Virus record (IMG/VR): IMGVR_UViG_3300005573_001035
Coordinates: 1-64,000 of that record
Direction: 5' to 3' (one strand)
From: a virus
Length of the DNA stretch: 64,000 nucleotides
Position 1 is the first letter of the stretch, and each line of letters opens with the position of its first letter. Positions 1 to 64,000 of the stretch are shown here, one piece after another. Below the pieces are notes generated by a model. It was not told where the DNA came from. It worked only from the letters and a program-made list of their open reading frames with translations, and did not search any database. Made by a program: the position numbers and the translations under genes.

Positions 1-2
1 AT

Positions 3-2210
3 ATTCATTCTAAGTTCTTTTTGTTTATCTTTCTTTACTTTGTAGTCAAACATTTGCTTTTTGTATTGCTTTCTAGATTGTAGAAGAGAAGATAGAATTG
101 TCAGATAGTAAGATTCTTCTACTTCTTTTCTTAGATATAGGGCTCCACTTATTGTGACGATAATCTTTCGTTGAGAAACTAGTTTTAGAAAGTCTTTTCC
201 ACTAATTATTTTTTCTTCTAGTTGGTTGGCTGTTTCGTTGTATAGATTTAGTTTGATTTGTGGTAAAGATGAGAATTTATCTTTGTTATAACAATATTGG
301 TAAGCAACTTCTTTATCAACTAACCCAACGAAACTATTTGGACCAATGTTATAGGTTAGAATTAACGATGGATATAGACTTGAGAAATCAAAATCTACTA
401 CCCATCTATACAAACCAGGGGATGGTTCTAGGACAAAAGCTCCTACGATTTGTTTCTTAGTAGTGCTATAAGTTAGGGTCTTAGCAGCCAGATTCATATT
501 CTTTAAGTACGATAGTATGAGTCCATCAACTTGACCAATCGTTGTAAGGCTACAACGAAACGTAGTACAACAAATTCTTCTTAGTTCATTTTGAAGCGAG
601 ATTAGTAAAAGTTTGTTTTCTAATTCAAGAAGTAAAGAGATATCCTCTTTGTTATATAAGATGAATTCTTTTGAATATTTCTCGTACCATAGATACCATC
701 TTCCTCCATGATCTACTTTTAGTTTTCCCTTTCCTAGCTCAGCATTAGCAATAAATTCCAAACTGTAGCTTTCTTTTCTTTCCTGAGAAAATCCTTCGTA
801 TAGAGTTTTTAGATCTAAACATACAAATCCGGCGACCTGAAGAAGATTTCCAACTGGTCGAACATTATGTAAAGGAGACAACATATTGGGGTCTAAGCCA
901 AGTCTTTCCATTCTTTTCGTAATGTAAGTAAGGTCATAACTTAGATTCCATCCAGAGATAACGTCTGGATCTATTTCTTTTAGTTTCTGAGAGAATATTC
1001 TTAACATATCTTCTTCTTTACTAACAAAAATTGTATCTTCTATACTCGTAGCAGAAGAATGGTCAAACTCTCCAGTATCATAAAAGATCGTTTCTATTTT
1101 ATTCGTTTTGTAGTTAGAATAAGAGATAAGAACAATTGGATCATTGGCTGTTTCTGGACTGGAGAATTCTCCGCTTCGAGAATACACCTCAATATCTATG
1201 AACATTATATTTAGATCGATTGTTGGCTCTTTATCTTTCTTTTGGTGGTAGTAATCTAGAGCGTGTTTGGCGTCTAGACCGATATCAGCTTCATATGATA
1301 TACTGGGAATTGTTTCTTCTGGGGGTTTGTTTTTTGTAATAACGGGTTGTAAGTCCAAGTAACTTAGTGCTAATTTTGGTACTTTGCCTTCTTTTGGAAC
1401 GTAGTAATAGTAATCTAAGGATGGGTGTGTATAGATTTCTTTACAACCGGTTTTGCAATCTCTAAAAATGTACACAACGTTATAAGAAACAATCTGAATA
1501 TCCAACAAAGCATATCTCTCTGAGTAATATTTTTCTGGTATTCGATATAAGCATTTGTTATCTTGGATTTGAATCTCGCTGCTTTTTACTTGTTTCTCGT
1601 TAACTTGTTGGTTATTCTCGTTACTTAGTTTTGGTTCTTTTCCAAGAAAAGAAGCTATAGTTCTAAAGTCAGAAGAAAAGATACCTTCTTTATCTGGATT
1701 TCGCAAGATATAACTAGGGTGGAATGTCACAAAGACAGGATACTCAACTCCATGAATCTTAGTCCTATAGAAAGATCCTCGAAGTTGAGTAATACTTCCC
1801 CCAGTTAGACCGAAAGCAGAACATGCAGATGCTCCCATTAAGACTATTAGTTTTGGATTGCATTTAGAGATAAGCGCCAGTACGTTCCTTTTACAATTCT
1901 CAATGGTTTCTGGATCTGGATTTGTGGTTCTTCCGTCTGGTCCTACTGTCTGACATAACACAACGTTACTCAGCAGGTAGTTACAAGTTTCTAAGTTATA
2001 TATTTCAAAGAATTTTCGAAATACTTTTCCGGCTCTTCCAATAAGAGGCCTATGAGTTCTAACCTCTTCGTAACCCGGATTCTCAGCTATGAAAACAACT
2101 TCTACCATAGATAGATCATCTGGACAATTGCATTCCGCGATACAAGAGGGGGCTTGCAGAAGTCGGCATCTTGAGCAATCCGAGAACCTTGAAGAACGAA
2201 TTGAGAACAC
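3..2210 (-). CDS. polB: Family-B DNA polymerase with N-terminal family-4 uracil-DNA glycosylase domain (3' end runs off the window)
   Basis: Not in the ORF track; translated by hand from GTG at 2210 (SD AAGGAG). UDG4 motifs: CSRC, FIAENPGYEE..PLIGRAG, NVVLC, TFHPSYILR. I read the frame open from there to ExoI MFIDIE; ExoII ISGWNLSYDL, ExoIII YNKED and Pol motif A VDFDFSSLYPS follow downstream. Confidence 0.93.
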   Translation of the reverse strand, partial: MFSIRSSRFSDCSRCRLLQAPSCIAECNCPDDLSMVEVVFIAENPGYEEVRTHRPLIGRAGKVFRKFFEIYNLETCNYLLSNVVLCQTVGPDGRTTNPDPETIENCKRNVLALISKCNPKLIVLMGASACSAFGLTGGSITQLRGSFYRTKIHGVEYPVFVTFHPSYILRNPDKEGIFSSDFRTIASFLGKEPKLSNENNQQVNEKQVKSSEIQIQDNKCLYRIPEKYYSERYALLDIQIVSYNVVYIFRDCKTGCKEIYTHPSLDYYYYVPKEGKVPKLALSYLDLQPVITKNKPPEETIPSISYEADIGLDAKHALDYYHQKKDKEPTIDLNIMFIDIEVYSRSGEFSSPETANDPIVLISYSNYKTNKIETIFYDTGEFDHSSATSIEDTIFVSKEEDMLRIFSQKLKEIDPDVISGWNLSYDLTYITKRMERLGLDPNMLSPLHNVRPVGNLLQVAGFVCLDLKTLYEGFSQERKESYSLEFIANAELGKGKLKVDHGGRWYLWYEKYSKEFILYNKEDISLLLELENKLLLISLQNELRRICCTTFRCSLTTIGQVDGLILSYLKNMNLAAKTLTYSTTKKQIVGAFVLEPSPGLYRWVVDFDFSSLYPSLILTYNIGPNSFVGLVDKEVAYQYCYNKDKFSSLPQIKLNLYNETANQLEEKIISGKDFLKLVSQRKIIVTISGALYLRKEVEESYYLTILSSLLQSRKQYKKQMFDYKVKKDKQKELRMN

Positions 2211-2283
2211 TGAGCATCTCCTTGTATGTGTATTAGTTTTCCTTCTTTTTGTTCTGGTGGTATCTTTTACTATCTTTCTGAAG

Positions 2284-2313
2284 AAAAAAAAGAAGGGGGA
2301 GTAACCCCCTTCT
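2284..2313 (-). terminator. Intrinsic terminator
   Basis: 9-bp stem AGAAGGGGG/CCCCCTTCT with a 5-nt loop, followed on the minus strand by a T-run, just after the stop of the 2321..2734 gene. Confidence 0.75.
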
Positions 2314-2320
2314 GGTTCTG

Positions 2321-2734
2321 CTAGAAGTTTGCCCTAACAAGGATAGCCTGGTCTGGATCTCCGTTCCATTCGTATTCAATTCCATATTTTTCTAATTTCT
2401 TGCATACTATCTTTCCAACTTCTTTGGCATCTAGACCAATGATTCCGAATTTCTCAGTGTGTAATGGACCATACTGGAGGTACAGTTCACCTTCCTTGAG
2501 AAAAGATCGATGACTTTGGCGGTTCCAAAAAACACATCCATTAACTTTTTTACCCTTCTCATATAAATTTTCTGCGGTGGTAGCTAGTTCATAACCTGCA
2601 CAAGTTGTGCAACATAGAAAATTCATCCTAGCTAGCAATTTATCTTCTTTTCGAAGATCTTTAAAGGCTTTCTTCAATCGTTCTAGAGTCGAACAGACTT
2701 TTTCTGGGTTTACTTTTCGTTCTGATCTTCGCAT
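2321..2734 (-). CDS. Hypothetical protein, DUF6891-like
   Basis: SD AAGGAGG. Pattern AFxDL...ARMNFLCCTTC...VFW..Q...LYLQYG...EWNGDP resembles my recollection of DUF6891. Confidence 0.6.
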   Translation of the reverse strand: MRRSERKVNPEKVCSTLERLKKAFKDLRKEDKLLARMNFLCCTTCAGYELATTAENLYEKGKKVNGCVFWNRQSHRSFLKEGELYLQYGPLHTEKFGIIGLDAKEVGKIVCKKLEKYGIEYEWNGDPDQAILVRANF

Positions 2735-2840
2735 TTCTAGTTTCCTCCTTGTAAGAAAGTTCGTAGTTCTTTTTGCATATGATACTCGCCCATGCTGTTG
2801 ATTTCTTCACAATTTTACATATCGATATTGTTTTCTTCTC

Positions 2841-3431
2841 TTAGTCTTTATTCTCTCTGTTTTGTAAAATTAAGTTAATGACCATATCATAAATTTTCTT
2901 ATCTTTCTTACAAACTTCTAACATTACTGGATCTGGTCCTATTTCTTTGATCCATCGAAGAGCTAGCTTTGGCTCGCTAATTCGTTTTTGGAGTATAGCT
3001 TTATCTTCTGGCCACCTTTCGGCCCACCACAAAATCCAGAAAAAACAAGTGATTCGATCTCGCATTATGTCCTTATCTTCTGGCCACGTTTGTGCCCACT
3101 TACAAACCCATTCGTTTTCACTAACTCGATCTCGCATAATATGTCTATCTTCTGGCCACTCGTCAGCCCACCAATAAGCCCACTCACTTTCAGTAACTAG
3201 GTCTCGCATCATATGCCTTTCTTCTGGAAATAAGTCAGCCCACTTATATGCCTCCTCGCTTGTGTTAATCTTATCTCGCATTGTGTCCTTATCTTCTGGC
3301 CACCTTTCAGCCCACGCAAAAGCCACTTCTGAGGCTGTAATTCGATCACAAACTTCGTGTCTTCTACTAGGATTGGAGCAAGCCCATTCAAAAAGAGACC
3401 ATTCAAAATTTACATTAGCTCTGTCTCTCAC
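2841..3431 (-). CDS. Trp-rich WPED-repeat protein (5 units)
   Basis: 24-aa units such as WPEDxxIMRDRxxxxxWAxxWA, with C-cap EPKLALRWIKEIGPDP..LEVCKKD. Confidence 0.85.
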   Translation of the reverse strand: MRDRANVNFEWSLFEWACSNPSRRHEVCDRITASEVAFAWAERWPEDKDTMRDKINTSEEAYKWADLFPEERHMMRDLVTESEWAYWWADEWPEDRHIMRDRVSENEWVCKWAQTWPEDKDIMRDRITCFFWILWWAERWPEDKAILQKRISEPKLALRWIKEIGPDPVMLEVCKKDKKIYDMVINLILQNRENKD

Positions 3432-4363
3432 AATTTTTTCTCTCCTTGTAAGACAAGTTCTAGCGCTTTTCTATAGAGTTCTTTATCTTTCTTACAAACC
3501 TCTAGTATTAGCGGGTCCGGTCCTATTTCTTCGATCCACCGAAAAGCTACTTTTGGCTCACTAACTAACTTTCGCATTATAGCTCTGTCATCTGGAAATT
3601 CAACAGCCCATCTAAATGCCCAGTAACTATCATTGATTCTATCTCGCATTATGTCCCTATCTTCTGGCCATTGATAAGCCCACATGAATACCCAAATGGA
3701 GTCCCAGACCCGATCTCGCATTAGATCTCTATCATCGTTCCAGCAGCATGCCCATCGATACGCCCAGTAACTATCATTGATTCTATCTCGCATTATGTCC
3801 TTATCTTCTGGCCAATGGATGACCCACTCATATGCTTCGTATGCCTCATGTATTTGATTTCGTATAATATCTTTATCTTCGGGCCATTGGTTAAGCCACA
3901 TGATCGCAATTTTTGTTTTATTAATTAGCTTTCGCATTACGTGTCTATCTTCAGGCCATTGCTTAGCCCAGTGGTAAGCCAATAATGGCTGGACAATTTG
4001 ACTTACTACAGAGTGCTTTTTGTCTTTATGGTGAGCTAATGATGGGTGGGCAATTTGACTTACAGAGTACCTTTCGCCCTTGTTTGACGCTGCCCAGTAA
4101 AGTACTTGGCGAGAATGTTGCAATTCTCCTTTGTCTAAGTATTCTTGGAGAATATCAGTTATCTCATAAATGTAATCTTCTATGTTTTGAATGAACTCGC
4201 GATTACTTATATACCTGTCAACTTTTTGGATTCTAGATTCTAGTTTCCTAGTTAGAGCTAGGTGTATTCCTTGTTCATTGATGACTATGCTTAGTTCTTC
4301 GTTGGGAGGAAGAGATTTTATGCCTAAGATTATTTCCTCAATTTCTTTATCTTTTTCGTTCAT
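3428..4363 (-). CDS. WPED-repeat protein (6 units) with an extra N-terminal domain of about 100 aa
   Basis: Unique N-terminus, then WPED units and the same C-cap (EPKVAFRWIEEIGPDP). Confidence 0.85.
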   Translation of the reverse strand: MNEKDKEIEEIILGIKSLPPNEELSIVINEQGIHLALTRKLESRIQKVDRYISNREFIQNIEDYIYEITDILQEYLDKGELQHSRQVLYWAASNKGERYSVSQIAHPSLAHHKDKKHSVVSQIVQPLLAYHWAKQWPEDRHVMRKLINKTKIAIMWLNQWPEDKDIIRNQIHEAYEAYEWVIHWPEDKDIMRDRINDSYWAYRWACCWNDDRDLMRDRVWDSIWVFMWAYQWPEDRDIMRDRINDSYWAFRWAVEFPDDRAIMRKLVSEPKVAFRWIEEIGPDPLILEVCKKDKELYRKALELVLQGEKKL

Positions 4364-4386
4364 CTTTCTAGCTCTCTTTCTTGAAA

Positions 4387-4602
4387 CTAGAAATTAGTTT
4401 CTCCTTGTTCTCCACTGACCGCTTTCGGATCAGATCTGGTAAGGGTATTCCAGTAAGCACTAGGAGTAGTTATTATTACTAGGCTTGTATCTGACCTATA
4501 GTTGCAAGTATAAAATATAGGTGGGGGCGTGATACTATACCAAACTGCTTGGATACAGATATGGGCTTTGCAGTAAGGATAGGTGTCTATTTGTATGTAC
4601 AT
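4387..4602 (-). CDS. Small hypothetical protein
   Basis: Likely start MYIQ at 4602 after an AGAGG SD; no recognisable motif. Confidence 0.4.
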   Translation of the reverse strand: MYIQIDTYPYCKAHICIQAVWYSITPPPIFYTCNYRSDTSLVIITTPSAYWNTLTRSDPKAVSGEQGETNF

Positions 4603-4663
4603 AGTTCTTTCCTCTTCTTTTTGTTGTCTTGCGACGTTTCCTTTCTTTCGTTCGTTTTTTTTC

Positions 4664-4978
4664 TTAAGCTTTCTCGTTAGTCTCAATTTCTCGAATTATA
4701 GGACCAGTCGTTAAGACATTTTCGATTTTGATAGTAACCTTATGGTCTCTACCTTTTAGTAAGAACCAAAGCTTTTCGTACTCATCATCTGAACTCCGCC
4801 ACACCATACCACACCCTCCCATGAGGTAGCAATAGCCATCGTTGCAGGCTTCCTCATGGGGATAGTAAAAACCCTGTATGGCAATCCATGGGGCGGTTTG
4901 TGCTTGTGATGTCTCCCTAAATTTTATCTGACCAATCCAAGATTCTCCCGTTTGTTTATCTATTATATTAACTTTCAT
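4664..4978 (-). CDS. Hypothetical protein
   Basis: Likely start MKVNIIDK at 4978 (SD AAAGGA). The longer track ORF extends into the structured element upstream. Confidence 0.55.
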   Translation of the reverse strand: MKVNIIDKQTGESWIGQIKFRETSQAQTAPWIAIQGFYYPHEEACNDGYCYLMGGCGMVWRSSDDEYEKLWFLLKGRDHKVTIKIENVLTTGPIIREIETNEKA

Positions 4979-5002
4979 CTTTTGTCTTCCTTTCTCGAAG
5001 TT

Positions 5003-5099
5003 GTGAACCGGGTGTCCCCACATTGAGCTCCCAAACCCGGTCGCGGAGCTGTGGAGGTGCATCGGTCTGTGACGACCGATAAAACGCATGTGGGGTCAC
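5003..5099. ncRNA. Candidate structured RNA with pseudoknot (unknown class)
   Basis: Perfect complementary pairs in 97 nt: GTGA/TCAC, CCCCACAT/ATGTGGGG, AGCTCC/GGAGCT, ATCGGTC/GACCGAT, plus crossing ACCGGGT/ACCCGGT. It lies just 5' of the 4978 start. Confidence 0.5.
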
Positions 5100-5127
5100 G
5101 TTCTAAGGTTAAGTTCAATATAGTTTT

Positions 5128-5452
5128 ATTACTTCTTCTCCAAACTTTTCTGGGAAGCGGCTACCAAACCTAAGACGGCAGAGATATTTTTCCCATCCCT
5201 GCCATTTCGCTTTAATGGATGCCTCGTTCTCATCATCATAGACAATGATTGAGGTACCCTTAGGCAAATCGTTAAAGAATCCATACTGAGCCAGAGCATC
5301 CGCTATAGCCTTGGCTGGTGTCGAACCACTACCAGTACAGAAGGCGGTATTGTTAGGAAGGGTTTAGAGTAAGTTAGAACCTCCCTGTCTTTGCTTAATT
5401 CTAGAACAATGACTAGGTTTTCGGAGGCTACTTGGAGCTCGGCGTAGTACAT
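5128..5452 (-). pseudogene. Possible frameshifted small gene
   Basis: SD AAAGGAGG plus ATG (MYYAELQV) stops after 25 codons. A different frame continues NTAFCTGSG...SLEKK to a stop near 5128. Confidence 0.3.
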
Positions 5453-5716
5453 GTGTCTTCCTCCTTTCGGGTTTGTCAATGATCTCTTCTTGGGCCACCT
5501 GTCTCATAGGCGAACCCGAATGTTTACATGAAGAACCCTCGGGATCGGGGCATAGGTTTAAGAAACCTGAGACTGAGATTTTGGATCATTCAGCCCCCTC
5601 TTCTCCCCGAGGATCCCCTAGCGTGTAGATAATGTTTACTTGCTTGTTAAGAGTCTGCCTCCTGGTCCACGATTTTTGTTCATACCCTCGCATCCAGAAG
5701 GCAGACGTATTTTGAG

Positions 5717-6343
5717 TTAGAGTTCAATTCCTCGATTCTTTGCTTTCTCGATAATAGTTGTTTCGTTGTCATTCCAACTATCTGGACGAATTTCTTTCAG
5801 AATTGGGTGGTAAATCACAAGTCGGGGCATCTGGTACTCATCGTGGTCATCGAAGAGACTTAATGAGTGCGACCAGAAAAATCTTCCATACTGTCCTTTT
5901 ATCTGGGGCAAGTCAAAGAGGAAGTCTTCCTTGTTACGCCAGACATCCATTACTCGAACGACTTGATCAGATGGTCCAGTCATGCGATTTACGTAGACAA
6001 CCCACCTTGGTTTGTCACCCAGCGTCGGGTGGGGTTTCCTTGGTTTTTCCGTGCAGATTCGGATAATGCATGGAACACCGATAAGATTCTGAGGAGGCTC
6101 GTCGAATTTGAACTTGGCGCACCTCCATCCCCCTAGAGTTGGAGGCTCCACCCCCGCTCCTCGTTGGTAATAGTTATCCTCCCAACGAGACTTCTCCTTT
6201 CTGCTAATCTCGAACCATTTTTTTCGAAGGTGGATATCTCCAACTGCTTGGTCAATGAGACCATAGGTCTCTCCCTTCCCTCTAACTTTTATTAGCTTGC
6301 TAGTAAAACTACTGGTTAGCATAGCGAAATTCTTATGTAGCAT
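5717..6343 (-). CDS. Hypothetical protein
   Basis: 208-aa ORF with SD AGGAGG, overlapping the end of the sigma-like gene. Confidence 0.65.
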   Translation of the reverse strand: MLHKNFAMLTSSFTSKLIKVRGKGETYGLIDQAVGDIHLRKKWFEISRKEKSRWEDNYYQRGAGVEPPTLGGWRCAKFKFDEPPQNLIGVPCIIRICTEKPRKPHPTLGDKPRWVVYVNRMTGPSDQVVRVMDVWRNKEDFLFDLPQIKGQYGRFFWSHSLSLFDDHDEYQMPRLVIYHPILKEIRPDSWNDNETTIIEKAKNRGIEL

Positions 6344-6869
6344 GTTGTTCCTCCTTCAAAACACGCAAAGCTCTGAGTCTTGCTTGTTTTGCAGCTTGGT
6401 AGTTCAAACCGACTTTCTTCGCTGTAGAGTTCAGGTCCTCACCGCAGAACTTAGTCAAAGTAAGGAGAATCGCACCTTGCATTGCTGCCATTCGACCTCT
6501 CTTTCCAGCGAGGTTTGATCGAGATCGGAGTAACCGACCGTATACTTCGAGTACCATCTGCTCTTCGACGGATTTTTCCGGGCAGGGAAGCAAAATCTGC
6601 TCCGTGGGTTCCTCGATCAAGTACCAAGTTCCGGGACCTCCATTACCTGTCGAACTCTTCCGACAGGCGTAAGCAAGAGAAGCCTTGTATAGATCTCTAT
6701 AGGTCGCTCTTAGGAAGGAGGTACCTTCCAGGTCTCTATGAGCCCAGGCAGCGGCGCGGGATTCCTGCAAAGCATCTTCTCTGAATCGATCCCAGAAAAG
6801 AGTAAATTGTCTCCGGCATATACTCAGAGCAATTTTCTCTTTCGTAGAAAGCATACCATCTTGTCTCAT
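6333..6869 (-). CDS. ECF/sigma-70-like RNA polymerase sigma factor
   Basis: Region 2-like REDALQESRAAAW and region 4 HTH GEDLNSTAKKVGLNYQAAKQARLRALRVLK. Likely start 6869 (SD GGAGG). Confidence 0.65.
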   Translation of the reverse strand: MRQDGMLSTKEKIALSICRRQFTLFWDRFREDALQESRAAAWAHRDLEGTSFLRATYRDLYKASLAYACRKSSTGNGGPGTWYLIEEPTEQILLPCPEKSVEEQMVLEVYGRLLRSRSNLAGKRGRMAAMQGAILLTLTKFCGEDLNSTAKKVGLNYQAAKQARLRALRVLKEEQHAT

Positions 6870-6914
6870 GCTACAAGGTCCTCCGGCTTGTGGCATAGAG
6901 CCAAAATGTGGGGG

Positions 6915-7328
6915 CTAATCTTCCTCGGCCGCTTTAAGGGCAGCCTCTCTCTCAGCCAAAGCTTGCTGGAGTTTGCTGAGTTCCTCTTCGGCCCAATTTC
7001 TGGCTTTTTGAAATGCTGTTGCCCACTTCGGGTCTGAAAACTCTTCGAACCAGTAGCGATATGCCCTTCCATCTTCTAGTTCTTCGTATTGACCCCAGTT
7101 AGCGTGGAGAGGAAGGCCTGCGAGACAGACCTTCTCGCCAAATTGCAGGTCATTAAGAATCGAGAAGTTCTTTCTCTTATCAGCAGGGAGTCTTATCTCA
7201 GCCCGGACCACCACATCGTTGCCCAAATGGGGAGGTTGTTGGCCTATCCGCTTAAGAACGATCTGAGCCTCTAGTCCTTCCTTAAGTTGGATATTGATTT
7301 CTTCTCTTGTGGTTTTTGTCTTGCTCAT
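6915..7328 (-). CDS. Hypothetical protein with C-terminal helix
   Basis: 137-aa ORF with SD AAGGA. Confidence 0.7.
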   Translation of the reverse strand: MSKTKTTREEINIQLKEGLEAQIVLKRIGQQPPHLGNDVVVRAEIRLPADKRKNFSILNDLQFGEKVCLAGLPLHANWGQYEELEDGRAYRYWFEEFSDPKWATAFQKARNWAEEELSKLQQALAEREAALKAAEED

Positions 7329-7573
7329 GTCTTTATCCTTCCTTTGTTCTTGTTAGAATATCGTTAGAAAAAGAGTTCAAAACTAAGTACTGAGCATAAG
7401 CAGGTTGTTTCATATTTTCTGGAATTTCTATGTCTAGATTGTACGGTTGTAAGATGTCAAAATAATCTTTTCAATATCTTCGTCTGAGTTAATTTCTTTT
7501 GGAAGTATTAACGTAGTTGCGTAGTGCATTCTTTCTTACCTCCTCTATGTAGGAAAGAAGAACGAAGTTTCTT

Positions 7574-7858
7574 TCACATAGGCTGTGGGAAGAAGCCCAA
7601 GGAATCAAAGAATTCTAAAACTTCCGGATCAATAACCCCCTCATTTCCACTACAATAAAAATCCATGTAACTTTCGCCTTTGCCCCGGATATTTGCAATA
7701 AGTTCCCCAGCATATCTCCAGCTACAAGAAAAGACATTATGTGGATTATCTTTATCAATCCAACGAGTATTGCAAAGAGCCCTATAAACTTTTGTGGCAA
7801 ATTCGGTGTCTTGTAATTTGTACTTATTGTTTCGTAAGGTCTTCTCGAAGTCCTTCAT
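7574..7858 (-). CDS. Small hypothetical phage protein
   Basis: SD AGGAGG; distinctive SCSWRYAG..IA..R...YMDFYCSGNEG motif. Confidence 0.7.
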   Translation of the reverse strand: MKDFEKTLRNNKYKLQDTEFATKVYRALCNTRWIDKDNPHNVFSCSWRYAGELIANIRGKGESYMDFYCSGNEGVIDPEVLEFFDSLGFFPQPM

Positions 7859-7897
7859 CTAGCCTTCCTCCTTTTCTTTCGTTGGCTCATTTTTTTC

Positions 7898-8254
7898 TTA
7901 CAAATTTGTAACTAGACCTGGACCCAGTCTAATGGTTCTAGTAAACTCTCGAATCCAAAATGGATCTTTGATTTGTTTTCTCCTTATGTCCCTATCTTCT
8001 GACCACCGCAAAGCCCACTCATAAGCCGAATAATCCTTGACTCGGGATCGCATTATGTCCTTATCTTCTGGCCACAATCTAGTCCAAAAGAAAGCCCAGT
8101 AACTATCGTTGATTCGACTCCGCACTATATCCTTGTCTTCTGGCCATCTTTTAGCCCATTGTAAGGCGACATAAGAAGATCGAATGCGCTTTCTTATACT
8201 CTGTTTTGAACTAGGGTCTTGCTTTGCTAGTTCAAATAGTTGTTTAGAGGTCAT
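7898..8254 (-). CDS. WPED-repeat protein (3 units)
   Basis: N-cap MTSKQLFELAKQDPSS; C-cap RKQIKDPFW type. Confidence 0.8.
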   Translation of the reverse strand: MTSKQLFELAKQDPSSKQSIRKRIRSSYVALQWAKRWPEDKDIVRSRINDSYWAFFWTRLWPEDKDIMRSRVKDYSAYEWALRWSEDRDIRRKQIKDPFWIREFTRTIRLGPGLVTNL

Positions 8255-8275
8255 CTTTTCCCAACCTCCTTCCTT

Positions 8276-9058
8276 CTACTTCTCACTATCTCCTTGTAAA
8301 ACAAACTCAAGAGCTTTCTGGTAGATTCCCTTATCTTTCTTACAAATTTCTAATATGTCTGGATCTAGCCCTATGTCTTTGATCCACGCTAGAGCCCATT
8401 CTGGTTCTGCAATTAGTTTTTTCATTATGTGCTTATCTTCTGGCCATTGCTTGGCCCACCAATAAGCCCACTTACTTTTACTAACCCGGCCTCGTACTAC
8501 GTCCTTATCTTCTGGCCATCTTTTAGCCCATTCAAAAACCCACTTATTCTCAGTAACTCGATGTCGAATTATTTCTCTTTCTTCTGGCCATTTGAGAGCC
8601 CACCTATAAATCCAGTAACTATTAGTAATTCTATCTCGCATCATATGCCTATCTTCTGGCCACCTTTCGGCCCAGAGAATAGCTACTGCTGAGTCCTCGA
8701 TTTTTTCTCTCATCGCAAACTTGTCTTCCGGCCATTTTTTAGCCCATTCAAAAGCCCAGTAATCTTCATTGATTTTGTCTCGCATTATCTCCTTGTCTTC
8801 TGGCCACCTTCTGGCCCATTCAAGAACCCACTTGTTCTCAGTAACTCGATCTCGCATTATCTCCTTGTCTTCTGGCCAATGCATAGCCCACCAATATGCC
8901 CACTCGCTTTCAGTAATTCTATCTCGCATTATCTCCTTGTCTTCTGGCCATCTTTTAGCCCATGCAAAGGCAATATCGCTAGATTCAATATATTTGCATA
9001 CATTCTGTCTTAAACTAGGATTCTGCCTTGCGTATAAGAGTGCTTGTCTTGAAGTCAT
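8276..9058 (-). CDS. WPED-repeat protein (8 units)
   Basis: Start moved to MTSRQALL at 9058 (SD GAGGG). The track's extra N-terminus is a remnant C-cap of the upstream gene. Confidence 0.85.
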   Translation of the reverse strand: MTSRQALLYARQNPSLRQNVCKYIESSDIAFAWAKRWPEDKEIMRDRITESEWAYWWAMHWPEDKEIMRDRVTENKWVLEWARRWPEDKEIMRDKINEDYWAFEWAKKWPEDKFAMREKIEDSAVAILWAERWPEDRHMMRDRITNSYWIYRWALKWPEEREIIRHRVTENKWVFEWAKRWPEDKDVVRGRVSKSKWAYWWAKQWPEDKHIMKKLIAEPEWALAWIKDIGLDPDILEICKKDKGIYQKALEFVLQGDSEK

Positions 9059-9085
9059 CTTTCCCTCTCTCTTTCCTATCTTCTT

Positions 9086-9353
9086 AATTTCCCTGTAAGA
9101 TAAGTTTAGGAGCTTTATTATAAAGTTTCTTTTATCTTTCTTACAGACTTCTAACATTAGGGTCTAATTTCCAATGTTTTCGAATTATCGAAGAACTAAA
9201 TTTTGGGTCAGTAACTGATTTTTTCGTATTACAGTTTTACCATCTAGAAACTCGATAGCCTATTTAAAATGCCAGCAATTCTCATTAACTTGATTTCGCA
9301 TCTTACCTTATCTTCTAGCCACTCAGTGGGTCCCGCAAATAAGTTCGTTCCAG
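9086..9353 (-). pseudogene. Decayed 3' end (repeat units and C-cap) of the 9354..10292 gene
   Basis: Broken-frame remnants WLEDK, AIEFLDG, VTDPK and MLEVCKKDK resemble the C-terminus of the 3428..4363 paralog. Confidence 0.65.
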
Positions 9354-10292
9354 TCATCTATTTTTTCGAATTATCTCCCTGTCTTCCGGCCATCTTTTAG
9401 TCCACTCAAGAGCCCAGTAATCTTCATTGATTCTATCTCGCATCTTGTCCTTATCTTCTGGCCATCTTTTAGCCCATTCAAGAGCCCAGTAACCTTCATT
9501 GATTCTATTTCGCATTATGTCCTTATCTTCTGGCCATCTTTTAGCCCATTCAAGAGCCCAATAATTACTAGTGATCCGATCTCGCATTATGTCCTTATCT
9601 TGCGGCCAGTTGATAACCCATCTAAAAGCCCAGTAATCTTCATTGATTCTATCTCGAATTATATCTTTGTCTTCTGGCCATCTTTTAGCCCATTCAAAAA
9701 CCCACTTATTTTCAGTGACTCGGTCTCGAATTATGTCCTTATCTTCTGGGAAATGCTTAGCCCACTCATAAGCCCACCTACTATCAGTAATACAATCTAG
9801 CATTATATGCCTATCTTCTGGCCACTTTTCGATCCAGAGAATAGCTACTACTGGGTCCTCGATTTTTTCTCTCATCGCAGGTTTGTCTTTTCGCCATCGT
9901 TTAGCCCACTTGAAAGCCCACTCACTTCCCTTAATTCTATCTCGCATTATATCTCTGTCTTCCGGCCATTGTTTAGCCCATGCAAAAACCCATTTACTTT
10001 CAGTAACTCGATCTCGCATTATATATCTATCTTCTGGCCACTGCTTGGCCCACCGATAAGCCCAGTAGCTACCAACGATTCGTTCTCGCATTATATCTCT
10101 GTCTTCTGGCCATCTTCGGGCCCAATAATATGCCCACTCGCTTTCTGTAATTCTATCTCGCATCTTGTCCTTATCTTCTGGCCATCTTTTAGCCCATGCA
10201 AAGGCAACATTTCCAGATCGAATGTACTTACGTACATTTTGTCTTAGATTAGGATTCTGTTTTGCGTATGACAGTGCTTCCATCGGAGTCAT
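9354..10292 (-). CDS. WPED-repeat protein (12 units, no C-cap)
   Basis: N-cap MTPMEALSYAKQNPNLRQNV; ends abruptly at REIIRKNR. Confidence 0.85.
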   Translation of the reverse strand: MTPMEALSYAKQNPNLRQNVRKYIRSGNVAFAWAKRWPEDKDKMRDRITESEWAYYWARRWPEDRDIMRERIVGSYWAYRWAKQWPEDRYIMRDRVTESKWVFAWAKQWPEDRDIMRDRIKGSEWAFKWAKRWRKDKPAMREKIEDPVVAILWIEKWPEDRHIMLDCITDSRWAYEWAKHFPEDKDIIRDRVTENKWVFEWAKRWPEDKDIIRDRINEDYWAFRWVINWPQDKDIMRDRITSNYWALEWAKRWPEDKDIMRNRINEGYWALEWAKRWPEDKDKMRDRINEDYWALEWTKRWPEDREIIRKNR

Positions 10293-11362
10293 TTTTTGCT
10301 ACTTACCTCCCCCAATTCTCCATGTAAGATAACTTCAAGCGCTTTTCTATAGATTTCTTCATCTTTCTTACAAACTTCTACAAGATCTGGGTCTGGTCCT
10401 ATGTTTTTAATCCACGCAAGAGCCCATTCTGGTTCTGTAATTAGTTTTTTCATTATGTACTTATCTTCTGGCCACGCTGTAGTCCAAAAGTAAGCCCACT
10501 TACTTTCAGTAACTCGATCTCGCATTATATCCCTATCTTCTGGGAATTTAAGGGTCCAGTAATAAGCCCACTCACTTTCAGTAACTCGATCTTGCATTAT
10601 CTCTTTGTCTTGTGGCCATCTTTTAGCCCATTCAATAGCCCAGCGATTTCTAACTCGATCTCGCATTATCTCTTTATCTTGTGGCCATTGTTCCGCCCAG
10701 TAAAGAGCCCACTTACTTTCAGTAATTCTATCCCGTATTATCTCCCTGTCTTCTGGCCACCATAGAGACCACTTAAGAACCAACTCGTTGTCAGTAATTC
10801 GATCTCGCATTATGTCTCTATCTTCTGGGAAATACTTAGCCCACTCATAAGCCCAGTAGTCCTTGACTCGATCTCGTATTATGTCCTTGTCTTCTGGCCA
10901 TCTTTTAGCCCATGCAATAGCCAAGTAATTACTACTAATCCAATCTCGTATTATGTCCTTGTCTTCTGGCCATCTTTTAGCCCATTCAAGCCAGTAATCT
11001 TTACTGATCCTATCTCGCATTATCTCCCTGTCTTCTGGCCATGTTTGTGCCCACTTACAAAGCAATTCGTCTCCAGTAACTCGATCTCGTATTATGTCCT
11101 TGTCTTCTGGCCACTCGAGAACCCACTTAAAGGCTGCTCTTGGTGTCTTAATCTTATCTCGCATTATACGCCTATCTTCTGGCCATCTTTTAGCCCATTG
11201 TAAGGCGATATAAGAAGATCGAATGCGCTTTCTTATACTCTGTTTTGAACTAGGGTCTTGCTTTGCGAGTTCAAATAGTTCTTTAGAGGTCATCTTCTTT
11301 ATTACCTCCTTATCTTCCATATATATAAATAGATCCGAAAGATTTCTTATAGAATTTCTCAT
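10289..11362 (-). CDS. WPED-repeat protein (11 units)
   Basis: Internal N-cap MTSKELFELAKQDPSS (possible start 11293); C-cap EPEWALAWIKNIGPDP. Confidence 0.85.
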   Translation of the reverse strand: MRNSIRNLSDLFIYMEDKEVIKKMTSKELFELAKQDPSSKQSIRKRIRSSYIALQWAKRWPEDRRIMRDKIKTPRAAFKWVLEWPEDKDIIRDRVTGDELLCKWAQTWPEDREIMRDRISKDYWLEWAKRWPEDKDIIRDWISSNYLAIAWAKRWPEDKDIIRDRVKDYWAYEWAKYFPEDRDIMRDRITDNELVLKWSLWWPEDREIIRDRITESKWALYWAEQWPQDKEIMRDRVRNRWAIEWAKRWPQDKEIMQDRVTESEWAYYWTLKFPEDRDIMRDRVTESKWAYFWTTAWPEDKYIMKKLITEPEWALAWIKNIGPDPDLVEVCKKDEEIYRKALEVILHGELGEVSSKK

Positions 11363-11751
11363 TCTTTCTTACAAATTTGTGATAGACCTGGATCTGGTCC
11401 AAAGGTTCTAATCCACTCTCGAAACCAAAATGGATCTTTGATTTGTTTTCTCACTATGTCCTTATCTTCTGGCCACCATATAGCCCATTGAAAAGCCCAG
11501 TAACTGTCAACTATTCGTTCTCGCATTATGTCCTTGTCTTCTGGCCACTTAAGGGCCCATCTATAAGCCCAGCGACTTTCATTAATTCTGTCTCGCATTA
11601 TGTCCTTGTCTTCTGGGAAGAGAATAGCCCATGCAAAGGCAATACTGCTAGATTCAATATATTTGCATACATTCTGTCTTAAACTAGGATTCTGCCTTGC
11701 GTATAAGAGTGCTTGTTTTGGGGTCATTTTTTCCCTGCCTCCATTTCTCAC
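11359..11751 (-). CDS. WPED-repeat protein (3 units)
   Basis: N-cap MTPKQALLYARQNPS (possible start 11727); C-cap RKQIKDPFW. Confidence 0.8.
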   Translation of the reverse strand: MRNGGREKMTPKQALLYARQNPSLRQNVCKYIESSSIAFAWAILFPEDKDIMRDRINESRWAYRWALKWPEDKDIMRERIVDSYWAFQWAIWWPEDKDIVRKQIKDPFWFREWIRTFGPDPGLSQICKKE

Positions 11752-12527
11752 CTCTTAGTTCTTTGTAAGATAAAGCCAAGAAGTGCCTGATACACCTTCT
11801 TATCTTTCTTGCAAATCTCTAACATGTCTGGGTCTGGTTCTATATTTTTAATCCACGCAAGAGCCCATTCTGGTTCTGTAATTAGTTTTTTCATTATGTG
11901 CTTATCTTCTGGCCACGCTGTAGTCCAAAAGTAAGCCCACTTACTTTCAGTAACTCGATCTCGCATTATGTCCCTATCTTCTGGAAATCTAAGGACCCAG
12001 CAATAAGCCCACTCACTTTCAGTAACTCGATCTCGCATTATCTCCTTATCTTCTGACCAGTGGAACGCCCACGAGTATGCCCATTCGCTTTCAGTAATTC
12101 TATCCCGTATTATCTCCTTGTCTTCTGGCCACCATAGAGACCACCTAAAAATCCAGTAACCATCAGTAACTCGATCTCGCATTATATGCCTATCTTCTAG
12201 CCATTTGAGTGCCCACTTGTAAGCCCACTCACTTTCGTTAATTCTATCTCGCATTATATGCCTATCTTCTAGCCATTTGAGTGCCCACTTGTAAGCCCAC
12301 TCACTTTCGTTAATTCTATCTCGCATTATCTCTCTGTCTTCTGGCCATTGTTTAACCCATTCAAAAACCCACTTATTCTCAGTAACTCGATCTCGCATTA
12401 TCTCTCTGTCTTCTGGCCACTCTAGAGTCCATTGTAAGGCGATATAAGAAGATCCAATTTGTTTAGCCAATTCTTTTCTTTTATCGGGATTTTTCTTTGC
12501 GTAGGCGAAAATTTCTTTCGAGGTCAT
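11748..12527 (-). CDS. WPED-repeat protein (8 units)
   Basis: Contains an exactly duplicated unit; C-cap EPEWALAWIKNIEPDP. Confidence 0.85.
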   Translation of the reverse strand: MTSKEIFAYAKKNPDKRKELAKQIGSSYIALQWTLEWPEDREIMRDRVTENKWVFEWVKQWPEDREIMRDRINESEWAYKWALKWLEDRHIMRDRINESEWAYKWALKWLEDRHIMRDRVTDGYWIFRWSLWWPEDKEIIRDRITESEWAYSWAFHWSEDKEIMRDRVTESEWAYCWVLRFPEDRDIMRDRVTESKWAYFWTTAWPEDKHIMKKLITEPEWALAWIKNIEPDPDMLEICKKDKKVYQALLGFILQRTKR

Positions 12528-12539
12528 CTTTCCTTACTC

Positions 12540-13232
12540 TCATCTTCCACATAGAACAAGTTCAAGTACTTTTTGGTAGATTTCTTCATCTTTCTTACAA
12601 ATTTCTATTAGCACTGGGTCTAAGCCCATTCTTTGGAGTAATAGAAAAGCTCTGTATGGATCTTGAATTTGATACTTATCTTCTGGCCATATTTCGAGCC
12701 AGTCAATAAGCCAAGTAGAAGTATGAGCAACTACTTGGAACATTATGTTCTTATCTTCTGGCCATAGTTTGGCCCACTCGAGGGCTATCTCTGGATCTTT
12801 GATTCTATCCCTTACAATATGTCTATCTTTTGGCCATTCGCGTGCCCACTTGAAAGCCCACTTACTTTCAGTAACTCGATCTCGCATTATGTCCTTATCT
12901 TCTGGCCAATGGATGGCCCACCAATAAGCCCACTCACTTTCAGTAATTCTATCACGCATTATCTCCTTGTCTTCTGGCCACTCGAGGGCCCAGCAATAAG
13001 CCCACTTGCTTTCAGTAACTCGGCCTCGCATTATATTCTTATCTTTTGGCCAACGTCTAGCCCATTCCAAGGCCCGTCTTGATGTCTTGATCTTATCTCG
13101 CATTATCTCCCTGTCTTCTGGCCACCTTCTGGTCCATTGTAAGGCGACATAAGAAGATCGAATATACTTGCATACATTTTGTCTTAAACTAGGATTCTGT
13201 TCTGCGTATAACAATGCATCTTTCGAGGTCAT
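12540..13232 (-). CDS. WPED-repeat protein (7 units), first gene of the array
   Basis: SD AGGAGG; N-cap MTSKDALLYAEQNPSLRQNV. Confidence 0.85.
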   Translation of the reverse strand: MTSKDALLYAEQNPSLRQNVCKYIRSSYVALQWTRRWPEDREIMRDKIKTSRRALEWARRWPKDKNIMRGRVTESKWAYCWALEWPEDKEIMRDRITESEWAYWWAIHWPEDKDIMRDRVTESKWAFKWAREWPKDRHIVRDRIKDPEIALEWAKLWPEDKNIMFQVVAHTSTWLIDWLEIWPEDKYQIQDPYRAFLLLQRMGLDPVLIEICKKDEEIYQKVLELVLCGR

Positions 13233-13405
13233 CTTTTCCTCCTACTTTCATTTTACAAGAAGAGGGAAGAAAGAAAAACGAAGGCTGGAAGCAATTTTAC
13301 AACATATAGCATAGATCGAAAAAGAAAAGATACAGGAAAAGAATTTTTCTTTTTCGTTTGCTGTTCTTTTTTTTTGTTTTTGGTTAAAGTAGAAGGGGAG
13401 AAAGG

Positions 13406-13456
13406 AAGAGGAGAAGGAAAGCAACGTACAAGGGCTTCGTTACATCCTCTCCTCTT
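13406..13456 (-). terminator. Long hairpin after queC (terminator or processing site)
   Basis: Arms AAGAGGAGAAGGA / TCCTCTCCTCTT with inner GCAACG/CGTTAC pairing; pyrimidine-rich tail on the minus strand. Confidence 0.4.
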
Positions 13457-13465
13457 TTTGTATGG

Positions 13466-14074
13466 CTAAGATTGTTGTGAACTAGTTGTTGTACCTGGAG
13501 TTATTGATCCATATCCACTAAAGAACTCATCTTTGGAGATAGCAAAATAGTCGCACATTTTACTAATCGTACTTTTATCCATTCCTAGCAATGGCGCCCG
13601 GATTTTCACAGATTTATCTTTGAAGTAACCATTGTTTTTACACATGTCATTCAGGGCTCCGATCCATACCTGGAAACAATCTGGAAAGTTACCTTCGTAA
13701 TCTTCCCAGTTAGCCCCGTACCAAATTTCGTAACTATCAAATTCTTTGTTAGATTCACAATATGATAGGGCTAAAGACATAAAGACTAGATTCCTTCCAG
13801 GAACATGCGCCCAATGATAGTTATATAAAGAGGGCTCGCCGGTTGTTAGGGCACTTCTAGCTAAGGCATTCAAATCAACACGCACCTCTACATAAGGAAC
13901 TTGATGCTTGGTCAGGATTCTTCGGGCTACCTGTAATTCTTCTTGCATTAGTTGACCATAGTCAAACAGGAGACAGTGAATCGTTGTGTCACTCGAATAT
14001 ATAGACTTTGCAATTTCAAGAAGCAACCTAGAGTCTTGTCCGCCGCTGTATAGAATTACTAGAAGCTTTCTCAT
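13466..14074 (-). CDS. queC: 7-cyano-7-deazaguanine synthase-like protein, C-terminally short
   Basis: PP-loop LYSGGQDS, FDYGQ, VPGRNLVF, FPDC and APLL..DK present. The usual C-terminal Cys Zn motif is absent. Confidence 0.85.
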   Translation of the reverse strand: MRKLLVILYSGGQDSRLLLEIAKSIYSSDTTIHCLLFDYGQLMQEELQVARRILTKHQVPYVEVRVDLNALARSALTTGEPSLYNYHWAHVPGRNLVFMSLALSYCESNKEFDSYEIWYGANWEDYEGNFPDCFQVWIGALNDMCKNNGYFKDKSVKIRAPLLGMDKSTISKMCDYFAISKDEFFSGYGSITPGTTTSSQQS

Positions 14075-14316
14075 CTTTCCTCCCATCTGTTAGTTATATC
14101 TTTGGAAATAGATACTAACCATTCAAATTCTTGTTTTGTTAGTCGTCCTAGCTTAGTTAGATTCCAGCTCCCATCTGATCTTTTAAGATAGTATCTTTCT
14201 AAACTAAGTTTAACCTCCCCTCCAGCATAGCTTCTTAGACTGGCTACAAGTTTCTTATCTGTTTTTTGATTGAAAATCCATTCACACTTGGTTATATCTT
14301 TTTCTGAGTTATACAT
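14071..14316 (-). CDS. PC4/YdbC-like ssDNA-binding protein
   Basis: Likely start MYNSEK at 14316. SLRSYAG...LSLERYY...DGSWNLTKLGRLTKQEF resembles the PC4 pattern. Confidence 0.55.
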   Translation of the reverse strand: MYNSEKDITKCEWIFNQKTDKKLVASLRSYAGGEVKLSLERYYLKRSDGSWNLTKLGRLTKQEFEWLVSISKDITNRWEER

Positions 14317-14899
14317 ATATGCTGTCTCTCCTTTCTTCGATATCTTTAAGAAAAGGAAGGTTAGAATCTTTCTCTGATACAATCCAGAAACTAGGTGGAG
14401 GAACTTGAATATGGCTTGGGATAGCATTCCAGATTTTAATTTCTGGATCTAGATAGTTTATACCTCTATCTCTTTCTGGATTGTAAAACTCAGTAACTTT
14501 GTAATGAACGATTGCTATCTTGCTTATTACTAAGAAACCATGAGCAAAGCCTGGGGGAATATAGACTTGTGTACCATTTGAGCTGGATAAGATCCAGGAT
14601 GATATTCTTTTATATGTTGGACTAGAAGGTCTAATATCAACTGCGAAATCTAGAATTTCTCCTTTTAAGCAAGTTACAAGTTTACCTTGGGGAGAAATAA
14701 CTTGATAATGCAATCCCCGAAAGACCCACTGTTTTGATTCCGATACATTATCTTGAACGAAACTAATAGAAGGGAAAGAACTAGATCTAAAGATCTCCGC
14801 AAACCACCCACGAGAATCTGGAAATCTTTTCCACGTTATCGTGAGCACGTCTGGGAGGACACTATCTTCTTTTATCTTTATAGATCTAGTTCTTTCCAT
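14309..14899 (-). CDS. rmlC: dTDP-4-dehydrorhamnose 3,5-epimerase
   Basis: DSRGWF, FVQDNVSES, RGLHYQ, QGKLVTC, VDIRPSSPT, YIPPGFAHGF. Confidence 0.95.
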   Translation of the reverse strand: MERTRSIKIKEDSVLPDVLTITWKRFPDSRGWFAEIFRSSSFPSISFVQDNVSESKQWVFRGLHYQVISPQGKLVTCLKGEILDFAVDIRPSSPTYKRISSWILSSSNGTQVYIPPGFAHGFLVISKIAIVHYKVTEFYNPERDRGINYLDPEIKIWNAIPSHIQVPPPSFWIVSEKDSNLPFLKDIEERRDSIYV

Positions 14900-14907
14900 T
14901 GGTTACC

Positions 14908-15870
14908 CTACGAACCAGATGATGGACTAGACGTTGAGGTGCCTGTCGTTTGAGACGTTGGTTTTGCTAAAAGCAACTCTTGGACTCTTTTTGTTGCTTC
15001 CTGGTCCAATTGCTTTAACTCTTCGGAATAAAACGATAAGCATTCAGAATATACTTGGAGTTTTTGTCTGAGATGGTCTAGGGCCTTAAATCTCGTAGCA
15101 AGCATTCGATCTTGATTCTTTACATCACTTTTCTCGAGGACCTCTTTTAGAGAAGTTATGGCTGACTCCATCTCCTCTTCTATTTTCTTTTTTACCTCAT
15201 AGTACACAGCTCTGATATTCCCAGTTGAGGTAATGAGAGGAATTGTTGAGATAACCTGCGGATTAGAAAAGATTTCGTTCATTGTTTTCTTTAGATTTCG
15301 AATGAGTTCTCTATTTTTGGGTATAAAGTAAAGACCTCCCCTATCTCTAAGTTCGTATCCATAAGAATTAGAAATCAGATTAATAAGGGCTCTGGAAACA
15401 TCGTAGCTCGTTATATTTCCTTCTAGGTTTTCCATCTCCGTTTTAATGTGATTAACAATCGCATCATTATGGTTTGCTAGAATTTTCTTCTGTTGTTTAT
15501 CAAAGATAATAATATTGTATCTAGAGATATCTGTCTCGGTAGCATCGTTTCCCTTCTCAAGCTTTGCTATTATGTATACGATTCGATTTGTATTTTCAAC
15601 TTGCTTACAAACAATATTGGTGCCTAGACTCTTAGCATATGTCTCCAAAGACGCCATGATTCGAAGAAAATTTGTGGATGATTTGGGCGGAGAAATTGAT
15701 AGTTTTTGCCCAAGGTTCTTGTTCCATATATCTTGGAACTTTTCAAACGAACATGTAAATGCTGAGGGAAGAGACCACCAAACTATATGCCCAAAAATGT
15801 TTAGTTGTTTTTCTTCTTCATATTCTGCTTGGATTGCTACAACCTTTTCTGTGTCAAGCATTGTCGCCAT
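14908..15870 (-). CDS. Hypothetical protein, DUF3150/DUF6744-like
   Basis: GHIVWWSL near the N-terminus, LRDRGGLYFIP, helical C-terminus; family assignment from memory. Confidence 0.5.
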   Translation of the reverse strand: MATMLDTEKVVAIQAEYEEEKQLNIFGHIVWWSLPSAFTCSFEKFQDIWNKNLGQKLSISPPKSSTNFLRIMASLETYAKSLGTNIVCKQVENTNRIVYIIAKLEKGNDATETDISRYNIIIFDKQQKKILANHNDAIVNHIKTEMENLEGNITSYDVSRALINLISNSYGYELRDRGGLYFIPKNRELIRNLKKTMNEIFSNPQVISTIPLITSTGNIRAVYYEVKKKIEEEMESAITSLKEVLEKSDVKNQDRMLATRFKALDHLRQKLQVYSECLSFYSEELKQLDQEATKRVQELLLAKPTSQTTGTSTSSPSSGS

Positions 15871-16204
15871 GTTTTTTCTCCTTCTTTATCTTTTCGTATA
15901 TTCGTAGTTCCGATTTGGCTTCTTCATCCCACTCACCAGGTGCATTTTTCTCAATTTGTAAAGCATATTCAAGCGCTTCCTTATTCGTTGGATCGAATTC
16001 ACAGACTACCTCAAAGTAATACCCAAAATCGTGGGGTATTCGCTTAACTGTAAATCTAATTCCATATTTCTCATGATCTGGAAAGTGTCTTCGAAGCATA
16101 TTTGCCCATGCTCTACATTCCGTGAGAGCTTTGATTTGGTAATCGTCGTCTATTGTTTGGACCGGATTTTCGTTATGTGGAGCTGGCCCTAGATAAATGA
16201 TCAT
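15854..16204 (-). CDS. Hypothetical protein
   Basis: Likely start MIIYLGPAP at 16204 (SD GAGGAGG); motif PHDFGYYFEV. Confidence 0.65.
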   Translation of the reverse strand: MIIYLGPAPHNENPVQTIDDDYQIKALTECRAWANMLRRHFPDHEKYGIRFTVKRIPHDFGYYFEVVCEFDPTNKEALEYALQIEKNAPGEWDEEAKSELRIYEKIKKEKKHGDNA

Positions 16205-16730
16205 GTTCGTCTTTTCCCTCCTCTTCTTGGAATAAGCAACTCGTTTTTCGAAAGACATACATTGTTTGGAGAGCAGCGAGTTCGTTTCTAGTTGGAGCGT
16301 AAGGAATTTTTCTGAGTTTCATATGGGCTTCTTCGGGGGTTCTATTCCCTTTCTTCTCGTTACAAGAATAACAACAAGTTACCACATTTTCGAAAATAGT
16401 TCTTCCACCTCTTGATACTGGTATTACATGGTCGATTGTTAAATTAGATCCGCTTGAGCAATACACACATTTGAAACCATCTCGAATCATAACGTTGAGT
16501 TTAGTGAGTTTTGCCTTTCTCCTAGTAAGTTTAACCTTAACTAATTTCAACAAACGGATAACTTTTGGAATTGAAATAATTAGTTGATTGCTTGAGCGGA
16601 TAATTCTATTACTGGCAACAACGATATCGGCTTTCTTTAACAGGAGCAACTTAATGGCTTTCTTCCAGCAAATGGTAGCAAGAAATGTGTAATCTAAATT
16701 CAAAAGGATTGTGTTATCTCCTTCTACCAT
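16173..16730 (-). CDS. HNH endonuclease
   Basis: RDGFKCVYC...LTIDHVIPVSRGG...NVVTCCYSCNEKKG. Confidence 0.92.
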   Translation of the reverse strand: MVEGDNTILLNLDYTFLATICWKKAIKLLLLKKADIVVASNRIIRSSNQLIISIPKVIRLLKLVKVKLTRRKAKLTKLNVMIRDGFKCVYCSSGSNLTIDHVIPVSRGGRTIFENVVTCCYSCNEKKGNRTPEEAHMKLRKIPYAPTRNELAALQTMYVFRKTSCLFQEEEGKDEHDHLSRASST

Positions 16731-16783
16731 TGGTCTATCAACTCCAATTTCGAAGTAATATTTTGTTTTTGTTAGTCAAGGTC

Positions 16784-17446
16784 TTATAATTTTGATAAAT
16801 GTTCCTTTAGCTCGGATAGATTAAATGTCTTCTTACTCAAGATTTTACTTAGTTTCTTTTTCCAATCTATTATCTCTTCTTTCTCCTTTAGTAATTCAAA
16901 GAAATCTGCTTCGATCTTTTCACATTTTTGAGTTAGGTCTTGTATTTGTTTGTCTCTTTCGTATATACTCCTTTCTAGATTTGCTATCGTGCTTTTTAGT
17001 TGGAATATCTTGTCAAATAGAGCATCAAGAAGAATATCTGCCGTTAGAAACTGATAAATATCCCTCGTATTAGGAAGATTCTTAGTTTGTTCTTCTTGAG
17101 GGGGAAGACTTGTTTTTGGTTCTTCTGTCGTTCCTATTCTGGGTTCACTGGGAGTAAAAATCTTGTATCTTCTAGCTGTGTCTAGGATTACCTTAAATGA
17201 AGGATTCTTTACAAATAGGCATCTTTTCCTGGGTCCTCTGTGTGTTACATCCGTAATGGTTTTTACGGAAATATAGTTCTTTTCGATATACTCTTTTAGG
17301 AGAAGCTTCCCAGACCACCTTCGAAAGTTCTTTTGAAATTCTGGGGGGATTTTCTCATGAATTTCTCTAGTGGTAAATTCGTTAGGCAATTTTGGTAGTA
17401 CTTCTGCTAGTATAGACAGTCTGGTTTGAGGTTTCGCTTTGTTCAT
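16784..17446 (-). CDS. Putative winged-helix DNA-binding protein with coiled coil
   Basis: N-terminal EFTTREIHE...RGPRKRCLF; heptad-rich C-terminus. Confidence 0.5.
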   Translation of the reverse strand: MNKAKPQTRLSILAEVLPKLPNEFTTREIHEKIPPEFQKNFRRWSGKLLLKEYIEKNYISVKTITDVTHRGPRKRCLFVKNPSFKVILDTARRYKIFTPSEPRIGTTEEPKTSLPPQEEQTKNLPNTRDIYQFLTADILLDALFDKIFQLKSTIANLERSIYERDKQIQDLTQKCEKIEADFFELLKEKEEIIDWKKKLSKILSKKTFNLSELKEHLSKL

Positions 17447-17702
17447 ACTTTGTTATCTCCTTTCTTCTTTCAAGTTTCATTCCTTATGGTACTTTAAAAT
17501 CAGTTCGAAATTTCAAGTGTGTTACTAGCAGATATTGCAACTATGGATCTAGATCTTCTTAGTCTGTATCACTACTCGTTTATACGATCACCAGGATTCG
17601 TATCATTTTAAGATAGTTTGAATCTTATCTAAAAAGATCATACGTTTATGAGATTTTCTTTTTGACTGACCCGTTTGTTTGTTACTCATTCATATTATTT
17701 CT

Positions 17703-18251
17703 TTAATCTTCTATCGCAGTTACTTTCCCACCTTGCCAAGGCCCAGTGTATAGAAGAGGTATTCCAGATACCTTATGAAATGTGATAGATGCGATCCTAG
17801 CTTTTCTTTCTAGGATCAAAACTCTATGGACCTGGAGACCAAATGTAAGCTTGCCTTGGTAATTTGGACTAATAATGGAAGTGAGAAGAATTGCTCCGCT
17901 TCTAAACAAAGTAGTTCTCGTCCGAATATCTCCAACGAGGTCGATATGATTGTTAATCCACTCAATGGTTTGGACTAAGTAGTAACCAGGATGGAGACGC
18001 ACAGTATCGTCTGAATCAAATGAGACCTCACTTTCAGCAGGAACGAATCTTCTCTTAATTCCCAAGTAAGCAGGTTTGTCACTCTGAGGAGGCAAATAAA
18101 AGACACGATCTAGTTTGACATCAATTGATACCCCTTCTATATGAACTGGTTCTGGACTTACAATAAGAGGAACTATTCGACATGTACCATTCTCAACCAC
18201 GATACCTCCAGCATTAATTCTTTCCCCTAGCTCATTTGCACCAAGGATCAT
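17703..18251 (-). CDS. dcd: dCTP deaminase/dUTPase-family protein
   Basis: SIDVKL, LHPGYYLVQTIE, RTTLFRSG, ISPNYQGKLT, RIASITF, YTGPWQG. Confidence 0.8.
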   Translation of the reverse strand: MILGANELGERINAGGIVVENGTCRIVPLIVSPEPVHIEGVSIDVKLDRVFYLPPQSDKPAYLGIKRRFVPAESEVSFDSDDTVRLHPGYYLVQTIEWINNHIDLVGDIRTRTTLFRSGAILLTSIISPNYQGKLTFGLQVHRVLILERKARIASITFHKVSGIPLLYTGPWQGGKVTAIED

Positions 18252-19015
18252 CTTTCCTCCTTTCTTTGAGCTATGCATCTAAGATATATATCTTTATTAT
18301 CAAAACTGAAATGGGGATCAATGGATTGGACTTGGAAATGATTCTCAAGTTCTACATAGTATCTGATAAGAGAAGGAGTCCAAATAGATTTGTGCATATC
18401 CAGCGGAGATCCATCATGGGGATATATTTCTGTGGTTAAAGTAATGTATGTTCTCATGAATTCCAAAGGAGATAGCCTCTCAAAATTTTCATCTAAGTAG
18501 ATTAGTTTCTTATACAATTCTATATGGTTGGGAACGATAATATCTAGAATCGCGTTATTGTTACAAACTTTTGAAATTAGATACAATAAGAAATCTAGTT
18601 CTCGAAATGAGATATGTTCAAGGACTCTATAACAAATTACGTAATCAAATTTTATTGTTGTTTGTTGCAAGTAGGTAACGATATCTTTTGAAACTAATTT
18701 TACATACTTGGGTACTTCGAGCTCTGGTGCATTGGGGCTTCCATATGATAGATCAACACATATAATTTGTAAATCTTCGTAAGAATCGAGAAAGCTTCTT
18801 AGGTTACTCGGCAAGAACTCTGATCCAGCTCCCAGATTTAGAACCCGGAATTTTTCTAGAGGTTTGTTTCTTCTCGCTATTTCCTCTGGAGAGATAGACT
18901 TAGCGCACTTAGGGCAGTATCTCCAACCAGCTGCTTTACATGTATCGCAAAGGGGAGCAGATTGTGGATCTTCTATTTCTCTATTGCACACCGCACAGAG
19001 TTTATCTTTCGACAT
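18248..19015 (-). CDS. Class I SAM methyltransferase with N-terminal Cys Zn-finger
   Basis: Three CxxC pairs, then VLNLGAG, CVDL, FDYVICYRVLEH and IIVPN. Confidence 0.8.
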   Translation of the reverse strand: MSKDKLCAVCNREIEDPQSAPLCDTCKAAGWRYCPKCAKSISPEEIARRNKPLEKFRVLNLGAGSEFLPSNLRSFLDSYEDLQIICVDLSYGSPNAPELEVPKYVKLVSKDIVTYLQQTTIKFDYVICYRVLEHISFRELDFLLYLISKVCNNNAILDIIVPNHIELYKKLIYLDENFERLSPLEFMRTYITLTTEIYPHDGSPLDMHKSIWTPSLIRYYVELENHFQVQSIDPHFSFDNKDIYLRCIAQRKEER

Positions 19016-19042
19016 ATCTCTTCGAACCTCGAAAGTTTTCTA

Positions 19043-19639
19043 CTAAAGACTCTGTACAATCTTTGATAATCTGGAAAAGATTGAGTTCAATTGTTTTAGT
19101 TCTGTTATCCTGATGCTTCTATCATTGGAATAATTCTGGTTCCATGGTCTAGACATAATAATGGCAAAGTTGTTAGGGTCTGCTTGAATGAAAGAATCTA
19201 GATACTTGGGATTATCTTCCACAAGAACATTTAAGGAAAGTGCGTTTACGATTGATGCTTTATCTCCTTCTTTATGACGACTAGAAAGAACCAAACATTT
19301 TCCTAGACCGTATTCCTTTAGCCACTTATTCACAGGTCCAATGTAGGACCTGGAAGTGACAATCACAGGAATATAACTAGCTGAGATAATATTTCGGACG
19401 TAATCAATATTTTCTTCGTATGGTTTAGAAGAAGAGGTTTCTTGTAGGGCAGTATCAATAATTTTATCATACGTGGAAGAATCAATTTCAGAGAACCAGT
19501 TGGTAAAATAGAAATCTTTTGGTGGTTCATCTGGAATGTTAACATTAAACTTTTTACAAACTTCTCGAACGGTGCTAGCAAAATCCAAAAGAACCCCATC
19601 GAAGTCAAAGCATACGGGAAAAAATTTGGAATGTTTCAT
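19043..19639 (-). CDS. HAD-superfamily 5'(3')-nucleotidase-like protein
   Basis: FDFDGVL, IVTSR, K...LVEDNP, RPWN. Confidence 0.85.
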   Translation of the reverse strand: MKHSKFFPVCFDFDGVLLDFASTVREVCKKFNVNIPDEPPKDFYFTNWFSEIDSSTYDKIIDTALQETSSSKPYEENIDYVRNIISASYIPVIVTSRSYIGPVNKWLKEYGLGKCLVLSSRHKEGDKASIVNALSLNVLVEDNPKYLDSFIQADPNNFAIIMSRPWNQNYSNDRSIRITELKQLNSIFSRLSKIVQSL

Positions 19640-19648
19640 TTTTGATAT

Positions 19649-20491
19649 CTAGCTCCTTTCTAACATATCCATCCATGAAAAGAACTCGCTCAGAATAGAG
19701 TCTACAAAGGGCTTAGCGTATGTTTTATAATACCACCACTTATCGATGTTAGATATATGTATAGCAGAACTAGAATCTTGGCTAATTAGATCTTTGCTAA
19801 TTGCTATTCTGGTTCCTCCTTCAATAACAAGGTCGACTTTATTGTCTGATCTAGGAATCATGAAGAAAGTTATATCTTCGTTTCCCAAGATCTTTTCTAT
19901 AATCATATGAGTTGAGTTAAGAATATTCGTCGTTATGGAAAAATCAATATCTGCAAATAAATCTAGAACTTTTTGCATTGCATCATAGACTTTTATGCCT
20001 TTAACAACAACCTTCTCGTTTCTAGGAGTTTTCTTCTGGTCAATAACTCCTAGATACATTCTTCTGCTAGGAGAAAGAATAAGAACTCGAAACGCATAAT
20101 CAATTTTTAAGATAACAGGAGAGAGATTTGTAGTGAATTGAAGGGGCCTAGTACATATGAATCCATCAAAACTTCTTGCAATGATTTCATCTTCTTGAAC
20201 ATTGTTTATCTTTTGGTAGTATTGGAGAGCATTTCTAACTGCTAGTTGGATCTTTTTCACAAGACCTGGATTTTTCTTTTCTAGTAATCCAATTTGAATT
20301 AACCTATGTTTCTTATCCAAGTTATCTAATTGAGATACATCGTATCCTAAGGCTTTTAGAATATTGTAATTGCAGGATTGGATATCATAGTAATAACAAT
20401 CAGAATGGATTAGAAGATAAGGCGAGTTAATTCTCACTTCATTCATTCTCCTTATTGAAAAGAGAGAGGAGAGAGAGTTAGTTTCTCTCAT
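19649..20491 (-). CDS. Small divergent family-B polymerase-like palm protein
   Basis: YYDIQSCNYNIL (motif A-like), KHRLIQIG, IIARSFDGFI (motif C-like), VVKGI; no exonuclease domain. Confidence 0.5.
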   Translation of the reverse strand: MRETNSLSSLFSIRRMNEVRINSPYLLIHSDCYYYDIQSCNYNILKALGYDVSQLDNLDKKHRLIQIGLLEKKNPGLVKKIQLAVRNALQYYQKINNVQEDEIIARSFDGFICTRPLQFTTNLSPVILKIDYAFRVLILSPSRRMYLGVIDQKKTPRNEKVVVKGIKVYDAMQKVLDLFADIDFSITTNILNSTHMIIEKILGNEDITFFMIPRSDNKVDLVIEGGTRIAISKDLISQDSSSAIHISNIDKWWYYKTYAKPFVDSILSEFFSWMDMLERS

Positions 20492-20510
20492 CTCTCTTTT
20501 TCAAATAATT

Positions 20511-21350
20511 CTATTTCAAAAAGATAGATGCTACCATATCTACAACCAGAATATGGTTAACATCTTTGCTCTTAAGCTGATTGCTTGCGAGATCTATAAG
20601 ATTTTCTCTTAGTGTTTTAGTTAGATCCAATCTAGAAAGGAGATGTCCGTATTTTGTTTTAAGCACATTGTGCATTTCCACATCGCCAGACAGAAGATCC
20701 ATTGTTACAGCATTAAGTCGATTTATCTGGCTCTCACTGGGATCAGCAAATCGAAGATCAATGTCAGGCTTAATCTTAAAAGTCACCGGCTGGTGATAGC
20801 AGATATAATTGCCTTCCAGTTCAATTAGAGGAGAATGTATAATTTTGTTAGGTAGAATGTAGGACCTAATGCACATGTTATCTGACTTTTTCGTTATAAT
20901 ATGAAAGTTCCGATCTCCAAGTGCCTTGAAAAAGCAACACGGATAATCTGGAACCATGATCTCATCCGTTCTCTTAATGAAGAACACCTCTTTCTTCCCG
21001 GCTTTTTGGATTGTGAAAATTACACAGCTTCTAGGATCAATTCCAGGAATCTCAAATTTTACAAGCTTAATTTCGTTATCTGGAGGAAGGTTTCCTCCAC
21101 TTAGCAATACTTGGGACTTAATCCAATCATAGAACGAAGTGCATTTAATAGGCGATACATTCTGTTCTACCACCATCTCTAGTCCCTCCTCTTGGTTTTC
21201 TGATATCGAACTAAGTTGCTCTTCTATAATTTCCGTTTCTATTTTTGAGGTCTCGTCATTGCTTAACTGGTTGGTAGGTGTTGTGATGGTTCTTTCGGGT
21301 TGATTCTGGGTTTCTGCCATCTTCTTCACTAGGCTTGACAAATCTACCAT
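20511..21350 (-). CDS. Hypothetical protein
   Basis: Likely start MVDLSS at 21350 (SD AAGGAGG); acidic low-complexity N-terminus. Confidence 0.7.
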   Translation of the reverse strand: MVDLSSLVKKMAETQNQPERTITTPTNQLSNDETSKIETEIIEEQLSSISENQEEGLEMVVEQNVSPIKCTSFYDWIKSQVLLSGGNLPPDNEIKLVKFEIPGIDPRSCVIFTIQKAGKKEVFFIKRTDEIMVPDYPCCFFKALGDRNFHIITKKSDNMCIRSYILPNKIIHSPLIELEGNYICYHQPVTFKIKPDIDLRFADPSESQINRLNAVTMDLLSGDVEMHNVLKTKYGHLLSRLDLTKTLRENLIDLASNQLKSKDVNHILVVDMVASIFLK

Positions 21351-21388
21351 CGTCCTTCCTCCTTCTTCTTTTTTCTTTCTTCGTGATA

Positions 21389-22258
21389 TCATAATAGCAT
21401 GTTCAATAGAAATTCGCTCCTAACTTTGGGACTAGAGGCGATAGATGCCACTGCAGTACTTTTATGAATTGATTCTTCGTGTCTACATACTACCACCCAA
21501 TCTTTGATCCTAGAATCTGATTTCAGTGTGTTGCTAATTGATCGAACGGAATCTTCTACAAATTGGCAATTTTGTTTTGCAATCTTTGAAATCATGTACT
21601 CATCGATCCTTGTTACGATAGGATATGTGGTAGTTACGACAGATTGCTCAACCGCTTGAACCAAGTCCTCTAACCAAACGATATTAGGTAGATTTATATG
21701 AGCCCAGACTGTAGCGAAAGATCTTTGCGCATGAGGAAATCCCTTCTCGCCCATCTCACATAACTCTGCCGAACATGGGCAATAAGATGCGTATTGAACG
21801 GTAACTCCTTCATAGAAATCAAACTGGTCTCCTCCCTCTAGCACCCCCGTAAACCAGCAAGGGTAGAATTCTGGAAAAACATGCCCTGAGACAGGAGATG
21901 ACTTGTAATATGGTAAATGAAAACGAAACGTTAACGAGAACTTTCTTGCCGAAGGATTGACCTTGGTCTGAAATTCTTGAAGTATTTCTCTAATAAGATG
22001 GTTTTTGAGCGGCTTTTCTAAAAAAGGTTCAATCGTTCGCAAAAAACGAGACATAGAAATTCCCCTGGTATCTTTGTCCAGATCTGATGTCATGGTAACA
22101 TTCGCCAATAAGTTTACTTGTTTTCCAAACTTTGTATATAAGCTAAACATAAGATTTACATCTGAGACTCCAACATGATCAATTTCAAGCCTATAGTTTG
22201 GTTTGGTCGATTCTTGCACATCTGGAAGATCTTCTTTAGTTTTGTCACATACTAGCAT
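21389..22258 (-). CDS. folE2: GTP cyclohydrolase IB
   Basis: LPDVQ, IDHVGV, RGISMSRF, YCPCS, HAQRS, FVEDSVR, HEESIH. Confidence 0.92.
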   Translation of the reverse strand: MLVCDKTKEDLPDVQESTKPNYRLEIDHVGVSDVNLMFSLYTKFGKQVNLLANVTMTSDLDKDTRGISMSRFLRTIEPFLEKPLKNHLIREILQEFQTKVNPSARKFSLTFRFHLPYYKSSPVSGHVFPEFYPCWFTGVLEGGDQFDFYEGVTVQYASYCPCSAELCEMGEKGFPHAQRSFATVWAHINLPNIVWLEDLVQAVEQSVVTTTYPIVTRIDEYMISKIAKQNCQFVEDSVRSISNTLKSDSRIKDWVVVCRHEESIHKSTAVASIASSPKVRSEFLLNMLL

Positions 22259-22288
22259 TAGAATCTATCTCCCTCCCCCTTTGGTTTT

Positions 22289-22981
22289 CTATTTTTCCTT
22301 TGCTAGTAACCACCAAGAAAGATTAAATCCACTATCTTTTCTATGTATATGAACTCGAAAATCACAACCAAATGCTTCTAGCAACTCATTGTAAGCCTCC
22401 TGAAAAGTACCTAACTCTGGAGTCAAAAGAGGAAGCATTTTTCTAGAAATTTCATGTTCCAATCCAGACCCAGTGCCAAGTTTCTCTCCAAATTGTGTCG
22501 CTATCTTAAAACGATAATAAGCAGAGAAAATTCGATTCTCAAAGGTATCTTCACTAAGCAAGAAAATAGATTCTGTTTGGGGCGATGTATCTATGTAAGG
22601 ATATTTTCTAATATCAAATAAGAGACAGGTAGCAATAAGATCCATTACCGCCCACTGGAATAATCTGAATTGAGCAATCTGCTTGTCTGAGCTACCGTTA
22701 ATTTCTTGTGGATATGTTTCGTATCTACAATCTAGTTGCTCAACTAAAAGCATTAGCATAATAGATTTACAAATACTCAAGGTAGAAACTTCGGATAGCA
22801 ACTTAGGGACATAAAGTATATGTCCTTGTTCTAGATCAGAACTAAATGTGATAATATTGCCATCATATTTCTTGGGTATGACTGGCATTACTAGATCATC
22901 TTTAAGATTAAACAAGAAGCGAGTTTCCTCTGGAATATTTGCACTAATATAAAGATCTGTTTCTATCTGTTCCGCGCTCAT
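22289..22981 (-). CDS. Hypothetical protein coupled to RNAP beta (set 1)
   Basis: ATGA overlap with the beta stop codon; no recognisable motif. Confidence 0.65.
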   Translation of the reverse strand: MSAEQIETDLYISANIPEETRFLFNLKDDLVMPVIPKKYDGNIITFSSDLEQGHILYVPKLLSEVSTLSICKSIMLMLLVEQLDCRYETYPQEINGSSDKQIAQFRLFQWAVMDLIATCLLFDIRKYPYIDTSPQTESIFLLSEDTFENRIFSAYYRFKIATQFGEKLGTGSGLEHEISRKMLPLLTPELGTFQEAYNELLEAFGCDFRVHIHRKDSGFNLSWWLLAKEK

Positions 22982-25962
22982 GGTTGAACCCCTAACACTT
23001 TTAGATAGCCTTCTAGAAGACGAAGGCTTTCCGGTTTTTGATCTTCCGGTATCGTAAACTCATCTTCGTTGTCTCCTCCTTGGATGGTTTCATATAGCCA
23101 TTTGTTCTTTAGATCAATAGCATCAGACTTTATTGTTAGACATTCTCTAAGGTTGGAAATTCCATCCATGGCAATCATTGCTCGAACTTCCATCTCTCCC
23201 AATCTTTGACCACCACCTTTGCTTCTCCCAGACGTAGGTTGGAGGGTTTTCCTGACATATGACCCCACGCATCGAGCTGACAACTTTGTTTCTGCCATGT
23301 GGATAACCTTTAACCAATAACAATAACCCACAGCAATAGGATTATCGAAGTAAGATCCAAGCTTTGGATCATAAACAGGATACTCAAATTTGCTCCTGGT
23401 ATATTTCATTGCTTTTGTTAGGTTCTTATAAGAGGTGGTTCGAAAGGGTGGTTCTATGATAACTAAAGAATCAATAAGATCAGCATCCAGGGATCTGCTA
23501 TCAAGAAGTTCTTGGATATGATCAACGACAAATTTTTCCGGGGTTTCATCTACGATGGAATAAAATTTTAGAATGTACTTTTTGATTGATTCTGGGTTGA
23601 TCCCTTTTTCTAACATTCGTTTTGCTCTTTGTTTTAGCTCATATAGAGCCATACCAAGATGCAATTCAAAAAGCTGACCAATGTTCATCCTTGAGATAAT
23701 TCCTAGAGGATTAATAATGATGTCCAGTTTTCTTCCGTCCGGAAGTTGTGGGGTTTCGTCTTCGGATATAATTGTAGATATGACGCCTTTGTTTCCATGA
23801 CGGTTTACCAACTTGTCTCCCACAGAAATTTCCCTAAAGAATATCGCCTTGAGTTCTACAAGGAGACCATCTAATTTCTCTCCTTTGATTCTATAATCTA
23901 GTTTGCCTTTGCTTGGTAACCCAGTGAGCAGAGGATGGATCTTAGAGACCTCTTTAATTTCTTCTTTAGATACAATGTTCTTCAGTTCTTTTTCGATTCT
24001 AGATCGGTCTTTCTTTTGCTTTGCAATTTGAGTTTGGACCCAGAAATCGTATTCTGGAATACTTTTATTCCAACTATTGGCATAGATTCTTCTATGATAA
24101 ATCATAATTTGCTTTGGAAAAGACAAGTTCTTATCTTCCTGAAATATCTTATTGAATTGCATAGGATTCTTAGGGATAACTTTCATCTTAGCATACGGTT
24201 GGTTTGGTTTTAGAGCCTCTCCTAGATCAGGAATTGGTTTGTACTCATCTTCAACCAGAGATAGAAGTGTAGCATTTTCCGGAACGATAAAAGATAGATC
24301 CACGCAATGAACGGATTTCAATTTATTTTCTTTAACTACCTTCTCAGAAATAACAATGGCATCTTCGTAATTATAACCATAATAGATGGCAATTCCTGTC
24401 AGTAGGTTCTTTCCTAAACAAATCGTTCTGTTCTTTAAGAAGTTGCTTTCTGCAATTATGTCGTCTTTCTTAACTCGGTCTCCGACTCTGACTTTGATAT
24501 CCATGTAATCTATACATTCAGAATATGTATTTCTTGGTGCAACATCAATGATATCTAACTCCCCGGTATCATATCTAACCAGAACGATATAATTATCTAC
24601 GTAGATAACTTCTCCATCTCCCTTGCTTAGTTTTAGGTAAGATGTATAATGCGAATAATTTGTTTCACACCCAGTTTGGATAAATGCTGGCTCCGGTTCT
24701 AGGAGCATAATAGCTTGTCTCATTTGAGAACTTGCCATCTGGAGCCTAGTTTGGTCATTTTTATCTAAGAATGGAACCATAGATACCGTGATTGAGATTG
24801 ATTGGTTACAGGGTTTTGATAGTTGTCTCTTCTCATCAAATTGAACTTTATTACAAAAACTTTGAACAATTCCACAATTATCTCTATCAGGAGTATCTAC
24901 GGGACAAACTCGTCCAAACATTGAGTCATGAATGTCTCGAACTTCTTTTGGAACACTAATCCTTCTATATGCCAATGGACCAATAACTGAAAAGCGAGTT
25001 AGTTCAGAAAGTTCATAAATTGGATTATAGAATGTATCACTTTGAATAATCTCACTTACATTACATTCAGAAATGATATGACTCGAGTTAACTGAGAATT
25101 TAGGTTTGTCAGTTTTTCGATTCGTTAAGCAAAACTGGAAAATGTTATTTGCAATGGGGGCTGTAATAAAGTATTCTATTCCTCGGATTCTTTTATTTTC
25201 GAAATTAAGGTGGTCTATAACTGGCCATCCGTTCTTGAGATGCTCGATAATGTGCTCCATAATTGACCCATTCTTAAAGAATGGTCGATTGTATAGATCA
25301 ATTCTCAGGGCTGTGTTAAGAGCATAGATAATATTTTCCCCCTTATCTTGGGCATTGTACTTAGCATAGTGCCTCCCAATGTCTTTAAGCAATAATTCGT
25401 AGTCCCCATTAGAATCTTCATAGTATGCTTTTAGTTCATCTATGAACTGAGTATATAATTCGTTTCCTGATTGGTCGTAGTTATCGATAAGATCTTTCGC
25501 CTTCTCATAACCCATCCACGCTAAAGAGAGAAGGCTCAGGGGAATACTTTTGCCAAAGATAAGTACACTGCTTGGTGTTGCTTGTATTTGCAGCGTATTT
25601 GTAACTATCCATAGAGTATTGCCTTTTGTAATGGTAGGTACATCTACTAACTGAAATCTTGGTAGTTTTCTTTTTCCATTTACTATGAGATAGTTATTAT
25701 CTACTAGTTTGGGAATTGTCACTGAAAGATTAATTGTCGCGCCTCTTCCTTCTAAAATAATTACAAGGTTACTTTTCTTAGTCGGTGCTAATTCTATAAA
25801 GGTTTCCCTTGGTTCTTTGATATCCAGTTCTCTAATTGTATATCCTAGTTCTTCGCATGGAATAAGCATTTCTCTAACATCATCAAGGATCTTGTTATAA
25901 TCATACTGCTTTAAATAGTATGTGGTTATCTCACCATCGAAAATAGGATCTTTTACTCCCAT
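22978..25962 (-). CDS. rpoB: Multisubunit RNA polymerase beta-like subunit (set 1)
   Basis: GRVCPVDTPD, RLQMASSQMRQA, GYNYEDAIVIS, GDKLVNRHGNKG, NPLGIISRMNIGQ, GGQRLGEME. Confidence 0.95.
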   Translation of the reverse strand: MGVKDPIFDGEITTYYLKQYDYNKILDDVREMLIPCEELGYTIRELDIKEPRETFIELAPTKKSNLVIILEGRGATINLSVTIPKLVDNNYLIVNGKRKLPRFQLVDVPTITKGNTLWIVTNTLQIQATPSSVLIFGKSIPLSLLSLAWMGYEKAKDLIDNYDQSGNELYTQFIDELKAYYEDSNGDYELLLKDIGRHYAKYNAQDKGENIIYALNTALRIDLYNRPFFKNGSIMEHIIEHLKNGWPVIDHLNFENKRIRGIEYFITAPIANNIFQFCLTNRKTDKPKFSVNSSHIISECNVSEIIQSDTFYNPIYELSELTRFSVIGPLAYRRISVPKEVRDIHDSMFGRVCPVDTPDRDNCGIVQSFCNKVQFDEKRQLSKPCNQSISITVSMVPFLDKNDQTRLQMASSQMRQAIMLLEPEPAFIQTGCETNYSHYTSYLKLSKGDGEVIYVDNYIVLVRYDTGELDIIDVAPRNTYSECIDYMDIKVRVGDRVKKDDIIAESNFLKNRTICLGKNLLTGIAIYYGYNYEDAIVISEKVVKENKLKSVHCVDLSFIVPENATLLSLVEDEYKPIPDLGEALKPNQPYAKMKVIPKNPMQFNKIFQEDKNLSFPKQIMIYHRRIYANSWNKSIPEYDFWVQTQIAKQKKDRSRIEKELKNIVSKEEIKEVSKIHPLLTGLPSKGKLDYRIKGEKLDGLLVELKAIFFREISVGDKLVNRHGNKGVISTIISEDETPQLPDGRKLDIIINPLGIISRMNIGQLFELHLGMALYELKQRAKRMLEKGINPESIKKYILKFYSIVDETPEKFVVDHIQELLDSRSLDADLIDSLVIIEPPFRTTSYKNLTKAMKYTRSKFEYPVYDPKLGSYFDNPIAVGYCYWLKVIHMAETKLSARCVGSYVRKTLQPTSGRSKGGGQRLGEMEVRAMIAMDGISNLRECLTIKSDAIDLKNKWLYETIQGGDNEDEFTIPEDQKPESLRLLEGYLKVLGVQP

Positions 25963-25975
25963 CTCCCCTCCTTCC

Positions 25976-28720
25976 TTAGCGCTCTTCTCTCATATTGAAG
26001 AACAAAACCTGGTCAACAACTCCATGATATCCTCTCGAACTGGTCAAACTCTTAATGATATGTAAAGATGGTCGAGAAAATGCTAGACCCAACAAGTACG
26101 ATTCTTTGCTAGGAATTTTCTGGATACTAATTAATGACATTGGTACATTGTCTCGATCTGGGAGTGTTCGCCACTTAGTTTCTCCGGCCCAAGCCATTTG
26201 GCATACTACACACTCAAAATGGATTAGGAGCAACTTTCTTCTAGATACATAGATGGAAAACAATTTCTTAACTACTTGGGCAGGAGTGAAGTTATCTGGA
26301 TGGTGCAATATATACGATATCGCTGGTAGTTCAGACGCTATATCATATTGCCTAACCTTCTCAGAAGATTCTTTCTTAGAACCTCGAATATTAGCAACTC
26401 CGCTGGTATGGAATGTTCTAAGAATTAGCTGAGTATTGCACTCGCCCAGAGATTGAGCGGCGATTGCTCCAATATAAGGGCTGTGTAATTTGCTTGCTAA
26501 GGTCCCGTAGCAAGTCTTGCAAATTTTGAGAGATTTACAATAGATTGGTGATCGAAGATAGATTGTTTTTCCTACGATGTCTGGTAGTCTGTCTCTAGTA
26601 ACTTCTAACAAGTTGACATCTGAAAGAGAGAACTTGAAGAATCTTCCAATCAAAGAGCTAGCTAACTCATTAGAATCAATAGAAAGCTCCAAGTAATCAT
26701 TTGTCCCGCAGTCATCCAAATTCAGATCTAGTTCTAGATTGATACAAGCAAAGTCCAATTGCCTACTTAGATAACCTGAGTTACCAGTATTTAAAGCAAC
26801 GTCTAAAAGCCCCTTTCGAACACCGTACGTTGATGTGAAGAATTCTTCTGGAGATAATCCTTCAGTTAGGCACTTGACTACGGGTCTCTCAACAATCTCA
26901 CCAGCAAAATTAGATACATACCCTCGACTCAAGATTAACTGGCGGGCTTGTTCCCAGCTTCCTCGACTTCCAGAATCTATAATAGATGAGTAAGGAAAGA
27001 TGTCTTGAATTTTTTGTTTTATTTCGTTGCTTTGTAGGGCTTGAAGTTGAGCTGAGATTACTTCCGAAGAGTTTGCTTGGTGTTGCAAATTAGTTCCATA
27101 GATTGAATCTCGAATTGGTACTAAATCTGAGTAATTGAACCCTTTGAGAGACATAGTTGTACCATTCTTGGTACTAACAAAAAATCCTAGGTCTTTACTG
27201 CGTTCTAATACATCTACTACAACTTCTGGGGGATAGCTATTTTTAAGAGCGTCTAGGATTTGGAGGAGTTTCTTCTTGGTAATAGGCTCATTAACAAGGG
27301 GAAAATCTGGAGGGAGAATTTGATTGAACTTTGCTCGACCCTCAGTTATATTCTCCCCTTTACAAAGAACTTTGTTGCCATCTTCATTCTTCGTTAGAAG
27401 GAATAGACCAAGAACAATGTCTTGATTGGGAACAAATGAGATTGAATCATCTGCTGGATTTTGAATATTAGCGAAGCATGAAAATTTAGTTTCAACCTCC
27501 TTTTTGGATTCTTTTAGAACTGGGGCATAGATCGCCATCTGGTCCCCATCAAAGTCAGCATTATACGGATTGCAAACAAGGGGATGAATCTTAATAACTG
27601 GCTCTTTATGAACTTTGATCTTAAATCCAAGGATACTTAGGCGATGTAAACTAGGTTGGCGATTTAGTAGAACGTACTCGCCCTCTGCCAATTGTTGGCA
27701 TATTGGAAAGAGAGAAGTATCGTTTTTAGCAATACATTCATCAATTAGATCTAGGGCTAAATTTAGGTTGCTCGATTTGCCCTTATGATATAAGAATTTT
27801 GCAACCTTCAATTTCCATATTTCTAAGAATACTAAGTAGGGAATGGAACAAGTTCCAAATTCTAGAGTTGGATCTGGGACAATGACACATCTTCCAGAAA
27901 AATCAATTCTTTTACCAAGGATATTATTTCTAATGATGCCTTTCTTCTTCGATAATTTTGTTAGAATATTTCGATATAAGGCGAAATATGCTTTCTGTAA
28001 CTTATTGAAGTACTGGCGATATAGTTTTGGATCGTTTCTTATATTGACAATTGTGGACGAAATGGCTTCCTTGGTGGTTAGAATTGATAGGTAATGCTGG
28101 TTAATTTCATCTAAGACTTGGTTCCTAACTGACCCTACAAACATAATTGGTCGAAGTTCTGGAGGGAGGACTATGACCTTATCTACGAATAGTTTGTCTA
28201 GATTTTTGGTGACTTTTTGAAATAGGGAACTATGCTCAGCGTATGAAGGAGAGAAAATAAACTGGACTAATTTGTAAATCGCCTCCAGGTGTTCGTAATA
28301 TGTTACACCAGGTGGAACAAGACTTTTCTGAGTAACAACGTAAGAATCTTCATCTTCCGCATATAAGACATAATCTTCCTTATAAAGCAACGTATCAATA
28401 TTCTTTGAGATTCTGGTTCCTACTAGGTTTTTGATCCAATCGTAGAAAACTGGATTAACCACTTTGAAGGGAAGAGTTATTTTTGCAAATCTTTTTCTCC
28501 TTTCGTCGGAGGATACAATATCTACTCCGCAAGCTGGACATTGCTTGCCTTCATGTGCGGCAGTGTAGAAAATCCCGCATTGGCAGGTGTAGCTAGTTAC
28601 TGGGCCGAAGATTTGCTCCGAAAAAAGACCTCTAGGACTGAACTTGTTCTTTTGAATAAATTGTGCTGTCTCGACTTCTGGTAGATCTGAACAAAAGGTA
28701 TCGATATCAAGAAGATCCAT
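25976..28720 (-). CDS. rpoC: Multisubunit RNA polymerase beta'-like subunit (set 1)
   Basis: GLFSEQIFGP, Zn-binding CQCG...CPAC, LGKRIDFSGR, NRQPSLH, catalytic NADFDGD, GECNTQLILRTFH. Likely start 28720. Confidence 0.96.
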   Translation of the reverse strand: MDLLDIDTFCSDLPEVETAQFIQKNKFSPRGLFSEQIFGPVTSYTCQCGIFYTAAHEGKQCPACGVDIVSSDERRKRFAKITLPFKVVNPVFYDWIKNLVGTRISKNIDTLLYKEDYVLYAEDEDSYVVTQKSLVPPGVTYYEHLEAIYKLVQFIFSPSYAEHSSLFQKVTKNLDKLFVDKVIVLPPELRPIMFVGSVRNQVLDEINQHYLSILTTKEAISSTIVNIRNDPKLYRQYFNKLQKAYFALYRNILTKLSKKKGIIRNNILGKRIDFSGRCVIVPDPTLEFGTCSIPYLVFLEIWKLKVAKFLYHKGKSSNLNLALDLIDECIAKNDTSLFPICQQLAEGEYVLLNRQPSLHRLSILGFKIKVHKEPVIKIHPLVCNPYNADFDGDQMAIYAPVLKESKKEVETKFSCFANIQNPADDSISFVPNQDIVLGLFLLTKNEDGNKVLCKGENITEGRAKFNQILPPDFPLVNEPITKKKLLQILDALKNSYPPEVVVDVLERSKDLGFFVSTKNGTTMSLKGFNYSDLVPIRDSIYGTNLQHQANSSEVISAQLQALQSNEIKQKIQDIFPYSSIIDSGSRGSWEQARQLILSRGYVSNFAGEIVERPVVKCLTEGLSPEEFFTSTYGVRKGLLDVALNTGNSGYLSRQLDFACINLELDLNLDDCGTNDYLELSIDSNELASSLIGRFFKFSLSDVNLLEVTRDRLPDIVGKTIYLRSPIYCKSLKICKTCYGTLASKLHSPYIGAIAAQSLGECNTQLILRTFHTSGVANIRGSKKESSEKVRQYDIASELPAISYILHHPDNFTPAQVVKKLFSIYVSRRKLLLIHFECVVCQMAWAGETKWRTLPDRDNVPMSLISIQKIPSKESYLLGLAFSRPSLHIIKSLTSSRGYHGVVDQVLFFNMREER

Positions 28721-28855
28721 CTTCCCTCCTCTCCTATGCATGAGTTTATAGACATTCCCTCAAATCAAAGTACGTTTCTGAATAAGAAGAGGAACTTCTT
28801 GCTTTCTAGCCCTTCCCACATTGCGAGGATATTATAATATACCCCTGTACAAAAA

Positions 28856-29473
28856 TCAAGTGGTTTCACCTTGCTTTTTCTTTTTTTTGGTTAGAAATTT
28901 GGTTATCTTAGACGAGATCTTGATTAGTGCTGGCTTCATTGTAGGTTCGATTCTAGCAGTAATCGGCGAAGGGTTCGTTTGGGAAGGAGGAAGGGCCAGA
29001 AAAATGTTCGGAGAAATGAACTTGGTAGAAGTTAAAGATGGGATCTTTGGTTGAGGAACTTTCTTTATCCCAGACTTTCTTAACATCTTTCTTATTTCGG
29101 ATTCAAATAATTGAAATGGTTTCCATCTGGTCCCTTCGTATAACAAAATATCCTCTAAAGGGATTCTATCTAGCTGGTTCAATTCTAAAATATAGTATGT
29201 TTCTAGCGTTGAGCAAACATCTAGTACTGCTTCGAATGAGAATCTTCGATTGGTACAAATGCTTCCTTCTAGTGTCCCATCATGGGAACAATTTGGATGG
29301 GGCGTATTTCTTACTACAACTCTTTGAATGATCTGAGTTCTTTCGTCGAAATAGAACTCAACCCTTCTTACTACCAGATTTGGATTGACTCGAATATAGA
29401 ACATGTACTTCGAATTTAGAACAAGACGACTAGGAACAATTTGCCGGTGACATATGTATTGTGCGAGGTTCAT
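28856..29473 (-). CDS. Hypothetical protein with E2/UBC-like HPN motif
   Basis: TPHPNCSHDGTLEGSIC; translationally coupled to the ThiF-like gene. Confidence 0.4.
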   Translation of the reverse strand: MNLAQYICHRQIVPSRLVLNSKYMFYIRVNPNLVVRRVEFYFDERTQIIQRVVVRNTPHPNCSHDGTLEGSICTNRRFSFEAVLDVCSTLETYYILELNQLDRIPLEDILLYEGTRWKPFQLFESEIRKMLRKSGIKKVPQPKIPSLTSTKFISPNIFLALPPSQTNPSPITARIEPTMKPALIKISSKITKFLTKKKKKQGETT

Positions 29474-30294
29474 GCTTGCATCCTCGTAGGAATAATGTGG
29501 ATTACTGTTTGTCCTTTACTTCTTAGAATTTCTGTAAAATACATACCATTTTCTTCCTGTTCTTCCTCCTTATCATCGCACAGTTCTGGAAAGTACTTTC
29601 TTAAAATTCTTTGAATTGGTAGAGATATATCTTTACAGCTTATATCTTTTTCTTTACCTAGATATCGAATTGGAATTGTATCTTTCTTTTCAAGGAACAA
29701 GTTAGAAGGGATTTGCCTCGATGCTAGAAAATCCATTTCTGATGGTTTTAAACTTAGCATAATAGGATATGTTAGAATAGTATATGTTCTTGAAACAATG
29801 AGTCCCACTATAAACCTAGCAGCTAGTTTTGCGAGATTCTTTTTTACACAGCTCGAACTAGAAAAGTTTAAGAATGCACCCAGTAGATTTGACTCACTGA
29901 CGTTCTTTCTTAACGTCTTTCTATCTATAATTATAAGAGAGTCTCCAAGAATCGCGGCTTTAAAATGAACATTTGGGAAAGAAGAAGTCGAATCAGAGCA
30001 ATCGATTACAATATCTCCTTTCTTAACGGAAACGTATTCCGTTGGATATCGTTCCTGAATTCCAACGACTTTCTTTAATCGACATAGCAGGCTGGTTACT
30101 TTTGGTTGACCAACGTTAGATTCTTTGTAGTAGGAATTAACCAGGTTCTTTGTTTCGACAAGATCTGGATCATAGACAACTATCTGGTGGATAGATTCTT
30201 CCTCGTCTAGGTACTTGCTCAGCCAACTCCCCAAACAACCAGCCCCTATGAGGTGGACGACTAGCCCCTTTTTCTTGGTGGCCGGTTGTCTCAT
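29470..30294 (-). CDS. ThiF/MoeB/E1-like adenylation protein
   Basis: LIGAGCLGS, YDPDLVETKNL, VGQPKV, DIVIDCSD. Confidence 0.8.
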   Translation of the reverse strand: MRQPATKKKGLVVHLIGAGCLGSWLSKYLDEEESIHQIVVYDPDLVETKNLVNSYYKESNVGQPKVTSLLCRLKKVVGIQERYPTEYVSVKKGDIVIDCSDSTSSFPNVHFKAAILGDSLIIIDRKTLRKNVSESNLLGAFLNFSSSSCVKKNLAKLAARFIVGLIVSRTYTILTYPIMLSLKPSEMDFLASRQIPSNLFLEKKDTIPIRYLGKEKDISCKDISLPIQRILRKYFPELCDDKEEEQEENGMYFTEILRSKGQTVIHIIPTRMQA

Positions 30295-30695
30295 TTACTT
30301 TCCGCCTCCTGTTCTACCAGATTTGAATATACTTCATACAAAGATTCTAGTACTGAATAAAGTGAGGAATTATTCAAATCAAAAGATTGAATAGTTAGAA
30401 TTCTGGGGGGTAAATCTCCCCCCTGCTTAATTACCTTCTGCAAGGTTGCAATAAAGGTACTTCCAAAATCTATGTCCAAAGTCAAGTAGGTTTGGACTCC
30501 TAGTTTTGGATCATCTTTCACTAGAAGTACAAGAATAGACACAGAACTTTTCTTAAAGAATTCTGGAATTTCAAAAGGTTGGTCCCTTTGGATTAGATCA
30601 CAGATACGAACTGCGGATTCTAGAAGACTTAGGTTTGGATCTAGAACAGTCGAAGAAATGTAATCTGTGAAAGGTTTCGCTTGCATACTGACCAA
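30291..30695 (-). CDS. Hypothetical protein
   Basis: 134-aa ORF whose stop overlaps the ThiF start. Confidence 0.6.
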   Translation of the reverse strand: MVSMQAKPFTDYISSTVLDPNLSLLESAVRICDLIQRDQPFEIPEFFKKSSVSILVLLVKDDPKLGVQTYLTLDIDFGSTFIATLQKVIKQGGDLPPRILTIQSFDLNNSSLYSVLESLYEVYSNLVEQEAESK

Positions 30696-30721
30696 ATCTC
30701 CTTTCTCTAGATATATCAGTC

Positions 30722-32917
30722 TTAAAGTTGCAAGTACGTGTCGGCTTCAAATTCTTGAATATGCCTATGACTGATTACAATGGTGGTCTTTTCCTTAGAT
30801 ATTTGCCTGAGTAGCTTAGATACTAGCCTTATATTCTCGTCATCGAGAGCATCAAAAACTTCGTCTAAAAGAAGAAGATTAAACTTAACATTTTGAATTC
30901 TTTCATTTAGTTCAATAAGAGTTAGAAGAATACAAATATCAATTAGTCTTTCCTGCCCACCTGACAATTGGACTCGGTCATTGGCAAGATTAATCTTATC
31001 AAGAACTCTGATATTAATCTTATCTCTAAGTTCCCCAGAGGCCGTCTCTGAGACCGTATCGAAACTAATAGAATAACGCCCACCAGTTAAATCGAATAGG
31101 TACTTTTGGACTGTGGAATTCATGAAGGGAATAGAATCGTCTATTAGCATACTTGGAATTCCAGTTGGAGAGAACCCCTTTTTCCAGAACTCGAGAATTT
31201 GGATTTGGTTAGATATTGAGGGGATTTCTTGTTTTAGTTTTTCAATTTGGTCTTCGATGGAGGGAATTCTATGATTTTGGAGTTGAATTATAGAATCGTA
31301 AGATGGGAAAGTCTCAGATTCGGTTTTCTTCAATAAGGCTTCTTGGATAGAAATTTGAGTTTCAATTTCCTCAATGTATTGAAGTGTCTTTTTGCACTGA
31401 TCTAAAAGTCTCCTTAGATTTTCTACCTCTTGTCTTTTCTGGTTAATTTGGGAGAGATGAGTTCTTTCTAATTCTTCCCTTTCATTACTAATCTCTCTTA
31501 TTCTCAACTCAAGCCTCTCTTGTGCTCTTTCTAGTTGAGAACTTTCTCGTGATTTGATTTCTTTCTTCTTTTCTTCTAGTACCCGAATCTCGTTTCTTAT
31601 TTGTTCCATTTTAGAGAGTTCTATTCTGAGAGATTGTATCTTGTTTCTTTGTTTTTCTAACTTCTCATCAATTTCCTTCTTCTTCAATTGGATTTCTTGG
31701 AGTTGAGATATAAGATCTTGTATTTCTCTCTCTTTCTCTTGAATTCTTATATCTGTGATTCCTTCTGGAATAATTTGGTTGCAATAAGGACATGGAGCAT
31801 TTTCTTTGGACTTTAGTTCGAGGAATCGTTTCTTTTCTTCATCTTTATGATTTCTTTGAGTGGTGAGTTTCACAATCTCGGAATTAATTTTCTCTGCTTC
31901 TTTTCGAAGAAGCTCAGTATCTTTCTCAACACTTTCAATTTCGAATAGAACCTCTTTTTGATATTCTTGTATTAAAGATTGTATCTTAGAATCTAATTCT
32001 TGAATCTTGTCTTTCGTTTGTAACTTAATAGAAGATACATACTGATTGTACTTATTTGTAATTTCTGATTCTTTTTGTTTTGCTTCTGCTCGAATTCTAG
32101 ATAATCTTTCCGACTCAAGATTAATTTCATTTTGTTTATCTTGAAAAGCAGAATTTAAAGACTCGAATTCCCTTGTAGTTGCATCTTTATCATACTGGGC
32201 TAGAAGATTTCGTAGTTCCAGTATCTTATTTGTAATATTACTTAATCTTATTTGCTTATCTTTTTGAAAAGAATCGTATTCCAATTGTAAAGATTCAAGT
32301 TGTGTTCTACATTCTTTTAGTACTTGCTCCAAGGTATGAATCTCAGACATAATAGATTGGTGTTTCTTATTTGCTTCTTCTAGATGCTTAGAGGCATTCT
32401 TTTGATATTCAGTATAACTATCTAGTTGGAGAATTTCTCGAAAAACTGCTTTTTGCTCAGCATCTGTCAGATTCGTAAAAAATGCTTTAACCTTCTGAGC
32501 AAAGAATATGGTGCTCATTAGAAGGTTGGGACTAAGCACTAGATTTTCTATCATCTTATTAGCTTGCCTGATTCCTCCAGGAGTAACATCTTTTCCATCT
32601 CGAAAGATTCTGACTCGGTCTTGCATTTTATGATGTTTTCGATATCTCTCAATTCGAAATAACTCATTTCCAATTGCAAATTCCAACCAAGTATAACAAT
32701 CTTTTCCTTTCTTATTATTTACCACCAAGTCAGATTTTAGTCCTTTACTTGTCGTTCCGTATAGAGTATAAGGAATTGCTTCGATGAGTGTGGTTTTTCC
32801 GCTTCCATTGGCCCCAGTAATTAGTGTTAAACCAGGGTCTTTAAGTTTAAGAATCATAGGTTCTTCAAATAAACAGAAATTTTCCATTCCTACTTCATAG
32901 AAAGTGACCTCTTTCAT
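30722..32917 (-). CDS. sbcC: SbcC/Rad50/gp46-like SMC ATPase
   Basis: Walker A GANGSGKTT, coiled coil with CPYC hook, LSGGQ, LLLLDEVFDALD, ISH. Confidence 0.95.
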   Translation of the reverse strand: MKEVTFYEVGMENFCLFEEPMILKLKDPGLTLITGANGSGKTTLIEAIPYTLYGTTSKGLKSDLVVNNKKGKDCYTWLEFAIGNELFRIERYRKHHKMQDRVRIFRDGKDVTPGGIRQANKMIENLVLSPNLLMSTIFFAQKVKAFFTNLTDAEQKAVFREILQLDSYTEYQKNASKHLEEANKKHQSIMSEIHTLEQVLKECRTQLESLQLEYDSFQKDKQIRLSNITNKILELRNLLAQYDKDATTREFESLNSAFQDKQNEINLESERLSRIRAEAKQKESEITNKYNQYVSSIKLQTKDKIQELDSKIQSLIQEYQKEVLFEIESVEKDTELLRKEAEKINSEIVKLTTQRNHKDEEKKRFLELKSKENAPCPYCNQIIPEGITDIRIQEKEREIQDLISQLQEIQLKKKEIDEKLEKQRNKIQSLRIELSKMEQIRNEIRVLEEKKKEIKSRESSQLERAQERLELRIREISNEREELERTHLSQINQKRQEVENLRRLLDQCKKTLQYIEEIETQISIQEALLKKTESETFPSYDSIIQLQNHRIPSIEDQIEKLKQEIPSISNQIQILEFWKKGFSPTGIPSMLIDDSIPFMNSTVQKYLFDLTGGRYSISFDTVSETASGELRDKINIRVLDKINLANDRVQLSGGQERLIDICILLTLIELNERIQNVKFNLLLLDEVFDALDDENIRLVSKLLRQISKEKTTIVISHRHIQEFEADTYLQL

Positions 32918-33921
32918 CCTTCTTCTATCTCCTTTATAGATTCACACTCGTTGATAATTGTCTTTGCAACATCAATATATAGGTCTTTACTTTCAGGGGG
33001 AATTCCTCTAATATCTAAGTATCTAGATAACTTCTCATCTAAAGACATCTCTCTAGCAATTCCCCTGTTAGTCACTTCTGAATTACTCTTATCAATAATT
33101 ACGACATCTGGTAAATCCGAAGCATCAATTTGGTTAGTCTTTACCTCGCTCCAAATGACCACAAAATTACCCTGGGAAGTTAGATCTCTGCTCTCTTTCT
33201 TAACCTTGTCAATGTCTCCCTCAGAGTGTATCTCTAAGACATAATGCTTGGGATATCCCTCTGTGGGTATTGAATCAATTCTTCCCGAATCGAAATCAAC
33301 AAGTAACATTCTTTTTTCTTCGTTTCTTTCTCCCCAATCGAATTGATACGGATTTCCTACGTAATAAACTTGGGTTTGTCCCATAGAAAGTTCCTGGGGT
33401 TTATGATAGTGGCCCAGGAGGACCATGCCGTATCTGGAACATAGGTCCTTCATGCTAATGTTTGATACAATTGATATACCACTTGACAAAACCGCTTCGT
33501 TTAAACCAAAATGTGAAATTAGCCAAGGGTTTGAATTCGTTTTAACTTCTTGTTCAAGATTCTTTGAAAACGGAATAAATAGAATATTGGAGATCAACTG
33601 GGTTTCCCCAACGTACAAGACATTGGGTACATGTTTCAATAGACTAATGGTGGACACAGGTTCAGAAGATTCCGAGAGGTCATGATTTCCATCTAACAAA
33701 ATAAATGTAATATCCGGATTTGCCTCTAAAATTGAAACCAGCTCCTTTGCAGCTTCGGAATAAAGAATCGATTTATGATGAAATACGTCTCCTGCGACAA
33801 TGATATGTCCAATGTTATTATTCTTACAGTAAGATGTAATCCAAGATACAACATTCACACAAGTTTCTAACTTTTTTCTAGAACGACTAAAATGCCAGTC
33901 CGCCGTCACGATCGCCTTCAT
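32914..33921 (-). CDS. sbcD: SbcD/Mre11/gp47-like nuclease
   Basis: ADWH, AGDVFH, GNHD, SH, LGHYH, YVGNP. Confidence 0.93.
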   Translation of the reverse strand: MKAIVTADWHFSRSRKKLETCVNVVSWITSYCKNNNIGHIIVAGDVFHHKSILYSEAAKELVSILEANPDITFILLDGNHDLSESSEPVSTISLLKHVPNVLYVGETQLISNILFIPFSKNLEQEVKTNSNPWLISHFGLNEAVLSSGISIVSNISMKDLCSRYGMVLLGHYHKPQELSMGQTQVYYVGNPYQFDWGERNEEKRMLLVDFDSGRIDSIPTEGYPKHYVLEIHSEGDIDKVKKESRDLTSQGNFVVIWSEVKTNQIDASDLPDVVIIDKSNSEVTNRGIAREMSLDEKLSRYLDIRGIPPESKDLYIDVAKTIINECESIKEIEEG

Positions 33922-33951
33922 ACTCTAGTCTCCTCTCTTTTGTAATCCCCC

Positions 33952-35253
33952 TTACAAAGTATACAAGGTTCCAAACGGTACACTTGGAAGTTTTGTCTGA
34001 CCTACTCCTCGGACAATTACCCAGATGACTGGATAGGGAGGGATTTTATCTGGAAATGTACCCATCAAATCTGTAAAGAATAGGAGGAGTTTAGGATTAA
34101 GCTTCCTTCTGGCTATGTCCTCGAAAACAGGGCGAAAATCGGTGCCCCCTCCTCCTCTAACTTCAAAGGGGATAGTTGGATTCTCATAGAATGCATGAAT
34201 AGCACAATCAATAACCCAACCATACATATTGTCACATACTGGTTGGATTTTCTTCAATGCACCCATAAAGTATGACAGTTCCGTTGAAGAAATTGATCCA
34301 GATGAATCTATGGCGAAAGCCACCTCAGTATACTTCTTTAAAGTTCCGGGTAGTCGAAGCCCTTTCTTCTGGTAAATTGCTCGACTATAACATGGAATTT
34401 TGCAGTACGTATATCCATATCTTTCCTGACCCAAGAGAGATAGGGATTTTCTTGTTACTAATTCTATGATTCCTTTGCATGAGTTATGAATATTAAATTC
34501 TCTTCTCATATCTCCAGGAATAGATCCAATTGCTTTTAGTAATTCTTCTCTAGCAACACTAGATCCACTTATTGGTTTTTGCGTTGAAAGGTCATTAGGA
34601 ATTACTGTCGATGGATTCGATCCTTGTATTGTGTTACCAGAAAAAATTTCTTTTGATTCGTTGGAACTTGTATTAATTGTGTACTTTGTATAATTTTCAT
34701 TCTTAGTCTCAGACTGAATCATTTGACCCAGAAGTTGTTCTGTAGCTTGATCCGCGCTCCCCTGGTTGGACTTTTCTCCATCCGCTTTGCTTTGTCCTTT
34801 TCGTTGTTTTGTCTTTGCCATTTGTTGTAGTTTATGTAGGATTTCCCTGTATACAACTTCACAGGGACCCTTAGAAAATTCATTACTAAGAAGCAGAAAG
34901 TTATACTTGGCTAATTCCTTGTCGTCAGTAATTCCAAGTTGTATCATAAGGGAATTTACAACATGATCAATTGCAATGCTCCAAATGAATTGAATTCTTC
35001 CTGCTCCTCTTCTTATATGGTCTAGAGCGGAATGAATCATTTCATGAATAAAATCCAGAAGTACTCCTTTTTTGTCTTGATCAAAACAAATCGCAATCTC
35101 ATTATCTTTCGTAATGTAAGTATCTTTTTCTGAGTAACTAGGAACAATTGGAACGTACAACGCAAATGACATTCCTGTTTTCTGGAATGCGACCATTCTA
35201 AGCCACTTTTCTTTAGTTTTATCGATAGTTGTAAGTTTGGAATTGGTCTTCAT
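33952..35253 (-). CDS. HExxH metallopeptidase plus vWA domain protein (DUF2201-like)
   Basis: HEMIH; MIDAS AIDSSGSI, GGGGTDF, FFTD; PPYPVIW. Confidence 0.85.
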   Translation of the reverse strand: MKTNSKLTTIDKTKEKWLRMVAFQKTGMSFALYVPIVPSYSEKDTYITKDNEIAICFDQDKKGVLLDFIHEMIHSALDHIRRGAGRIQFIWSIAIDHVVNSLMIQLGITDDKELAKYNFLLLSNEFSKGPCEVVYREILHKLQQMAKTKQRKGQSKADGEKSNQGSADQATEQLLGQMIQSETKNENYTKYTINTSSNESKEIFSGNTIQGSNPSTVIPNDLSTQKPISGSSVAREELLKAIGSIPGDMRREFNIHNSCKGIIELVTRKSLSLLGQERYGYTYCKIPCYSRAIYQKKGLRLPGTLKKYTEVAFAIDSSGSISSTELSYFMGALKKIQPVCDNMYGWVIDCAIHAFYENPTIPFEVRGGGGTDFRPVFEDIARRKLNPKLLLFFTDLMGTFPDKIPPYPVIWVIVRGVGQTKLPSVPFGTLYTL

Positions 35254-36269
35254 GATTCTTCCTCCACTATACCTTCGTTCGAATCATCATAGGCAAGAAT
35301 AGAAACAATTTCTTTAAACATTTTGTCAAAGGCTGGATCGTTCATGAAAGAAAGTAACGCATGTTTCTGGTTCAAGTAAGCACTTCTAAGATAGAAAAAC
35401 TTACTCTCTTCCGTTAGATTCTTTTGGACCCATTCTAGAATTTTCTTTTCCACTGGATACGTAGACAGTATCGCTGCTGCCACTACTTGGTCCTTAAATG
35501 TCATTGGAGGTCTGGCCATTATTTCTTCCTTGCTTCGATTTAGCATTTCCCAAGAATCCACTAGTTTGGTTCCTGCTAAATAGCCAATTGTACCAACTGC
35601 GGTTTCAATAGGTAGACCAATCTTTAGATTACGATCCAAATTCATCCATGATCTAGGAGAATGAAATGGAGTGGTAGGATCTGGTTCCGCGGTAAATAGA
35701 TAATCCGGATTAGCCATTAGAAAGGCCAGCAACTTTGGATTGACTTTCTTGGCTTGGGCGTAAGTTACGAAATCATTTACGGTTGGAGTAAATTCAACAC
35801 ATAGATCAAATCTATTCATAACTGGAGCTAAGATTTCTTGTGCTCCGGATCCAGAAGTTGAGAAGTTTCCAGCTGCGATAAATCTGGTACTATCTGGAGT
35901 CCGGTGCCCATTGATTGACCTCTTAAGAAGAAGCTCAAAGAGAGCAGACTGTTGAATTTCGAGATTCAAATGACAATCATCAAAAAATAGTACCGTATTC
36001 TCTTTCTCCGGAAGCCAAGATGGTCTGCTCCAAATCGTTCGAAGCCCTCCAGAAGAATCCTCTTTAACATCTGGAATGCCCTTGGCTTCCCCAGGTTCTT
36101 TTAGATAGAGTCTTTCTTCTACCAAGTTCATTCCTAGTTCTTCGCAACATTGCTCAGTAATTTCCGACTTACCACATCCAGGAGGAGAAGATATAAGCAT
36201 GGATCGATTATTCTTGATACAAATCTTGATGAGCTTCTTTAGAGCAGCGCCGCCTTCGACTTTATACAT
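35250..36269 (-). CDS. MoxR-like AAA+ ATPase
   Basis: SPPGCGKS, LFFDD, AAGN, MNRF, SPRSW. Likely start 36269. Confidence 0.85.
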   Translation of the reverse strand: MYKVEGGAALKKLIKICIKNNRSMLISSPPGCGKSEITEQCCEELGMNLVEERLYLKEPGEAKGIPDVKEDSSGGLRTIWSRPSWLPEKENTVLFFDDCHLNLEIQQSALFELLLKRSINGHRTPDSTRFIAAGNFSTSGSGAQEILAPVMNRFDLCVEFTPTVNDFVTYAQAKKVNPKLLAFLMANPDYLFTAEPDPTTPFHSPRSWMNLDRNLKIGLPIETAVGTIGYLAGTKLVDSWEMLNRSKEEIMARPPMTFKDQVVAAAILSTYPVEKKILEWVQKNLTEESKFFYLRSAYLNQKHALLSFMNDPAFDKMFKEIVSILAYDDSNEGIVEEES

Positions 36270-36362
36270 GTCGTATACCTCCTTCGTTTTTTCGTAATTC
36301 TTTATGTGTGGGTTCTTCTTTTTCTTCAACCAAATGAAAGATTACAAAAGTTAGAATCTTTA

Positions 36363-36665
36363 TTATTTAGGAATGATTCTATCCGGAAGGCTTATTTGAA
36401 TATTCTTTACCAATTTTCTAAGACAAGGAATGGAATTCAGGATAGCCCTTCGGATTCTTTCATACATGATGCTAAGAAAAGTGGGTCGTTTTATCATGGT
36501 TACTTTCCCTTGTTTTCGAGAGGACTCTTTCAGGTAGTAGAGAATCGCATTTTTCTTCATACATTTCGTTTGGTTACAATAGAGTCCTTCTTTTAGACAC
36601 GTATAATCAGATAAGTAACAACATTTCTGGCAACATAGAGGAACGATGCGTATATTTTCTTCCAT
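36363..36665 (-). CDS. Small Cys-rich hypothetical protein
   Basis: SD AAGGAG; CCQKCC...C...C...C. Confidence 0.5.
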   Translation of the reverse strand: MEENIRIVPLCCQKCCYLSDYTCLKEGLYCNQTKCMKKNAILYYLKESSRKQGKVTMIKRPTFLSIMYERIRRAILNSIPCLRKLVKNIQISLPDRIIPK

Positions 36666-36708
36666 GTCTTCATCTCCTTAACGAATTTAGGTGCTCGTTA
36701 GATGTTAA

Positions 36709-36831
36709 TCAAAAGAAAACCGAAAGAAGAATCCAAGATAAACCTAGAAGAGCGAAAAGCGCAAATAGCTTAATTATTTCTATAATAACTTCCTCTTTTG
36801 TTACTTCTGAAGGAAAGATATTTTTCATCAT
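36709..36831 (-). CDS. 40-aa predicted membrane peptide
   Basis: Below the track cutoff; SD GAGGAGG; MMKNIFPSEVTKEEVIIEIIKLFALFALLGLSWILLSVFF. Confidence 0.5.
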   Translation of the reverse strand: MMKNIFPSEVTKEEVIIEIIKLFALFALLGLSWILLSVFF

Positions 36832-36949
36832 GGTAAAAACCCTCCTCTCTCTAGATGAGTTTTTTGATGAGAAGGAGGAGGGAGAGATTTCTTAGCTCCC
36901 CCCCCCTCTTCCTCTCTTTCTTCTAGTTTAGATCTTACATCATTTTTTC

Positions 36950-37579
36950 TTACTTTGTAGAGTCATTGCTAAGATAAAACTGAGTGAGAAGCTTGGAGTT
37001 GTTTGTTCCTAACATTCTAATTGAAATCTTTGAAGGAGTAGGTCGAAATTGCTCTATTGCGTTTGATACGTTTTGGAATTTGTCAATATGTTGCTTATTT
37101 TTTCTAATCTTGACTCTTTCAATTTCTAGCACATCTCTATAAGGGTTAGCAATAGATTTAGCCTTAGAACGAAATATAATCCATTCTTGCTCCTTATCAA
37201 AAAGGAATATATTTGCGATACTACATGGCTTTTCTAGCATTTCGCAAGACTCGTACTCCTCGTAGTAAACGACTATTTGCCTTCGATCTAAGTGGTTACT
37301 TTGCCACAAATCTATCTTGTCGGAGTTTGTGATTGTTGCGAATTTAACATCTTTCTCATTCAAATCTGCTAAACTAATAGCATACTCAGCGCAATCGCTT
37401 TGTTGGACTAAGATTTGATCTATGTAACAAGATCCATTCTGGTCTTGGTATATTATGTGATCGAGTCCTTGACTTTGAAGTATAAAACTATCCTGCCAGT
37501 TACTTGGATTAACAAATACGATAATTCCCAGTAACATAGATCTTATGTTCATCTCTAGAAGAACCCCCTCTCTTACCAC
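36950..37579 (-). CDS. Hypothetical protein, apparent paralog of 37581..38207
   Basis: N-terminal MLLGIIVFVNPSNW. Confidence 0.65.
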   Translation of the reverse strand: MVREGVLLEMNIRSMLLGIIVFVNPSNWQDSFILQSQGLDHIIYQDQNGSCYIDQILVQQSDCAEYAISLADLNEKDVKFATITNSDKIDLWQSNHLDRRQIVVYYEEYESCEMLEKPCSIANIFLFDKEQEWIIFRSKAKSIANPYRDVLEIERVKIRKNKQHIDKFQNVSNAIEQFRPTPSKISIRMLGTNNSKLLTQFYLSNDSTK

Positions 37580-37580
37580 A

Positions 37581-38207
37581 TTACTTTGGTCTCATTAGAT
37601 GAAGAAGGTATCTGACGCTTCCTTTTTCGGTTGCGAAGATTGCCATTTTCTGTGGGTCTGGTATACCTAAGTTCTTCTTAGCAAACTCAAAAAAGTCTAC
37701 AACATTTCTATAACTTTCTTTCCCCTCCCATGTAGCCTTCTCTTTGTTGTACTCAAAGATTCCGACTCCTTCAAGATCAGTAAGTGATTTATCCTTCTTG
37801 GTATATGCTAGAACAAATTGAAATGGCCCAGACTTATCTCTTAAGAACACAACAAAATCTACAAGTTCAAAATTTGGTTCGGGCATGTATATGAGCGCGC
37901 AAAAAGTAATATGCTTTCGTTCCATTGGTAACGAGGACCAAGTCTGCCAAACTTGAGGGTCTGGTTGACTAAATCTTAGTTTCTCGTTAACCATTGGATT
38001 AAAAGACAAGATAATGTTATTTGAAGTTTTAGAATCAACAGGAACTTGGTTCATAAATTTCTTACCTTCATTATTCTCAGTACAAATAACGGTTCTAAGA
38101 ACATCTAGACTAAGATTATGCATTACATTATTTTGCTTCCAATCTGAGGGATGGATAAATACAAAGAATCCCATCAGCATGGTGGATATGCGCTTATGCA
38201 TAAACAT
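37581..38207 (-). CDS. Hypothetical protein, apparent paralog of 36950..37579
   Basis: N-terminal MLMGFFVFIHPSDW. Confidence 0.65.
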   Translation of the reverse strand: MFMHKRISTMLMGFFVFIHPSDWKQNNVMHNLSLDVLRTVICTENNEGKKFMNQVPVDSKTSNNIILSFNPMVNEKLRFSQPDPQVWQTWSSLPMERKHITFCALIYMPEPNFELVDFVVFLRDKSGPFQFVLAYTKKDKSLTDLEGVGIFEYNKEKATWEGKESYRNVVDFFEFAKKNLGIPDPQKMAIFATEKGSVRYLLHLMRPK

Positions 38208-38214
38208 GGCATGT

Positions 38215-39693
38215 TCACTCCTTTCTTTTTGTTACGTTGTTCAGGATCTGCAATGCTTCGGATTTTGAAAGATTCTCGATCTTATTTTTCATAACATCAT
38301 AAAGACGGTATTCAACATCCCATTGTTTCTGATTGTAAACTTTAAGCCTAGTATAGTAAGATGAAGCAATCTCAGCACAGCCAAAATCAACAATATCGAA
38401 AAATACAGGATCTTTCTTCCCAGGATAGATTCTAAGAATCCTTCCACAAAGCTGTTCTACATTTTGAACGGGAGTTGCCATAATGAGACAATCTTTATGA
38501 GGAGCATCAATTCCATCTCGTATCTTTTGGGGAGTTGCAAGAACAATTGGATTATCCAAGTTTTCTAGCGTATCTGCTTGAATGAAGGTAGAAGGATTGA
38601 ATTTTGTAAATAAGTCTACAAGCTTTGTTATAAACTTAATTCTTTCACAAATGAAGAGAATGTTTCGTTCTTTATCAATTGCTGTTCGTAAAAGCTTACA
38701 GCATAGTTTAAAGAAAGCCTCACTTGCGCATAACTTAGTTATATATCTTGGTCTTTGGAATATGTTATTCCAGTATATATACTTGTTGGGTCTTTGTATA
38801 TTAGTAAATTTTCCAAGAATAACCACAATTAGTGGTCTCATAGTGGTTGTTCCTTCTTGGATCTGAAAAACATCACCCAGATGATACTGGATTATATCTG
38901 AATTTCCATCAAATCGATAAGGAGTTGCTGACAATCCATAACTATACTTAGTAGGAATCAAAATAGAGCACTTACTAAAAGTAGGAGCCCCAACGCTCGT
39001 ATGAACCTCATCTGCTATAAACACGCCAAAGCCAGCATCTTTTAGTAAATCTAAGAACTCAGTTCTTCTTTCCTCTTCTTTCAGTTGAGAAATAAAGAAC
39101 TGATCAGTAGTTATTACAATTGGTTTTTGCAATTCCTCAGAAATATTCTTTCTGGATCTTAGAGTTCCAATCTGCTCAGGTTCAATGTTGGTGCAATCTA
39201 GAAATCTGTTAAACCATTGGTCAACCAACTGAGACCGGTGTGTCAGAATAATTGTTTTTAGTTTCCTAGTACAAATCATATGAATAGAAATAACAGTTTT
39301 TCCAGATCCTGGGGGAAGTTGGAGAATTCCATTTTCATTTCGAATAAGGTAATTGTAAGCCAGTTCTTGAGCCTCATCTCGAAGCTTGATCTTGCTTTCC
39401 AACCAAGGAATTTGGACAGGATCTTTTATGTTATCTTCAATGACAAATTCCCCTGAATAGCACTTATGTATCGGGAAATATCTTGGTACCAGAAGATAGT
39501 CTCCATCTTCTTCATAAAACTTGACAATAGAAACATCTTCGCTCGTATATTCCTTAACCGTTCTAGTTAGCATTCTTTTAGCTCTAGAAATAAGTTCTGG
39601 ATATGCATATGGAATTCGGATTCCAGATGTCCTTTCTAGATATATCATTTCATTCTCCAAGTACTGAAAGAGAGACCTTTGTAATTTTCTCAT
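38215..39693 (-). CDS. Superfamily 2 helicase (UvsW/XPB-like)
   Basis: LPPGSGKT, DEVH, GLSATP, DGID, QLCGRILR. Confidence 0.9.
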   Translation of the reverse strand: MRKLQRSLFQYLENEMIYLERTSGIRIPYAYPELISRAKRMLTRTVKEYTSEDVSIVKFYEEDGDYLLVPRYFPIHKCYSGEFVIEDNIKDPVQIPWLESKIKLRDEAQELAYNYLIRNENGILQLPPGSGKTVISIHMICTRKLKTIILTHRSQLVDQWFNRFLDCTNIEPEQIGTLRSRKNISEELQKPIVITTDQFFISQLKEEERRTEFLDLLKDAGFGVFIADEVHTSVGAPTFSKCSILIPTKYSYGLSATPYRFDGNSDIIQYHLGDVFQIQEGTTTMRPLIVVILGKFTNIQRPNKYIYWNNIFQRPRYITKLCASEAFFKLCCKLLRTAIDKERNILFICERIKFITKLVDLFTKFNPSTFIQADTLENLDNPIVLATPQKIRDGIDAPHKDCLIMATPVQNVEQLCGRILRIYPGKKDPVFFDIVDFGCAEIASSYYTRLKVYNQKQWDVEYRLYDVMKNKIENLSKSEALQILNNVTKRKE

Positions 39694-39696
39694 TCT

Positions 39697-40338
39697 TTAC
39701 TTCTGGTTCTGAGCCAATTCGTTGAACCTTCTTTGAAAATATTGTAGCATTTGCTCACTAGTAAGCCTAGCAGAACAATTAGCCGTTTCATATAACTGTA
39801 TAGATTCAAGACCCTTACTTCTTTGTTTTATGACTAATTGATTCCATATCCAGATAAGCATATTCTCGGCGGTTGGATTAAAGGGAATGATATCGTTAAC
39901 TTTCTGATGATCTAGCAAATTAACGATGGTGTTTACCTCTTCTTTAAGAGTAGAAAAATCTAGACTTATTCCGGTATCTCGAACAGGAAGGCAGAAAGCT
40001 ACGTTTAGAATATAAGAATGTCCATGTAGATTTGCGCACTTTCCATCATACTTGTTTAGATAATGCGCAGATTCGAAACGAAATTCTCTTTCCACACTAA
40101 CTCTGGGGGCTAAGTATAAAGATTTGAGACATTCCTTCGAGCATACATATACTATGTTACTCGGAAGGAAATCTAGCTTTGGAGTTAACATGACTCGAGC
40201 CCATGACACATCTGAGATAGAATCGCACCAAAAACATTTCCTTACATCTCTTGTAACTGGACTATCATCAAGCGTCAATCTAGAAAATTCTTGAAAGGCT
40301 GGGGTAAGAAACAAATCAATGCTGTTCATTTGTTCCAT
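39697..40338 (-). CDS. queD: 6-carboxytetrahydropterin synthase with N-terminal Zn-finger
   Basis: FESAHYL...CANLHGHSY, LDF, LDH, PTAEN, YET; N-terminal CFWC...CSKEC. Confidence 0.92.
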   Translation of the reverse strand: MEQMNSIDLFLTPAFQEFSRLTLDDSPVTRDVRKCFWCDSISDVSWARVMLTPKLDFLPSNIVYVCSKECLKSLYLAPRVSVEREFRFESAHYLNKYDGKCANLHGHSYILNVAFCLPVRDTGISLDFSTLKEEVNTIVNLLDHQKVNDIIPFNPTAENMLIWIWNQLVIKQRSKGLESIQLYETANCSARLTSEQMLQYFQRRFNELAQNQK

Positions 40339-40352
40339 GCTATCTTCCCTCC

Positions 40353-41657
40353 TTATAAGATAGTTCTATACAAGTCTAGAACAAAACCATTTAGATCGCC
40401 TAGTTTGGCAGAAAAGTTATCTCTTTTTGTTGCTAGCTCCCCAGAGTCAGTGGAAAGAGTTAGAATCTTCATAATTCGATGCTTCGATATTACAAGTCTT
40501 ATATCATCTTCACTACAACCTGACTTCTGGCATAAAGCCTGAATTGCCAAATTCTGGTTAGAAATACTTGACGAAACCTCTGAGATATAAGGCTTTATCT
40601 TTTCAATGATATCTAACTCACGAATCTGCTCATTAATTTTATTAATTTGGTCTTCTAGGTATATTTTAGTATATTCTTTAAAAACAGAATAACAAGTTAA
40701 TAGCATCTCATCTGGAGATACCAATCTAATATTTTTCTTGTCCTTATCTACTACGTAACATTCAAACTGAATGCTTCCTTCCAAGATAGAGTCGAGAGTC
40801 TTAACCAAAGATTCTAAGATCTCGCTTTTATTTCTTTGTCTTATTACTTGGAAGGTTATTTTTGTTGAGGTTGTTGACTCGTCTAAGTAACCAATATCTT
40901 TTCTATTGAGAAATTCGGAAAGTTTGTTTAGCAAAGTTTCAAATCTTCTTCCATCTGGCCATGAGTAAAGGGTTATTCTAGCTTTGGCTTCATCGACTTC
41001 GTACCTGCCTCTGACCTTAATTGTTGCCTTTCCCTTGGTTAGAAGTTGCTCAAGGTCTGATTCTGAGGAAATAATATCGCAATCTGAAATCGGCTTTATT
41101 GTTGGTCTCGTTTTTCTTTCCCCAATTAACCACAGCAATCTTTCAAATAGATCTTCTATCTTGTAACAAGGAATCAGAGTTCTGTATCCAAACCCAATGC
41201 CCACTGTGTATTCCCGACCCATGAGGCAAAAGGGAAACATGGTAGGCAAGAATTTTGGTTCTTTATCTAATTCGGATTCTTCCATCGGAACGTAATCAAT
41301 ATAGGAAAAAGCCATGGTTTGAATCTTTTTATTTAACTTAGCTTCTGTATATCTCATTGCTGCGGCTGGAGTTTCTTCAATACCCACGTTAGTTCCCCAG
41401 TTTCCCTGCCCATCTACAAAACCCTGATGGACGAGCTGAACTAAGCTAGAATATGACGATCCATGGGGATGATAATGGCCAAGACAATGTCCATCAATTC
41501 TAGCGGATTTTACAAACTTATCCCTAGCTATCTCATAAACGGAAAGAAGTAATCGTCTTTCGACTGGTTTTAGGCCATCAATAATGTACGGAAATGCTCG
41601 AAATGTGTTAATGTATCTTCCATAACTCCGGTAAAAGTTCTTAACAATCTTTTCCAC
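40353..41657 (-). CDS. gyrA: Type IIA topoisomerase A subunit lacking the C-terminal domain
   Basis: DGLKPVERR, KSAR, YHPHG, GQGNWG, AAMRYTE; only 434 aa. Confidence 0.92.
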   Translation of the reverse strand: MEKIVKNFYRSYGRYINTFRAFPYIIDGLKPVERRLLLSVYEIARDKFVKSARIDGHCLGHYHPHGSSYSSLVQLVHQGFVDGQGNWGTNVGIEETPAAAMRYTEAKLNKKIQTMAFSYIDYVPMEESELDKEPKFLPTMFPFCLMGREYTVGIGFGYRTLIPCYKIEDLFERLLWLIGERKTRPTIKPISDCDIISSESDLEQLLTKGKATIKVRGRYEVDEAKARITLYSWPDGRRFETLLNKLSEFLNRKDIGYLDESTTSTKITFQVIRQRNKSEILESLVKTLDSILEGSIQFECYVVDKDKKNIRLVSPDEMLLTCYSVFKEYTKIYLEDQINKINEQIRELDIIEKIKPYISEVSSSISNQNLAIQALCQKSGCSEDDIRLVISKHRIMKILTLSTDSGELATKRDNFSAKLGDLNGFVLDLYRTIL

Positions 41658-43435
41658 TAGAATTCCTCCTCGCTATCTTGCTCTGCAAGAAGTTCTTTTT
41701 TCTTTTCCACAGATGAAAACAATTTTAAGATATCATCTAAATTAGACGGAAATGAAACAGGGATTAATTTTCTACCTGGTTCTAGAGCAACTTTCTTTAG
41801 TTGATGAGGAGAAAATTCTCCCAGCCCTTTAAACCTAGTTATTGTCCGATTTGCCGCTCTAGCTTGACTTAATTGATTGACATCCCAAAGAGGAATAAAT
41901 GTTTTCTTCTCATTGATTGCATACAGAGGAGTTACACAGATATAAAGCTTACCGCTTTTAATGATCTCAGGCATTAAGACAGAAAACATGGCTAAAAGCA
42001 AACAACATATATGCTTTCCATCCTCGTCATAATCAGAAAGAATTATAACTTTATCATATCTCAGCTTAGATATATCCATGTTGGGAACAATCCCCGTTCC
42101 CACTGCCTGAATAATTTCGGAGATCTCGTTATTGGAAAGAAGGTCTTTCTTCGTTACTACAGACGGTATTTTTCCTTTGAGGGGCATCACAGCGTGGATC
42201 TTAGGGTCTCGACACTGGAGAAGAGATCCAGCAGCACTTTGTCCCTCGACAATAAAAAGCTCCCCATCCCTATGGCTACAATCTCTAAGCCGAGTAAACT
42301 TGGTCAAGTATCTTTTATTTCCTACATCTCCAATGACTTTCTTTGAATTTAGCTTTGCTCGATAATCTGCGAAGTGTTGAAGAAGAATATCTAATTGGTC
42401 TGGATTCTTTGAAAAGAATGCTTCTAGTTGTCTTTGCAAAGGAGAGAATAGATGCTCTAATTCTTGCTTCTGGTTAATTAGTCGATCTTTGGTTTGGCCG
42501 CTAAAAGATGGATTTTCTAGAAGCAAATGCAAATGCGCTCTTAAACCAAAGAAAATATCTCCGGCTAGGAAATTGAATTTCTTAGAATTCTTTCCAAGAA
42601 CGTTCTTCAATACGTCTTGAAACATCAAAATATGAGTTCCTCCCTCTACTGGGAGCAAGTTTACGTTGGATTTAATTTTTGGTGTCTGGGACCCAGTTAA
42701 ATTATAACATAAGAGAACGAAAATAGATTCTGACCCGCTCTTATGAGAAATAGAAATGATAGAAGAAAACTCATCGTTGGCATCCAGGTCTCTTTTAAAG
42801 ATTTCTTCTTTGGTGCAGGTAATAGAAGAGAGTTTTGAGTTCACATTGTACAGAAAGTTAACTCCTGGAAAGTGAGCTGCCGCAAGTTCTAATCTGTCTT
42901 TAATAAAATCCGTATTAGGAACCAGAGATGAAAAGTACTTTTCGCTTGGAATAAACGTCACTCGAGTTGAGTAAGGAATCTTTCCGGTGTAAGGTTCTTC
43001 AATTTTTTGGAGCAACTTGGAAAAGACATACTCATAGTAACATCTTTTACCATCTCGAAATACCTCCACAATAAATTTCTTGCTCAAAGCATTTACGGCA
43101 ACTAATCCCACACCATGCATACCTAAGCTAATTTTGTAAGCTGTCTTTTTTCCTTTAAACTTGGCTCCAGAAAACAACTTACTACAAACTGTATCAATTT
43201 GAGTTAAGGGAATTCCTCGACCATTATCGTAAATAGAATAAGTGAAATTTGCAGAATCTATGTCAAGAAGTATAATCGTGGCATACCCTGCTTCGGCCTC
43301 ATCTAGAGCATTATCTAAGATCTCTTCTACCAGAGAGGTTGGGTCTGACGTATCTCCAACATACATTCCCGGATTGGTCTGAATGTGCTCAATTTCTGAT
43401 AGAACTTGTATGTCCTTGTCTGTGTAAGATACCAC
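41657..43435 (-). CDS. gyrB: Type IIA topoisomerase B subunit
   Basis: PGMYVG, EILDNALDE, DNGRGIP, GMHGVG, IVEGQSA, PLKGK, DYDEDG, RFKGLGE. Likely GTG start at 43435 (SD AAGGAGG). Confidence 0.95.
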   Translation of the reverse strand: MVSYTDKDIQVLSEIEHIQTNPGMYVGDTSDPTSLVEEILDNALDEAEAGYATIILLDIDSANFTYSIYDNGRGIPLTQIDTVCSKLFSGAKFKGKKTAYKISLGMHGVGLVAVNALSKKFIVEVFRDGKRCYYEYVFSKLLQKIEEPYTGKIPYSTRVTFIPSEKYFSSLVPNTDFIKDRLELAAAHFPGVNFLYNVNSKLSSITCTKEEIFKRDLDANDEFSSIISISHKSGSESIFVLLCYNLTGSQTPKIKSNVNLLPVEGGTHILMFQDVLKNVLGKNSKKFNFLAGDIFFGLRAHLHLLLENPSFSGQTKDRLINQKQELEHLFSPLQRQLEAFFSKNPDQLDILLQHFADYRAKLNSKKVIGDVGNKRYLTKFTRLRDCSHRDGELFIVEGQSAAGSLLQCRDPKIHAVMPLKGKIPSVVTKKDLLSNNEISEIIQAVGTGIVPNMDISKLRYDKVIILSDYDEDGKHICCLLLAMFSVLMPEIIKSGKLYICVTPLYAINEKKTFIPLWDVNQLSQARAANRTITRFKGLGEFSPHQLKKVALEPGRKLIPVSFPSNLDDILKLFSSVEKKKELLAEQDSEEEF

Positions 43436-43461
43436 TCGTATCCTCCTTCCCCATATATACG

Positions 43462-43534
43462 AAAAAATAGAGAGAAGCAAGAGGAGTTTAGTTGCTTAGA
43501 AAATCTAGCCCTCTCCCTCTTGCTTCTCTTTTTT
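43462..43534. terminator. 14-bp perfect inverted repeat with T-runs on both sides
   Basis: AGAGAAGCAAGAGG (43471-84) / CCTCTTGCTTCTCT (43516-29), immediately after the SSB-like gene. Confidence 0.5.
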
Positions 43535-43537
43535 CAT

Positions 43538-44488
43538 CTAGAATGGAATATCATCATCCCCTGCTATCATAGCATCTATGTCGATTCCAAGACCCCTCTT
43601 CTTAGGTTTAGAGGTAGGCGGTGGAGACACCGATGGAATTGGCGGAGGAGGAGTGGGTTCTGGACCGGGCTTGCTTGTTTCACTCTCTATGGGAGGAACG
43701 ATCTCTTGAGGAGGGGTATCTTCTAGAGTGCTAGAATCTATATAGCCAGAAGACATGTTCTGGCTCCAATCAAATTTCTGGTCAAACTTAGAAACCAACG
43801 ACGTAGCCATCTTCAATAGATCTTGAATTTGCTCCTTATCTAACTCTTTTACTTTCTCCAAGTGAAAACAGTCTTTATCTCCAAATCTAGTTGGAACTTT
43901 TCCAACTCGAATTCTAGTTAGAAATCGTCTTGTATTCACAGAGCTTCTTTCCAGAGCATCATCATGACTTGATACTAGATGCAGCAATGGCTCTGCTTGA
44001 TAAATTTCAGATAAGTATTCATTTACTGGGCCGTACTTAATGCCTTTAGCTCGAATGAAGATAAAGACTGGCTTACCAGACTCATCGAGAATTACATCTC
44101 CATCTGGCTTGGTCAATAAACCAGCAACTATGAGATTAGATCTACATGGTCTGCAATACTCGACTGCCGCTCTTGCCTGAGAATTCTTTCCGCATTGCAA
44201 ACCACTAGTCCCAAAGTATGGAGGATTGCCTTTTCGGTAGCTAAAACACTCAATCCTGGTTTGATTTGGATTGTTTGGATCCGGAACTTCTTTAACTAGG
44301 ATCTGCTTAATGAATAGGATCGCCATGTAAACTTCGGATAGATTATAATCGAAGCCCCTGATCTGTAGTTTCCCAGGAACCTCCACGATTCCCTTGTGAT
44401 TGGTTCTGCTAGCTCCGGAGATGTACACACTCTTCCAGAATTCCTCTTCTGGTGCAATCTGCTTCCGGCTGGTAACATCTTGATACAT
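43538..44488 (-). CDS. Putative single-stranded DNA-binding protein
   Basis: Cys-containing core, Pro-rich linker and acidic tail DDDIPF; sits next to the topoisomerase genes. Confidence 0.6.
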   Translation of the reverse strand: MYQDVTSRKQIAPEEEFWKSVYISGASRTNHKGIVEVPGKLQIRGFDYNLSEVYMAILFIKQILVKEVPDPNNPNQTRIECFSYRKGNPPYFGTSGLQCGKNSQARAAVEYCRPCRSNLIVAGLLTKPDGDVILDESGKPVFIFIRAKGIKYGPVNEYLSEIYQAEPLLHLVSSHDDALERSSVNTRRFLTRIRVGKVPTRFGDKDCFHLEKVKELDKEQIQDLLKMATSLVSKFDQKFDWSQNMSSGYIDSSTLEDTPPQEIVPPIESETSKPGPEPTPPPPIPSVSPPPTSKPKKRGLGIDIDAMIAGDDDIPF

Positions 44489-44499
44489 TTTTCATCTCC

Positions 44500-45066
44500 T
44501 TATCTTGTGGGTTTGAGTACAAAATCTGAGTAGCTGTAGGTGCCATTCGGCAAAAGAATTATATAGAACTCCTCGTTAAACCAGCATTGGATTTGATACT
44601 CGGCGAGTTTGTCAGAACTAAATTCTTTCTTAACTTTGCTCTCGAATTGAGAGGTGTCAATTCTAGATGTGAAGAAAGACGTGAAGATTCGAACTTTATT
44701 AGAAGTAATTGGTCCTCTCATCAATTTTGTGTGAGGGCAATACGCTACAAACGTAATTCCGCTTTGAACGGGATAGAAAATCTCATTCTTAACGAAGTAC
44801 ATTCCTGTATCTAAATCTTTAACTATTCGTTCTGCTTCTTGAATTCTTTGAATTGAGGTATGAATCCTACACATACTTTGGTCTGGTCTTGAGATGCTTT
44901 GGCAATCTGAACAATCTTCAGGTTTGATATCAAATAAATCGTAGTTTTTAACTTCCCTAAGCCTTAAGATCTTCGATCGATTGAGAAGAAATTTAACCAG
45001 CGTTATCGGATATATGATCCCATCCAGTTTGTTCTTGCAAAAATCTTCCGCTTTAATTTCATACAT
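44500..45066 (-). CDS. Hypothetical protein with CxxC...CxxH
   Basis: SD GGAGG; CSDC...CRIH. Confidence 0.65.
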   Translation of the reverse strand: MYEIKAEDFCKNKLDGIIYPITLVKFLLNRSKILRLREVKNYDLFDIKPEDCSDCQSISRPDQSMCRIHTSIQRIQEAERIVKDLDTGMYFVKNEIFYPVQSGITFVAYCPHTKLMRGPITSNKVRIFTSFFTSRIDTSQFESKVKKEFSSDKLAEYQIQCWFNEEFYIILLPNGTYSYSDFVLKPTR

Positions 45067-45234
45067 GATATGTTACCTCCCTTTCGTAAAGTTCATAACA
45101 AGTTATCCCTTTTTCGTAATCGAAAGTAGATCCAACTATTTGCCTCCTTTCCAGTTACTTTTCTTTTTCTAGCTATTCTCTCTGGTATGTATATCACATT
45201 TTCTCATTCCTCCTTTCTTTCCCTACAACGAATT

Positions 45235-45454
45235 TTTCGAACAAAAAATCTGCATTATATTAGATTCTAATCTCTCCCATCATCACCATTGAGGGGGGGA
45301 TCAAAAAAGATCGCCCTCAATGGCGATGACAGGAGAGACATGTAAATTTCGAACAAAAAATCTACAAAACTTACTCTAAAAATCAAGACTATTGAAGATC
45401 TAGGCTAAAAGAGGCCAAAAGAAAGACCTCTCTTAGGCTAGACCTTCAATGGTC
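45235..45454. repeat. Two identical 17-nt direct repeats alternating with two long related hairpins
   Basis: TTTCGAACAAAAAATCT at 45235 and 45347; hairpins at 45271-45338 and 45387-45454. Confidence 0.8.
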
Positions 45455-45520
45455 CTACGAATTTCCAATAATTAATATATAAAGTTAATGGCTTCCAAAA
45501 CAGAATAATTCTAGTAGAAA

Positions 45521-45826
45521 CTAACTAACTTCTTCAGAATTACTAGCTACATTTTGCTCAGATTTCTTCTCTGGAGGAGAAGGTATATTGACCTGAACCG
45601 GTCTAAGAGGATTATCAAGATCAAAAACCACATTCGCAGAAGGGGAGGGATTTAGATCGCATAGAAGCCTCTTCATAGCCGGAGGGAAATCTGGATCATC
45701 ATACGTGAGAGTAAGCCTAGATTTAAACGTAAAATGGACTCCATCTGAGGTTTCTTGGACACCAAGAAACTGGCTTCTTTCACATTCAGCTACGAAACTC
45801 CCTTTCTTAATGGTTATCTTGCTCAT
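45521..45826 (-). CDS. Hypothetical protein
   Basis: SD AAGGAGG; last gene of the RNAP set 2 run. Confidence 0.65.
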   Translation of the reverse strand: MSKITIKKGSFVAECERSQFLGVQETSDGVHFTFKSRLTLTYDDPDFPPAMKRLLCDLNPSPSANVVFDLDNPLRPVQVNIPSPPEKKSEQNVASNSEEVS

Positions 45827-46445
45827 TTTTCACCTGGCCTCCTTTTTCTATGTTTTCTTCTAAAACAAACGGAAATTCTTCTGAGTTTAAATCCATCCTC
45901 CGAAACAAATAATTTAAGATAACTATAGACTTATTTGTTCTTAGAACATAACTAATAAGGGGATTTCTAATCTTGGGTAACAAGAAAGAAAGCATTTCAT
46001 AGATCTTTGTAAACATTTGAGAATCAATCTCATTCTTTTCGATCCAATTTCGATTAGCTCGAATAGATTTCCAAATTGGATATACCAAGTCCATATCTAA
46101 GCCATCTTCCCAATATACAATGCTTCTAATAATAAATTCTGCAGCGCTTTTATCAGCTATGGTAAGAAAGTCTAAGTTTGCTAATCCATATTTCTGCAAC
46201 CAAGCTTCATACAAACAATTGGCTAGTTTAATCCTACTTTCTTCATCCATCCAACCAAAGATCACATCATATAGGGCTTCGTAAGTTGGAATAAAATCTT
46301 TGCTTGCTAGAGCATCTTGGAGTTGAGAAATATAGAGATCTTGTAAGCTTTGGTTAGCAATGTCATATGAATCAGAATCTTCATCATCTCGATAGGGATC
46401 TTGTGGAGTATCTAACCATATGGAGTCAATTTTTGTTATTTCCAT
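45807..46445 (-). CDS. Acidic hypothetical protein
   Basis: SD AAGGAG; directly downstream of beta-C. Confidence 0.7.
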   Translation of the reverse strand: MEITKIDSIWLDTPQDPYRDDEDSDSYDIANQSLQDLYISQLQDALASKDFIPTYEALYDVIFGWMDEESRIKLANCLYEAWLQKYGLANLDFLTIADKSAAEFIIRSIVYWEDGLDMDLVYPIWKSIRANRNWIEKNEIDSQMFTKIYEMLSFLLPKIRNPLISYVLRTNKSIVILNYLFRRMDLNSEEFPFVLEENIEKGGQVKNEQDNH

Positions 46446-46477
46446 TTGTTTTTTTGGCTCCTTTCTAACCCCGGCTC

Positions 46478-48043
46478 TTAGCCGGTTAACATGATACTTG
46501 TTAAATATGCTTTGAGCAATTCTTTAGGAGTATTTGTCTTTGCCTCAACAAAAGACGAATGTCCTGTTTGGATTATGTTACTAATAATTTCATTTTTTGA
46601 TACAACATCGTCCGCTATTGGACCAAAGAACTCACTCAAAAGAGCTAAACAATTGTATCCAATGAGAACATACGTCTCAGCCTCGCCTAGTCTCTGACCC
46701 CCACCTCTCGATTTTCCTGCTACTGGTTGCCTAGTTTTAGATGTATACAATCCAGTGGACCTAGCATGGACCTTGAACTCAGCAATATGTTCTAGTTTAT
46801 TAATATACATGTAACCCACAGGAACTGGGTAGTATGTTTTTTGGTTATCATAACATGGTAGCACTAGGTGGTATTTTGTTTGTAACCCAGCCGCTTTCAA
46901 AGCAAGTAAAATCTCCTTATACGTAGGAGCTTTAAATGGCGGAATAAGAATAGGAAAAAATTCAAACTTTTTTGTTTGTTCTAGTAACTCCCTAAATTGA
47001 GAGGGAGAAGAGGTTTGAATGAAACGAATTACCGAACTAGAATAACGCTGATTTGGAGTCTTATCTAATAAGGGAAGAATTAAACTAACAATTCTTTCTA
47101 CATTTTGTTTAGTGGGGCTAGATAGAATCTTTCTTGCCATCCATTTAGAAAGAAGGCCCACATAGAGTTCATAAAGCTGACCCACATTCATTCTATTAAC
47201 AATGCCAAGGGGGTTTAAGATAAGCTCAACTCTTTCTCCCCACGGAGTTATAGGCATAGAGTCTTCATCTTCAATCAAGGCAATCGTCCCTTTGTTACCA
47301 TGACGATTAGAGAGTTTGTCCCCAGTGGTTATATTTAGCTGGAATCTAAGATAGAATTTCAATAGGGTCTTTTCTAATTTCTCCCCCTTGTTAGTTAGAA
47401 TTTGAGAAGGACTGATATTATATCTTTTTCTCGTCTCTTGTGACAAACCATGTAAGATAGGTGGAGGATTGTTACTGAAACAATCAATTTGCATAATAAA
47501 CCCACCTGGACTTTTCTTCACATAGAGTCCAGATTCCATTTCTTCTAATTCTTCTTCTGAGACTTGAAAGATAGATTCTAGATTACCAGGAACTTTCTTC
47601 AATAATGGTTCGCCTTTTTTGGTATCCGTTCCTTCTGGAACAATGTACACAACTCGATCATCTGGTTCAATTTCTTCTTCGATAACCAAGGAGTGGTAAG
47701 AAACCAACTTTTGTTGCTCAACTACTGAGCTGCTAATCACAATGGCATCTTCGAAGTTATAACCCTTGTACGGCATTATAGCGGTTAGAAAGTTTCTTCC
47801 TGTACTAATGCTTCCATAAGATACGCATGCCCCCTCAGCAATGATCTGGTTCTTTTGAACGATCTCTCCTGGAGACACAACAGGATGAAAAACAGATAGC
47901 GTATGCTTTCCACTCCCACTTCGTAGTATAGTAGGTCTTATATCAATAGAAATCCTATTGCTAGCGGATAGGCCATCTTTTTGAGATGGGGAGTATCGAA
48001 CTTGCTCAATAAGACCGTCCTGTTGTTGTGTTTCTTCTAACAC
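46478..48043 (-). CDS. rpoB: RNA polymerase beta-like subunit, C-terminal part (set 2)
   Basis: GYNFEDAIVIS, GDKLSNRHGNKG, NPLGIVNRMNVGQ, HARSTG, GGQRLGEAE. Confidence 0.93.
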   Translation of the reverse strand: MLEETQQQDGLIEQVRYSPSQKDGLSASNRISIDIRPTILRSGSGKHTLSVFHPVVSPGEIVQKNQIIAEGACVSYGSISTGRNFLTAIMPYKGYNFEDAIVISSSVVEQQKLVSYHSLVIEEEIEPDDRVVYIVPEGTDTKKGEPLLKKVPGNLESIFQVSEEELEEMESGLYVKKSPGGFIMQIDCFSNNPPPILHGLSQETRKRYNISPSQILTNKGEKLEKTLLKFYLRFQLNITTGDKLSNRHGNKGTIALIEDEDSMPITPWGERVELILNPLGIVNRMNVGQLYELYVGLLSKWMARKILSSPTKQNVERIVSLILPLLDKTPNQRYSSSVIRFIQTSSPSQFRELLEQTKKFEFFPILIPPFKAPTYKEILLALKAAGLQTKYHLVLPCYDNQKTYYPVPVGYMYINKLEHIAEFKVHARSTGLYTSKTRQPVAGKSRGGGQRLGEAETYVLIGYNCLALLSEFFGPIADDVVSKNEIISNIIQTGHSSFVEAKTNTPKELLKAYLTSIMLTG

Positions 48044-48067
48044 CTTAGTTTGGTTCTCCTCTCTTTT

Positions 48068-50776
48068 TTACGAAAGTGGTTGGAGAATAATACTATCTTG
48101 ACTAACATTTAGAACCCGAGCTTTAGTAGGAGACCTCTTGACAAATTTATCTGACAAGTAATTGGTTAAAATTCCTTCATACCCGCTCATTACGGCAGGG
48201 GGCTCAGGATTGCTGAGCGGAAGAGCTTGTTTCATTTGCTGAGTTGCCATCATGACCCTGGCCCCATCATTCATTTCTATAAAGGGAATTAAAGAAGAGG
48301 TTGTGCTTAGAATACCAGAACCCTCACTATTAGACCCATCGCTCTTTCCAAATATACCCCTAGCACTGCTTATATAACTCCCAATAGCAAGTTGTTGGTT
48401 AATTCCGATATTTCCTCCTTCTGGGGTATCAACTGGGTCAATGTTGGAGTAATATGATGGATCTAAATTTCTCTTTGCCACTGAGACTGCTTCTCTTGAT
48501 ATGGCGCCCGTAGTTTTTCCTACGAACGTAACTTTCGTTATTTCTGCTAGTTCCTCTACTGGATTCTGGTATTCCATCTTAGAAACAATCTCGGAATTTC
48601 GAAATTGGGTTAGAACCTTATTGGGTTCAATTTCAAGTTTAGCGTTATAGTTTCCAGCTAAAATCTGCTCTCTATACAATGAGTACTGGGCTAAGATGTA
48701 TTTTTGAAGATAATTAACAAAGATCTCAGAACTTCGAAGTCGATAATATGTTAGATCATTTGGCCTATGGGTTTTTCCTTCTGAAATTCCATGGCACATG
48801 TAGTATATGATTTGTGGAAGATTTACAGGCAAGTACATACTAAGAAGAATCTGTTTAGCCATGGAGTCAACGATATTAGATAGAATCTCAAATAGAACAT
48901 AAACTACTCTTCTACTTCCAGACACGATCTCAATAATATCTTTGTATAAATCTTTGCTCTCGATTGGTTTATCTGTAGAAGATGGAAACTTTATTCTTCT
49001 GAATGAATTTGCAAATAGCTCTTGTTCCTTATTTCTTATGCCTGTGATTATAAGAAAGAGGTTAGTCGCAACTTTTATAAGCAACTCTCCCTCGGAAATA
49101 TTTCTGGGTCTTTTGGTTTCAATTCGATATGATAACGAAAACAATTCAAGCGCCTCTTTAAGTCCCATGTAAGCACAAAGAACTAAGGCCAAAGGATACT
49201 GACCAGCAGCAATAAAGATACTAAAGTAATTGTAACTTCTAGTTTCCTTTAAACTAATCGTAAAGGTAGAATAGGCGCTCCTAAATACACTAACTCCCCT
49301 TTCAGGAAATGTTATTGGAACTATAAATAACTGGTTAACAAGAAGGTTAATCTTGCCATCAATAAGCATTCTACCATCTGATTGGACTTTTGGAATATAA
49401 ATCTGTATCTTTTGTAATTGATTATTGTAATTTCTAATTGTAATCTGCAAAATTGAAATATCACTAGGAGAAACGTCATATTTTGATGGTTGATATTCTT
49501 TGATTTGATATGATACAATCTTTGTAGGAATATCTTTTGATTCCAGAACCTTGAATGTTTCTATTGAGTCCTTTATTAAGTTAGTTTCAAAGTCCTTTTT
49601 CCTCTTCTCAACTATATGGCCTGGTACCTTGTCATCTACCAGCTCAGTCACAGGAGCTGCTTTCACAACAGGATGGCTGGCTTGAGTTTGAACTTTCTCT
49701 GGTTCTAAGAACTCATCTTTTAGGTTTGTCACAAGTTTTGCTAAAACTTGTTTCTTTTCCTTGGTGGTAAGACTGGAAGCTATTCTGGCGATCCTGCTTG
49801 GATTAGGAATTGTCCTAGAAACGATAGACTTAAAAGCTAAGTCAATAGATTTGTGGACAATGGGTTCGGGTGGTTTTGAAATAAGAGATGGAATCTTTTT
49901 CTTCTCAGCATTAGAAGGCTCAGGAACCGAAGATGCATATACGAGAATGTCATTATCCGCGTCTTCCAAATTCTTTTTAACCAGGTAAGATGATATACTT
50001 TTTTGAATAACTTCCTGGTCTACTTCTGGAACTTCCTCATTCACAACCGGGGAGACAGCACTTGCAATAGTACTAGCATGTTGCTCAACTTCTTTGGAAT
50101 CAAGATTGGATCCTTGTTTACTTGCTTCGGTTTTAATCATTGTAATTCGATTTAAGACCCTCACATAGTTCACGTCTCGGTCTTTAACTAAAAGACGGTA
50201 TAAGACTCCTTTTGTCGGGGAAATTGTACATAACAACAAATCATCAAATGGCAACTCAGTTGGCTGTGTTTTTAGAAGTTTTAAGATTGGAAATAACTTA
50301 GAATTCATATAGTAGGGAACATTCTTTGATACATCTACCATATAGATCAAGACTTTTCGGTGGCGCGGAAATTGACTTAACGTAGAAAATAAGAACCTGG
50401 TAATAAATTGTCCATAACGCATTCTGTAGTTGGTGGGTTTAAACTTAATATCCATAGAAGAGAAAAACCAACTATAATCAATCATAAAATTGCGAGCAAT
50501 CATACTTATCGTTGGAGTCATTTTAAGAGGAACCAACCTTTTCTTTCGATACAAAGTTATGAGCTTCGCAGATAAGAAAGTTCTGGGAATAACCGTGCTA
50601 GGAACTACAACATGAAAAGAATCAATCCTTCTAATTTTAAGTGCTTCGTAGTTTTCTAACATTGTGGTATTCTCAGGAAAGAAAACAAGCAAATAAGGCC
50701 TAGTTTTCGTATACGGAAAATAGACCTGAGAAACCACTTGGACATAAGGAATAAGTTGGTCTAGACGTCTAGCCAC
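48068..50776 (-). CDS. rpoB: RNA polymerase beta-like subunit, N-terminal part with long extension (set 2)
   Basis: NPVEELAE, IDPVDTPEGGNIG, LIPFIEMNDGARVMMATQQMKQA. About 390 N-terminal residues have no counterpart in set 1 beta. Confidence 0.88.
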   Translation of the reverse strand: MARRLDQLIPYVQVVSQVYFPYTKTRPYLLVFFPENTTMLENYEALKIRRIDSFHVVVPSTVIPRTFLSAKLITLYRKKRLVPLKMTPTISMIARNFMIDYSWFFSSMDIKFKPTNYRMRYGQFITRFLFSTLSQFPRHRKVLIYMVDVSKNVPYYMNSKLFPILKLLKTQPTELPFDDLLLCTISPTKGVLYRLLVKDRDVNYVRVLNRITMIKTEASKQGSNLDSKEVEQHASTIASAVSPVVNEEVPEVDQEVIQKSISSYLVKKNLEDADNDILVYASSVPEPSNAEKKKIPSLISKPPEPIVHKSIDLAFKSIVSRTIPNPSRIARIASSLTTKEKKQVLAKLVTNLKDEFLEPEKVQTQASHPVVKAAPVTELVDDKVPGHIVEKRKKDFETNLIKDSIETFKVLESKDIPTKIVSYQIKEYQPSKYDVSPSDISILQITIRNYNNQLQKIQIYIPKVQSDGRMLIDGKINLLVNQLFIVPITFPERGVSVFRSAYSTFTISLKETRSYNYFSIFIAAGQYPLALVLCAYMGLKEALELFSLSYRIETKRPRNISEGELLIKVATNLFLIITGIRNKEQELFANSFRRIKFPSSTDKPIESKDLYKDIIEIVSGSRRVVYVLFEILSNIVDSMAKQILLSMYLPVNLPQIIYYMCHGISEGKTHRPNDLTYYRLRSSEIFVNYLQKYILAQYSLYREQILAGNYNAKLEIEPNKVLTQFRNSEIVSKMEYQNPVEELAEITKVTFVGKTTGAISREAVSVAKRNLDPSYYSNIDPVDTPEGGNIGINQQLAIGSYISSARGIFGKSDGSNSEGSGILSTTSSLIPFIEMNDGARVMMATQQMKQALPLSNPEPPAVMSGYEGILTNYLSDKFVKRSPTKARVLNVSQDSIILQPLS

Positions 50777-50800
50777 TTTGTTTTGTTTTCCTCCTGAGAG

Positions 50801-53800
50801 TTACTTCTTTGTAAATTTCCCCTGGATTTCTTTAAAATCTCCCGCCAAAACTTGCTCTAAGATACTAAGTTCTTCTGGAGATTTCTCAGATAGAAGACCT
50901 AACATAATACTTTTGTTTACATTCTCAAACGCCAGGCCTTGAAGCGGTGACTGAACAAAAACTACCTCTTTAATATTTAAGAGGATTGGTTCATATGGCT
51001 CAATTAGCCTAGCGGGTTTAGACAAATCTTTCTTTGCTCTGAGTACGTGGCTCACTAAGACCTCTAAATGGACTAAATCCATAGCCCCAAACGAGGAGTA
51101 TACTGATACAAGACGACTTAAAAGATGGTGGGGGCCTTTCGTAATTTCTCTTCCAGATAGAAGACGCTGAACATATAGAACTTGTTTTTGAACATCGCTT
51201 ATGGTAGAAGGTACTTTTAGTAGATCATCTTCCTCTCCGTAGCTTATTTCAATAACTTCCTCTCTTTTCACAACGCTAGAACCAAGTTGCAATTCTACAG
51301 GATAATCTAAAATGAGTTCTAAACGATAACCATCTGAAAATAAAACTGTAGCAATAAGTGACTTAACCCAGATAGAAGTTTCTTTTATTACAAGATTATA
51401 ATTATACGTATAGAATGGATCTAAGACAATAGTCAATCTACATGGCATTTTGGTTATGAGCCGAGTTTGGTCTTGATACAAATACTTAGATAAAAGCGTC
51501 TTATCTCGAATCTCAAAATTGTTTTCTGTAATGTCTTTTAGTATATCTGGAATCTGAACATTGACCGTCCCACCTAAGTGGAATACTCGCATTATAAGCT
51601 GCGTTCCCCTCTCTCCTATCACTTGGGCTGCTATAAGCCCAACGTAAGGAGATCGAGTTTGCATCCATAAGTTACCATAACATGTATGACAAATCTTAGG
51701 ACTCTTGCAAAAGATAGGACTTCGTAACTTAATTGTATCTCCATCTGCAAAGTTATCTAAGTCAAGAAATTCCACTTTCTTGGTCTTATCGTTTATAATA
51801 AAGCGACCAGAAAGACGAGATCTAAGATCTTTATTTAACTTAACCTGGACTGCTCTTTGTGTCCCGCAATCTGTAAGAGTCCTATGCAACTCAACAGAAT
51901 TTAGAACGTAAGCCAAAATTCTAGAAAAATAACCTGTATCTGCCGTATTTATAACTCGGTTGATAATTCCGTATCTCGCTCCATATCCCATGTTAAAGTA
52001 CTCATTAGGAGTCAAACCATCTGCCAGGCCCTTAGAGATTGTTGGTAAGATATTTCCCTCAGCGTCAGATACGGTTCCTTTCGCAGCGATAATCTGAAGT
52101 GGCTGCTGCCAAGATTTAGCACCTCCAGATTCCACGAGATCATATAGAGAAGAATCTTTAAGAAGCTCAGGTAACTCAGCTTTCATCTTTGTTAGGATCT
52201 TCTCAGCCTGTTCTGGGGTTGCCATTGCAAGCTGTTGTTTGTAATGATTTAATTTTTCGGAAACCGTTAGATCATCTAAACTTATTGAAGGTGCGAACAA
52301 AGTAGCGTACTTAAAACCAAGATCTTGTAATTCGTATGCAATGTTTGCTATCTGATCTTGAGGATATCCTTTTGCAAGCAAATCTTTAAAGATCTGATCT
52401 ATTACCTTTCTGTCGGCTGGTTTGCTAGAAACATAAGATTGGAATTCTTCAGGAAGTTTTAACGCTAGAATCCATCTTCCAACGGTCATTACTTTTCCTC
52501 TGAAAGACACTAACTGATATATATCGGACATCCTCTTTATAGATTCCTCATTCTGAACCGTAATAACCGTTGAGGGATGACTTGGTGGGGGATCTTTTGT
52601 GAGAAGATACAATCCAGTATACATTTCTTTGCTTAAAGAAAATGCTAAACCCCCAACAGTGGCTGAGTTGTGGAAGGACATCATTTTAGTTCGAGCTTCT
52701 AGTTGTGCCTCATCTGTAAGAGGGTGATAGACTGCCATCGTGTCTCCATCAAAATCCGCATTAAAACCACCCACTTGCAGAGAGGGAATTCCAATTGTAT
52801 CTGTATCTGAGAGAACAGGATAAAACGCTCGGACAGATTCTCGATGCAAAACTGGGTCTCTTTTTGCGATTACTACCCTACCAGCCATGCTTGCTTCGGT
52901 GGCGTTCCACATAATTCGTTTAAGTCTATCAGGAATATGATCTCCGTCTTTAATGGCTCGTATGACTTTTAGAATCACATCGACTGATAGGGGCTCATTG
53001 GTAAATTCTTTAAGAGCTTCCCTTAGTTCGCTTGTATCTTCTCCAGAATACAAAAGCTTATGGATTATAAATGGTTCAAACATTTTAACTGCCATCTTAA
53101 ATGGCAGAGATATTTCATTTATTCGCAACGAAGGATTAGCGGAAATAACTGCTCGACCAGAATAATCAACTCGTTTACCTAGTATACTAGACCGAATCAA
53201 CCCAAATTTCTTTCCAATTCTGGCTCGGGCCAGATCATCGTATTTCATAACTTCTTCTTGTAAGTGGAATATTGAGATCGCCCCAGTTACTCCACTGGTG
53301 GTCACAGGACCAAGTGTCCGTCTAAGAATTTTAATGTAAGCATCATTAATAGAATCAATGATCCAACGACCATCAGATGATTTGAATGCTGGCCTAAAAT
53401 CAGGAGGAATAACTGGTATCTTTTGGACTGTAAAGAGCCTATCTTGGTATGCTTTTAAGAGGAAGTTATAAATCTTAGCTCTTTCACCAGTTAGATTGGC
53501 AAATCGAATCTCAGGGAATCTCTTAACAAAACCAGGAATTCCTACAATGTCTCCTCCGTTAGGGTCTTCTACTAGCTCTCCTTTGGAATTTATAGAATAG
53601 CGAGTTTGGGCCGAGAAAACATTTACGAGATTTCTAGATAATCTTATTAACATTCTGTATACAGATGGATGCAAGATAGGAACTTTCAAATCAATGTAAG
53701 AATACGTCTTTAATCTCTGAGGAGTTAAAAGAGGGCCAAAAATCGTCTCTGAAAATAGACCATCTTGATGGAAGACATCTGGTTGAGAAAATATATCTGG

Positions 53801-53857
53801 AGATGTGACTGGAATCAAACCAGAAACAAACTTTTCAACGTCAAGCAATTTAAACAT
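50801..53857 (-). CDS. rpoC: Multisubunit RNA polymerase beta'-like subunit (set 2)
   Basis: GLFSETIFGP, VIPPDFRP, LGKRVDYSGR, RDPVLH, NADFDGD, TADTGY, GERGTQLIMRVFH. Confidence 0.96.
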   Translation of the reverse strand: MFKLLDVEKFVSGLIPVTSPDIFSQPDVFHQDGLFSETIFGPLLTPQRLKTYSYIDLKVPILHPSVYRMLIRLSRNLVNVFSAQTRYSINSKGELVEDPNGGDIVGIPGFVKRFPEIRFANLTGERAKIYNFLLKAYQDRLFTVQKIPVIPPDFRPAFKSSDGRWIIDSINDAYIKILRRTLGPVTTSGVTGAISIFHLQEEVMKYDDLARARIGKKFGLIRSSILGKRVDYSGRAVISANPSLRINEISLPFKMAVKMFEPFIIHKLLYSGEDTSELREALKEFTNEPLSVDVILKVIRAIKDGDHIPDRLKRIMWNATEASMAGRVVIAKRDPVLHRESVRAFYPVLSDTDTIGIPSLQVGGFNADFDGDTMAVYHPLTDEAQLEARTKMMSFHNSATVGGLAFSLSKEMYTGLYLLTKDPPPSHPSTVITVQNEESIKRMSDIYQLVSFRGKVMTVGRWILALKLPEEFQSYVSSKPADRKVIDQIFKDLLAKGYPQDQIANIAYELQDLGFKYATLFAPSISLDDLTVSEKLNHYKQQLAMATPEQAEKILTKMKAELPELLKDSSLYDLVESGGAKSWQQPLQIIAAKGTVSDAEGNILPTISKGLADGLTPNEYFNMGYGARYGIINRVINTADTGYFSRILAYVLNSVELHRTLTDCGTQRAVQVKLNKDLRSRLSGRFIINDKTKKVEFLDLDNFADGDTIKLRSPIFCKSPKICHTCYGNLWMQTRSPYVGLIAAQVIGERGTQLIMRVFHLGGTVNVQIPDILKDITENNFEIRDKTLLSKYLYQDQTRLITKMPCRLTIVLDPFYTYNYNLVIKETSIWVKSLIATVLFSDGYRLELILDYPVELQLGSSVVKREEVIEISYGEEDDLLKVPSTISDVQKQVLYVQRLLSGREITKGPHHLLSRLVSVYSSFGAMDLVHLEVLVSHVLRAKKDLSKPARLIEPYEPILLNIKEVVFVQSPLQGLAFENVNKSIMLGLLSEKSPEELSILEQVLAGDFKEIQGKFTKK

Positions 53858-53870
53858 ATCGTTTTCTTCC

Positions 53871-54575
53871 TCACAGAATTTTGGCCCTTATAGGAGTAAA
53901 AGATTTGAGCTCAGATAATGGAACCTCCATACATCTTAGTCCAGTAATTGACAAAGAATCTAGAACTATAGCCCCATTGTTTCTAGAATTTCTTTGTAAT
54001 TCCAGATTGGGAATTCCAGATCTAGCTTTGCTTAGTTCAATTGTATAACGAGATCCATTCTCAGGCTTCAATTCAAAGAATCTTCGAAGAAGAAAACGAA
54101 TAGAATCAATCTTCATCTTTCTACTAAATTCTAACGCTATATGAAAAGACGTCTTTCCTGTAAATCGAATACTAGCTGATATGGTCAAAGGAAAAGATTC
54201 TAATAAACTTATATAACAAAAGCTAGTAACTTGCTTTGCCTTGTTAAAATCATCTGAATCGATATCTATAACGGCTCTATTATCGTAAGCATTGAAAACG
54301 GAATGAATAGACAAAGTCCTACCCGTAACAAAAGAATCATAGTTTCGACTAGTTAAAGAGAGGGGTTGACCATTAGAATCTTTCCTTCTAACAACGATTT
54401 GGGGCGAGTCACTATCACCAAGCATCATGAATACAAAGACATTTCTCCCAAGAACCTGCTTTAGTATACTTGGTTTAACTTTTTGGTAGTAATTCCAGAT
54501 ATCAATTTCTTTAAGTCCTTGGGGATAGTAATTGTTTCTTAGAACAATGGTGTCTGGGTGAGCTGGATATGACAT
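53871..54575 (-). CDS. AEP-superfamily primase-polymerase, LigD Pol-domain-like
   Basis: HPD...YPQGL...IWNYY...ILKQVLGR, IDID (DxD), TGKTSFH. Confidence 0.7.
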   Translation of the reverse strand: MSYPAHPDTIVLRNNYYPQGLKEIDIWNYYQKVKPSILKQVLGRNVFVFMMLGDSDSPQIVVRRKDSNGQPLSLTSRNYDSFVTGRTLSIHSVFNAYDNRAVIDIDSDDFNKAKQVTSFCYISLLESFPLTISASIRFTGKTSFHIALEFSRKMKIDSIRFLLRRFFELKPENGSRYTIELSKARSGIPNLELQRNSRNNGAIVLDSLSITGLRCMEVPLSELKSFTPIRAKIL

Positions 54576-54642
54576 TTTTTGGGCAACCCCTCTCTTTTTT
54601 TAGTTCAAGATAGATTAGTTCTCATTTTTTTTGTTCAGAATG

Positions 54643-56088
54643 TTACAAACTCTTACTAATAGCGAGTTGTAATTTAGATATAACGTCATCCATTGAGCTA
54701 CTAAAAAGGAGAGAAAGGAACTTAATTGTTTCTTCTTCTATCTTTCTGGATGGTTTAAGAAGGAGCCTTTCTTTTGTTACAATATGGTAGAAATCTGTTC
54801 TTAAGAATTTACCAACGTAATGGCTAATAATTTTACATGGCAAAGTCTTAGTTTTAAACCCGAAGAAAGTTGATCCTTCCTGGCTATCAAGAAACTCCTT
54901 CAAGAACTTAATTCGATAAGTAGTGGATACAACCCCTCCCACGTTTCCGTTCTTAGAACCAGGATAATAGAATAGAGCTTGAGAAATTGTTTTAAAATCT
55001 TTGCTTGCATACTTGGGAAGAAGCATTCCCAGATATGCTGACAAGACAGCCGCTTGGTCAGGAAACAAATCAAGAAAACTTTGATATGGGATCTTCAGAG
55101 CCTTAGATAAAAGAGGATAAGTTACACACTCAGTTAAAGGAGAGATCATCGAAATATCTTTTGTGATATCTGGAAGAGATTTCTCTGGATCTTCTAGAAG
55201 ATTACTTTCAAAAAGATGGTGCAAGTTTCTACTAGCGACAATCCATAAACGGTTCAATGTGCTAGAAGAACAAAGGGCCTTCAGGTTGCTTCCTTGGCTA
55301 TTCTCATGAATTCGAGTAGAGCAAATACCATCATCATATAGAATTGAGTCTCGATACACACCCCTTAGCAACCATTTTACCGACTCATCAACTACGGTTG
55401 AGAAAAACGTAACCGGGTTTCTATCTGGAGAACAAAGAACAAGAATACTTTGCATAATGAAATTAAAAATCTCTATAACATGAATATCCATAGTTTTATT
55501 TTTTACCCTCTTAATATAATTCCACATAGCCCTATCTGTTAGACCGTATCGAAAAACCTTCGTCTTCACAACTTCATAGATTTTAGAAATAATCTGATCT
55601 TCAACCAAATCTTTTACAAACTCATTGTAAACTATTCTATGTCTCCAGTTAGAAAATGCCAAGTCACTATTATAGATTAGAGCATAAACCTTCAAGTAAG
55701 ATGAGATCAGAATAATTTTTCTAAGTTCTTCTTCGTCGAAAAAAATCGTGGTTTTCTTAACTTTGCTTCGGTTTATAAAAGAGGAAAAATCGACATTCAA
55801 AAAATCTAAGTACCTAGAAACGTAAGACTTAATATCTGGAATCTTAGACATAAAAAACTCAAATCTTTTCTCCTCATCTTCTGTTTCTTGAAAGAAAGTT
55901 AGAATCTCACATAACATATTGCCAAATGCAGGATCAAATTTGCTGAGAGATTCCAAAAATTCAGTAACTACATTAAACTTATTGGTTATCGTTCCCCGCT
56001 CTAAGTTAAGAAGACTTACGCACCTATCTCCACAACAAACTTTATAGACACTTGGATTATCTTTGATAAATTGAATGTCCTCTCCCAC
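54643..56088 (-). CDS. Large hypothetical protein
   Basis: 481-aa ORF; no motif recognised. Confidence 0.75.
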   Translation of the reverse strand: MGEDIQFIKDNPSVYKVCCGDRCVSLLNLERGTITNKFNVVTEFLESLSKFDPAFGNMLCEILTFFQETEDEEKRFEFFMSKIPDIKSYVSRYLDFLNVDFSSFINRSKVKKTTIFFDEEELRKIILISSYLKVYALIYNSDLAFSNWRHRIVYNEFVKDLVEDQIISKIYEVVKTKVFRYGLTDRAMWNYIKRVKNKTMDIHVIEIFNFIMQSILVLCSPDRNPVTFFSTVVDESVKWLLRGVYRDSILYDDGICSTRIHENSQGSNLKALCSSSTLNRLWIVASRNLHHLFESNLLEDPEKSLPDITKDISMISPLTECVTYPLLSKALKIPYQSFLDLFPDQAAVLSAYLGMLLPKYASKDFKTISQALFYYPGSKNGNVGGVVSTTYRIKFLKEFLDSQEGSTFFGFKTKTLPCKIISHYVGKFLRTDFYHIVTKERLLLKPSRKIEEETIKFLSLLFSSSMDDVISKLQLAISKSL

Positions 56089-56121
56089 CCCAGTTCTCCT
56101 CCTTTACGTAAGCTACTTTTT

Positions 56122-56973
56122 TTATTCGTTAAAAAATGGAGTCATTCTAAGACCTCTTTTACAATCTAAGAACGGTCTCTGCTCAAATTCATTCATAATT
56201 AGATCTTTTGTAACTCGTTTCATTAAATCTAATCTTGGTAGTTTGGAACCTTGTCTAAGCTCTTCAGTAAAGAAAAACGTAAATGCTCCAAAAAAGTCAC
56301 CGTTCAGGTATGCATCCGCAGATGTTTGATTTTCTTGACAAGCAGAAAATACCGCGTACGGTAACTGGGTTGGGAAACTGGAGACTAATTTCTTGCTTTT
56401 GTGAATAGGTCTAGAGCTTCTAGATAGAAGCTTTCGAATAGGCGTATCGTAGTTTACTGAAAGAAGCAAGTCTACAGGTGGGGGTAAAAAACGAGGAAAC
56501 CATCTCCTTTGAACAGGCAAGCTCACCAAGGCGTCTAGAGTTCTAGTTCCAGTCCCAGAAAAGCAGCAATCTAAGATAACATTCGCTTGAACTTTCTTAC
56601 CTTTGAGTGTAGAAAATATTCGTCCAAGGTCGTCATCTGAAATGTAATTACCATTCCAATCCATATCGCTTGGACATAGAACCTCATCTAACTTATCTAT
56701 CTCATCACCACTAGTGTCTGGAACTTGGCTTCCATGACCAGAAAAATGGAAAACTAACCAGTCCCCTTCATTACATTCAGTTAACCATGAGAGCTCGCTT
56801 AGTATTGCTTCTTTTCTTGCATCATAATCAAGCAACATATGAATACTTTCTTCTGGAAAAGAAAACACATCAATAAGAACATTTTTCATACGAATAACGT
56901 CATTGCGACACCCGTTTAAATTCGCTCCTGGTATTTTGTACTTATTAATTCCAACCAATAAAGCTTTTTTCAT
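56122..56973 (-). CDS. Metacaspase (peptidase C14)
   Basis: ALLVGINKY, LNGCRND, FSGHG (catalytic His), LDCCFSG (catalytic Cys), SACQENQTS, GAFT. Confidence 0.93.
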   Translation of the reverse strand: MKKALLVGINKYKIPGANLNGCRNDVIRMKNVLIDVFSFPEESIHMLLDYDARKEAILSELSWLTECNEGDWLVFHFSGHGSQVPDTSGDEIDKLDEVLCPSDMDWNGNYISDDDLGRIFSTLKGKKVQANVILDCCFSGTGTRTLDALVSLPVQRRWFPRFLPPPVDLLLSVNYDTPIRKLLSRSSRPIHKSKKLVSSFPTQLPYAVFSACQENQTSADAYLNGDFFGAFTFFFTEELRQGSKLPRLDLMKRVTKDLIMNEFEQRPFLDCKRGLRMTPFFNE

Positions 56974-57031
56974 TAGTTTTCTCCTTTACTAGTTATTTTT
57001 GTAGAATATATATAAAGATCTTTCAACCATA

Positions 57032-57568
57032 TCAGAATGAATCTTCTAGTCTGAGTTTAGAAATAACTTGAAGTACGGTCTCTGGGTCTGGAGAGGAGTT
57101 AGGATCATAACTACATGATTCCCAGATCCCAAATTGATCTGGTCTCAAGTACTTCCTCGATTTAAGAACGTTAAAATTATGAGCATAACCATAGATATTG
57201 GGGTCTGACCTTGTGAAAATTACAATCCCCGGTTTCGACTCCCTAAAGTAACTATTGCATAGGTGGGGTAAGAAATTGTCTACCGATATCCACAAATCGC
57301 AACTTTTAATTAACTCAGCAACTTCTCGAAAGGAAAGAGAAAACTCAGTTCGATCTACTCCAGGAAGAATCTTTTCTCCATCTACACCTATTTGTATAAT
57401 CTCAGAGTCAGGGAAAGCTTCTTTGATCATTCTTAAAAGTCTTTCCCAATGAGCATAGTGTTTCGCATTTTCTCTATTTGGATCATCAGTTCGAAGCTTC
57501 CTACTAAAAGGACTAATAACAATACGCATTGCTCCGCTAAATCCCCTCCTCTCTCTTGTTTCTTTCAT
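57032..57568 (-). CDS. GT9 (heptosyltransferase-like) C-terminal half
   Basis: IVISPFS...AKHYAHW, IIQIG, ELIKSCDLWISVDNFLPHL, KPGIVIF. Confidence 0.7.
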   Translation of the reverse strand: MKETRERRGFSGAMRIVISPFSRKLRTDDPNRENAKHYAHWERLLRMIKEAFPDSEIIQIGVDGEKILPGVDRTEFSLSFREVAELIKSCDLWISVDNFLPHLCNSYFRESKPGIVIFTRSDPNIYGYAHNFNVLKSRKYLRPDQFGIWESCSYDPNSSPDPETVLQVISKLRLEDSF

Positions 57569-60500
57569 ATAGTTGCTTTTAGATACAATTCTCGATACGC
57601 ATCTATAAGACTACTTTTCCAATTTCTTTCATCTGCAAAACGATAGATATTCATTCGATCCACCTGATCTGGACCCAATAATTCTTTCGCATCTGCAATA
57701 CTAATTAGAACAACATTACCGTCTTCTTCCACTACGTCTTCAAAAACATCAGGATAACAAACTGCCATTACAATCTTTCGATCTGGAAATGCTGACCTTA
57801 CCTCTGGGAAAATAGTTCTAAACATATAATGGTCCCCAATTCCATTGTCAAGAACAATGAATTTTGGAGGAACTGGGACAATATTCCATTGTTTTAGAAA
57901 AGAAGCAAAGATCCCTTCGTCATGGTTCCACATCTCTGCTCTGGTTCCTGAACGAATCCCGCCTTGCTCCTCTCTTAGATGCCAGGTAATGGCCTCAGAA
58001 TCTACAAGTAACTTATATCCCTTCCTATACATAGAATATGTAAAGATTGTTTCCTCTCTATGTGCCACCTGAGATAGATCCAAACAGTAATCTACAATCT
58101 TCGCTCGATAAAGGAAGGAACTATATAGATGCTCTACATAGAATACTGGGAATCTCCCGCTGGTTGGGTCTCTCTCATGTTTGTACCACTGGATATTAGG
58201 AGCCCAGTAAATGTCTTTAATTTCATTGAAAGAAAGGATGTTAGATCTTGGAGAGACATTAGCTTTGGTGGGTAGAACCAGGCCAGCTACTGCTCCAATC
58301 TTCTTTTGGTCTGAATCTTCAATAAAGTGACTTAAAAGGATCTCCAAAGTCTTAGGTTCTGCAATCTCGTCATCATCTATCCTCCAGACTAGATCTTTTG
58401 CCATCTCTTGGCTTTTCTGGTGGTTATGGTGTTGACCTAGTCTGGGAGTAAAGAAAACAGACCACTTGATGCCTTTCTGAGATATCAAAGAAAAGATATT
58501 TTGATATGTACTATTCTCTCTTAGATCTTTCTGCTCTCCATCATCGAAGATAACCAGCTCATCTGGGGGAACCGTTTGATTCGCAATTGAGATTAATGTC
58601 ATGGGTAACGTAGTAAAATAACGGTCCTTCGTTGAGATACAGCACAAAACGTGGGGCTTAGAAGATGCTGGCTGGATTGTCTCAATGTTGTGTTGTGATT
58701 CTTCGATCTGAGATTCTTCATTCTTAATTTCGGAAGATGTGTCATCATTACTAGGTTGCTCTTCTAGAATCGTAGGCATGTTTTCTTGTTCCTCCTTTTT
58801 ACTAGTTTCTGGGAATCGAGTTGAGAAGATTATAGCTTTATCTCTACATTTTGAACATACAGGTTTTCCTTCAAAAAGCTCATATATTTCCTCTAAGCAA
58901 GATGAGCAGTGGTAGATCTTCCTATATGTTTTTCCTTTTTCCCATTTCATAAGCATGATATTAAAGATCCCCTGGGGATATACCCTAGATGGAATCTTCC
59001 ATGGTACATTAGAAATAAGACCATCTTCATTCATGTAATAGTAATCGAAATCAGGAAAATGCTCTTCTCCTAAGCCATGTAACTTGTGGTGGAATCCCCA
59101 GAAACCATACGGCTCTCGATAAGGAACAGAAACAAGCAACTTAGAACAGCTCTTCTTTAAAGAATTTAGAAATTCGACCCCGTTTTCTAAGTGCTCAATG
59201 GTATCAAAACACACAATGGTATCGACACTAACATTCTCCCATATAAACGTCTTTGTAATATCTGCTTGCATAAACATAGCTTCTGGGTAATTTGCTCTAG
59301 CAAATTCAATAATATTACCATCAATATCGACTCCCAGATACGTACATCCTTTCTCTATAAAGTACATACATCCATAACCGGACCCACAACCAAGCTCAAG
59401 TATTGATTCTCCAGGGAGAACTTGGTCGGAACCCCACTTGTATTTTTCATGCTCTCGAGTTGGAGGTCGTATGAATCTAGGAATCACAGGCCTTTCATAC
59501 TGATTGCCATATTTCTGTTGTAGGTAAGTTAAATTGTATCTTTCTTTTAGAATTTGGCTATTCCTCTTAAAAGATTCATCCCACTGGGGTAAACCATGAA
59601 CCGTAGCCTCTCCTTTATGGTAAATTGGAAAGCCTCCAACTAGTACCCCAGGCTCAGAATCAGATCTTTGTAAAGTTCCCGGCTCTGGAACCTGAACAAG
59701 CTTGTAACCATAATATCTAGCCTTAACACAAAAATCAGTATCTTCTCCTGCTCCAGGATAAAAAGTTTCGTCTAAAAGTCCAACTTGGTCAAAAACTTGT
59801 CTCTTAATCATAACACAAAAGAAAACGATAAATTCTTGTTGCGCCGGCTCACTTGTTGTAAGAATTGGTCCAGTAATACCAACTGAGTCATCGTTTAGAA
59901 AAGGCGTTACCAATAGATCCAACCAGTTATTAGGATAACGAGGATATATAACAACATCATTATTCAGTAGGACTACAAACTGGCCTTTGCTAACGTTAAT
60001 TCCTTCGTTTACTGCTCGACCATAGCCCAGAGGTTCGGAAAAACTTAGTAGCTTAACGTAGGGGTGATTAAGACTTCGAACAAAATCTTCGGTTCCATCT
60101 GAACAGCCGTTAGCAACAACTATGATTTCAGTATCTCCATTTTTGAAATTTGTATTTTCAATAACACTCTGAAGGCATGGTTTTAAGCAATCTTCTAAAT
60201 GATTATACGTTGGGATAATAATAGAGTACTTCATTTTATCAAAGTATCGATCTTTGATAATTTGCATATTTCTATTATAGATATCATCCCATTGTGGAAG
60301 ATCAAAAACCGTTTTCTCAGCAGCATGATAAATAGGGAAGCTCGTGGTATATGTCCAAGTATCTCTTTCTTCTGGCACCTCGACTATTTTGTATCCCCCA
60401 AGAATAACTTTCATACAGTAATCTATATCTTCACCAGATCCAGGAGAAAACACTTCATCGAGAAGACCAAATTTCTGGATTATCTCTCTTTTGATCATAA

Positions 60501-60942
60501 CTGTGGAGAAAACCAAAAATTTCTTACTTCCCAAGAACTCCGGTCTTTGTAGCTTGTTAGTTCCTGTAATTGCTACAAGTGGGTCTTCTAAAAATGGTTT
60601 TACAAGTATATTAAGCCAATCATCTGGAGCTTGCCAATCAAGTAGAACAACATCGTTATTTAAAAGAACGATAAACTCACCCTTAGCAACTTTAAGCCCC
60701 TCATTGGTAGCTCTCGTATAACCAAGGGGAGCAGGAAAGGTCAGCAACTTAAAAATATCATTGGAATAGCGCTCTTGAAGAGCAGAAACATATTGCTCCG
60801 TTCCATCTACACAACCATTCGCAACAATAATGATTTCGATTTCTCCTGGTCTTAGCGTAGTTGTTTTAATAAGACTTTCTATACAAGGTCTTAAACAATC
60901 GTTTAGGTGGTTATATGTGGGAATTATAACAGAGTACTTCAT
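57565..60942 (-). CDS. Multidomain protein: GT2-GT2-SAM methyltransferase-Zn ribbon-GT2-GT9 N-half
   Basis: Two YS.IIPTYN...LNNDV...GED.D domains; LELGCGSG; CSSC...CSKC; IFDDG...IDDD; GIGD near the C-terminus. Confidence 0.88.
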   Translation of the reverse strand: MKYSVIIPTYNHLNDCLRPCIESLIKTTTLRPGEIEIIIVANGCVDGTEQYVSALQERYSNDIFKLLTFPAPLGYTRATNEGLKVAKGEFIVLLNNDVVLLDWQAPDDWLNILVKPFLEDPLVAITGTNKLQRPEFLGSKKFLVFSTVMIKREIIQKFGLLDEVFSPGSGEDIDYCMKVILGGYKIVEVPEERDTWTYTTSFPIYHAAEKTVFDLPQWDDIYNRNMQIIKDRYFDKMKYSIIIPTYNHLEDCLKPCLQSVIENTNFKNGDTEIIVVANGCSDGTEDFVRSLNHPYVKLLSFSEPLGYGRAVNEGINVSKGQFVVLLNNDVVIYPRYPNNWLDLLVTPFLNDDSVGITGPILTTSEPAQQEFIVFFCVMIKRQVFDQVGLLDETFYPGAGEDTDFCVKARYYGYKLVQVPEPGTLQRSDSEPGVLVGGFPIYHKGEATVHGLPQWDESFKRNSQILKERYNLTYLQQKYGNQYERPVIPRFIRPPTREHEKYKWGSDQVLPGESILELGCGSGYGCMYFIEKGCTYLGVDIDGNIIEFARANYPEAMFMQADITKTFIWENVSVDTIVCFDTIEHLENGVEFLNSLKKSCSKLLVSVPYREPYGFWGFHHKLHGLGEEHFPDFDYYYMNEDGLISNVPWKIPSRVYPQGIFNIMLMKWEKGKTYRKIYHCSSCLEEIYELFEGKPVCSKCRDKAIIFSTRFPETSKKEEQENMPTILEEQPSNDDTSSEIKNEESQIEESQHNIETIQPASSKPHVLCCISTKDRYFTTLPMTLISIANQTVPPDELVIFDDGEQKDLRENSTYQNIFSLISQKGIKWSVFFTPRLGQHHNHQKSQEMAKDLVWRIDDDEIAEPKTLEILLSHFIEDSDQKKIGAVAGLVLPTKANVSPRSNILSFNEIKDIYWAPNIQWYKHERDPTSGRFPVFYVEHLYSSFLYRAKIVDYCLDLSQVAHREETIFTYSMYRKGYKLLVDSEAITWHLREEQGGIRSGTRAEMWNHDEGIFASFLKQWNIVPVPPKFIVLDNGIGDHYMFRTIFPEVRSAFPDRKIVMAVCYPDVFEDVVEEDGNVVLISIADAKELLGPDQVDRMNIYRFADERNWKSSLIDAYRELYLKATI

Positions 60943-63518
60943 GGTTTGAAAGTCCTGACTAGTTTCTTTTCTATGAATTTAGCTAAATTCTTAGTTACAA
61001 ATTCTGGATAACTAGAATCAATTTCAACAAATTGAAATGCTATATCTTTTCTACCAAACACATCTTGGCCTTTTTCTAAGCAAGATAAAATATAGTTCGG
61101 ATCTTTGAACTGAGGTGAGTTGTATTCTTGATGTGCATAGCTTTCAATTTTTGAAACTATATGATTGACATCTCCCAAAAAACTAAAGTGCCACCCTCCA
61201 TTCGGAATTATGTTCTCGCTCTCAGTATATCGAATTTGCTCAGGAGTCATATCTTTTGCTTTTGAGTAAGGTAAAATCTTAAACCACCGCCAAGTCCCGA
61301 GTTCTTTACAGTTAAGAAAATAGTAATAGAGACTTTGTTCAAGAGTTGAGAAACCATCTTTTAGTCGGTAGTTTCTTAAGACGGAAGCTCTGGGTATTTC
61401 ATCAACATCTGAGACACAAACCAAATCTCCATCTGAACAATTTTTCCAGCCTCTTGAAATGCAACTTCTCTGATATCTCTCTCTAACCCAAGGATCTGGT
61501 CCCGAGGGCATATCATCAACGACAATATGAATAACTTTATCTAGAAACTTTTCAAATCTTTTCTTATTGGTTTCAAAGTACAGAGGTTTATCTTTGTCAG
61601 AAAAGGTTCTAGTTGCTTCCACAAGAACAAAGTAATCAACCACATCATATAACTCGTTAAAACGAATCTCTAACACATCCAACTCATTATAGAAAATAAA
61701 TCCATCATATAAGAACGGTTTCCTACTCAACCAAATATTGCCATTTACCAAGACATGAAAACCCAGTTCTTCAAGAACCGCATTTCTAACAGAATCAGAA
61801 AGAAAATCATGCCCAGCTAATCCCCCGCCCCCCTTAACTTTTGGATACCAGTAAAGAATCGTTCTTTTAACTTCCTTCGTAGAATGCCCAGTATCAATGA
61901 AAACGAAGTCAAAGAACTTATCTCGAAAAACCTTACTTGCATCTATGGAATCCATTTGCATTAGGGTTACATAGGAGGATAAACCAAACTTAGCAATGTT
62001 ACTTACAAATTCCTTGTAAACAGAATCAAACATTTCTTTCGTCCAGCCCTGAAAGAAAGGCTCTCCTTCGCTTCCAGCAAAAGTATCGATAGCATAAACT
62101 TTTAGATTCTTATTTTTGATTACATCCGCAACTGAGCACAAAGATCTTCCTTTCCAAACTCCCAGCTCAGCAATAATGGCATTTTGGGGTAACATAGAAA
62201 GGGCTATTCGATACGCATTTATATCCTCTCTAGGAAACCATCCATCTGGAAACTCATCGTTACATTTATCAGAGATGATTTCTCCATCAGATGGTTCAAT
62301 TTGAGAAAAATCTTTAGCTTTTTTGCACTCAATTCTAAAGTTTCGACCCCAGTGGTGGACATATACTGGGTCTTTTCTTTGAAATGAATCAAATCCAGCC
62401 CCATAAAGATGGTCAATTAGTATCTCATCATACCATCCAAACTTATGAGGAGTCTGGGGTAGAGTTGTCCCATATATGCAATTCAATAGAATGTATCTTT
62501 CTTGTTTCGAAACATAGGGAAATGCTTGACAAATTTGTAATATATCAGGCATTTCAATAAAGAGCTTTCCCCCTGGTTTCAAAACTCGGTTCCACTCCTT
62601 AAACATTGCCATGACTTCTCTTGGATCAAAATGCTCAACTAAATGAGAAGCATGAATCTCATCAATGCTTGACGAATCAAAAGGTAAAGATCTTGCATCT
62701 GCCTTAACATCCGCAAACTCACTATCAATATCAACGTTTATACAGTTGGGCATAATCCAGTTACCACAACCTAGATTTAACCTTTTTCTGGTGGTAAGAT
62801 TTCGGTGTTTTTGAAGAAGTAAGGATTCATTCCTAGTCATAATCTTAGAGACATCTTCCGGAATCCATCTTGAGAAAGTTCTGTTTCCTTTATGGTAAAT
62901 TGGAAATTCTCCAAACATATGAGTTGGAGTGTATTTGGGGGATTGTTTCTCAGGAACCTGCACAATTTTGTAACCTAAATCGTATACTCGAATACAAAAA
63001 TCTACATCTTCACAAAAACCAGGAGAAAAATCCTCATCAAGCCCACCCAAAGCCAGAAATAAAGACTTGTATGTCATAACACAGAAGAACATAGCATAAT
63101 CTACACCTAGAACTTTGTGCTTAGCAACCATGGGACCAGAAATTCCAGTTCGATAATCTTTCTTAAAAGGTTCTTCTAGAATTCGAATCCAGGTACTAGA
63201 AGATCCAGAATCTAGAATTACAACATCATCATTAAGTATAATAATCTTATCTCCATTTGCCTTAGAAACTCCTGTGTTTACGGCTTTGGGAAAACCCACT
63301 GGTTCTCGAATCCAGTACAAACGAAACTCTTTTCCATAACTCCTTACATGGTCGTGAGTTGTGTCTGTGCACCCATTGGCAACAACTATAATCTCAGTAT
63401 CTTCAGATGAGAAATCGGTATTTTTCTCAATTGATTTTAAACATTCTTTTAAGTTTTCCACATTATTATACGTAGGAATGATTATAGAATACTTAATTTT
63501 AGGATTCGGTTGGTTCAT
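60939..63518 (-). CDS. Multidomain protein: GT2, two SAM methyltransferases and GT17-like domain
   Basis: YSIIIPTYN; LNLGCG...VLKPGG; ELGVWKGRS...FIDTGH...AGHD; FYNELDVLEIR, SDVDEIP, GGWHFSF. Confidence 0.9.
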   Translation of the reverse strand: MNQPNPKIKYSIIIPTYNNVENLKECLKSIEKNTDFSSEDTEIIVVANGCTDTTHDHVRSYGKEFRLYWIREPVGFPKAVNTGVSKANGDKIIILNDDVVILDSGSSSTWIRILEEPFKKDYRTGISGPMVAKHKVLGVDYAMFFCVMTYKSLFLALGGLDEDFSPGFCEDVDFCIRVYDLGYKIVQVPEKQSPKYTPTHMFGEFPIYHKGNRTFSRWIPEDVSKIMTRNESLLLQKHRNLTTRKRLNLGCGNWIMPNCINVDIDSEFADVKADARSLPFDSSSIDEIHASHLVEHFDPREVMAMFKEWNRVLKPGGKLFIEMPDILQICQAFPYVSKQERYILLNCIYGTTLPQTPHKFGWYDEILIDHLYGAGFDSFQRKDPVYVHHWGRNFRIECKKAKDFSQIEPSDGEIISDKCNDEFPDGWFPREDINAYRIALSMLPQNAIIAELGVWKGRSLCSVADVIKNKNLKVYAIDTFAGSEGEPFFQGWTKEMFDSVYKEFVSNIAKFGLSSYVTLMQMDSIDASKVFRDKFFDFVFIDTGHSTKEVKRTILYWYPKVKGGGGLAGHDFLSDSVRNAVLEELGFHVLVNGNIWLSRKPFLYDGFIFYNELDVLEIRFNELYDVVDYFVLVEATRTFSDKDKPLYFETNKKRFEKFLDKVIHIVVDDMPSGPDPWVRERYQRSCISRGWKNCSDGDLVCVSDVDEIPRASVLRNYRLKDGFSTLEQSLYYYFLNCKELGTWRWFKILPYSKAKDMTPEQIRYTESENIIPNGGWHFSFLGDVNHIVSKIESYAHQEYNSPQFKDPNYILSCLEKGQDVFGRKDIAFQFVEIDSSYPEFVTKNLAKFIEKKLVRTFKP

Positions 63519-63540
63519 TTTTGTAAGGCACCCCCTCTTC

Positions 63541-63999
63541 TCAAAGACTTAGCTTTCTACAAACATGAGTATCTTCAAAAATCAAGACCAATTGGAGAGC
63601 TAAGTCTGGATCTGGTTGTGAATCTAAATCAATGGGCTCTGATGTCCAAACATCAAACTGAAATTTTCTTGCTTTCCCCAAGTACAAGTTTAAATTCTGA
63701 GGGTGACCAAATAAGGACGGTTTGGATTTTGTAAAGATTACCACTCCTGGTTTTCCTACTTCGTTGGCAAGATGTTGAAAAAAGTTATCGACACTAATCC
63801 AATAATGGCACTTAGCAATGTAGGACTTAAGTTCAGAAAGCGAAAGGTCATAATATATATTATCAATCAAGTCCGGACATAGAATTGGTTCTCCACTTAG
63901 AGAAAACTGGATAAATTTTCTTTTTCTTCCCCCACTTTCTTTTAGTTTCTCCAAGAATGGAATCCAATATAAATAGTTTTTTGCACATGTAAGGACATA
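63541..63999 (-). CDS. Second GT9-like C-terminal-half protein (5' end off the window)
   Basis: Frame open to the window edge (..CAKNYLYW..); WISVDNFFQHLA..KPGVVIF; paralog of 57032..57568. Confidence 0.7.
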   Translation of the reverse strand, partial: YVLTCAKNYLYWIPFLEKLKESGGRKRKFIQFSLSGEPILCPDLIDNIYYDLSLSELKSYIAKCHYWISVDNFFQHLANEVGKPGVVIFTKSKPSLFGHPQNLNLYLGKARKFQFDVWTSEPIDLDSQPDPDLALQLVLIFEDTHVCRKLSL

Positions 64000-64000
64000 T

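What the first reader, a model, noticed from the sequence alone, without database searches (positions are those of the whole stretch)
22978..53857. Two complete, distinct cellular-like RNA polymerase cores in one element
Seen: two beta'/beta sets about 18 kb apart, both with NADFDGD and RHGNKG, both ordered beta' before beta (the reverse of bacterial rpoBC), with no alpha subunit recognised in the window. Known: phiKZ/AR9-type phages have virion and non-virion RNAPs, but with beta and beta' each split and highly diverged. Here both beta' and one beta are intact with easily readable motifs. Inference: a dual-RNAP lineage that may represent a pre-split state or an independent duplication.
Basis: partly seen in the sequence, partly recalled or inferred. 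Interest (0 to 1): 0.8.

Follow-up and report, generated by a model that had tools for sequence, protein, structure and literature searches.

The report
Unsplit virion and non-virion phage polymerases
An uncultured giant phage carries two bacterial-type RNA polymerases that look like whole-gene counterparts of the fragmented virion and non-virion polymerases of phiKZ- and AR9-type phages, which bears on how those odd enzymes arose.

Summary
The window holds two beta'/beta gene sets on the minus strand, 17.7 kb apart, each ordered beta' then beta. Both carry NADFDGD and RHGNKG.

The element is an uncultured jumbo phage. It probably belongs to the 'mReC' lineage of Weinheimer & Aylward 2020, and it shares about 30 genes with Bacillus phage AR9. 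Two beta' genes occur in 14 of 17 related IMG/VR records searched, including all 3 complete ones.

Set A (46478-53857) resembles virion RNAPs:
- Profiles score AR9 vRNAP beta'-N 146 bits (A) against 34 (B), and phiKZ gp180 85 against 26.
- A lacks the beta' zinc-binding motif, as those subunits do.

Set B (22978-28741) resembles non-virion RNAPs.

ORF 54643-56088 is a structural homologue of the fifth nvRNAP subunit, AR9 gp226 / phiKZ gp68 (Z 19.1).

Unlike phiKZ and AR9, the genes are mostly unsplit. Set A shows sporadic fission. Here a single in-frame TAA cuts its beta, and this is seen in four sequence variants.

Trees place all these phage RNAPs in one clade but cannot separate shared ancestry from independent duplication. 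Virion packaging is inferred, not shown.

I found no paper describing this.

The parts
54643..56088 (-). 481-aa homologue of the fifth, sigma-like promoter-specificity subunit of non-virion RNAPs (AR9 gp226 / phiKZ gp68).
   Evidence: phrog_25005 'RNA polymerase', E 8e-4, collinear. hhalign against AR9 gp226, E 0.017, same region. AlphaFold2 model pLDDT 78.6. Foldseek 7s01_A E 4.9e-5 and 8que_B E 9.9e-4. VIA-align Z 19.1 with 410 residues aligned to 7s01_A, Z 9.0-9.2 to phiKZ nvRNAP chain B, next unrelated row Z 5.5. That these chains are gp226 and gp68 is inferred from their lengths and my recall. One copy in 5 of 5 relatives.
50801..53857 (-). Set A beta' (1018 aa), virion-RNAP-like. NADFDGD at residues 366-372. 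No N-terminal zinc-binding motif.
   Evidence: Pfam. Profile scores. tblastn of its first ~240 residues hits phiKZ-like phages among 296 records, some annotated virion-associated. Zinc-motif gap shared with AR9 vRNAP beta'-N, phiKZ gp180 and Fnp1 gp14.
48068..50776 (-). Set A beta, N-terminal piece (902 aa), with a ~385-aa N-terminal extension absent from set B beta.
   Evidence: Pfam Rpb2_3. Alignment to set B beta. The A-beta profile is the only one of three that hits AR9 vRNAP beta exon (56 bits), phiKZ gp178 (44) and Fnp1 1488-aa beta (93).
48044..48070 (-). In-frame TAA (48068-48070) plus a 24-nt spacer with a GAGGAG motif. This divides set A beta into two genes.
   Evidence: 902-aa and 521-aa products appear in four sequence variants on contigs of 73952, 72155, 137619 and 11659 bp. 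The stop is unchanged in contigs of 4 runs.
46478..48043 (-). Set A beta, C-terminal piece (521 aa), with RHGNKG.
   Evidence: Pfam Rpb2_6 and Rpb2_7..
25976..28741 (-). Set B beta' (921 aa), non-virion-RNAP-like. Zinc motif CQC...CPAC at residues 53-71. NADFDGD at 394-400.
   Evidence: Pfam. Profile scores favour B for all four nvRNAP beta' pieces of AR9 and phiKZ. B + nvRNAP clade 95/92 in the N-part tree. Cys motifs.
22978..25962 (-). Set B beta (994 aa), intact, with RHGNKG.
   Evidence: Pfam. AR9 nvRNAP beta-N is hit only by the B profile (81 bits). AR9 nvRNAP beta-C scores B 151, A 99, bacteria 97.
38215..39693 (-). SF2 (ResIII) helicase, homologue of the AR9 helicase encoded next to nvRNAP beta'-C. 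A possible transcription partner (inferred).
   Evidence: Pfam ResIII. BLASTP to AR9 130427-131860, E 4e-14, annotated DNA/RNA helicase beside the nvRNAP subunit. Iyer et al. 2021 link such a helicase to phage RNAPs (passages read).

Best explanation
The window comes from an uncultured jumbo tailed phage related to AR9/PBS1-type phages and probably belonging to the mReC clade. It encodes a two-polymerase transcription system homologous to the one in AR9 and phiKZ.

Set A (beta' 50801-53857, beta 46478-50776) is the counterpart of the virion RNAP. By analogy it would be made late, packaged, injected with the DNA, and used to transcribe early genes.

Set B (beta' 25976-28741, beta 22978-25962) is the counterpart of the non-virion RNAP, which transcribes middle and late genes. 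It probably works with the gp226/gp68-like subunit (54643-56088).

Shown here:
- the homology;
- the conservation of both sets across the lineage;
- the gp226-like fold;
- the mostly unsplit gene structure.

Inferred:
- virion packaging;
- the temporal division of labour;
- which core the gp226-like protein joins;
- that the v/nv duplication predates the split from AR9- and phiKZ-type phages, so that their fragmented subunits arose by fission.
For: (1) Two beta' genes occur in 5 of 5 large relatives and in 9 of 12 further records. All 3 records rated 100% complete have both. Two betas occur in 5 of 5.

(2) Profile scores in bits, A versus B:
- AR9 vRNAP beta'-N: 146 vs 34.
- phiKZ gp180: 85 vs 26.
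- phiKZ gp80: 21 vs 12.
- AR9 vRNAP beta exon, phiKZ gp178 and the Fnp1 beta are hit by the A profile only.
- All four nvRNAP beta' pieces and both AR9 nvRNAP beta pieces score higher with B.
- The AR9 virion and non-virion labels come from the record's annotation.

(3) The zinc-binding CxC...CxxC motif:
- Absent, with the same ~28-column gap, from A (6 of 6), AR9 vRNAP beta'-N, phiKZ gp180 and Fnp1 gp14.
- Present in B (6 of 6), all 4 bacteria shown, Y65, Va2, phiKZ gp55 and the Fnp1 490-aa piece.

(4) The last ~240 residues of A beta' match a standalone AR9 'virion structural protein' at E 2.6e-5. A beta' is split at profile position 778/780 in 8 loci. AR9 vRNAP beta'-C and phiKZ gp80 end at about 771 and 770.

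(5) In the N-part tree, A + B + v + nv form one clade at 100/99, apart from bacteria and single-RNAP phages. B + nv is supported at 95/92. Constraining A + v raises the log-likelihood by 3.09.

(6) The gp226-like subunit reaches Z 19.1.

(7) BLASTP at 1e-5 links about 30 G001 genes to AR9, including major head protein, sheath, protease and terminase.
Against: - AR9 vRNAP beta'-C scores higher with B (115) than with A (91). One AR9 vRNAP beta exon (149149-150078) is hit by B (70) and bacteria (42) but not by A.
- The unconstrained tree placed A beside (B + nv), though weakly at 81/49.
- The AU test rejects neither A + v (p 0.595) nor A + B (p 0.506, log-likelihood only 0.60 lower).
- The C-part tree is unresolved inside the clade.
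- The phiKZ, AR9 and Fnp1 rows are long branches.
- AR9 nvRNAP beta'-N has also lost the zinc motif, so that loss can recur.
- A and B resemble each other (29% identity, E 6e-88) more than either resembles any AR9 or phiKZ piece.
- The gp226-like gene sits beside set A, not set B.
- No virion proteome, transcript data or promoter motif is available.
Confidence: 0.62

Rival explanations
1. Independent duplication. A and B arose by duplication inside this lineage after it diverged from AR9- and phiKZ-type phages. The likeness of A to virion RNAPs would then be convergence or a rate artefact.
For: The AU test does not reject an A + B clade (log-likelihood 0.60 lower, p 0.506). A and B are each other's best full-length match (29% identity, E 6e-88; 275-326 bits). 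AR9 vRNAP beta'-C scores slightly higher with B.
Against: Under this model AR9 and phiKZ virion pieces should match the slower-evolving B at least as well as A. Instead they score 146 vs 34 and 85 vs 26 for A. The zinc-motif gap has the same bounds in A and in three virion-type beta' proteins. The A beta' C-terminal piece matches an AR9 virion protein. The split site nearly coincides with the virion RNAPs' own break.
Confidence: 0.15
2. Same orthology, opposite polarity. The split subunits of phiKZ and AR9 are ancestral, as Iyer et al. 2021 proposed, and the whole genes here arose by fusion.
For: Iyer et al. argue from unique inserts that the phage enzymes branch early and that multi-piece forms fused (passages read). 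Fnp1 combines whole virion-type genes with a split non-virion beta', so states are mixed among phages.
Against: Bacteria, the single-RNAP phages Y65 and Va2, and both A and B have whole genes. Fusion would therefore need several independent, exactly collinear events. Within this lineage the direction observed is fission at five or more sites in a minority of genomes. One is a single nonsense codon.
Confidence: 0.12
3. Assembly chimera, or a recent capture of host rpoBC: one of the two sets does not belong to this phage's long-term gene set.
For: None found.
Against: Both sets lie on one contig in 14 of 17 related records, including genomes with terminal repeats. Composition is even. The best bacterial beta' among 185,579 species genomes is only 27-32% identical, with no favoured phylum. 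Both sets fall inside the phage clade.
Confidence: 0.02

Closest known systems
AR9/PBS1 (Takahashivirus) and phiKZ-type virion and non-virion multisubunit RNAPs
   Same: Two paralogous beta/beta' sets. No alpha subunit found. A gp226/gp68-like fifth subunit. The virion-type beta' lacks the zinc-binding motif. An SF2 helicase homologue is present. About 30 further genes are shared with AR9.
   Different: Here beta' and beta are single genes in most genomes. After removing duplicates: B beta' 77 of 77, B beta 76 of 77, A beta' 29 of 37, A beta 32 of 34. AR9 and phiKZ have four to five pieces per enzyme (Sokolova 2020, passages read). Each set here is a beta'-beta gene pair rather than scattered genes. 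BLASTP at 1e-5 gave no hit to phiKZ chimallin or PhuZ. Virion packaging is untested.
mReC, the multimeric-RNAP-encoding Caudovirales (Weinheimer & Aylward 2020, PMC7481178)
   Same: Uncultured IMG/VR phage contigs, some over 200 kb, with cellular-like beta and beta' that branch apart from bacteria. Major capsid protein of Pfam Gp23 type, in 5 of 5 relatives here (paper section 5 read).
   Different: The paper's main text treats one beta/beta' pair per contig. It says nothing of two sets, of virion versus non-virion types, or of phiKZ (term search). Sokolova 2020 states that jumbo-phage RNAPs were left out of its tree. I could not confirm that this window's relatives are among its 97 contigs because the supplements were not seen.
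Single-RNAP phages with whole beta' (Rhizobium phage RHph_Y65, Vibrio phage Va2)
   Same: Whole beta' of 1128 and 1206 aa in cultured phages.
   Different: One beta' per genome by PF00623. They score higher with the bacterial profile (678 and 422 bits) than with B or A. They fall outside the A + B + v + nv clade.
Fusobacterium phage JD-Fnp1
   Same: A cultured phage with a whole virion-type beta' (930 aa, A profile 187 bits vs B 58) and a whole 1488-aa beta hit only by the A profile.
   Different: Its non-virion-type beta' is split (490 + 649 aa). Its virion-type catalytic motif reads DGDLDGD rather than NADFDGD. The record annotates the beta' as 'subunit alpha'.

Membership tests
phiKZ/AR9-type dual multisubunit RNAP system | Two paralogous beta/beta' sets in one phage genome | tested here: met
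   Window. 14 of 17 related records.
phiKZ/AR9-type dual multisubunit RNAP system | One set orthologous to virion RNAP subunits, the other to non-virion subunits | tested here: inconclusive
   Profile scores and the shared zinc-motif gap support it. Trees and AU tests do not discriminate.
phiKZ/AR9-type dual multisubunit RNAP system | beta and beta' each split into two or more polypeptides | tested here: not met
   Whole genes in most genomes. In the window only set A beta is cut, by one TAA.
phiKZ/AR9-type dual multisubunit RNAP system | Fifth nvRNAP subunit (gp68/gp226 family) | tested here: met
   Z 19.1 to 7s01_A and Z 9.0-9.2 to phiKZ nvRNAP chain B. Foldseek E 4.9e-5. Chain identities are inferred from length and recall.
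phiKZ/AR9-type dual multisubunit RNAP system | No alpha subunit homologue | tested here: met
   PF01000 in 0 of 5 relatives, against 14 of 14 controls. No alpha family in the 45 of 49 window ORFs scanned. Omega and sigma-70 families were not searched.
phiKZ/AR9-type dual multisubunit RNAP system | One enzyme packaged in the virion; infection resistant to rifampicin | not testable with these tools
   No cultured member in the phage collection: best tblastn identity is below 30%.
mReC clade (Weinheimer & Aylward 2020) | Caudovirales contig encoding beta and beta' that cellular profiles recognise | tested here: met
   Pfam Rpb1 and Rpb2 domains over cut-off.
mReC clade (Weinheimer & Aylward 2020) | Major capsid protein best matching Pfam PF07068 (Gp23) | tested here: met
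   5 of 5 relatives, E 1e-32 to 4e-35. The window itself does not reach the capsid gene.
mReC clade (Weinheimer & Aylward 2020) | Large terminase of Pfam PF03237 | not tested
   Indirect only. A G001 ORF matches the AR9 terminase, which its record assigns to pfam03237.
mReC clade (Weinheimer & Aylward 2020) | Placement inside the authors' RNAP clade or contig list | not testable with these tools
   Contig names and trees are in supplements and figures that I did not see.
Chimalliviridae (nucleus-forming phages) | Chimallin (ChmA) shell protein | tested here: inconclusive
   No BLASTP hit at 1e-5 from G001 or window ORFs to any phiKZ ORF at the gp54 locus. No profile or fold search was run.

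The most novel reading that the evidence does not exclude
This widespread uncultured lineage preserves the ancestral, whole-gene form of the virion/non-virion RNAP pair. If so:
- the duplication that produced the two enzymes predates the divergence of AR9-, phiKZ- and mReC-type phages;
- the fragmented subunits of phiKZ and AR9 are derived by fission;
- the injected (virion) copy is fission-prone and can be seen breaking now, including at the same point where phiKZ and AR9 virion beta' is broken.
Probability: 0.5. Interest if true: 0.75.

Novelty: new variant of a known kind. Interest (0 to 1): 0.66.

Why it matters
A 2026 review states that it is unknown whether vRNAP and nvRNAP arose by duplication in an ancestral jumbo phage or by two separate acquisitions (PMC13282480, passage read). 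Iyer et al. 2021 argued that the split architecture is primitive.

A large, easily aligned lineage with whole-gene counterparts of both enzymes and of the sigma-like fifth subunit helps in three ways:
- It provides an intermediate that links the very divergent phiKZ and AR9 pieces to bacterial beta and beta'.
- It makes the order of duplication and fission testable.
- It offers two-gene cores that should be simpler to express and to solve than four- or five-piece enzymes.

The excess of breaks in the virion-type set is 10 of 71 genes against 1 of 154 (not corrected for shared ancestry). This fits the idea that an enzyme which must pass through the tail tolerates or favours smaller pieces. Sokolova 2020 raises that constraint.

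Tried and rejected
Tools and data that were unavailable:
- Whole genome of the window: none is held.
I used IMG/VR loci and handles instead.

Searches that found nothing:
- A single-sequence scan of IMG/VR with set A beta' found no relative. A scan with an alignment of six A sequences did.
- 'Moraphages' (PMC12619734) lack RNAP genes and are unrelated.
- The marine jumbo-phage paper PMC9123017 mentions RNAPs only for phiKZ-like clusters.
- Sequence profile of the 481-aa family against PDB sequences: only chance matches, E 0.25. The fold comparison was what identified it.
- Early-promoter search. The AR9 early-promoter core, read from annotated sites, occurs only twice on the gene strand of the window. 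The 15 intergenic gaps share no evident motif. No promoter classes could be assigned.
- RNA evidence: no RNA holder listed.

Methods that failed or were uninformative:
- MAFFT global alignment and --addfragments scattered the phiKZ pieces. I switched to hmmalign on match columns.
- beta searches of phiKZ with single proteins were too weak to discriminate.
- The break in the window's set A beta (B-beta profile position ~482-509) is not at the AR9 nvRNAP beta break (~402-415). I therefore dropped the idea of a shared beta fission site.
- Complex prediction was not used. The cores exceed its size limit.

Literature searches for a prior description of unsplit v/nv RNAPs found none. Supplements of PMC7481178 were not opened. 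Its Supplementary Dataset 1 may record two copies per contig.

Rows left out:
- The trees use 34 rows each.
- Pieces with fewer than 150 (N part) or 120 (C part) filled columns were dropped.
- AR9 intron-split genes entered as single exons.

Full report
**What is in the window**

All 49 ORFs of 150 aa or more lie on the minus strand. Pfam identifies two RNA polymerase gene sets.

- Set A: beta' at 50801-53857 (1018 aa); a 902-aa protein with Rpb2 domain 3 at 48068-50776; a 521-aa protein with Rpb2 domains 6 and 7 at 46478-48043.
- Set B: beta' at 25976-28741 (921 aa); beta at 22978-25962 (994 aa).

NADFDGD and RHGNKG are present in both sets. In each set beta' precedes beta. The two beta' proteins are 29% identical (E 6e-88). 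Set A beta has an N-terminal extension of about 385 residues that set B beta lacks.

The two set A beta pieces share one reading frame. They are separated by a single TAA at 48068-48070, followed by a GAGGAG motif and a GTG start.

Other genes in the window:
- a UDG-PolB fusion;
- SbcCD;
- topoisomerase II A and B;
- a MoxR ATPase with a VWA/DUF2201 partner;
- an SF2 helicase;
- FolE2 and a QueD-type PTPS;
- large glycosyltransferase/methyltransferase proteins.

No alpha-subunit family matched in the 45 of 49 ORFs scanned.

**What the element is**

No whole genome is held for this window.

The phage collection holds no close relative. The best tblastn identities are below 30%.

The protein database holds a very large family of ~900-aa relatives of set B beta' at 46-50% identity, on contigs up to 312 kb. 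IMG/VR gave 300 related stretches, of which 80 were kept.

In five large IMG/VR records (two with terminal repeats and rated 100% complete):
- 5 of 5 have two beta' ORFs;
- 5 of 5 have two betas;
- 5 of 5 have a Gp23-type major capsid protein;
- 5 of 5 have one copy of the 481-aa protein described below;
- 0 of 5 have an alpha subunit, against 14 of 14 controls.

Of 12 further records that could be searched (16 were asked for, 4 are not held), 9 have two beta' ORFs. The 3 with one are fragments rated 58%, 12% and 18% complete.

BLASTP of the complete relative G001 against AR9, phiKZ and JD-Fnp1 links about 30 genes to AR9. These include the major head protein, head protease, tail sheath, terminase, topoisomerase, helicase and the MoxR/VWA pair. 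Few genes link to phiKZ, and none at its chimallin or PhuZ loci.

The published lineage that fits is mReC (Weinheimer & Aylward 2020). It comprises 97 uncultured Caudovirales contigs with cellular-like beta and beta', a PF07068 capsid and a PF03237 terminase (section 5 read). I could not check contig identity because that information is in supplements and figures.

**Which polymerase is which**

I built profiles of A beta', B beta', bacterial beta' and the beta equivalents. I scored them against all ORFs of phiKZ, AR9, JD-Fnp1, RHph_Y65 and Va2. The AR9 subunits are labelled virion or non-virion in the record. phiKZ gp180 and gp80 are labelled structural head proteins.

Virion pieces, in bits:

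| Piece | A | B | Bacteria |
|---|---|---|---|
| AR9 beta'-N | 146 | 34 | 24 |
| phiKZ gp180 | 85 | 26 | no hit |
| phiKZ gp80 | 21 | 12 | no hit |
| AR9 beta exon 152969-155764 | 56 | no hit | no hit |
| phiKZ gp178 | 44 | no hit | no hit |

Non-virion pieces, in bits:

| Piece | A | B |
|---|---|---|
| AR9 beta'-N | 86 | 114 |
| AR9 beta'-C | 81 | 112 |
| phiKZ gp55 | 20 | 39 |
| phiKZ gp74 | 38 | 63 |
| AR9 beta-N | no hit | 81 |
| AR9 beta-C | 99 | 151 |

Two results go the other way. AR9 virion beta'-C scores B 115 against A 91. AR9 virion beta exon 149149-150078 scores B 70 with no hit from A.

tblastn with A beta' finds 296 phage records. Most are phiKZ-like and match through A's first ~240 residues. 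Several are annotated as virion-associated. B beta' finds 114 records.

The single-RNAP phages Y65 and Va2 score highest with the bacterial profile.

**A shared rare change**

On profile-aligned columns, the beta' zinc-binding motif (CxC...CxxC) shows this pattern:

- Present in bacteria, Y65, Va2, all six B sequences, phiKZ gp55 and the JD-Fnp1 490-aa piece.
- Missing, with the same ~28-column gap and similar flanks, from all six A sequences, AR9 virion beta'-N, phiKZ gp180 and JD-Fnp1 gp14.

AR9 non-virion beta'-N has also lost the motif, so loss is not unique to the virion type.

**A shared break point**

I surveyed IMG/VR loci for gene structure and removed duplicate sequences.

| Gene | Single ORF | Total |
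|---|---|---|
| B beta' | 77 | 77 |
| B beta | 76 | 77 |
| A beta' | 29 | 37 |
| A beta | 32 | 34 |

Fisher p is 5e-5, not corrected for shared ancestry.

Before duplicates were removed, one search listed nine loci with a split A beta'. Eight of them break at A-profile position 778/780, giving pieces of about 782 and 240 aa. The ninth (L295) breaks near position 372.

AR9 virion beta'-C ends at about position 771 and phiKZ gp80 at about 770. The non-virion beta'-C proteins run on past that point.

A profile of the ~240-aa C-terminal piece finds a standalone 249-aa AR9 protein annotated 'virion structural protein' (E 2.6e-5). This is the kind of small fifth vRNAP polypeptide that Sokolova 2020 describes for SPN3US gp244 (passage read). 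I did not fetch SPN3US.

**The window's own break**

The 902-aa and 521-aa products occur in four distinct sequence variants, on contigs of 73,952, 72,155, 137,619 and 11,659 bp. The stop codon is unchanged in contigs of four runs. Two of those runs may be the source of this DNA, and two are from other studies. One low-depth contig has a one-base deletion inside the spacer.

The break is therefore real and recent. It is not at the AR9 nvRNAP beta break.

**The fifth subunit**

ORF 54643-56088 (481 aa) has no Pfam match. It has 52 homologues of similar length.

- It weakly matches phrog_25005 'RNA polymerase'.
- It weakly matches AR9 gp226 by hhalign over the same region.
- Its AlphaFold2 model has pLDDT 78.6.
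- Foldseek's top three hits are AR9 nvRNAP holoenzyme chain A in two entries, and phiKZ nvRNAP chain B.
- VIA-align gives Z 19.1 and 18.7 to the AR9 chain and Z 9.0-9.2 to the phiKZ chain. Mycobacterial sigma-A follows at Z about 5.

That these chains are gp226 and gp68 rests on their lengths and on my recall of those structures.

**Trees**

N-terminal beta' columns (34 rows, 324 columns, LG+C20+F+G4):
- A + B + virion + non-virion + JD-Fnp1 form one clade at 100/99, apart from 13 bacteria and from Y65 and Va2.
- B + non-virion is supported at 95/92.
- The virion pieces form a clade at 100/99.
- A forms a clade at 99/98.
- The free search put A beside (B + nv) at only 81/49.

Constraint tests:
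- Holding A + virion together gave a log-likelihood 3.09 higher than the free tree (p-AU 0.595).
- Holding A + B together cost only 0.60 (p-AU 0.506).

The C-terminal columns recover the same overall clade (94/95) but leave its inside unresolved. The trees therefore show a common origin of these phage RNAPs but do not settle the pairing.

**Reading**

The profile asymmetry, the shared zinc-motif gap, the virion-protein match and the near-coincident break point together favour set A as the whole-gene counterpart of the virion RNAP. Set B plus the 481-aa protein would be the counterpart of the non-virion holoenzyme.

Whole genes are found in bacteria, in single-RNAP phages and in both sets here. 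Breaks are scattered among a minority of A genes. Parsimony therefore favours whole genes as ancestral and fission as derived.

Packaging, timing and the partner of the 481-aa protein remain inferred.

**Literature**

I read passages or sections of PMC7598289, PMC7824862, PMC13282480, PMC12908238, PMC7481178, PMC9123017 and PMC12619734. None describes whole-gene virion and non-virion RNAP pairs. Seven searches found no such paper.

Earlier notes of this scan on the same genome concern other features, and none bears on the polymerases.

Noticed in passing
L274:781-4914 and L287:6986-11170: Set A beta' carries an in-frame insert of ~377 aa at A-profile position 752. In L274 the insert has a LAGLIDADG_3 domain, so it is probably an intein. 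It lies about 27 positions before the recurrent 778/780 break.
   Followed up: partly
L295:4213-8914: Set A beta' is cut near the catalytic NADFDGD (profile position ~372) by a 352-aa ORF carrying DUF7487. This may be a mobile element.
   Followed up: partly
L116 / JD-Fnp1 record 14842-17634, 94306-98769, 100787-102256, 144730-146676: The cultured Fusobacterium phage JD-Fnp1 has whole virion-type beta' (annotated 'subunit alpha', catalytic motif DGDLDGD) and whole virion-type beta. Its non-virion-type beta' is split (490 + 649 aa). This is the reverse of the trend in the window's lineage.
   Followed up: partly
window 3-2210 (-): A family B DNA polymerase with an N-terminal uracil-DNA-glycosylase-superfamily domain. 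Its closest match in the comparison was the AR9 DNA polymerase, although AR9 has uracil-containing DNA.
   Followed up: no
window 21389-22258, 39697-40338, 17703-18278 (-): FolE2-type GTP cyclohydrolase I, a QueD-type 6-pyruvoyl-tetrahydropterin synthase and a dCTP-deaminase-like protein. This hints at a 7-deazaguanine or other DNA base modification pathway.
   Followed up: no
window 56122-56973 (-): A caspase-family (Peptidase_C14) protein, E 2.9e-28, encoded just upstream of the gp226-like gene.
   Followed up: no
L174 (GTDB contig in a Thermoplasmatales archaeon MAG): A 34.7-kb contig with set B-type beta' (45% identical) and beta sits in an archaeal metagenome-assembled genome. This is probably a phage contig binned by mistake, so it gives no host evidence.
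   Followed up: no
window 48049: One run's contig (X3, depth 3.3) lacks one base inside the 24-nt spacer between the two set A beta pieces. This is tolerable only if the spacer is not translated. Low depth means it may be an error.
   Followed up: no
window 33952-36329 (-): A MoxR-type AAA ATPase and a VWA/DUF2201 metallopeptidase-like partner, conserved as a pair with AR9 (21908-24583).
   Followed up: no
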